Below, piece after piece: positions 1-14,358 of a stretch of 14,358 bases of DNA. The first letter of the stretch is position 1; each line of letters begins with the position of its first letter. A program made the translations under genes and the position numbers. Below the pieces are notes generated by a model, which did no database searches, was not told where the DNA came from, and was given only the letters and a program-made list of their open reading frames with translations. Location of the stretch: the IMG/VR virus record IMGVR_UViG_3300001130_000004; one strand, written 5' to 3'. The DNA is from a virus.

Positions 1-101
1 GAGTAGAAGCCAACAGAGCAGCTACCCAAGCCTCTTTAGCTAATTCAAGTGCTACATCTAGTGCTGTTAGTGAGAGTAATGCACTAGCAGCACAACAGGC
101 T
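1..101. repeat. Terminal overlap, copy A. It is identical to 14258-14358 and marks circular closure or circular permutation of a 14,257-bp unit.
   Basis: Base-by-base comparison shows 1-101 (gagtagaagccaac...cacaacaggct) is identical to the last 101 nt of the window. The overlap is internal to an ORF and preserves its reading frame. Confidence 0.95.
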
Positions 102-1982
102 GTTACAAACCAAGTAGATGTAGCAGGTGCTAAGGCCAACCAAGCTACACAACAAGCAACCATAGCTACACAGCAAGCAGAAGCAGCTAGACAGTCAGCT
201 ATTGATGCAGCTAATGTGACACCTTCTACTACTGGTATGGTAGAGGAAGCACCTAGAGACAACCAATTATATGGTCGTGTTGATGGTACATGGGGTTTAG
301 TCCCTACAGGTAGTACATCTAGTGGTACTGGCGCTGTTGATTCAGTTAATGGTATTGCACCTGATGCAGGTGGTAATGTCACTGTACCTATTCCTCAACC
401 TGCATCACAAGTAAGGAGTGATTGGAATGCAGCTGCGGGGATTGCTGTAATCCTCAATAAGCCTTCCTTATTTAGTGGGAGCTACAATGACCTAACTAAT
501 AAGCCAAGTGCTACCACAAGCTTCTCAGGTGACTATAATGACCTAACGAATGCACCTGAAATACCTATAGTTACCCCACAAGTCAACCCAGATTGGTATG
601 CAGTTAGTGGTAAAGCTGAAATACTTAACAAACCAGCCCTCTTTGATGGTCGTTATGAGAGCTTAACAGGTAAACCTCCTGCACCTACAGGTGATGGTAG
701 TACAACTAGTGTTACTAATAACAATCAGCTTACTAACGGTGCAGGGTATATAACTGACTCACCTGTGTCCACTTCTTGGTATGCTCGTAAAGGGGGTGCT
801 TGGGCTGAGATTGAGACAGGTGTAGCATTTAGTGGTGACTACAGAGACTTAACTAACCAACCTGTACTAAACACTGATGGAACTATTGGCAATGATGGTA
901 GTGGTTTCAATGGTGATTATAATGACTTAGTTAACAAACCCCCCTTGATTACAAGTAACACTCAAATCTTTAATGGTGCAGGTTACTTGGAAGATGCTAT
1001 TGCAGACAACAAGCAGTATATTCGTAAGAACGGGTCTTGGGTAGTGTTTGAAAGTAACGCAGGGAAAGGTCATCAAATTGCAGAAGCAGGACAGAGACTG
1101 TTATATATGTCCCACACCTACACTGAAGACCCTGCCCTACAGTTTAACTACTGGACTCATCCTAACCCTCATATTCCTTACCCATTGTATTTCTTAGGTC
1201 ACTTGTCCCCTTATATGGATTGGGTTACTGATGGGGCTTTAATTACACCTGAATATTTCAGCTACCTACCTTCAGGACGCTACTCTTTTGGGCAAGGTTC
1301 TTTTGAATCAGGACATCTACTAGCAGAACAGACAGGTTATATTGAAGTTGTTGAGGTAACTAGTCAACAGCAAATACCTACTATGGCTAATAATGCAGGG
1401 TTCACTAAGTGGTCTACTGGTGTTGTTCATGTTATTGACAATGACGACAAGATTATTTCTATTTATGACTTTAATCCTGCCACAGGGGATTTCATATTAA
1501 GAGCAGGTGGTGACAATTCTGGTGTAACAGCTTTCAGTGGTAGGTATATAGACTTAGCAGGTAAGCCTGTTTTGTTTAGTGGTAACTATAATGATTTAGC
1601 AAGTAAACCTTCACTATTCAGTGGTGATTATAATGACTTAGTGAATACCCCCGCCTATGCTACAAGCTTTTCAGGTGACTATACAGACTTAACAAGTAAA
1701 CCTTCACTGTTCAGTGGTGATTATACAGACTTAATTAATAAGCCAACGCCTGCCACAAGCTTCTCAGGTGATTATACAGACTTAATTAATAAGCCAAATA
1801 TTCCTATATTACCTACTAAACTCTCTCAGTTCACTAATGACATAGAGGACACCTTTGTAGCATCTAAGACTGAGAACAAGAGAACAGGTATAGCATTTGA
1901 GGAATGGATTGGTACACAAGCTCAGTATGATGCTATTACTACTAAAGATGCCAACACTCGCTACTGGATTACGGAGGCTTAA
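3..1982 (+). CDS. Tail fibre protein, C-terminal 659 codons. The 5' end of the same ORF is at 14050-14358. The full ORF is 2190 nt / 729 aa across the circular junction.
   Basis: The frame is open from the window edge, and the GTG at 216 in the ORF track is internal. It matches the frame of 14050-14358 through the 101-nt overlap. The N-terminal part is Ala/Gln/Ser/Asn-rich and coiled-coil-like. There are three 'APxDxxxYxRxxGxW'-type motifs (EEAPRDNQLYGRVDGTW, STSWYARKGGAW, DNKQYIRKNGSW). There are eleven 'FSGxYxDLxNKP' repeats of the kind widely seen in phage tail fibres. Stop is TAA at 1980-1982. Confidence 0.85.
   Translation, partial: VEANRAATQASLANSSATSSAVSESNALAAQQAVTNQVDVAGAKANQATQQATIATQQAEAARQSAIDAANVTPSTTGMVEEAPRDNQLYGRVDGTWGLVPTGSTSSGTGAVDSVNGIAPDAGGNVTVPIPQPASQVRSDWNAAAGIAVILNKPSLFSGSYNDLTNKPSATTSFSGDYNDLTNAPEIPIVTPQVNPDWYAVSGKAEILNKPALFDGRYESLTGKPPAPTGDGSTTSVTNNNQLTNGAGYITDSPVSTSWYARKGGAWAEIETGVAFSGDYRDLTNQPVLNTDGTIGNDGSGFNGDYNDLVNKPPLITSNTQIFNGAGYLEDAIADNKQYIRKNGSWVVFESNAGKGHQIAEAGQRLLYMSHTYTEDPALQFNYWTHPNPHIPYPLYFLGHLSPYMDWVTDGALITPEYFSYLPSGRYSFGQGSFESGHLLAEQTGYIEVVEVTSQQQIPTMANNAGFTKWSTGVVHVIDNDDKIISIYDFNPATGDFILRAGGDNSGVTAFSGRYIDLAGKPVLFSGNYNDLASKPSLFSGDYNDLVNTPAYATSFSGDYTDLTSKPSLFSGDYTDLINKPTPATSFSGDYTDLINKPNIPILPTKLSQFTNDIEDTFVASKTENKRTGIAFEEWIGTQAQYDAITTKDANTRYWITEA
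1716..1797 (+). repeat. Exact 31-nt direct repeat (1716-1746 and 1767-1797), 51 nt apart, inside the tail-fibre repeat block.
   Basis: ggtgattatacagacttaattaataagccaa occurs twice. Each copy encodes GDYTDLINKP. The 51-nt offset equals 17 codons, so copy-number change would stay in frame. Confidence 0.9.
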
Positions 1983-1983
1983 T

Positions 1984-2763
1984 ATGGCTACTAGCTATTT
2001 TGGAGACAAGAAAGTGTTAGAAGTTATTCTAGCAGGTAAGACTATGTACAAGTTTTTAGATGAGGTGTCACCCCCCCCTACAGGGGGTTTAGAGGTAATT
2101 AGCGGGATTGGTTTCGTCTCAGGTTATATTGGGTTAAATGACACTTCTGAGAGTTTAGCTCAATCAGGCAATACCAAAACTACTGAGTGGGTCACAATCA
2201 GGCCTTCTATGCTATATAAAACTTCGTTTAGTTCAGGTAATAGGTTTGTTATACAAGTTAAAAATAGTGCGGGGCAGATTACTTATTTAGGAGACCAAAG
2301 TAATGGTAGTGACACTGTAGCAGATGGAGGTATTTTCTTCACTAAGTCTGACAGTGTGTCAGTTAGGATTTACTTTACTACCACTGCCCCTACCCCTCCA
2401 GTAGTAATTAGCTTTACTAGTACTGAAACTACTGAGGTTAATAACTATTATTCTGGGTATATTGCAAACGGTAGCACCTCTGAGAGTTTACCTCAATCAG
2501 GTAATACACAAACTACTGAGTGGGTTTCCGTTGATTCAAATAGCACTTACCACATGACGTATAGTCAATCTAACAGGTGTGTTATACAGCTCAAAGAAAG
2601 CTCAGGGGTAATAGCTTACTCTGACGCCTACTCTAAACAATATACAGCAGATGGTGAGGTGTTTACTACTAGAGCTAATACCTCCTTCGCCCGTGTCTAC
2701 TTCTTGAATGAAGTCCCTAACGAGAATATTTACATTAAATTCTTTAAAGAGCCTAGCGCATAA
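1984..2763 (+). CDS. Fibre-associated or receptor-binding-like protein, paralog 1 (259 aa), made of two tandem ~125-aa homologous modules.
   Basis: ATG at 1984 lies 6 nt after GGAGG (1973-1977) and 1 nt after the fibre stop. The 1897 start in the ORF track would overlap the fibre gene and lacks an SD. The internal duplication is SGYIGLNDTSESLAQSGNTKTTEWVTIRP..SSGNRFVIQVKNSAGQITY..VRIYF versus SGYIANGSTSESLPQSGNTQTTEWVSVDS..QSNRCVIQLKESSGVIAY..ARVYF. The function is assigned from position next to the fibre gene only. Confidence 0.6.
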   Translation: MATSYFGDKKVLEVILAGKTMYKFLDEVSPPPTGGLEVISGIGFVSGYIGLNDTSESLAQSGNTKTTEWVTIRPSMLYKTSFSSGNRFVIQVKNSAGQITYLGDQSNGSDTVADGGIFFTKSDSVSVRIYFTTTAPTPPVVISFTSTETTEVNNYYSGYIANGSTSESLPQSGNTQTTEWVSVDSNSTYHMTYSQSNRCVIQLKESSGVIAYSDAYSKQYTADGEVFTTRANTSFARVYFLNEVPNENIYIKFFKEPSA

Positions 2764-2772
2764 GGAGTTAAT

Positions 2773-3624
2773 ATGAAAGGTGATTTAGATTTAAAAGTAT
2801 ATGGTGCTAACTTAGTACAGTATGAGGAGGACAAGGGTTGGGTAGTGCCAGAGATTGCACCTGACCCCGAATATAATCCCCCTTATGTTCCCCCTAGCAC
2901 TGACCCCAATGATTTAGAGTTAATAACAGACATACAGTGGGTTTCAGGTAAGCTAGATTACAACGCACCAATAACAGAAGAAGTAGAACCCCTCTCAGGC
3001 CGTTACACTACTAGGTGGGTTAAGGTTAAGCCTGACACTAGGTACAGAATTAGTAGTAAGTTCACTAATGCTTTTGTATTACAGTCTAAGACAGAGGGGG
3101 GTGTTATTACTTACATGCCTAAGCCTGATTCAGTGGTGTCTGCTAATACACCAATGCAAACTAAAGCTGATGCTAGTTGGGTTAGGTTCTACTTCTACGT
3201 AGGTTACGAGGCATCACATGAAATAAATATGCAAGAGTTTGTAGTAGCTGACCCTGCTCAAATACCTCCTTTTGATGTGACAGAGGTTGAGTTAGGTTAC
3301 ATTGATGGTAATAAAGCAGAACTACAAAGAGACCCATATAGGTTCACTAGGAGTACAGGTTGGTTCTCAGTTAAGCCTGACACTACTTACTTAATGTACT
3401 TCAACGCATCTAACAGGTGCTACATGCAGCTCAAAGGTAAGGATGTTCATTACAATGGTAGTATTAATTACCCAATAACCTATGTTACTGACCCTGCTTC
3501 AGACACTACAGCTAACAGCAGGCTCTTCACTACTATGTCAAACACAGTAGAGGCTAGAGTATTCTTTGCTGAGGACATATATAGCACTGCTGTTATTAAG
3601 ATGTTTGAACAACTACCGACTTAA
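2773..3624 (+). CDS. Fibre-associated or receptor-binding-like protein, paralog 2 (283 aa), carrying two further copies of the same module.
   Basis: AAGGAG (2762-2767) lies 5 nt before the ATG. The modules are SGRYTTRWVKVKPDTRYRISSKFTNAFVLQSKTEGGVITY..WVRFYF and RSTGWFSVKPDTTYLMYFNASNRCYMQLKG..ARVFF. Both align with the two modules of the upstream gene. Confidence 0.6.
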   Translation: MKGDLDLKVYGANLVQYEEDKGWVVPEIAPDPEYNPPYVPPSTDPNDLELITDIQWVSGKLDYNAPITEEVEPLSGRYTTRWVKVKPDTRYRISSKFTNAFVLQSKTEGGVITYMPKPDSVVSANTPMQTKADASWVRFYFYVGYEASHEINMQEFVVADPAQIPPFDVTEVELGYIDGNKAELQRDPYRFTRSTGWFSVKPDTTYLMYFNASNRCYMQLKGKDVHYNGSINYPITYVTDPASDTTANSRLFTTMSNTVEARVFFAEDIYSTAVIKMFEQLPT

Positions 3625-4089
3625 CCTAGTAGTATTGTATTAACATATAACTATAACTAATAGGAATGAGTGTATTAGAGTGTAGTGTATGAGACAGACT
3701 AATAGTGTTAGGCCATGTGTAGTAAGGGTTACAGCATGGTGGTGGTGACAGTACAGAGTGGGGAAGTATGTGAGTGGTGACAGTATGTTAGTGGAATATG
3801 TGGTGGTATGTATGCGTGTTGTTAAGCACACCTACTCTGCTATGTCAATGGCTTTATTGTAACCCCTAGGTGGGGGGGTAACGAAATAATTTGGGGGGAA
3901 TAATTGGGTTTTTGTTTCAAGCTTTTTAAATTAGCACCCTGTTTATTAGACAACTCTGCTGAGTCTTCCCCCTGAAGTGTGGGGAAATTCTCCTGTTAGA
4001 ATAGGAAACTAGCGAGAGCATTAAGTCAATCATTACATTAATACAACTTGTTAAGATGTTTCCCTAACACAACAGGACAGCAATGTCAA

Positions 4090-4098
4090 TGGTATAAT
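4090..4098 (+). promoter_or_regulatory. Candidate extended -10 promoter (TGgTATAAT) upstream of the lysis cassette.
   Basis: TGGTATAAT sits at 4090-4098. There is no good -35 (caacag at 4070-4075), and extended -10 promoters can work without one. It lies about 200 nt upstream of the first lysis-region ORF. Confidence 0.35.
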
Positions 4099-4302
4099 TG
4101 TGTGGTGATTACAATACTAACTTGACTCAGCTCAATCGGTGTGAACCCTCTCCCAAGATGATTGTTACATTACTTACAGGAAGGACACACCTTGTTGGCT
4201 TTATTTACAAAAATTAATTTGCGTTTCTCTTTGGAACGGTGTACCCCCAGTTATACATATGTGACCCCCCCCAATTAAACAAGCTGAATTTAAGGAAAAA
4301 AT

Positions 4303-4422
4303 ATGAATACTTTATTACCTGACTATACTTTAGCCCTATTATTGATGATGCCAATGGCTCTACTTGCCCTCTGTGTGGCTTGTAGTGTCCTATGTGGTGC
4401 TAGTGCCACGGAAAGGGAGTAA
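4303..4422 (+). CDS. Small hydrophobic, Cys-rich membrane peptide (39 aa). It may be a lysis accessory protein.
   Basis: My hand translation gives MNTLLPDYTLALLLMMPMALLALCVACSVLCGASATERE. An AAGGA lies about 6 nt upstream of the ATG. Stop is TAA at 4420-4422. The ORF is below the ORF-track size cutoff, has one predicted TM segment, and sits immediately upstream of the holin-like gene. Confidence 0.35.
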   Translation: MNTLLPDYTLALLLMMPMALLALCVACSVLCGASATERE

Positions 4423-4472
4423 GACCCACCTAAGAGGCTGTGAGAGCTTCTTAGCAACATAAGGAGAGACTA

Positions 4473-4691
4473 ATGAGTGAGGATGATTATGAGAAAGACA
4501 GAAAGAGCAATAAGAATATTAGAGATTATATTAAGTATTTTAAGACGCCGTTAGTAGCAGGTGTTTTATTAGTAATAGTATTAATCTTATTGGCTATAAC
4601 ACCTGTAGAATACCAACCTGTAGTTATTTCACTAATAAAAGCACTAACACAAGTATTATTAATAGGAGATTTTAATGTCTCGATGGAATGA
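4473..4691 (+). CDS. Holin-like small membrane protein (72 aa).
   Basis: AAGGAG (4461-4466) lies 6 nt before the ATG. The N-terminus is charged, followed by a TM segment (PLVAGVLLVIVLILLAITPV) and a second hydrophobic or amphipathic stretch. It overlaps the endolysin start by 17 nt, which fits the usual holin-endolysin arrangement. Confidence 0.55.
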   Translation: MSEDDYEKDRKSNKNIRDYIKYFKTPLVAGVLLVIVLILLAITPVEYQPVVISLIKALTQVLLIGDFNVSME

Positions 4692-5175
4692 ATTAAGTTG
4701 GATTAGGACAGGTAGGGAGCTGGTGGGTACTAAAGAGATTAAGGGGAGGTTGCATAATAAAGCTATTGTTAAGATGCTCTCTTTCTTAGGGTCTTGGTGG
4801 TCAGAGGATGAAACCCCTTGGTGTGGTGTCTACACTGCTTACTGCCTAAAGAAGAACGGTGTGACTATTCCTAAGCATTGGTATAGAGCCTTAGACTATA
4901 AGAACTATGGTAATGCTCTTACTAAACCTGCTTACGGTTGTATTGCAATCAAAGCTAGGAGAGGTGGGGGTCATGTTACCTTTGTTGTAGGTAAGACTGG
5001 TGATGGTAGGCTAGTATGTATGGGTGGTAATCAGAATGACATGGTTAACTATGCTGTATATAGAGAAAGTGATTTTGACGAATTTAGATGGTATGGTTTG
5101 GGTACTCGACCTGCTACTAAACGTTATAACCTACCTACTCTTAAAGTAACAGCTACTAAGGTTACTGAAGCATAA
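4675..5175 (+). CDS. Endolysin, TIGR02594-family / NlpC-P60 (CHAP-like) cysteine peptidoglycan hydrolase.
   Basis: AGGAG lies 6 nt upstream of the ATG. The motifs DETPWCGVY (catalytic Cys), GGGHVTFVVG (His) and GGNQ, with their spacing, match my recollection of the phage-associated TIGR02594 family. It follows the holin-like gene and precedes a terminator. Confidence 0.8.
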   Translation: MSRWNELSWIRTGRELVGTKEIKGRLHNKAIVKMLSFLGSWWSEDETPWCGVYTAYCLKKNGVTIPKHWYRALDYKNYGNALTKPAYGCIAIKARRGGGHVTFVVGKTGDGRLVCMGGNQNDMVNYAVYRESDFDEFRWYGLGTRPATKRYNLPTLKVTATKVTEA

Positions 5176-5193
5176 GAATAAAATAAAGACAAT

Positions 5194-5230
5194 AAAAAAG
5201 CCCTCACAATTAAGTGGGGGCTTTCCTTTA
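5194..5230. terminator. Bidirectional rho-independent terminator between the convergent endolysin and NTPase genes.
   Basis: An A6 run (5194-5199) precedes the stem GCCCTCAC (5200-5207), the loop AATTAA and the stem GTGGGGGC (5214-5221, one G.U pair). TTTCCTTTA follows. The flanking A-run and T-run allow termination in both directions. Confidence 0.8.
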
Positions 5231-5278
5231 TGTATAGATTATTGGATTATTTATATATATTATTGTTATATGTATAGA

Positions 5279-6646
5279 TTAATCATAGGTAGGCATATAA
5301 CCATCGTATAGCCATTGCTCTAGTAGGTTTCTCATACGTTCACTAGGAATATATAAGTCTATTGGTTGCTTGTTTCTTACTGCACTTCTAAAGAGCCATT
5401 GTAGTAGTGTGCTTAGGGCATAGTGGTCTTGACTTAGTTTAATACCATCAGCACTACTAGCTTTAATAAAGTTACTGTCTATAAATACATTCACTAAGTA
5501 TGCTAGATGGTCTGTATGAGCATAGTTATTAGTTGCCCTAGTATTGAAAGCAATCCACTTACTACCATAACGATTAACTTTACCTTTCCCCCTACTTATT
5601 GCTAACTTGTCGTCACTAAAGCAAGTCCATAGTCTACGTTCAGGTGCAATCTTTTCTCTTTGTTGCCACATATTCCACAAGTGATTATAAAGAGCTTTAC
5701 TGTCTTTGTTATTATTAACTCTGTCTTTCTTATAATGATTAGACGTTAGTGCATGTTTCTTTAAGTTCTTAGCACCATTAGCCGTAGTACCATAATCACC
5801 AATAGTATTCATTTTCTTGTCTTTATTAATAGTAATTAAATCTCTAATACTCTCTACTGTCTTACCAAAGTATTCTAATTCATAGTTGACATTACTTTGT
5901 TTAAGTAGTAAGGAAAACATAGACCCTTCAAACATATAGGTCATAATGACTACTTTCTTAAACTTACTCAGTATGTCAGCATCAAACTTTCTAATCACCT
6001 TGTTATTAAACTTATATAATAAACCTAAATCACAATCTCTAGCAAACTGCTCTACTTCCGTGTCTTTAGTGCAATCATAATCAGCAGGTTTACCATCAAG
6101 GTTAGCAAAGTGCTCTCTATGGAACTGTAAAGTATAACCATCTTCTTTAAGACTTAGCACACCATTCTCTAAGTAACGATTAACTGTCTTACTATTTAAT
6201 GTACAGTCAGCTTCATAGGCTATTAGTGCTTCATCAATAATCAATGTGTAGTCTTTACACTGTTCTAGTGTATTAGGGTCTAAGCTGTTTAGCAATGTAT
6301 GAGTAGACACTACATTATGTCTAGCATCAATCAATGACATAAGACCTGTAAGTTTACTACCATCTTTATTATTATTGTTAGGGTGTTTGAACTTTAACGC
6401 TGCTTGTGGTTCATCTAAGTAAGCATAAGTACCATCGTCATTAAGTTGTGGTGTTTGTGCTTCACCCTCACTAACTGTAGCAGCAATACGGTGGGCTTCA
6501 TCTAAGTAGGGAGAGCAATACATAAATAAATCATTGTCATAACTCATTAGACTATTAGTCTTACTAGCATCAATCATATAATCTATAATCTTATTGGTCT
6601 TACCACTAGACATAAGAGCGTCCCATACTGTAATATTACTTTGCAT
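5279..6646 (-). CDS. P-loop NTPase with helicase-like (SF2-like) motifs. It is a candidate replication initiator or helicase.
   Basis: Walker A is ALMSSGKT (aa 10-17) and Walker B is LIIDEA (aa 135-140). Downstream blocks are helicase-like: VVSTHTLL, MTYMFEGS, FNTRATNNY, and LLQWLFRSAVRN (motif VI-like). GAGGA lies 9 nt upstream of the ATG. It is the only minus-strand gene, diverges from the ori-like region, and has its own consensus promoter. Confidence 0.6.
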   Translation of the reverse strand: MQSNITVWDALMSSGKTNKIIDYMIDASKTNSLMSYDNDLFMYCSPYLDEAHRIAATVSEGEAQTPQLNDDGTYAYLDEPQAALKFKHPNNNNKDGSKLTGLMSLIDARHNVVSTHTLLNSLDPNTLEQCKDYTLIIDEALIAYEADCTLNSKTVNRYLENGVLSLKEDGYTLQFHREHFANLDGKPADYDCTKDTEVEQFARDCDLGLLYKFNNKVIRKFDADILSKFKKVVIMTYMFEGSMFSLLLKQSNVNYELEYFGKTVESIRDLITINKDKKMNTIGDYGTTANGAKNLKKHALTSNHYKKDRVNNNKDSKALYNHLWNMWQQREKIAPERRLWTCFSDDKLAISRGKGKVNRYGSKWIAFNTRATNNYAHTDHLAYLVNVFIDSNFIKASSADGIKLSQDHYALSTLLQWLFRSAVRNKQPIDLYIPSERMRNLLEQWLYDGYMPTYD

Positions 6647-6713
6647 CTGTTGTATTCCTCTGTAGGCTATTTAAGTTATTAAGAAGTAGTGCCTTTATTA
6701 CTTTCTATACCCT

Positions 6714-6741
6714 ATTATAGCCTGTCTTTCAGTAATGTCAA
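6714..6741 (-). promoter_or_regulatory. Consensus sigma70-type promoter (leftward) for the NTPase gene.
   Basis: The minus strand reads TTGACA (6741-6736), a 16-nt spacer, then TATAAT (6719-6714). This is about 70 nt upstream of the ATG at 6646. Confidence 0.8.
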
Positions 6742-6788
6742 TAGATTATTACATCCTAATTGTTATATTTCAATGATGAATACTCACT

Positions 6789-6903
6789 ATTACCTCCTAC
6801 CACATGAATACTATTCAGTTAAGGGATTGCACCAAGAAAAGGAAAAGATTAAAGATTAGCACTATAAAGAGTATTACTATAATAATCACTATTCTTGTAA
6901 GAC
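6789..6903. repeat. Left arm of a large imperfect inverted repeat in the divergent control region.
   Basis: The reverse complement of 6789-6903 aligns with 7168-7297 at roughly 70-75% identity by eye. Exact blocks are attacctcctacc (6789-6801) versus ggtaggaggtaat (7285-7297), and taatcactattcttgta (6883-6899) versus tacaagaatagtgatta (7084-7100). The arm contains the tandem AAGATTA AAGATTA. Confidence 0.85.
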
Positions 6904-7167
6904 TACTTAGCAACTATTCAGCTGAATTGGCTTACTGAATACCACCTATTTAGACCTCTTACTAATACCATTATTTACTATTATAACATTTAGTGAGTAT
7001 ATTAATTCCTGTAAGCCTTACACAGCATAGGTTTGAACTCGTATTCTATAAGAGAACTAATACTTTTATATATAAGAAACACCTACAAGAATAGTGATTA
7101 CTTTAATAATATTTTACTAAAAATACTTTCATCTTTGCAGACTTCCAGTAAGAGTCTCTTACATATA

Positions 7168-7297
7168 TTCCTACAAGAATGACAGTATTACTATTAATAC
7201 TCTTTTATTGCATCTTTAATCTTTTTCTTTTAATCCCTTTCTTTTTAGTGCAATCTTTTATTACTTTAACATATTGTTTGGGTAGGTAGGAGGTAAT
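7168..7297. repeat. Right arm of the large imperfect inverted repeat. A partial third copy lies at 7083-7135.
   Basis: See the left arm. CTACAAGAAT occurs as a direct repeat at 7083-7092 and 7171-7180, and inverted as TTACAAGAAT at 6891-6900. Shared blocks are AATACTCTTT, ATCTTTAATCTTTT, GTGCAATC and GGTAGGAGGTAAT. Confidence 0.85.
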
Positions 7298-7354
7298 TAT
7301 TACACATTGTTACATATAGACCTATAATATAGTAAGTAGAATGTTATAAATCAC

Positions 7355-7382
7355 TTGACAGTTGTGTAAAGTATTGTATAAT
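7355..7382 (+). promoter_or_regulatory. Consensus sigma70-type promoter (rightward) for the long + strand operon.
   Basis: TTGACA (7355-7360), a 16-nt spacer, then TATAAT (7377-7382), about 85 nt upstream of the RHH gene. The flanks resemble the leftward promoter in mirror image: (G/A)ATGT(A/T)ATAA(-/A)TC..TTGACA and TATAATAG(G/A)G. Confidence 0.8.
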
Positions 7383-7465
7383 AGAGGAATAGGGTTACGA
7401 ATACTAAGTAGTTCAGGAGTGTCCTATTTAGTACCTATGCAAACAATAGCTTATAAGAGGTGTAT

Positions 7466-7645
7466 ATGAAATACGAAATAGATGGTGAAGAAGTATATAA
7501 TAATAACAAACTGATTAGACGTAGATTCTACCTGAGTAAAGAAAGTATGGACTACCTCAATCAGATTACTATTGAACAAGATTTAGCTCCTAGTGTTTTG
7601 TTAGATGAAATACTAAAGAAGTTAGCAGAGAAGCGGAGAGGGTAG
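7466..7645 (+). CDS. Ribbon-helix-helix (CopG/Arc-like) DNA-binding protein, probably a transcriptional regulator.
   Basis: The ATG at 7466 lies 5 nt after AGAGG, and the 7460 start in the ORF track is a GTG. The layout is beta-strand (RRRFYLS), helix (KESMDYLNQI), helix (APSVLLDEILKKLAE), about 59 aa in total. It is the first gene after the promoter. Confidence 0.6.
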   Translation: MKYEIDGEEVYNNNKLIRRRFYLSKESMDYLNQITIEQDLAPSVLLDEILKKLAEKRRG

Positions 7646-7717
7646 CAGCATGGCTACTATGTTCTAGTACAAGGTAGTGTGGTACTTTAACAACTTATTT
7701 AAGCAGTACAAACAACA

Positions 7718-7741
7718 GCCCTCTATATGAGGGTTTTTCTT
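7718..7741 (+). terminator. Short hairpin plus T-run, a candidate attenuator or early terminator after the RHH gene.
   Basis: GCCCTC (7718-7723), loop TATAT, GAGGGT (7729-7734), followed by TTTTTCTT. The stem has only 5 G/C-rich pairs plus one G.U pair, so it may be leaky. Confidence 0.45.
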
Positions 7742-7762
7742 ATGCCTACAGAGGTGAATTAT

Positions 7763-8269
7763 ATGTCAGTAATATTTGATGGTAAAGGTTTTAAAGCTGA
7801 GAAGCTGTGTGTTAAACAATTTAATGGTACTTTGTTAAGTGCTAAGTCTTTCCAGTATAGAGACATAGACTGTTATGTCAAGAATAAGAAAGGTAAACAA
7901 TATACAGCTAGTGTTAAAGACCAAACTTATTCAATGAAGCAAGGCTATGACACTATACAAATAGAGCTTAAACAAACTAATACCAGAAACAATAGTAGTA
8001 TTCAAGGGTGCTTTAGAAAGAATGAGAGTGACTTGTACTTTTGGCTAGTGTGGTATGAAGGTAAAGCTCAGTGGTTCTTATGTGAGAGTAAGAAGCTAAA
8101 GAAGTATGTTGATGCCAATCTTAGCACACTAAGAACATGGACTACAAGTAGTAAGACAGAAGAAAAGAATAGAAACTACAGACGCACCTATGACCGTTCA
8201 GAGGGTGTAATGATTAACATGGCTGCCTTATTAACAATAGGAGCTTTAAAGCCACTAGAGGGGCAATAG
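7763..8269 (+). CDS. Hypothetical protein (168 aa) with a possible PD-(D/E)xK nuclease-like motif.
   Basis: The ATG at 7763 lies 6 nt after GAGGTG. The 7727 start in the ORF track lies inside the hairpin loop and has no SD. Motif candidates are KAEK..., DIDCYV, VKDQ-x14-IELK. The C-terminus is basic. No family was recognised with confidence. Confidence 0.5.
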   Translation: MSVIFDGKGFKAEKLCVKQFNGTLLSAKSFQYRDIDCYVKNKKGKQYTASVKDQTYSMKQGYDTIQIELKQTNTRNNSSIQGCFRKNESDLYFWLVWYEGKAQWFLCESKKLKKYVDANLSTLRTWTTSSKTEEKNRNYRRTYDRSEGVMINMAALLTIGALKPLEGQ

Positions 8270-8273
8270 GAGT

Positions 8274-8510
8274 ATGTACGAGAAAGTTACAGACATACCG
8301 CTACACGTATTTAACAATAAAGAATGCACTAAAACACCAAGCCCAAAGTTGCGAGAGTACCTTAACTATATGCTAACTAATCACCCCAATGACTTAGATT
8401 ACCTTTGGCGTTACACACAACAGTATGTAAAGCATGGTGGTTGCTACTATATTTCATTTAAAGATTGGCTCAATAAACTAACCAAAGACTTAACTAAGCA
8501 GGAGGAATAA
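8274..8510 (+). CDS. Hypothetical protein (78 aa).
   Basis: The ORF is tightly packed between its neighbours. AGGAG lies only 1 nt from the ATG, which is suboptimal spacing, so the start is uncertain. No motif was recognised. Confidence 0.5.
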   Translation: MYEKVTDIPLHVFNNKECTKTPSPKLREYLNYMLTNHPNDLDYLWRYTQQYVKHGGCYYISFKDWLNKLTKDLTKQEE

Positions 8511-8511
8511 T

Positions 8512-9819
8512 GTGGCGAACACTAAGCAGCAATCACAACCTCTCCACGTAGAGAACACAGCATTAATTTTAGGCAAGAAAGACCTAAATGTCAACAACGC
8601 ATTCCACACTTACCGAGAGATGAAACTAGATGGTATTGTTTCAGGCTCTATGTCTTTCATTAAAGCTATTCTCTCTAAAGGTAATTTTGTTATTCCTTAC
8701 CATGCAAAGAGTTCAGCAAGAGAGAAGAAAGTAATTGATGCACTCAACGTCTCCTTAGACAATATGGAAGATTACGACAAGAAACGACAAGTAAGTAACT
8801 GGCTACAGATGCTAGATTATGGTTGCTCACTTAATGAGGTTGTCTGTAAACGTAAAGATGGCATATTCGTATTCGACACAATCACTCCTATTCACCTTAG
8901 CTCAGTTAATCGCTTTGAGATGAAAGGTGGCAAACTAAAGAGTCTTAAACTAGATGCACCTGACAACGATGGATTACTTGTTGATGTTGACAATGCACCT
9001 AAGACACTTAAAGGGGAGAAGGTCTTATTCTTTAGGCTAGAACCTGACAGTGATTTTCCTTTAGGTAAGAGTTTACTTTATGGTGCATACACAGCATGGA
9101 AAACTAAGAAGATTTTACAAGAGTATGAAGCTATTGGTGTTGCTAAAAACCTCAGTGGTGTACTAGATGTAAAAGTCCCTAGTGAATACATTAATAAATA
9201 CTTTGAAGATGCAACAAGTAATGAAGCAATATTTGTTAACTCACTAATCAACCAAGCTGAAATGTTACATGCAGGTAAAGGTTCTTATATTCTAAGTGCT
9301 AGTGACACCAACCAAAATGGTAAACCTCTCTTTGACATAACTACTGTAGGTGGTGGTGGTGGTAATGCTCAGAACTATAATGTTGGTCAAGCTATTGCTC
9401 GTTACAACCAAGAAATTCAGCTGTCATTACAAACAACTGTACTTAGTATGGGTGCTGACGGTTCAGGTTCACTAGCTCTTAGTAACGACATGGTAAACTT
9501 AATGGCTCTATTCGTAGAGAACATTCAAAAGGTTATTAGTTCAGAATTTAAGAAAGCTATTCGTATTGCTTTTGAACTTAACGGGTTAGGTTCAGAGAAT
9601 ATTCCTGAATTAGTTTGGGACAAAGTACAACCTTTGTCATGGGACGACTTCACTAAAGGCTGGCAGCGTCTTATTCAGGCAGGTGGTGTTACCCCTACAG
9701 AAGATTTAGAAGCGTTCTTACGTGGTGTAGGTGAAGCTCCTGATGCTGACTACAATAAACGATTAGAGACTGAGACTAAAGCAGACCCCAATGAGAGAGT
9801 AGGAGACAAGACACTATGA
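8512..9819 (+). CDS. Portal protein (Mu gp29/DUF935-like by pattern).
   Basis: The GTG start lies 6 nt after GGAGG (8501-8505). The protein is 435 aa and sits at the head of the portal-scaffold-decoration-capsid module. The N-terminal pattern YREMKLDGIVSGSMSFIKAIL...FVIP and the C-terminal TPTEDLEAFLRGVG resemble portal families from memory. Not verified by search. Confidence 0.7.
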   Translation: MANTKQQSQPLHVENTALILGKKDLNVNNAFHTYREMKLDGIVSGSMSFIKAILSKGNFVIPYHAKSSAREKKVIDALNVSLDNMEDYDKKRQVSNWLQMLDYGCSLNEVVCKRKDGIFVFDTITPIHLSSVNRFEMKGGKLKSLKLDAPDNDGLLVDVDNAPKTLKGEKVLFFRLEPDSDFPLGKSLLYGAYTAWKTKKILQEYEAIGVAKNLSGVLDVKVPSEYINKYFEDATSNEAIFVNSLINQAEMLHAGKGSYILSASDTNQNGKPLFDITTVGGGGGNAQNYNVGQAIARYNQEIQLSLQTTVLSMGADGSGSLALSNDMVNLMALFVENIQKVISSEFKKAIRIAFELNGLGSENIPELVWDKVQPLSWDDFTKGWQRLIQAGGVTPTEDLEAFLRGVGEAPDADYNKRLETETKADPNERVGDKTL

Positions 9820-10175
9820 AAATCTTAGACCCTAATAACTTTGTAGACCAAATGAGGTTAAACACTGGGGACTTCCAAGAAGATGAGTTGTATTTAGATG
9901 ATGCAATCTATGTTCACTTCTATAGCCAATCAGGTAATAGTGTTATTGATGGTTCTATTCTGGCTCTTGAAGCTATTATTGCTAACATTGCACTGTCCCC
10001 TAGTAAGTGGCATATAGGAGAGGCAGGAGAGACAGCTCCAAGAGTAGTAGAACTTAACTCTAGGCTAATAGCACTCACACAACGTAAGACTAACAACAAA
10101 ATACCTATACTGATTAGGTCAGACCGTAAATCATGGTGTGACTTTGACAAGGTGTTTGGTGCTGAATATAAATAA
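9816..10175 (+). CDS. Hypothetical head or connector-associated protein (119 aa).
   Basis: An ATGA overlap with the portal stop suggests translational coupling. It lies between the portal and scaffold genes. No motif was recognised. Confidence 0.55.
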   Translation: MKILDPNNFVDQMRLNTGDFQEDELYLDDAIYVHFYSQSGNSVIDGSILALEAIIANIALSPSKWHIGEAGETAPRVVELNSRLIALTQRKTNNKIPILIRSDRKSWCDFDKVFGAEYK

Positions 10176-10192
10176 GAGGCAAGGTAGACATT

Positions 10193-10588
10193 ATGAGTAA
10201 GAAAGAAAAAGAAAAAGACAATAAAGACAAAGAAACTAAAAGCCTATTTGACAAGATTTTTAGTTCTAGCACAAAGAAAGCAGAAAGCAACAACGCTACC
10301 CTAGAAGCTAATGTTAAAGCTAAGCTAAAAACTTTGGTTTATGATGACGATGTAGTTACTGAGTTACTTCCTGCCTTTATGAAACTTCATGCGACAGAGG
10401 GTTTTAATACTGTTTATGAACTCCTTGAAGCTAAAGAGAAACAAATTGAAGCCATTAGTGGCGGTGATTGGTTCAAGCAAGAGAGTGACCCCACTAAAAA
10501 GGAGAATGGCAATGATGAAGATTTAGAGGATGATGGAATAGACGCTGTAGACGAACTACTTAAACAAAAATACAATGAGGCAAAATAA
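10193..10588 (+). CDS. Scaffolding-like protein (131 aa).
   Basis: The protein is highly charged (Lys-rich N-terminus, Asp/Glu-rich C-terminus) and looks helical. It lies between the portal and the decoration/capsid genes. The assignment rests on position and composition. Confidence 0.5.
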   Translation: MSKKEKEKDNKDKETKSLFDKIFSSSTKKAESNNATLEANVKAKLKTLVYDDDVVTELLPAFMKLHATEGFNTVYELLEAKEKQIEAISGGDWFKQESDPTKKENGNDEDLEDDGIDAVDELLKQKYNEAK

Positions 10589-10589
10589 C

Positions 10590-10901
10590 ATGGCTATGAT
10601 TCAAACTATTGGTACTAAAGAAGATTTCTTAGTTCAAATGAACGGTGACTATAACACTGCTTTTGATGAACTTTCTATTACTGTTGCAGGTACTTCAGGT
10701 GACGTGATTACTGTGAGTGCTGGTGTATTCGGTATTCTTGCTGACACTAAAGAAGCAGGTGCAGAAATTGTACGTGTATTAGTACGAGGTAACCCCACTA
10801 CTGTTAATGCTCAAGCTATTAACTTTGGTTCTTTAGCTGCCCCAGCTACGACTACAGCTCTAGCAAAACAAGGCATCATCTTAGTAAACAAAACTAAATA
10901 A
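10590..10901 (+). CDS. Head decoration protein, lambda gpD-like.
   Basis: It lies directly upstream of the gpE-like capsid gene, as in lambda. The size is about 103 aa. The GVFGILAD core and the QGIILV C-terminus resemble gpD (AAVGILAVAAD ... GTAISIV). I prefer the ATG at 10590, 9 nt after GAGG and 1 nt after the upstream stop. The ORF-track start at 10575 is the alternative. Confidence 0.6.
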   Translation: MAMIQTIGTKEDFLVQMNGDYNTAFDELSITVAGTSGDVITVSAGVFGILADTKEAGAEIVRVLVRGNPTTVNAQAINFGSLAAPATTTALAKQGIILVNKTK

Positions 10902-10927
10902 ACTAAACAATTAAGGAAAATATATAA

Positions 10928-11929
10928 ATGGCTATTCTAAACAACAGTGAAGTAGTAGACCGTACCAGTGCAATCGAGCGTATTCCTTTTGAGAATGGTT
11001 TGATTGGTTCATTGGGCTTGTACCGCACAGAAGTAATTCGTACTGACACACTAACCTTTGATGTACGTGAAAATAGTTTTGCTATTCTTGATGACCATCT
11101 ACGTAACGTAGCACAAAAGAACTCAACCTCAGATGTTCCTTTCAAGATGCACACCCTACCAGTACCACATTACCCTGTTGTTAAAACTCTAGGTCGTGAG
11201 AAGCTAGCTGGTGTACGTGGCTTTGACAAAGAAAGTGAAGTAATTATTGGTAATGCTATTGCTAGTGAGTTAGAAGTACAAGCAACACGACATGATGTGC
11301 ATGAAGAATACTTAAAAGCTCAAATGACTGTTAATGGTATTGTAGTTACAAACAACTATGGTACTTTCAACATGGCTACTGAGTTCGGTGTAGCTCGTCC
11401 TAGTCAAGTAGTTAACCCTACTTCTGTACTAGTTGATTTACAAGCTGCTATGAGTACCTCTAAAGCCAACTTGAAAACTGGTGGTCGTGTTGCAGGTTAC
11501 GTATTACTAGCTAGTCCGGCAGTGTGGAATGCACTAATTCAATCACCTGATGTTGCCCAAGCTTACCAATTTTCACAGTCAGGTATGAACCCATTACGTA
11601 ATGAGCTAGGTACTGTAGCTAATGGTTACAGCATGTTCCGCTTCGGTAACATTGACATTGTGCTGTATGATGATGCCTTCCAAGACAAAGATGGTAACAC
11701 TCTTACTGTCCTTGAAGATGGTAAAGGTGTACTAGTTCCACGTACTCAGTTGGGTGCTGTAGTTTACGCCCCTGCTTCTACTCTTAGTGGTTTAGGTAAA
11801 GTAGGTTCTAAGCGTTTCGCTCAAACTTACCGTGACCCTAAAGACCGTTTCGTTGAGGTAGAAAGTGAACAGTCTACTTTAGTAATTAATGAACAGTTCA
11901 GTGCTAGTGTTGAAATTACTCTAGTCTAA
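10928..11929 (+). CDS. Major capsid protein, lambda gpE-like family.
   Basis: The protein is 333 aa. The C-terminal half parallels gpE: YSMFRFGNIDIVLYDD...LEDGKGVLVP...YAP...RFAQTYRDPKDRFVEVESEQSTLVI versus gpE YKGMYGDVAIVVYSG...LPDNTMVLG...YPKNWVTTGDPAREFTMIQSAPLML. It follows a gpD-like gene and is followed by a strong terminator. Confidence 0.75.
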   Translation: MAILNNSEVVDRTSAIERIPFENGLIGSLGLYRTEVIRTDTLTFDVRENSFAILDDHLRNVAQKNSTSDVPFKMHTLPVPHYPVVKTLGREKLAGVRGFDKESEVIIGNAIASELEVQATRHDVHEEYLKAQMTVNGIVVTNNYGTFNMATEFGVARPSQVVNPTSVLVDLQAAMSTSKANLKTGGRVAGYVLLASPAVWNALIQSPDVAQAYQFSQSGMNPLRNELGTVANGYSMFRFGNIDIVLYDDAFQDKDGNTLTVLEDGKGVLVPRTQLGAVVYAPASTLSGLGKVGSKRFAQTYRDPKDRFVEVESEQSTLVINEQFSASVEITLV

Positions 11930-11947
11930 TATTAGCCAATTACGGCA

Positions 11948-11979
11948 GGGGGATTGCTTAATTGCAGTCCCCCTTTTTT
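11948..11979 (+). terminator. Rho-independent terminator downstream of the capsid gene.
   Basis: GGGGGATTGC (11948-11957), loop TTAATT, GCAGTCCCCC (11964-11973), giving a 10-bp stem with one G.U pair. A T6 run follows (11974-11979). Confidence 0.85.
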
Positions 11980-12006
11980 ATATGTCAAACCTATAGAGGA
12001 TTCAAC

Positions 12007-13587
12007 ATGGCAATAGTAGCTAAGAGAGTGACTAAAAAGAGGGTTGCAGCACCTAAAAAGAAAGAGGCCTTTGTAGCTGAGAAGAATAAAGGTGGTAGAC
12101 CTGTAGTACAAAAAGACTTCACCTTCAATATTGACCAAGACCTTCTAAAGAGTGGTATAACAATACATGCACCACTTAGTATTAAACAAGAGACTTACCT
12201 AAACGACACAGAGAATGATGTAATTGTATGGGGTGGTGCAGCGTCAGCAGGTAAGACACAGCTGTCACTACTGCAACTAATGCTTAATGGTATGTATGAC
12301 AAGGACTACGTTGGTGGTATTGCTAGACAGTCTATTAAACAGATGAAAATGGCGGGTTCATTATGGTCTACAGGAGTAAAACTATTCTCCCCCTATGGCA
12401 TTACAAGTAATAAGATTGAGAACACATGGGCTTTCCCTAGTGGTGCTGAAGTAAAGTGTCATTACTTAGATGGTAACACTGATGATTGGCATGGTTCACA
12501 GATGACACAAGCACTAGTAGATGAAGCACAGCAATGTAAAGAAGATGATGTGTGGTTCTTAACCTCCCGACTACGTTCTATGAGTAAACAGAAGCACCAA
12601 TTAAGACTAACCTGTAACCCCCTTAGTACGTCATTCCTCGCGTCTTGGCTAACTAAAGCAGGGTATATAGGTGAAGACGGTTTCCCACTACCTGAGAGGG
12701 ATGGTAAGACCACCTACCTACTACAAGTAGAGGGTGACTTAACATGGTATGAGACTTATGCAGACATGGTAGAAGCTGTGGGTGCTGAACAAGCTAAGTT
12801 CTCTATGAAGTTTGTATTCTATTCAGCTAACGTCTATGACAACCCCTATGTTAGAAAGCACTTACCTCAATACGTGCATAAACTAGAGAACCAAAGCACT
12901 GTCAACAGAGCTAGGTACTTGTTAGGTAACTGGACTGTAAGGGAAGAGAGTGATGGTTATATAGACCGTGATTGGTTCAAAGAGATTGCACTAAGAAATG
13001 TTCCTCACAACCTGCCTGATGTTAGAGCCTATGACTTAGCATCAACTAAACCCCATGCTGCTAACAAGAACCCTGATTGGACAAGAGGTGTTAAAGCTAA
13101 GTATGACAAAGAGACAGGTATATTTTATATAGTTGACATGGTAGGTATAAGAGACACCCCTGCTATGGTGCAAGCACTAATAGAGAACACAGCCAGTAGT
13201 GATGGCAGAGAGTGTTACATCTCTATTCCTGTAGATGCTGGTGGTTCTGGTGTTATTGTAGCAGACCAAAAGAAAGGTAGGTTGTCTACTATGGGCTACA
13301 AAGTAATCCTAGACAAGACACGCAAAGGTAAGTTAGCGCGAGCTGAACCATTTCTTATAGCATTACAAGAGGGGAAGGTCTACTTAGTACAAAGTGTATT
13401 TAGTACAGCGAACCTTACAGAATTAGAAAGTTTTGATGGTGGCAGGAACTCAGGACAACATGACGACATTATAGATGCTATTGCTTCTTGCTTTAATGCA
13501 CTGAATGGCAATAGTTTAATACCAACAATTAGAATGGCTAACCTTAGTGCAGACAAATTAAGATTAGGTGGGAGTACCTTACTATGA
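12007..13587 (+). CDS. terL: Terminase large subunit with a ~50-aa basic N-terminal extension.
   Basis: The ATG at 12007 lies 6 nt after AGAGGA. The TTG at 11962 in the ORF track sits inside the terminator hairpin. Walker A is GGAASAGKT (about 12232-12258) and Walker B is ALVDEAQQ. The C-terminal nuclease-type motif is GQHDDIIDAIA. The N-terminus is MAIVAKRVTKKRVAAPKKKEAFVAEKNKGGRPV. Confidence 0.9.
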   Translation: MAIVAKRVTKKRVAAPKKKEAFVAEKNKGGRPVVQKDFTFNIDQDLLKSGITIHAPLSIKQETYLNDTENDVIVWGGAASAGKTQLSLLQLMLNGMYDKDYVGGIARQSIKQMKMAGSLWSTGVKLFSPYGITSNKIENTWAFPSGAEVKCHYLDGNTDDWHGSQMTQALVDEAQQCKEDDVWFLTSRLRSMSKQKHQLRLTCNPLSTSFLASWLTKAGYIGEDGFPLPERDGKTTYLLQVEGDLTWYETYADMVEAVGAEQAKFSMKFVFYSANVYDNPYVRKHLPQYVHKLENQSTVNRARYLLGNWTVREESDGYIDRDWFKEIALRNVPHNLPDVRAYDLASTKPHAANKNPDWTRGVKAKYDKETGIFYIVDMVGIRDTPAMVQALIENTASSDGRECYISIPVDAGGSGVIVADQKKGRLSTMGYKVILDKTRKGKLARAEPFLIALQEGKVYLVQSVFSTANLTELESFDGGRNSGQHDDIIDAIASCFNALNGNSLIPTIRMANLSADKLRLGGSTLL

Positions 13588-14048
13588 GTAGGAAAGGATT
13601 ATTTAGAACGCATGTAGCTTTCGTAGCTATAGGTGCAGTGTTTGTAGATGGTGAGAGTGTACCTACTATGTCTAATGTAGTTTGGACTAAGGGAAACCTA
13701 CAACCATTTAAGCAAGGTATTACTATAGTTACTACAGAGGTAGGGGACAGGTTTAAAGACTGGCGTACACTTTATGTCAAGAAGATGCCTGAAATAGTAG
13801 GTTCAAATGATGAATATGCCCCACCAGTAATTACTTACTTTGTCTACAACAACTCGTGGTATAAGATTAGCTCAGAACAAGATTGGACTATTCAAGGCAG
13901 AGGGGTAAAACACTATAAGATTATAGCTCAGAAATCAGTTAAACCTGATGGTGTGGAATTACCACAAGCCATAGGTGAAATAGCTCAAGACTTTGAGATT
14001 GCTATAGCTGAACTTAACCAAACAACTAAACTACTAGGAAACAAATAA
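13584..14048 (+). CDS. Hypothetical virion protein (154 aa), possibly a head-tail adaptor or connector.
   Basis: An ATGA overlap with the TerL stop suggests coupling. It lies immediately upstream of the tail-fibre gene. The call is positional only, with no motif recognised. Confidence 0.45.
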   Translation: MSRKGLFRTHVAFVAIGAVFVDGESVPTMSNVVWTKGNLQPFKQGITIVTTEVGDRFKDWRTLYVKKMPEIVGSNDEYAPPVITYFVYNNSWYKISSEQDWTIQGRGVKHYKIIAQKSVKPDGVELPQAIGEIAQDFEIAIAELNQTTKLLGNK

Positions 14049-14049
14049 T

Positions 14050-14358
14050 ATGAGTATTCAAAATATAGACCAGTTAACAGGTAGGATTGGTGTAGCTACA
14101 GACAAATTAGAAGTAGCTGTAGTAGCTGTCCGAGAGTCAGCTGGGGTAGTGGTGGGTGGTACAGGTGAGTCAGCACAATCAGCTATTGAAGCTGCTAACT
14201 CAGCAGTAGTAGCAAATCAAGCAGCACAAGCGGCTAACGTAAGTCGTGAAGCAGCAAGAGTAGAAGCCAACAGAGCAGCTACCCAAGCCTCTTTAGCTAA
14301 TTCAAGTGCTACATCTAGTGCTGTTAGTGAGAGTAATGCACTAGCAGCACAACAGGCT
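14050..14358 (+). CDS. Tail fibre protein, N-terminal 103 codons. The ORF continues across the circular junction into 102-1982.
   Basis: The ATG at 14050 lies 1 nt after the upstream TAA. The frame stays open to the window end. Translation starts MSIQNIDQLTGRIGVATDKLEVAVVAVRESAG...AANVSREAARVEANRAATQASLANSS. Positions 14258-14358 equal 1-101, in the same frame as 3-1982. Confidence 0.85.
   Translation, partial: MSIQNIDQLTGRIGVATDKLEVAVVAVRESAGVVVGGTGESAQSAIEAANSAVVANQAAQAANVSREAARVEANRAATQASLANSSATSSAVSESNALAAQQA
14258..14358. repeat. Terminal overlap, copy B (identical to 1-101).
   Basis: See copy A. Confidence 0.95.

What the first reader, a model, noticed from the sequence alone, without database searches (positions are those of the whole stretch)
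1..14358. Complete 14.26-kb phage-like replicon with a lambda-type head module but no recognisable tail-tube, adaptor, nozzle, polymerase or lysogeny genes
The 101-nt identical ends and the in-frame continuity of the fibre ORF across them show that the window is a closed 14,257-bp unit. I recognise portal, a scaffold-like protein, a gpD-like and a gpE-like protein, TerL, one long fibre, two fibre-associated paralogs, a lysis cassette, one RHH regulator and one helicase-like NTPase. Only four small proteins remain unassigned (168, 78, 119 and 154 aa). Known very small tailed phages such as the phi29-like group carry a protein-primed PolB, and this replicon has none. There is also no head protease, TerS, integrase or CI-type repressor, although lambda-type heads normally come with gpC and Nu1 equivalents. 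Either the small unknowns and fibre paralogs form a very reduced podovirus-like tail, or the element borrows tail or replication parts from a host or helper.
Basis: partly seen in the sequence, partly recalled or inferred. Interest (0 to 1): 0.75.

Follow-up and report, generated by a model that had tools for sequence, protein, structure and literature searches.

The report
Tiny head-only phage lacking a tail
This is the complete 14.3-kb genome of an uncultured family of miniature viruses that encode a full head, the ring proteins that normally dock a long tail, fibres, lysis and replication genes but no tail, so they most likely complete their particles with a tail taken from another phage.

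Summary
The window is a closed 14,257-bp unit. An independent assembly of the same genome breaks at another point and has a 141-nt overlap, so the 101-nt "ends" are an assembly overlap and not proven termini. At least eight relatives close at 12.1-12.7 kb and none is larger. One 15,061-bp relative sits integrated, with integrase and 39-bp att repeats, in a Halomonas genome.

The 119-aa protein is a head-to-tail adaptor. The 154-aa protein is a head-closure (stopper) protein. Both are homologous to the Felix O1-type myophages Bas63 and Sf14, as are the portal and major capsid protein. The 168-aa protein is a PD-(D/E)xK nuclease. No family member has a tail terminator, tube, sheath or baseplate gene. 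Only the Halomonas relative has a tape-measure-like gene.

Best reading (about 0.55): a capsid-forming, helper-dependent satellite virus that docks a borrowed long tail, like cf-PICIs. It is not a cf-PICI, because it has no integrase, no protease and no HNH, and it carries its own holin/endolysin and a fibritin-like fibre. The main rival (about 0.25) is an autonomous phage with an unprecedented neck-plus-fibre delivery device. Helper dependence is inferred, not shown.

The parts
1..101 (.). Assembly overlap, identical to 14258-14358. It marks closure of a 14,257-bp circular or circularly permuted unit.
   Evidence: Exact repeat. The independent assembly L016 closes the same unit at a different breakpoint with a 141-nt overlap.
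14050..14358 (+). Fibre gene, 5' part. It encodes the conserved N-terminal anchor helix and the start of the coiled coil, and continues at base 102.
   Evidence: The ORF is continuous across the junction. The N-terminal ~30 aa are conserved across the family.
1..1982 (+). Fibre gene, remainder (729 aa in total). It contains an Ala/Gln-rich coiled coil, at least 2 fibritin-type foldons (aa 148-172 and 393-420), FSGDYNDLTNKP repeats, a globular domain and a C-terminal Phage_tail_C motif.
   Evidence: Fibritin_C E=3e-12 and Phage_tail_C E=5e-10; PHROG fibritin/tail-fibre families; foldon hits in the PDB; repeats.
1984..2763 (+). 259-aa protein of unknown function, paralog of the next gene, made of two ~111-aa repeat units. 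Specific to this genome.
   Evidence: BLASTP against the 283-aa protein gives 31% identity, E=5e-24. Internal 333-nt duplication (D7). No Pfam or PHROG hit. Absent from relatives.
2773..3624 (+). 283-aa paralog of the preceding gene, function unknown.
3625..4302 (.). ORF-less stretch with G7 and C8 runs, function unknown. A gap in the same position occurs in relatives, but without sequence similarity.
   Evidence: No ORF in six frames; no Rfam hit; RNA fold z=-0.21; no blastn match in relatives; equivalent gaps, with iterons in L004.
4303..4422 (+). Possible 39-aa lipoprotein-like ORF (LLALC lipobox-like), preceded by AAGGA. Speculative spanin-type component.
   Evidence: Read from the translation. 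Not tested further.
4473..4691 (+). 72-aa membrane protein, holin-like by position and hydrophobic segments.
   Evidence: Translation. It overlaps the start of the peptidase gene. No family hit.
4675..5175 (+). 166-aa cell-wall peptidase of endolysin type (TIGR02594 / CHAP).
   Evidence: TIGR02594 131.8 bits against a cut-off of 70.6; CHAP E=2e-5; phrog_1259 E=2e-33.
5197..5224 (.). Bidirectional terminator-like hairpin between the two convergent transcription units.
5279..6646 (-). 455-aa P-loop NTPase with Walker A GSGKT and Walker B IIDEA, family YonV_C (PF27199). Presumed replication helicase or initiator.
   Evidence: Precomputed PF27199 on this exact protein; phrog_2467 E=3e-57; weak SF2 helicase similarity; sits in early or integrase-adjacent positions in other elements.
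6647..7465 (.). AT-rich control region (29-31% GC). It holds two divergent perfect sigma-70 promoters (minus 6741-6714, plus 7355-7382) and nested inverted repeats (6837-6856/7212-7231 and 6872-6899/7084-7111). Candidate operator or origin.
7466..7645 (+). 59-aa small regulator, conserved in the family (RRRFYLS motif). RHH-like by pattern only.
   Evidence: Conserved in L004, L006, L007 and L009. No Pfam, PHROG or PDB hit.
7763..8269 (+). 168-aa PD-(D/E)xK nuclease, conserved just upstream of the portal. Probably packaging-associated, because an HNH-like gene occupies this position in the Halomonas relative.
   Evidence: AF2 pLDDT 91. Foldseek hits: I-Ssp6803I E=3e-4, NhoI, Eco15I, RecU. Viral homologs. 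HNH-like protein at the same position in L015.
8274..8510 (+). 78-aa conserved protein of unknown function. TerS candidate by position only.
   Evidence: Conserved in all relatives. No hit in any library.
8512..9819 (+). Portal protein (435 aa).
   Evidence: Portal_Mu E=7e-12; phrog_113 E=5e-38; PDB portals of Bas63, Sf14, PhiTE and phi92 at E~1e-24 to 1e-22.
9816..10175 (+). Head-to-tail adaptor (119 aa).
   Evidence: The family profile hits 9mt4_C (Bas63) at E=2e-6, 9c39_C (Sf14) at E=2.4e-6 and 'Head to Tail protein gp72' (11bp_M) at E=8e-4. Bas63 connector chains identified from PMC12609058.
10193..10588 (+). 131-aa acidic, Lys/Glu-rich protein. Scaffold-like by position and composition.
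   Evidence: Conserved in relatives. No family hit. Inference only.
10575..10901 (+). 108-aa putative head decoration protein.
   Evidence: Sits immediately upstream of the MCP. Two to three of 10 family members hit head-decoration PHROGs. No PDB sequence hit.
10928..11929 (+). Major capsid protein (333 aa), HK97 fold, Phage_cap_E family.
   Evidence: PF03864 E=1e-36; phrog_29; PDB capsid proteins of Sf14, phi92 and PhiTE.
11962..13587 (+). Large terminase (541 aa from the TTG start; an ATG lies at 12007), with a basic N-terminal extension.
   Evidence: Terminase_6N and 6C E~1e-12; phrog_979 E=3e-123; ~35% identity to TerL of PAK_P3-type and related myoviruses.
13584..14048 (+). Head-closure (stopper) protein (154 aa) with an extra C-terminal helix. 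The most divergent core protein of the family.
   Evidence: The profile hits the Bas63 and Sf14 'Head-closure protein' chains at E=7e-7 and 2e-5. All top Foldseek hits for the AF2 model are stoppers of myo- and siphovirus necks. Identity table.

Best explanation
The window is the whole genome of a miniature 'head-and-neck-only' caudovirus belonging to an uncultured family with 12-15-kb genomes.

Gene expression (inferred from promoter and terminator matches). Host RNA polymerase reads two divergent consensus promoters. One drives a YonV_C-type NTPase, presumed to act in replication. The other drives a small regulator followed by one long operon that contains:
- a PD-(D/E)xK nuclease and a 78-aa protein (packaging accessories, inferred);
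- portal, adaptor, scaffold-like protein, decoration-like protein, HK97-fold capsid protein and TerL;
- the head-closure protein and a trimeric fibritin-like fibre;
- two accessory paralogs, then a holin-like protein and a peptidase.

Particle (inferred). The element builds and fills its own small capsid. It seals the capsid with a portal-adaptor-stopper neck of myovirus ancestry, decorates it with fibres anchored through a conserved N-terminal helix, and lyses the cell itself.

Dependence (inferred). It encodes no tail terminator, tube, sheath, tape measure, baseplate or ejection proteins. Stopper rings normally exist to dock a pre-assembled long tail. The particle therefore most likely becomes infectious only by acquiring a long, probably contractile, tail from a co-infecting or resident helper phage. 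This is 'tail piracy', as shown experimentally for cf-PICIs. Alternatively it rides on a helper virion, as MiniFlayer does.

Shown versus inferred. Shown: closure, family genome size, gene identities, and absence of tail genes across the family. Inferred: T number, fibre anchoring, nuclease role, and helper dependence.
For: 1. Completeness and size. The same 14,257-bp circle appears in two assemblies. Relatives close at 12,123 (a 2x tandem contig), 12,139, 12,379, 12,492 and 12,733 bp, plus ~12,242 and ~12,465 bp where genes are split across the contig ends. None is larger.

2. Neck of the long-tailed type. The adaptor profile hits the Bas63 and Sf14 adaptor chains at E=2e-6. The stopper profile hits their head-closure chains at E=7e-7. 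Foldseek returns stoppers of Bas63, XM1, Sf14, Pa193, PhiTE, SPP1, the SaPI1/80alpha neck and GTA, with no podovirus protein among the top hits. The portal and MCP also match this myovirus group best. The Bas63 paper shows that this ring binds the tail terminator (PMC12609058).

3. No tail parts. Every ORF of the window was scanned against Pfam, PHROGs and NCBIfam. The best-conserved unknown is a nuclease. The non-core genes of 12 relatives are endolysins, spanins, holins, Rep-like proteins and small unknowns.

4. Precedent. cf-PICIs of 10-18 kb make T=4 capsids, release them tail-less and join free phage tails. Their adaptor and connector proteins set tail specificity and are the divergent part of the packaging module (10.1101/2025.02.11.637232). 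Here the stopper is likewise the outlier, at a mean 36% identity against 56-69% for the other core proteins.

5. Satellite-sized integrated relative. It has an integrase and a 39-bp att repeat 15,061 bp apart, inside a 36-50% GC island in a 65-72% GC Halomonas genome. The pairing of integrase-bearing and integrase-less, fibre-bearing forms parallels MulchRoom and MiniFlayer (PMC10690885).
Against: No helper has been identified and no co-occurrence was tested.

The element is unusually self-sufficient for a satellite. It has its own holin and endolysin (relatives have full holin/SLT/spanin cassettes), a replication protein, strong constitutive-looking promoters and a fibre. SatelliteFinder and the cf-PICI criteria treat holins and tail genes as disqualifying.

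A conserved fibre anchored to the particle fits a podovirus-like adsorption device at least as well as a neck whisker on a long-tailed particle.

The Halomonas relative carries a genuine tape-measure-like protein (phrog_5255 E=4e-31) instead of the stopper and fibre. Family members can therefore encode tail- or ejection-type proteins, and their biology is not uniform.

High divergence of a small neck protein is also common in ordinary phages.

The stopper model has only moderate confidence (pLDDT 65), although the sequence-profile hit is independent of it.
Confidence: 0.55

Rival explanations
1. This is an autonomous, extremely reduced virulent phage. The portal-adaptor-stopper neck plus six or twelve fibritin-like fibres is the entire 'tail', giving a podovirus-like particle. 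DNA is delivered without a tube or with unrecognised small proteins.
For: The genome has a complete, self-contained programme of regulator, replication NTPase, packaging, capsid, fibre and lysis. The fibre has a family-wide conserved N-terminal anchor. Relatives carry full Gram-negative lysis cassettes. Independent circular contigs reach high coverage, for example 147x. No integrase or helper-sensing gene was recognised.
Against: The stopper fold is known only from long-tailed phages and GTAs, and no podovirus hit appeared. There is no nozzle, knob, needle or ejection-protein candidate. The 12.1-kb relatives have only a few small unassigned ORFs. The 259- and 283-aa proteins are not conserved. 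A Gram-negative envelope (the one known host is Halomonas) normally needs more than 1,000 aa of ejection or tail proteins; this last point rests on established knowledge of T7, P22 and phi29 and was not tested here.
Confidence: 0.25
2. This is a MiniFlayer-type hitchhiking satellite virus. It acquires no tail. Its short fibres bind the helper virion and the two enter together.
For: It has lost the integrase relative to an integrated cousin, and it carries a fibre followed by adjacent unknown 'adsorption module' genes. Its small capsid-sized genome closes on itself. These features match MiniFlayer versus MulchRoom point for point (PMC10690885).
Against: This is pure analogy. MiniFlayer lacks replication genes and infects Actinomycetota with siphovirus helpers, and there is no homology. 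Retention of a well-conserved stopper ring suggests that a tail is still docked. The fibre carries distal receptor-binding-like domains that vary between relatives, as expected for host binding rather than helper binding.
Confidence: 0.1
3. This is not a complete replicon. It would be an assembly artefact, or a repeat-bounded segment of a larger phage or prophage whose tail genes lie elsewhere.
For: The 101-nt terminal repeat is an assembler overlap, not proven termini. One relative is integrated in a chromosome.
Against: Two independent assemblies give the same circle with different breakpoints. At least eight relatives close at 12.1-12.7 kb. One contig is a head-to-tail dimer of 12,123 bp. 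No relative of the MCP, portal or YonV_C protein at 45% identity or more lies on a contig longer than 14.4 kb, apart from that dimer and the Halomonas chromosomal contig that holds the 15-kb island. That island is bounded by att repeats 15,061 bp apart, with host DNA on both sides.
Confidence: 0.03

Closest known systems
Capsid-forming PICIs (cf-PICIs; tail piracy)
   Same: The genome is 10-18 kb. [quoted passage not shown] A nuclease gene lies in the packaging module. The connector is the most divergent packaging-module protein. An integrated relative has an integrase and att sites (papers).
   Different: There is no sequence relationship: its head and neck resemble Felix O1/PhiTE/phi92-type myoviruses, not HK97-like siphoviruses. 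The window has no integrase, AlpA, primase-replicase, prohead protease, HNH or recognisable TerS. It does have a holin-like protein plus an endolysin-type peptidase and a long fibre, both of which are 'forbidden' in cf-PICI models. It probably needs a contractile rather than a lambdoid tail.
Streptomyces satellites MulchRoom / MiniFlayer
   Same: It is a satellite-sized genome that closes on itself, with a full capsid and packaging set and no tail module. The family contains an integrase-bearing form (the Halomonas island) and integrase-less forms that carry a fibre plus adjacent unknown genes (PMC10690885).
   Different: No homology was detected or expected. These elements have a replication NTPase or Rep and lysis genes, which MiniFlayer lacks. 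The host is Gram-negative. Physical attachment to a helper is untested.
Felix O1-like (Ounavirinae: Bas63, Sf14), PhiTE and phi92-type myoviruses
   Same: These are the closest solved homologs of the portal, MCP, adaptor and head-closure protein. TerL is ~35% identical to TerL of PAK_P3-type myoviruses. The neck architecture is the same portal-adaptor-stopper stack.
   Different: Those phages are 80-150 kb with T=9 or larger heads, a tail terminator, sheath, tube, tape measure, baseplate and a prohead protease. None of these is present here. Identity is low and the neck proteins match only at profile level (no tblastn hit).
phi29-like and other very small podoviruses (Salasmaviridae, Rountreeviridae; Mycoplasma phage P1)
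   Same: They have a similar or slightly larger genome, an HK97-fold head, a scaffold without a protease, and fibres.
   Different: Those phages encode a protein-primed PolB, terminal protein, lower collar, tail knob and appendages, and in phi29-like phages a pRNA. No PolB, collar, knob or Rfam pRNA was found here. The neck here is of the long-tailed type.
Small tail-less HK97 'twilight/control-zone' genomes from metagenomes (Aguilar et al., bioRxiv 10.1101/2025.06.18.659913)
   Same: These are DTR-closed 11.6-20-kb viral contigs with an HK97 MCP, of which only ~12% encode any tail gene. This window falls in that size class.
   Different: The group highlighted in that paper lacks portal and terminase and is encapsulin-like and temperate. 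This family has the full packaging machinery and a neck.

Membership tests
cf-PICI (criteria of He et al. 2025 and SatelliteFinder) | Size about 10-18 kb | tested here: met
   14,257 bp. Relatives are 12.1-15.1 kb.
cf-PICI | Integrase or site-specific recombinase, with chromosomal integration | tested here: not met
   No integrase domain in any window ORF. Only the distant Halomonas relative has one.
cf-PICI | Own capsid protein, portal and large terminase | tested here: met
   Phage_cap_E, Portal_Mu and Terminase_6N/6C.
cf-PICI | [quoted passage not shown] | tested here: met
   Adaptor E=2e-6. Head-closure E=7e-7 plus Foldseek.
cf-PICI | Prohead protease, HNH endonuclease and small terminase | tested here: not met
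   No protease, HNH or TerS family hit. A PD-(D/E)xK nuclease occupies the HNH-like position. The 78-aa protein is unassigned.
cf-PICI | Absence of lysis genes (holins are forbidden in the model) | tested here: not met
   A holin-like TM protein plus a TIGR02594/CHAP peptidase. Relatives have SLT endolysins and spanins.
cf-PICI | Absence of a complete tail module | tested here: met
   No terminator, tube, sheath, TMP or baseplate. Only a fibre is present.
cf-PICI | Infectivity depends on tails supplied by a helper phage | not testable with these tools
   Needs lysate-mixing or helper-deletion experiments.
MiniFlayer-type satellite viruses | Capsid and packaging genes, no tail module, genome ends repeat | tested here: met
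   The nature of the physical ends was not determined.
MiniFlayer-type satellite viruses | No replication genes (dependence on the helper replisome) | tested here: not met
   A YonV_C P-loop NTPase is present. Rep-like wHTH proteins occur in relatives.
MiniFlayer-type satellite viruses | Fibres bind the neck of the helper virion | not testable with these tools
   Requires EM.
phi29-like small podoviruses | Protein-primed family B DNA polymerase and terminal protein | tested here: not met
   No polymerase domain in any ORF.
phi29-like small podoviruses | Lower collar or tail knob, and pRNA | tested here: not met
   No such PHROG or Pfam hit. The Rfam scan found no pRNA.
Felix O1/PhiTE/phi92-type myoviruses | Homologous portal, MCP, adaptor and head-closure protein | tested here: met
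   (distant, profile-level for the neck proteins).
Felix O1/PhiTE/phi92-type myoviruses | Contractile tail genes (terminator, sheath, tube, TMP, baseplate) | tested here: not met
   None in the window or in 12 relatives.

The most novel reading that the evidence does not exclude
The family represents a new lifestyle between phage and satellite: a virulent, self-replicating, self-lysing 'head virus'. It would release sealed, fibre-bearing capsids with a myovirus-type stopper ring and become infectious only after docking contractile tails made by unrelated phages, or by host tailocins. Alternatively, and more radically, it infects with nothing but a neck and fibres, which would make it the first tail-less infectious HK97/portal virus of bacteria.
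Probability: 0.3. Interest if true: 0.9.

Novelty: new variant of a known kind. Interest (0 to 1): 0.68.

Why it matters
If the reading is right, tail piracy is not confined to integrated cf-PICIs of enterobacteria that use lambdoid tails. It has arisen independently from a myovirus head lineage, in elements that need no integration and carry their own lysis and fibres.

Such elements are widespread: relatives came from dozens of metagenomes. They are invisible to satellite finders, which forbid holins and tail genes, and they look like 'complete small phages' to virome pipelines. That would blur the phage/satellite boundary and affect estimates of who infects whom, because host range would be set partly by stolen tails.

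The family also offers a compact 12-14-kb, roughly 17-gene system for studying head-tail joining specificity.

If the particles are instead autonomous, they would redefine the minimal infection apparatus of a tailed-phage relative.

Tried and rejected
Searches that found nothing:
- No near-identical or distant cultured relative. Megablast of the whole genome against 50,697 phage records gave no match. The best MCP and TerL hits are 27% and 35% identical, to 80-95-kb myoviruses. Single-sequence tblastn of the adaptor and the stopper found nothing.
- PLSDB plasmids contain only 22%-identical prophage MCPs, so the phage-plasmid idea was dropped.
- There are no tRNAs and no Rfam family, so no phi29-like pRNA.
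- Alternative genetic codes 4 and 15 do not open the ORF-less region or add long ORFs there.
- The ORF-less stretch 3625-4300 is not a stable structured RNA (z=-0.21) and is not conserved in sequence. Its function stays unknown.
- The 78-aa protein and the decoration-like, scaffold-like and RHH-like proteins gave no significant PDB, Pfam or NCBIfam hit.
- PADLOC found no defence genes.
- The YonV_C protein has only weak SF2-helicase similarity, so 'replication helicase' remains an inference. A 34.6-kb phage contig carrying a YonV_C homolog (L047) was checked as a possible full-size cousin or helper, but its TerL and portal are only 21-30% identical.

Ideas considered and rejected:
- A reduced podovirus tail made from the small unknowns. 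They turned out to be an adaptor, a stopper and a nuclease.
- Core tail parts made from the fibre paralogs. These are unique to this genome.

Tools not used: the exhaustive protein-representative search was left unused because it returns no context.

Full report

Bases 1-101 equal bases 14258-14358 exactly. The long fibre ORF begins at ATG 14050, crosses the junction in frame and stops at 1982, giving 729 aa. The exact NTPase protein of the window is also found on an ENA contig (k141_407801, 14,398 bp). After removing its 141-nt terminal overlap, that contig is the same 14,257-bp circle, cut inside TerL rather than inside the fibre gene, with 5 mismatches.

The unit is therefore closed. The '101-nt ends' are a k-mer overlap from assembling a circular or circularly permuted molecule, not demonstrated physical termini.

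**2. Are relatives small too?**

Back-translated MCP patterns recovered 14 IMG/VR loci, 30 metagenome loci and one bacterial genome locus.

- L006/L023 closes at 12,733 bp (127-nt overlap).
- L021 closes at 12,139 bp and L024 at 12,379 bp (55-nt overlaps; L024 has 147x coverage).
- L030 closes at 12,492 bp.
- L001 (12,465 bp), L009 (12,242 bp) and L007 (12,506-bp contig) each have one gene split across the contig ends.
- A 24,413-bp contig is a head-to-tail dimer of a 12,123-bp unit.

Homologs of the NTPase at 45% identity or more never sit on contigs longer than 14.4 kb. Nothing in 50,697 deposited phage genomes or in PLSDB is close. The window is thus the largest complete member of an uncultured family with 12-14-kb genomes.

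**3. Anatomy**

The conserved core, in order, is: small regulator, 168-aa protein, 78-aa protein, portal, 119-aa protein, scaffold-like protein, 108-aa protein, MCP, TerL, 154-aa protein, fibre. Lysis and replication genes vary between members.

*Transcription.* Two perfect sigma-70 consensus promoters diverge from an AT-rich region that contains nested inverted repeats. A hairpin terminator separates the two convergent units.

*Head.* The portal is Portal_Mu, the MCP is Phage_cap_E and TerL is Terminase_6N/6C. The nearest solved portals and MCPs are those of Bas63, Sf14, PhiTE and phi92, which are all myoviruses. 'Lambda-type head' is therefore only loosely right.

*The 119-aa protein.* A profile of this family hits the adaptor chains of the Bas63 and Sf14 neck structures (E=2e-6) and a 'Head to Tail protein'.

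*The 154-aa protein.* A profile of this family hits their head-closure chains (E=7e-7 and 2e-5). Its AF2 model (pLDDT 65) retrieves only stopper or head-completion proteins of myo- and siphovirus necks and of GTA. The Bas63 paper identifies this ring as the one that contacts the tail terminator (PMC12609058).

*The 168-aa protein.* It models at pLDDT 91 as a PD-(D/E)xK nuclease, with hits to I-Ssp6803I, NhoI and RecU and to uncharacterised proteins of other phages. In the Halomonas relative its position is taken by an HNH-like protein. I read this as a packaging-associated nuclease analogous to the HNH of cf-PICI and HK97-type modules. That role is an inference.

*The 108-aa protein.* It is weakly decoration-like.

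*Unassigned.* The 78-aa and 131-aa proteins remain unassigned.

*Fibre.* It has a conserved N-terminal ~30-aa helix, a coiled coil, at least two fibritin foldons, repeats, and variable distal domains.

*Fibre paralogs.* The 259- and 283-aa proteins are true paralogs. They occur only in this genome.

*Lysis.* There is a holin-like TM protein plus a TIGR02594/CHAP peptidase. Relatives instead have holin, a signal-bearing SLT endolysin and i-/o-spanins.

*Replication.* The window has a YonV_C P-loop NTPase with weak SF2-helicase similarity. Other members have wHTH Rep-like proteins.

**4. What is missing**

No ORF in the window or in 12 relatives matches a tail terminator, tube, sheath, baseplate, nozzle, knob or ejection protein. 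None matches a polymerase, a protease or, in the window, an integrase. The 12.1-kb members have only a few small unassigned ORFs.

**5. The integrated cousin**

In Halomonas sp. 25-S5, a 36-50% GC island lies within 65-72% GC DNA. It is bounded by a perfect 39-bp direct repeat 15,061 bp apart, with a tyrosine integrase at one end. It carries homologs of the NTPase, the 78-aa protein, portal, adaptor, scaffold-like protein, decoration-like protein, MCP and TerL.

In place of the stopper and fibre it has a 636-aa protein with strong tape-measure similarity (phrog_5255 E=4e-31). So the family includes satellite-sized integrative elements, and its distal module is exchangeable.

**6. Mechanism**

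A stopper ring is a device of long-tailed phages: it seals the filled head and provides the docking face for a separately assembled tail. An element that keeps portal, adaptor and stopper but has no tail genes matches the logic proven for cf-PICIs. Those are 10-18-kb elements that build T=4 capsids (47.5 nm for a 15.5-kb genome), release them tail-less and join free tails. Their adaptor and connector determine tail specificity and are the divergent part of the packaging module (10.1101/2025.02.11.637232).

Here the stopper is the clear outlier in conservation. In L017 it is 38% identical against 66-81% for the other core proteins, and its mean across relatives is 36% against 56-69%. This fits adaptation to different tails but does not prove it.

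I therefore favour a helper-dependent, capsid-forming satellite virus that steals a long, probably contractile, tail (confidence about 0.55).

The contrast between the integrase-bearing island and the integrase-less, fibre-bearing free forms echoes MulchRoom versus MiniFlayer (PMC10690885). A hitchhiking variant is therefore kept as a minor rival.

The main rival is an autonomous phage whose neck plus fibres is the whole adsorption and delivery device. The element's self-sufficiency (lysis, replication, promoters, conserved fibre anchor) and the TMP-like gene of the Halomonas cousin argue for that view. The long-tail-type stopper and the lack of any ejection or nozzle candidate argue against it.

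**7. Comparison and novelty**

The element works like a cf-PICI but fails membership. It has no integrase, AlpA, primase, protease, HNH or TerS, and it does have holin/endolysin and fibre genes, which SatelliteFinder forbids. It also has a different evolutionary origin, a myovirus-type head and neck.

It is not phi29-like, because it has no PolB, collar, knob or pRNA.

Small DTR genomes with an HK97 MCP and no tail genes are known to be common in metagenomes (10.1101/2025.06.18.659913). This family, with its full packaging machinery, myovirus-type neck, own lysis and neck-anchored fibres, has no described counterpart in the libraries searched.

I rate it a new variant of a known kind (capsid-forming, tail-dependent satellites). 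There is a real chance, about 0.3, that it is something more unusual.

**8. Limits**

Helper dependence, T number, fibre attachment site, nuclease role and replication mechanism are all inferences. The physical genome ends are unknown. The stopper model is of moderate confidence, although the sequence-profile hit is independent of it. The ORF-less 0.7-kb stretch (3625-4302) is unexplained.

Noticed in passing
window 3625-4302: An ORF-less stretch of about 680 nt with G7 and C8 runs lies between the fibre-paralog genes and the lysis genes. It has no Rfam hit, no RNA-structure signal (z=-0.21) and no sequence conservation. Even so, a gap of 0.7-1.5 kb sits at the same position in L001, L004, L009 and L017. 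L004's gap contains iteron-like repeats (5 x 21 nt at 29-nt spacing, 8657-8821). It could be an origin or a pac site; this is unresolved.
   Followed up: partly
window 6714-6741 (-) and 7355-7382 (+); 5197-5224: Two perfect 12/12 sigma-70 consensus promoters (TTGACA-16-TATAAT) diverge from the AT-rich gap, and one hairpin terminator sits between the convergent ends. The whole genome appears to be two transcription units read by host RNA polymerase.
   Followed up: partly
window 6837-6856/7212-7231 and 6872-6899/7084-7111: Nested inverted repeats (95% and 89% complementary) lie between the divergent promoters. They are candidates for an operator or origin structure.
   Followed up: no
L015 12625-14535 (Halomonas sp. 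25-S5 island): The integrated 15-kb relative encodes a 636-aa tape-measure-like protein (phrog_5255 E=4e-31, TMP_3 40.4 bits) directly after TerL. It has no recognisable stopper, fibre, tube or sheath. It is unclear what a TMP does in a head-only element.
   Followed up: partly
L015 6930-7298 vs window 7763-8269: The nuclease slot upstream of the portal holds a PD-(D/E)xK enzyme in the free genomes and an HNH-like protein (phrog_953 E=7e-5) in the Halomonas island. This looks like a non-homologous replacement at a fixed position.
   Followed up: partly
window 13584-14048 and relatives: The stopper is much more divergent than its neighbours (mean 36% against 56-69% identity). It carries a conserved C-terminal helix (aa ~130-151) that is absent from the 133-aa Bas63 homolog. 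The fibre's first ~30 aa (MATNxDFxxLIxRIxxATxTLE) are conserved family-wide. These two elements may form a docking pair.
   Followed up: partly
window 1984-3624: Each of the two paralogs consists of two ~111-aa repeat units (for example 2142-2192 and 2475-2525, 90% identical). L017 has a single-unit 127-aa protein with the same N-terminal motif (MAGYFDGKK...) after its fibre gene. This appears to be an expanding accessory module next to the fibre.
   Followed up: partly
window 11962-12150: TerL carries a ~50-aa Lys/Arg-rich N-terminal extension with a GGRP (AT-hook-like) motif. It may stand in for the missing small terminase in DNA recognition.
   Followed up: no
window 4303-4422: A 39-aa ORF with a lipobox-like LLALC signal and a good ribosome-binding site lies just upstream of the holin-like gene. 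It may be a small lipoprotein or spanin component. The ENA annotation did not call it.
   Followed up: no
L034/L035 (ERZ1034577 NODE-84, 24,413 bp): This contig is a head-to-tail dimer of a 12,123-bp relative. It is either a concatemer captured by assembly or an assembly artefact of a circular genome.
   Followed up: yes
L047 and L048: YonV_C-family proteins, the family of the window's NTPase, occur as the first gene of the early operon of a 34.6-kb phage contig and directly next to an integrase in a Psychrobacillus chromosomal island. This Pfam family of unknown function seems tied to the replication or establishment modules of mobile elements.
   Followed up: partly

Follow-up and report, generated by a model that had tools for sequence, protein, structure and literature searches.

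What does a tailed phage of 14.3 kb do with a gene-free stretch of about 800 bp? The window analysed here, 14,358 nt long, is a complete circular phage genome (14,257 bp), and this genome belongs to a previously undescribed family of miniature tailed phages. The stretch in question, an 813-bp interval (6647–7459), lies between an ATPase gene and the gene for a ribbon-helix-helix (RHH) protein. An initial annotation, made from the DNA alone, had read it as a two-fold symmetric control region with an embedded iteron-type origin. The interval was compared with its counterparts in 12 syntenic genomes of 11–14 kb (L numbers below); a blastn search of positions 5200–8600 against phages yielded no match. 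Taken as a whole, the reading that we favour, in which divergent promoters and mirrored control sites enclose a replication origin, is plausible but tentative.

Genome setting and divergent promoters

The leftward unit consists of a single gene (5279..6646, minus strand), the only minus-strand gene of the genome, encoding a 455-aa P-loop ATPase that was classed as YonV-like by matches to phrog_2467 and PF27199 (YonV_C). The rightward unit is headed by the 59-aa RHH protein gene (7466..7645, plus strand; gene call and AF2/Foldseek). Immediately 3' of this gene the terminator scan placed a terminator-like hairpin (7717..7735, plus strand), with an equivalent in L012 and L002, and all structural and lysis genes follow.

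Each side of the interval carries a promoter matching the TTGACA-16-TATAAT consensus at 12/12 positions: PL (6714..6741, minus strand) and PR (7355..7382, plus strand). They lie 60 and 77 nt, respectively, upstream of SD-led start codons, with inferred transcription starts near 6707 and 7389 and 5'UTRs of approximately 60 and 77 nt. As the initial annotation had reported, the two sites face outward; they are the only perfect matches in the window, about 614 bp apart, where 0.0275 (approx. 0.03) would be expected, and 0/400 Markov-1 simulations gave two. PL is kept at 11–12/12 in L002, L003, L228, L229, L230, L006, L012 and L148–150, and both sites are at 11–12/12 in L002, L003, L229, L230, L012, L148 and L149. 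The distance between the −35 boxes stays within 597–667 bp in eight relatives whose ATPase identity falls from 85% to 46%. From this consensus match and conservation, the divergent sigma-70-type promoters are very probably real. PL would transcribe the single leftward ATPase gene, and PR the RHH gene together with the remaining genes.

The flanks of the two promoters had also been described as similar in mirror image. In this genome the resemblance is weak (38/88 positions when the 12 hexamer bases are counted, with 6/16 for the spacer), but it is strong in relatives, reaching 57/88 for the flanks and 14/16 for the spacer. Within single genomes, most relatives have spacer sequence in common between left and right, with matches at 14/16 positions in L003 and at 12/16 in both L229 and L149.

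Mirrored modules and a candidate regulator

Read outward, each promoter is preceded by a module that consists of one or more GTGCWAATC motifs, a lineage-specific block and then the −35 and −10 boxes. Motif searches located two inward-pointing copies of this motif, motif A (AAGRGATT(A)GCAC), in the left arm (6825..6862, plus strand), 29 bp apart with a AAAGATTA tandem between them (6844 and 6851), which is the AAGATTA/TAATCTT-type tandem noted earlier. A further copy lies in the right arm (7247..7255, minus strand; AGTGCAATC on the plus strand), approximately 100 bp upstream of the PR −35 box, and ATAAAAGATTGCAC is kept at this position in L003, L230, L228, L229, L012, L148, L149 and L010. Of the family members examined, all but L006 and L013 have motif A in the right arm, and most have it in the left; it lies 85–130 bp upstream of the −35 boxes, and three of its eight genome-wide matches fall inside the 813-bp interval.

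Upstream of PL, a 5-codon mini-ORF, VSIHH*, accompanies the block GGTAGGAGGTAAT (together 6770..6801, minus strand), which is shared by the window, L002, L003, L230, L228 and L229; a scan of viral contigs with this block returned single SD-like chance matches only. Just upstream of PR (7281..7335, plus strand), GGTAGGTAGGAGGTAAT is followed by a TTACACA...ATACAAATCTAT-type block, which an alignment of 12 family members recovered with few exceptions, also in the members at 46–52% ATPase identity. The GGAGG-like cores within the interval had been reported to lack downstream ORFs. This is true of the right core, which has no such mini-ORF, but the left core sits at SD distance from VSIHH* (6787..6770), which is kept as ATG-xxx-xxx-CAT-CAT-stop in 4/5 of the next-closest relatives, the stop being lost in L002. 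Throughout the family, motif A and the upstream blocks keep their mirrored orientation, and the promoters and the RHH gene are conserved too. The earlier reading of a two-sided control region therefore holds, and an interpretation as divergent promoters with operators is well supported.

The predicted RHH identity of the small protein was confirmed at the level of fold. Its AF2 model (pLDDT 79) gave top Foldseek matches to StnY, CopG (2cpg/1b01), Arc (1par), ParG and MazE; almost all matches were RHH proteins, with rmsd 1.0–1.6 Å and target TM 0.75–0.85. HMM searches with the protein found no sequence-level family membership, and HMM assignment was likewise negative for a 180-aa and a 78-aa protein of the genome. 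The motif LIRRRFYLSKE is invariant in the family bar one K-to-R change in L006, and so is the putative DNA-reading β-strand. In 12/12 relatives this gene is the first RHH-homologous gene after PR, directly adjacent to it in most, with a small TM ORF preceding it in some.

The mirrored sites make shared regulation of the two promoters probable, with one regulator acting on both. The best candidate would be a dimer or tetramer of the RHH protein, although we put this assignment forward with less confidence than the shared regulation itself. The ‘NTPase’, also suggested previously as a dimeric regulator, can be set aside in that role, given its SF2 helicase-like fold. For a simple RHH repressor, sites as far from the −35 boxes as motif A (85–130 bp upstream) are unusual.

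In P22 immI (Arc/Mnt, divergent Pant/Pmnt) and in the CopG/RepA system of pMV158, an RHH autoregulator is the first gene of the operon that it controls. The present locus resembles them in its small RHH protein encoded first after a strong promoter and in its divergent promoters with short repeated or symmetric DNA motifs, and in pMV158 the same RHH protein controls the replication gene. It differs in that the promoters are some 614 bp apart without overlap, that the candidate sites lie in the promoter spacers as well as far upstream, and that a sequence-level family was not found for its RHH protein. A second parallel is the central control region of phi29, where early A2b/A2c and late A3 are governed by protein p4. 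Here too a small phage would have its whole programme set by one compact region, with divergent promoters (early and late in phi29) and a small regulator on inverted-repeat sites. Phi29, however, has a protein-primed polymerase, terminal origins and a control region of only about 220 bp; the phage studied here has a circular assembly and no polymerase, and the two share no protein or DNA homology.

The AT-rich centre and the replication origin question

Between the promoters, a long imperfect inverted repeat was recovered close to the limits first proposed (6789–6903 and 7168–7297). Exact inverted blocks are colinear at 6789–6801/7285–7297 (13 nt, forming the exact outer ends), 6825–6832/7248–7255, 6843–6856/7212–7225 (14 nt), 6866–6876/7195–7205 and 6891–6899/7172–7180, and therefore, together with folding, define arms at 6789..6899 and 7172..7297. 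The 17-nt exact inverted pair (6883–6899/7084–7100) and the direct repeat 88 bp apart (CCTACAAGAAT at 7082 and 7170) were found as described. Folded as single-stranded DNA, 6742–7354 gave z −8.2 to −9.9 against dinucleotide shuffles, and the interval contains 43 inverted 8-mers against 11.3 expected (z 7.7). Self-complementarity is thus beyond chance in this genome, but among eight family members tested the inverted 8-mer excess is strong in the window only. The long repeat is absent from L003 and L230 (fold z −0.75 and +1.0; others −3.3 to −4.9), and a large inverted repeat or cruciform was accordingly rejected as a necessary feature. Both the long repeat and the CTACAAGA motif are lineage-specific; the repeat would represent an exaggerated local version of the family's two-fold layout rather than a required cruciform.

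A second repeat, motif B, is a CTACAAGAAT element of approximately 11–28 nt with three irregularly spaced copies: CCTACAAGAATAGTGATTACTTTAATAATA (7082..7110, plus strand) and CCTACAAGAATGACAGTATTACTATTAATA (7170..7198, plus strand) are direct and 88 bp apart, and CTTACAAGAATAGTGATTA (6883..6903, minus strand) is inverted and lies some 185 bp away. The motif is confined to closer relatives, being absent in L012, L148, L149 and L013; distant relatives have unrelated short repeats instead, with 9–12-bp tandem repeats in the centre. Direct 8-mer repeats as a class are enriched in 8/8 family members tested (z 2.6–10.4).

The centre itself (6904..7167) is unique, AT-rich DNA, defined by stability and repeat analysis, with palindromes ATTCAGCTGAAT (6915–6926) and GTAAGAGTCTCTTAC (7141–7155). 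The least stable duplex of the whole genome falls at 7036–7135 for 100-bp windows and at 7047–7246 for 200-bp windows (z 3.2, 76–79% AT), in agreement with the very AT-rich centre originally placed at about 7040–7130. Beyond the closest relative, L002, the centre cannot be aligned. Identity between the window and L002 is 0.78 over the interval and 0.72–0.77 at four-fold degenerate sites, and therefore constraint on the centre is not demonstrated. Alignment across relatives, proposed at the outset as a check, thus supports the promoters, motif A and the upstream blocks but not motif B, the centre or the long inverted repeat.

Could this DNA hold the replication origin? The approximately 600 bp between the promoters would be untranscribed, cis-acting DNA, for which an origin is the most likely content; we place one inside the interval tentatively. 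This DNA melts more readily than any other stretch of the genome and is rich in short repeats; it would sit in a negatively supercoiled domain created by two strong divergent promoters, and it adjoins the only helicase-like gene. On its AF2 model (pLDDT 71), the 455-aa protein is a YonV-like, SF2-helicase-like ATPase, matching CasDinG, XPD and DEAD-box SF2 helicases at TM 0.42–0.44, and Psychrobacter phage D'Alembert carries a homologue within its replication module. Because no polymerase, primase or classical initiator was found among the phage proteins, replication would rely on this ATPase together with the host replisome.

The detrended GC skew, an analysis suggested earlier, has its minimum at 7275, inside the interval, and its maximum at 5102. 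Both turning points mark where the sole minus-strand gene begins and ends; the skew is therefore confounded by gene orientation and gives no independent evidence of an origin. The ‘iteron-type’ label did not survive. An adjacent AT-rich unwinding element is present (7036–7135, 7047–7246), but at least three direct 17–22-bp repeats in helical phase are not, the three CTACAAGAAT copies being irregular and one of them inverted. No DnaA box (TTATCCACA, up to one mismatch) occurs in the whole genome, against 4.9 expected, and a winged-helix Rep gene is lacking, with no Rep_3, TrfA, RepA or lambda-O-type initiator in any of the genome's proteins. A DnaA-dependent origin was rejected on the absence of the box.

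Lambda ori with pR transcription and the iteron plasmids pPS10, RK2 and F are transcriptionally activated origins in which repeats and a DUE lie beside the initiator gene. Like them, the interval has a segment that is AT-rich and melts easily, with repeated motifs of protein-binding type on its flanks, adjoins one replication-type gene and has strong transcription nearby, which can help opening. Unlike them, it has no 17–22-bp iterons in helical register and no DnaA boxes, the gene next door encodes an SF2 helicase-like ATPase rather than an O- or Rep-type winged-helix initiator, and the putative origin has both promoters facing outward from it, with none reading through it.

An alternative that we consider rather unlikely is that the interval serves transcriptional control only. 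The divergent early promoters would then have mirrored operator or UP-type modules, the centre would be a spacer or an H-NS-/IHF-type or looping platform, and the origin would lie elsewhere, for example in a second gene-free region (3625–4300). This is consistent with all family-wide conservation sitting in the promoter-proximal arms, with a centre that evolves approximately neutrally and is unalignable between subgroups, with the lack of DnaA boxes, and with the presence of the second region in all relatives (approx. 0.7–1.1 kb) at a conserved position. Against it, the promoter spacing is held across deep divergence, all members tested show an excess of direct repeats and the centre is the least stable DNA of the genome. 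The second region, moreover, is already hypervariable when the two closest genomes are compared, which is not what an origin matched to a conserved protein would show, and in plasmid relatives the ATPase gene travels with its upstream region as a shared module (see below). As an observation in its own right, the second region could hold either the origin or a pac site.

A centromere-like or pac site, at which a small terminase or the RHH protein, in the role of a ParG/ParR/omega-type adaptor, would bind the repeats for segregation or the start of headful packaging, is improbable. ParG, ParR and omega-type RHH proteins do bind repeat arrays overlapping their own promoters, and ParG is among the fold matches here; the tandem repeats in the centre of distant relatives, the lack of an integrase (profile searches of the genome's proteins) and the maintenance of phage-plasmid relatives as plasmids point the same way, as do a terminase of the T4 headful type and the failure to identify a small terminase among the genome's proteins. 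However, a regular repeat array is missing from the window's interval, the ATPase encoded beside it has the fold of SF2 enzymes and not that of ParA, ParM or TubZ, and in the phage-plasmid relatives parA is a separate gene of their own. As to packaging, pac sites usually lie in or beside terS, yet nothing ties the interval to the terminase gene (11962–13587).

The initial annotation had allowed that the interval might simply encode small proteins or non-coding RNAs, and this was not borne out. No ORF of at least 60 aa is present, as stated originally, the longest in 6647–7459 being 56 aa, and an all-frame comparison of ORFs of at least 25 aa across 12 relatives found none conserved between subgroups, with matches in several frames; hidden protein genes were rejected, the 5-codon mini-ORF aside. 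An RNA gene was likewise rejected: the interval has no Rfam covariance model match at E up to 1, no tRNA or tmRNA was found in it, it contains no terminator in the window, L003 or L012, and the RNA fold of the centre on both strands is not significant (z approx. −1.6). Small RNAs or micro-proteins are thus highly improbable as its purpose, even though a strong SD, start, four codons and stop are kept in 5/6 close genomes (the window and 4/5 closest relatives) and a weaker internal promoter-like site at 6856–6883 (10/12; 9/12 in L002) could give transcripts, since such internal sites occur only at chance frequency (window, L003, L012) and the right-arm GGAGG has no ORF.

Plasmid relatives and wider meaning

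Homologues of the ATPase are also found in rep-less Acinetobacter phage-plasmids. The distribution of its homologues makes Acinetobacter, or another member of the Moraxellaceae, the likely host of the mini-phage. The 37-kb phage-plasmid pTS37365, to which no Rep type has been assigned (PMC10272872), revealed no Rep, primase or polymerase in the 30 proteins scanned, although it retains uncharacterized proteins that could be its initiator. Its ATPase homologue is preceded by 1.3 kb of ORF-free DNA, in which a 12/12 promoter and three 19-nt repeats were found. The only DNA that pTS37365 shares with the unrelated 47-kb CP038502 comprises the ATPase gene with its upstream region (83% identity over 2.3 kb), parA and approximately 320 bp of a small neighbouring gene, a pattern that lends indirect support to the origin reading. 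For one plasmid of the family bearing the ATPase gene it was published that a ‘rep gene was not found’ (PMC5571222); one YonV-bearing ‘plasmid’ record has been classed elsewhere as a circularized genomic island.

Together, pTS37365 and the pBJAB0715/pNDM-GJ02 group (PMC5571222, PMC10272872) resemble the mini-phage in several respects: a homologous ATPase (38% aa identity), an upstream region of 1.0–1.3 kb that is ORF-free, AT-rich and repeat-bearing and contains a 12/12 sigma-70 promoter, an operon on its far side that runs in the opposite direction (towards the virion genes in the phage-plasmid) and no recognizable polymerase or Rep. They differ in that their repeats are 18–19-nt partial palindromes, one overlapping the promoter, that no mirrored second consensus promoter was found and that a par locus is present. 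There is also no significant DNA similarity: comparison of the interval with plasmids gave one 42-nt chance match only, and comparison with the plasmid upstream regions gave nothing significant. The 8-mer CAAGACAA is common to the plasmid repeats and to motif B of some relatives, a post hoc and weak observation. A long upstream gap was rejected as a general trait of YonV genes, being seen in the nearest clade only (median 239 bp against a 117-bp baseline; 55 loci).

These parallels raise a broader, and at present doubtful, proposal: that the YonV-like ATPase (PF27199) and its upstream repeat-bearing, AT-rich region form an unrecognized replicon type, an initiator-helicase with its origin, common to the polymerase-less mini-phages of 12–14 kb, podovirus-like Acinetobacter phage-plasmids and those Acinetobacter resistance plasmids to which typing schemes give ‘no identifiable Rep’. 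The mini-phage origin would lie between the mirrored promoters, where one RHH regulator and the supercoiling from divergent transcription would couple expression to initiation.

Were the promoters and operators the only part to hold, the interval would be an ordinary, though unusually symmetric, early control region. Should the favoured reading of promoters, mirrored control and origin hold, one of the smallest known tailed-phage genomes would have its single switchboard here: two host-type promoters, with about 600 bp of cis-acting DNA, would be enough to run transcription and, probably, replication as well. Positions 6650–7460 with the gene at 5279–6646 make a defined fragment for studying the replication of such minimal phages. 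They also offer a candidate for the replication module still missing from those phage-plasmids and resistance plasmids of Acinetobacter that are reported to lack an identifiable rep gene (PMC5571222, PMC9927589, PMC10272872, PMC12284255).

A family of miniature tailed phages

Bases 1–101 of the window are identical to 14258–14358, which makes the assembly circular and complete at 14,257 bp, and a second, independent assembly of the same genome (L001) is likewise circular. Genes for a portal (Mu-type), a major capsid protein (E-type) and a large terminase (T4-type) are present, as are genes for tail-fibre-like proteins, a CHAP lysin and a protein resembling holins. Among the encoded proteins we found none that is a polymerase, primase, integrase or known initiator. 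All genes lie on the plus strand with the sole exception of 5279–6646. Using this minus-strand gene, we retrieved 12 syntenic relatives of 11–14 kb from sewage-type and other metagenomes, with protein identities to the window ranging from 85% down to 46%. No DNA-level relative was found among isolated phages, and the capsid and portal are less than 30% identical to those of any isolated phage. The window and its 12 relatives constitute a previously undescribed family of miniature tailed phages.

The tail-fibre-like protein encoded at 216–1982 (+) contains many copies of a repeat of approximately 14 residues (FSGDYNDLTNKP-type); its gene spans the assembly junction and is called as 729 aa in L001. 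An unlisted ORF of 39 aa (MNTLLPDYTLALLLMMPMALLALCVAC..., 4304–4423, +), just upstream of the holin-like gene, has a lipobox-like LALC motif and may encode a spanin or small lipoprotein. Every relative also has a second gene-free stretch of 0.7–1.1 kb between the tail-fibre-like and lysis genes (window 3625–4300; L002 8830–9770; L003 11421–12524; L006 3458–4578; L009 3581–4441; L011 2948–3890). The stretch is rich in G on the plus strand and has runs of G and C (GGTGGGGGGGTAAC and GACCCCCCCCAATT, for example). Its sequence is hypervariable, to the point that even the two closest genomes cannot be aligned across it, and RNA folding gives z-scores of only −1.1 to −1.8. It is a candidate pac site, origin or host-range-linked element.

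Divergent promoters and a mirrored control region

Perfect TTGACA-16-TATAAT sites occur just twice in the genome (0.03 expected by chance), facing outward from a gene-free interval: the leftward promoter P_L at 6741–6714 (−) and the rightward P_R at 7355–7382 (+). Divergent near-consensus promoters are kept in the relatives, 597–667 bp apart from −35 to −35, and the pair is very probably real. The initial annotation also described similar promoter flanks, a point that needs correction: outside the hexamers the two window sites are barely alike (38/88 positions overall, 6/16 in the spacer). In most relatives, the two promoters do share their spacer (14/16 in L003, 12/16 in both L229 and L149). 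Near-consensus (11/12) antisense promoters were also seen at 7881–7854 (−) and 8594–8566 (−), inside a 180-aa gene and the start of the portal gene; the former is kept in L002, and its predicted product is an antisense RNA heading back to the first gene after P_R and a bidirectional hairpin at 7719–7733.

The other listed elements, namely arms, repeats, an AT-rich centre and an absence of ORFs, were all found alongside the promoters. The inverted arms consist of exact blocks that are colinear on both sides (6789, 6825, 6843, 6866 and 6891 versus 7297, 7255, 7225, 7205 and 7180), setting their limits at 6789–6899 and 7172–7297. Both the 17-nt inverted pair (6883–6899/7084–7100) and the outer pair of 13 nt match exactly, and the suggested folding of the interval as single-stranded DNA gave a z-score of about −8 to −10. 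CCTACAAGAAT occurs twice, 88 bp apart, AAAGATTA is in tandem, and duplex stability reaches its genome-wide minimum at 7036–7246, in both 100-bp and 200-bp windows. No ORF of 60 aa or more is present. The accompanying statement that GGAGG-like cores are not followed by ORFs is contradicted on the left, where a 5-codon mini-ORF (VSIHH*) follows and is retained in four of the five next-closest relatives.

Comparison across relatives separated these elements: the promoters and their mirrored upstream modules are kept, whereas the long inverted repeat, the CTACAAGA motif and the centre are not. Each module contains one to four copies per arm of an inward-pointing AAAGAYT(W)GCAC motif; a TTACACA...ATACAAATCTAT block lies immediately upstream of P_R in nearly all family members, and a GGTAGGAGGTAAT block is found in both arms in closer relatives. 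The long inverted repeat is absent from L003 and L230 (z −0.75 and +1.0), and its exaggerated form in the window genome seems to be an elaboration, particular to this lineage, of a two-fold design common to the family. The CTACAAGA motif is missing from the distant subgroup, and the central 390 bp or so can be aligned only with the closest relative. Interval identity in that comparison (78%) is no better than that of four-fold degenerate sites (72–77%), so it cannot demonstrate constraint on the centre. What persists in all members is the interval length and an excess of short direct repeats, significant in 8/8 members tested (z 2.6 to 10.4), with repeat sequences that differ from subgroup to subgroup.

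Shared regulation and a possible origin

A gene for a 57–67-aa protein behind P_R, followed by a terminator, is kept in the relatives. An HMM search with the 59-aa window protein (7466–7645, +) yielded no match, while its predicted structure matched ribbon-helix-helix (RHH) proteins almost exclusively (StnY, CopG, Arc, ParG and MazE; 1.0–1.6 Å). Apart from one K-to-R change in L006, the whole family has the same β-strand segment, LIRRRFYLSKE, and the recognised DNA site should therefore likewise be conserved family-wide; the inward-pointing GCAC motif and the promoter-proximal blocks are candidate targets. In more distant relatives, a small hydrophobic ORF (e.g. MLFIAFLIFLLIWKLLDIVGLYMLTKNIPLTKDEVLN), absent in the window, lies between P_R and the RHH gene (L012 at about 9180–9290 in locus coordinates, L148/L149, L010 and L013).

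We propose a mechanism whose best-supported steps are that two host-type promoters would fire outward, P_L driving the helicase-like ATPase and P_R the RHH protein, then everything else via read-through past the terminator. RHH would bind the mirrored sites and set how active P_L and P_R are. The origin would be the AT- and repeat-rich core between the two promoters, its opening aided by negative supercoiling accumulating between the divergent transcription units, and the ATPase would act on it together with the host replisome. Shared regulation of the promoters is probable; RHH as the shared regulator is plausible, a step below that, and an origin inside the interval equally so. The proposed iteron-type origin failed its defining tests, with no phased iterons, no Rep family and no DnaA box: the 9-mer TTATCCACA, allowing up to one mismatch, is missing from both strands of the whole window genome (4.9 expected from shuffles), which may reflect avoidance. 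The region would work like the origin-plus-operator module of lambda or iteron plasmids and the RHH-controlled regions of P22 immI or pMV158; its sequence belongs to no described family.

The kept promoters and modules could also be read as pure transcription control, with the repeat-rich centre as a structural spacer, which we consider rather unlikely. A centromere or pac site is improbable. Small RNAs or micro-peptides are very unlikely: the interior has no ORF conserved among relatives, no Rfam match, no tRNA and no significant RNA structure at its centre, and in the window, L003 and L012 there is no terminator inside the interval and promoter-like sites are no more frequent than chance predicts. 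Untranscribed cis-acting DNA is the simplest reading of the interior.

YonV-like ATPases on Acinetobacter phage-plasmids

The 455-aa ATPase encoded at 5279–6646 (−) is a member of PF27199 (YonV_C) and phrog_2467, and its predicted structure is similar to those of SF2 helicases such as CasDinG, XPD and the DEAD-box proteins (TM 0.42–0.44). In Psychrobacter phage D'Alembert, a homologue is located among replication genes. Acinetobacter plasmids carry homologues that are 38% identical; one of these plasmids, pTS37365, is a 37-kb podovirus-like phage-plasmid that was entered without a Rep type (PMC10272872) and has no polymerase, primase or Rep in the 30 proteins scanned. The 1.3 kb that its ATPase gene faces is free of ORFs and contains a perfect sigma-70 promoter together with a 19-nt repeat present three times; beyond it, a divergent operon runs into virion genes, an arrangement that matches the mini-phage in gross layout. 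pTS37365 and the 47-kb resistance element CP038502 are otherwise unrelated and have no DNA in common except the upstream region with the ATPase gene (83% identity over 2.3 kb), parA and approximately 320 bp within a small adjoining gene. Across pTS37365 and pBJAB0715/pNDM-GJ02-type elements (gene plus upstream region at L254 5936–8314, L256 24164–26820 and L255 42995–45307), the ORF-free region spans 1.0–1.3 kb and contains, besides a perfect sigma-70 promoter, AAGACAAGGTTTTGTCT in triplicate at spacings of about 201 and 327 bp. These elements are recorded in the literature as being without an identifiable rep gene, and typing papers stress that many Acinetobacter plasmids lack an identifiable Rep (PMC9927589, PMC12284255).

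A replicon reading carries caveats: others have classified one YonV-bearing record as a genomic island in circularised form, pTS37365 still holds uncharacterised proteins, and the long upstream gap is limited to the nearest ATPase clade. Taken together, the plasmid-shared module, the D'Alembert neighbourhood and the rep-less records lend credibility to the ATPase gene and its upstream region as a replicon; more tentatively, the YonV-like ATPase might be the basis of a new replicon type.
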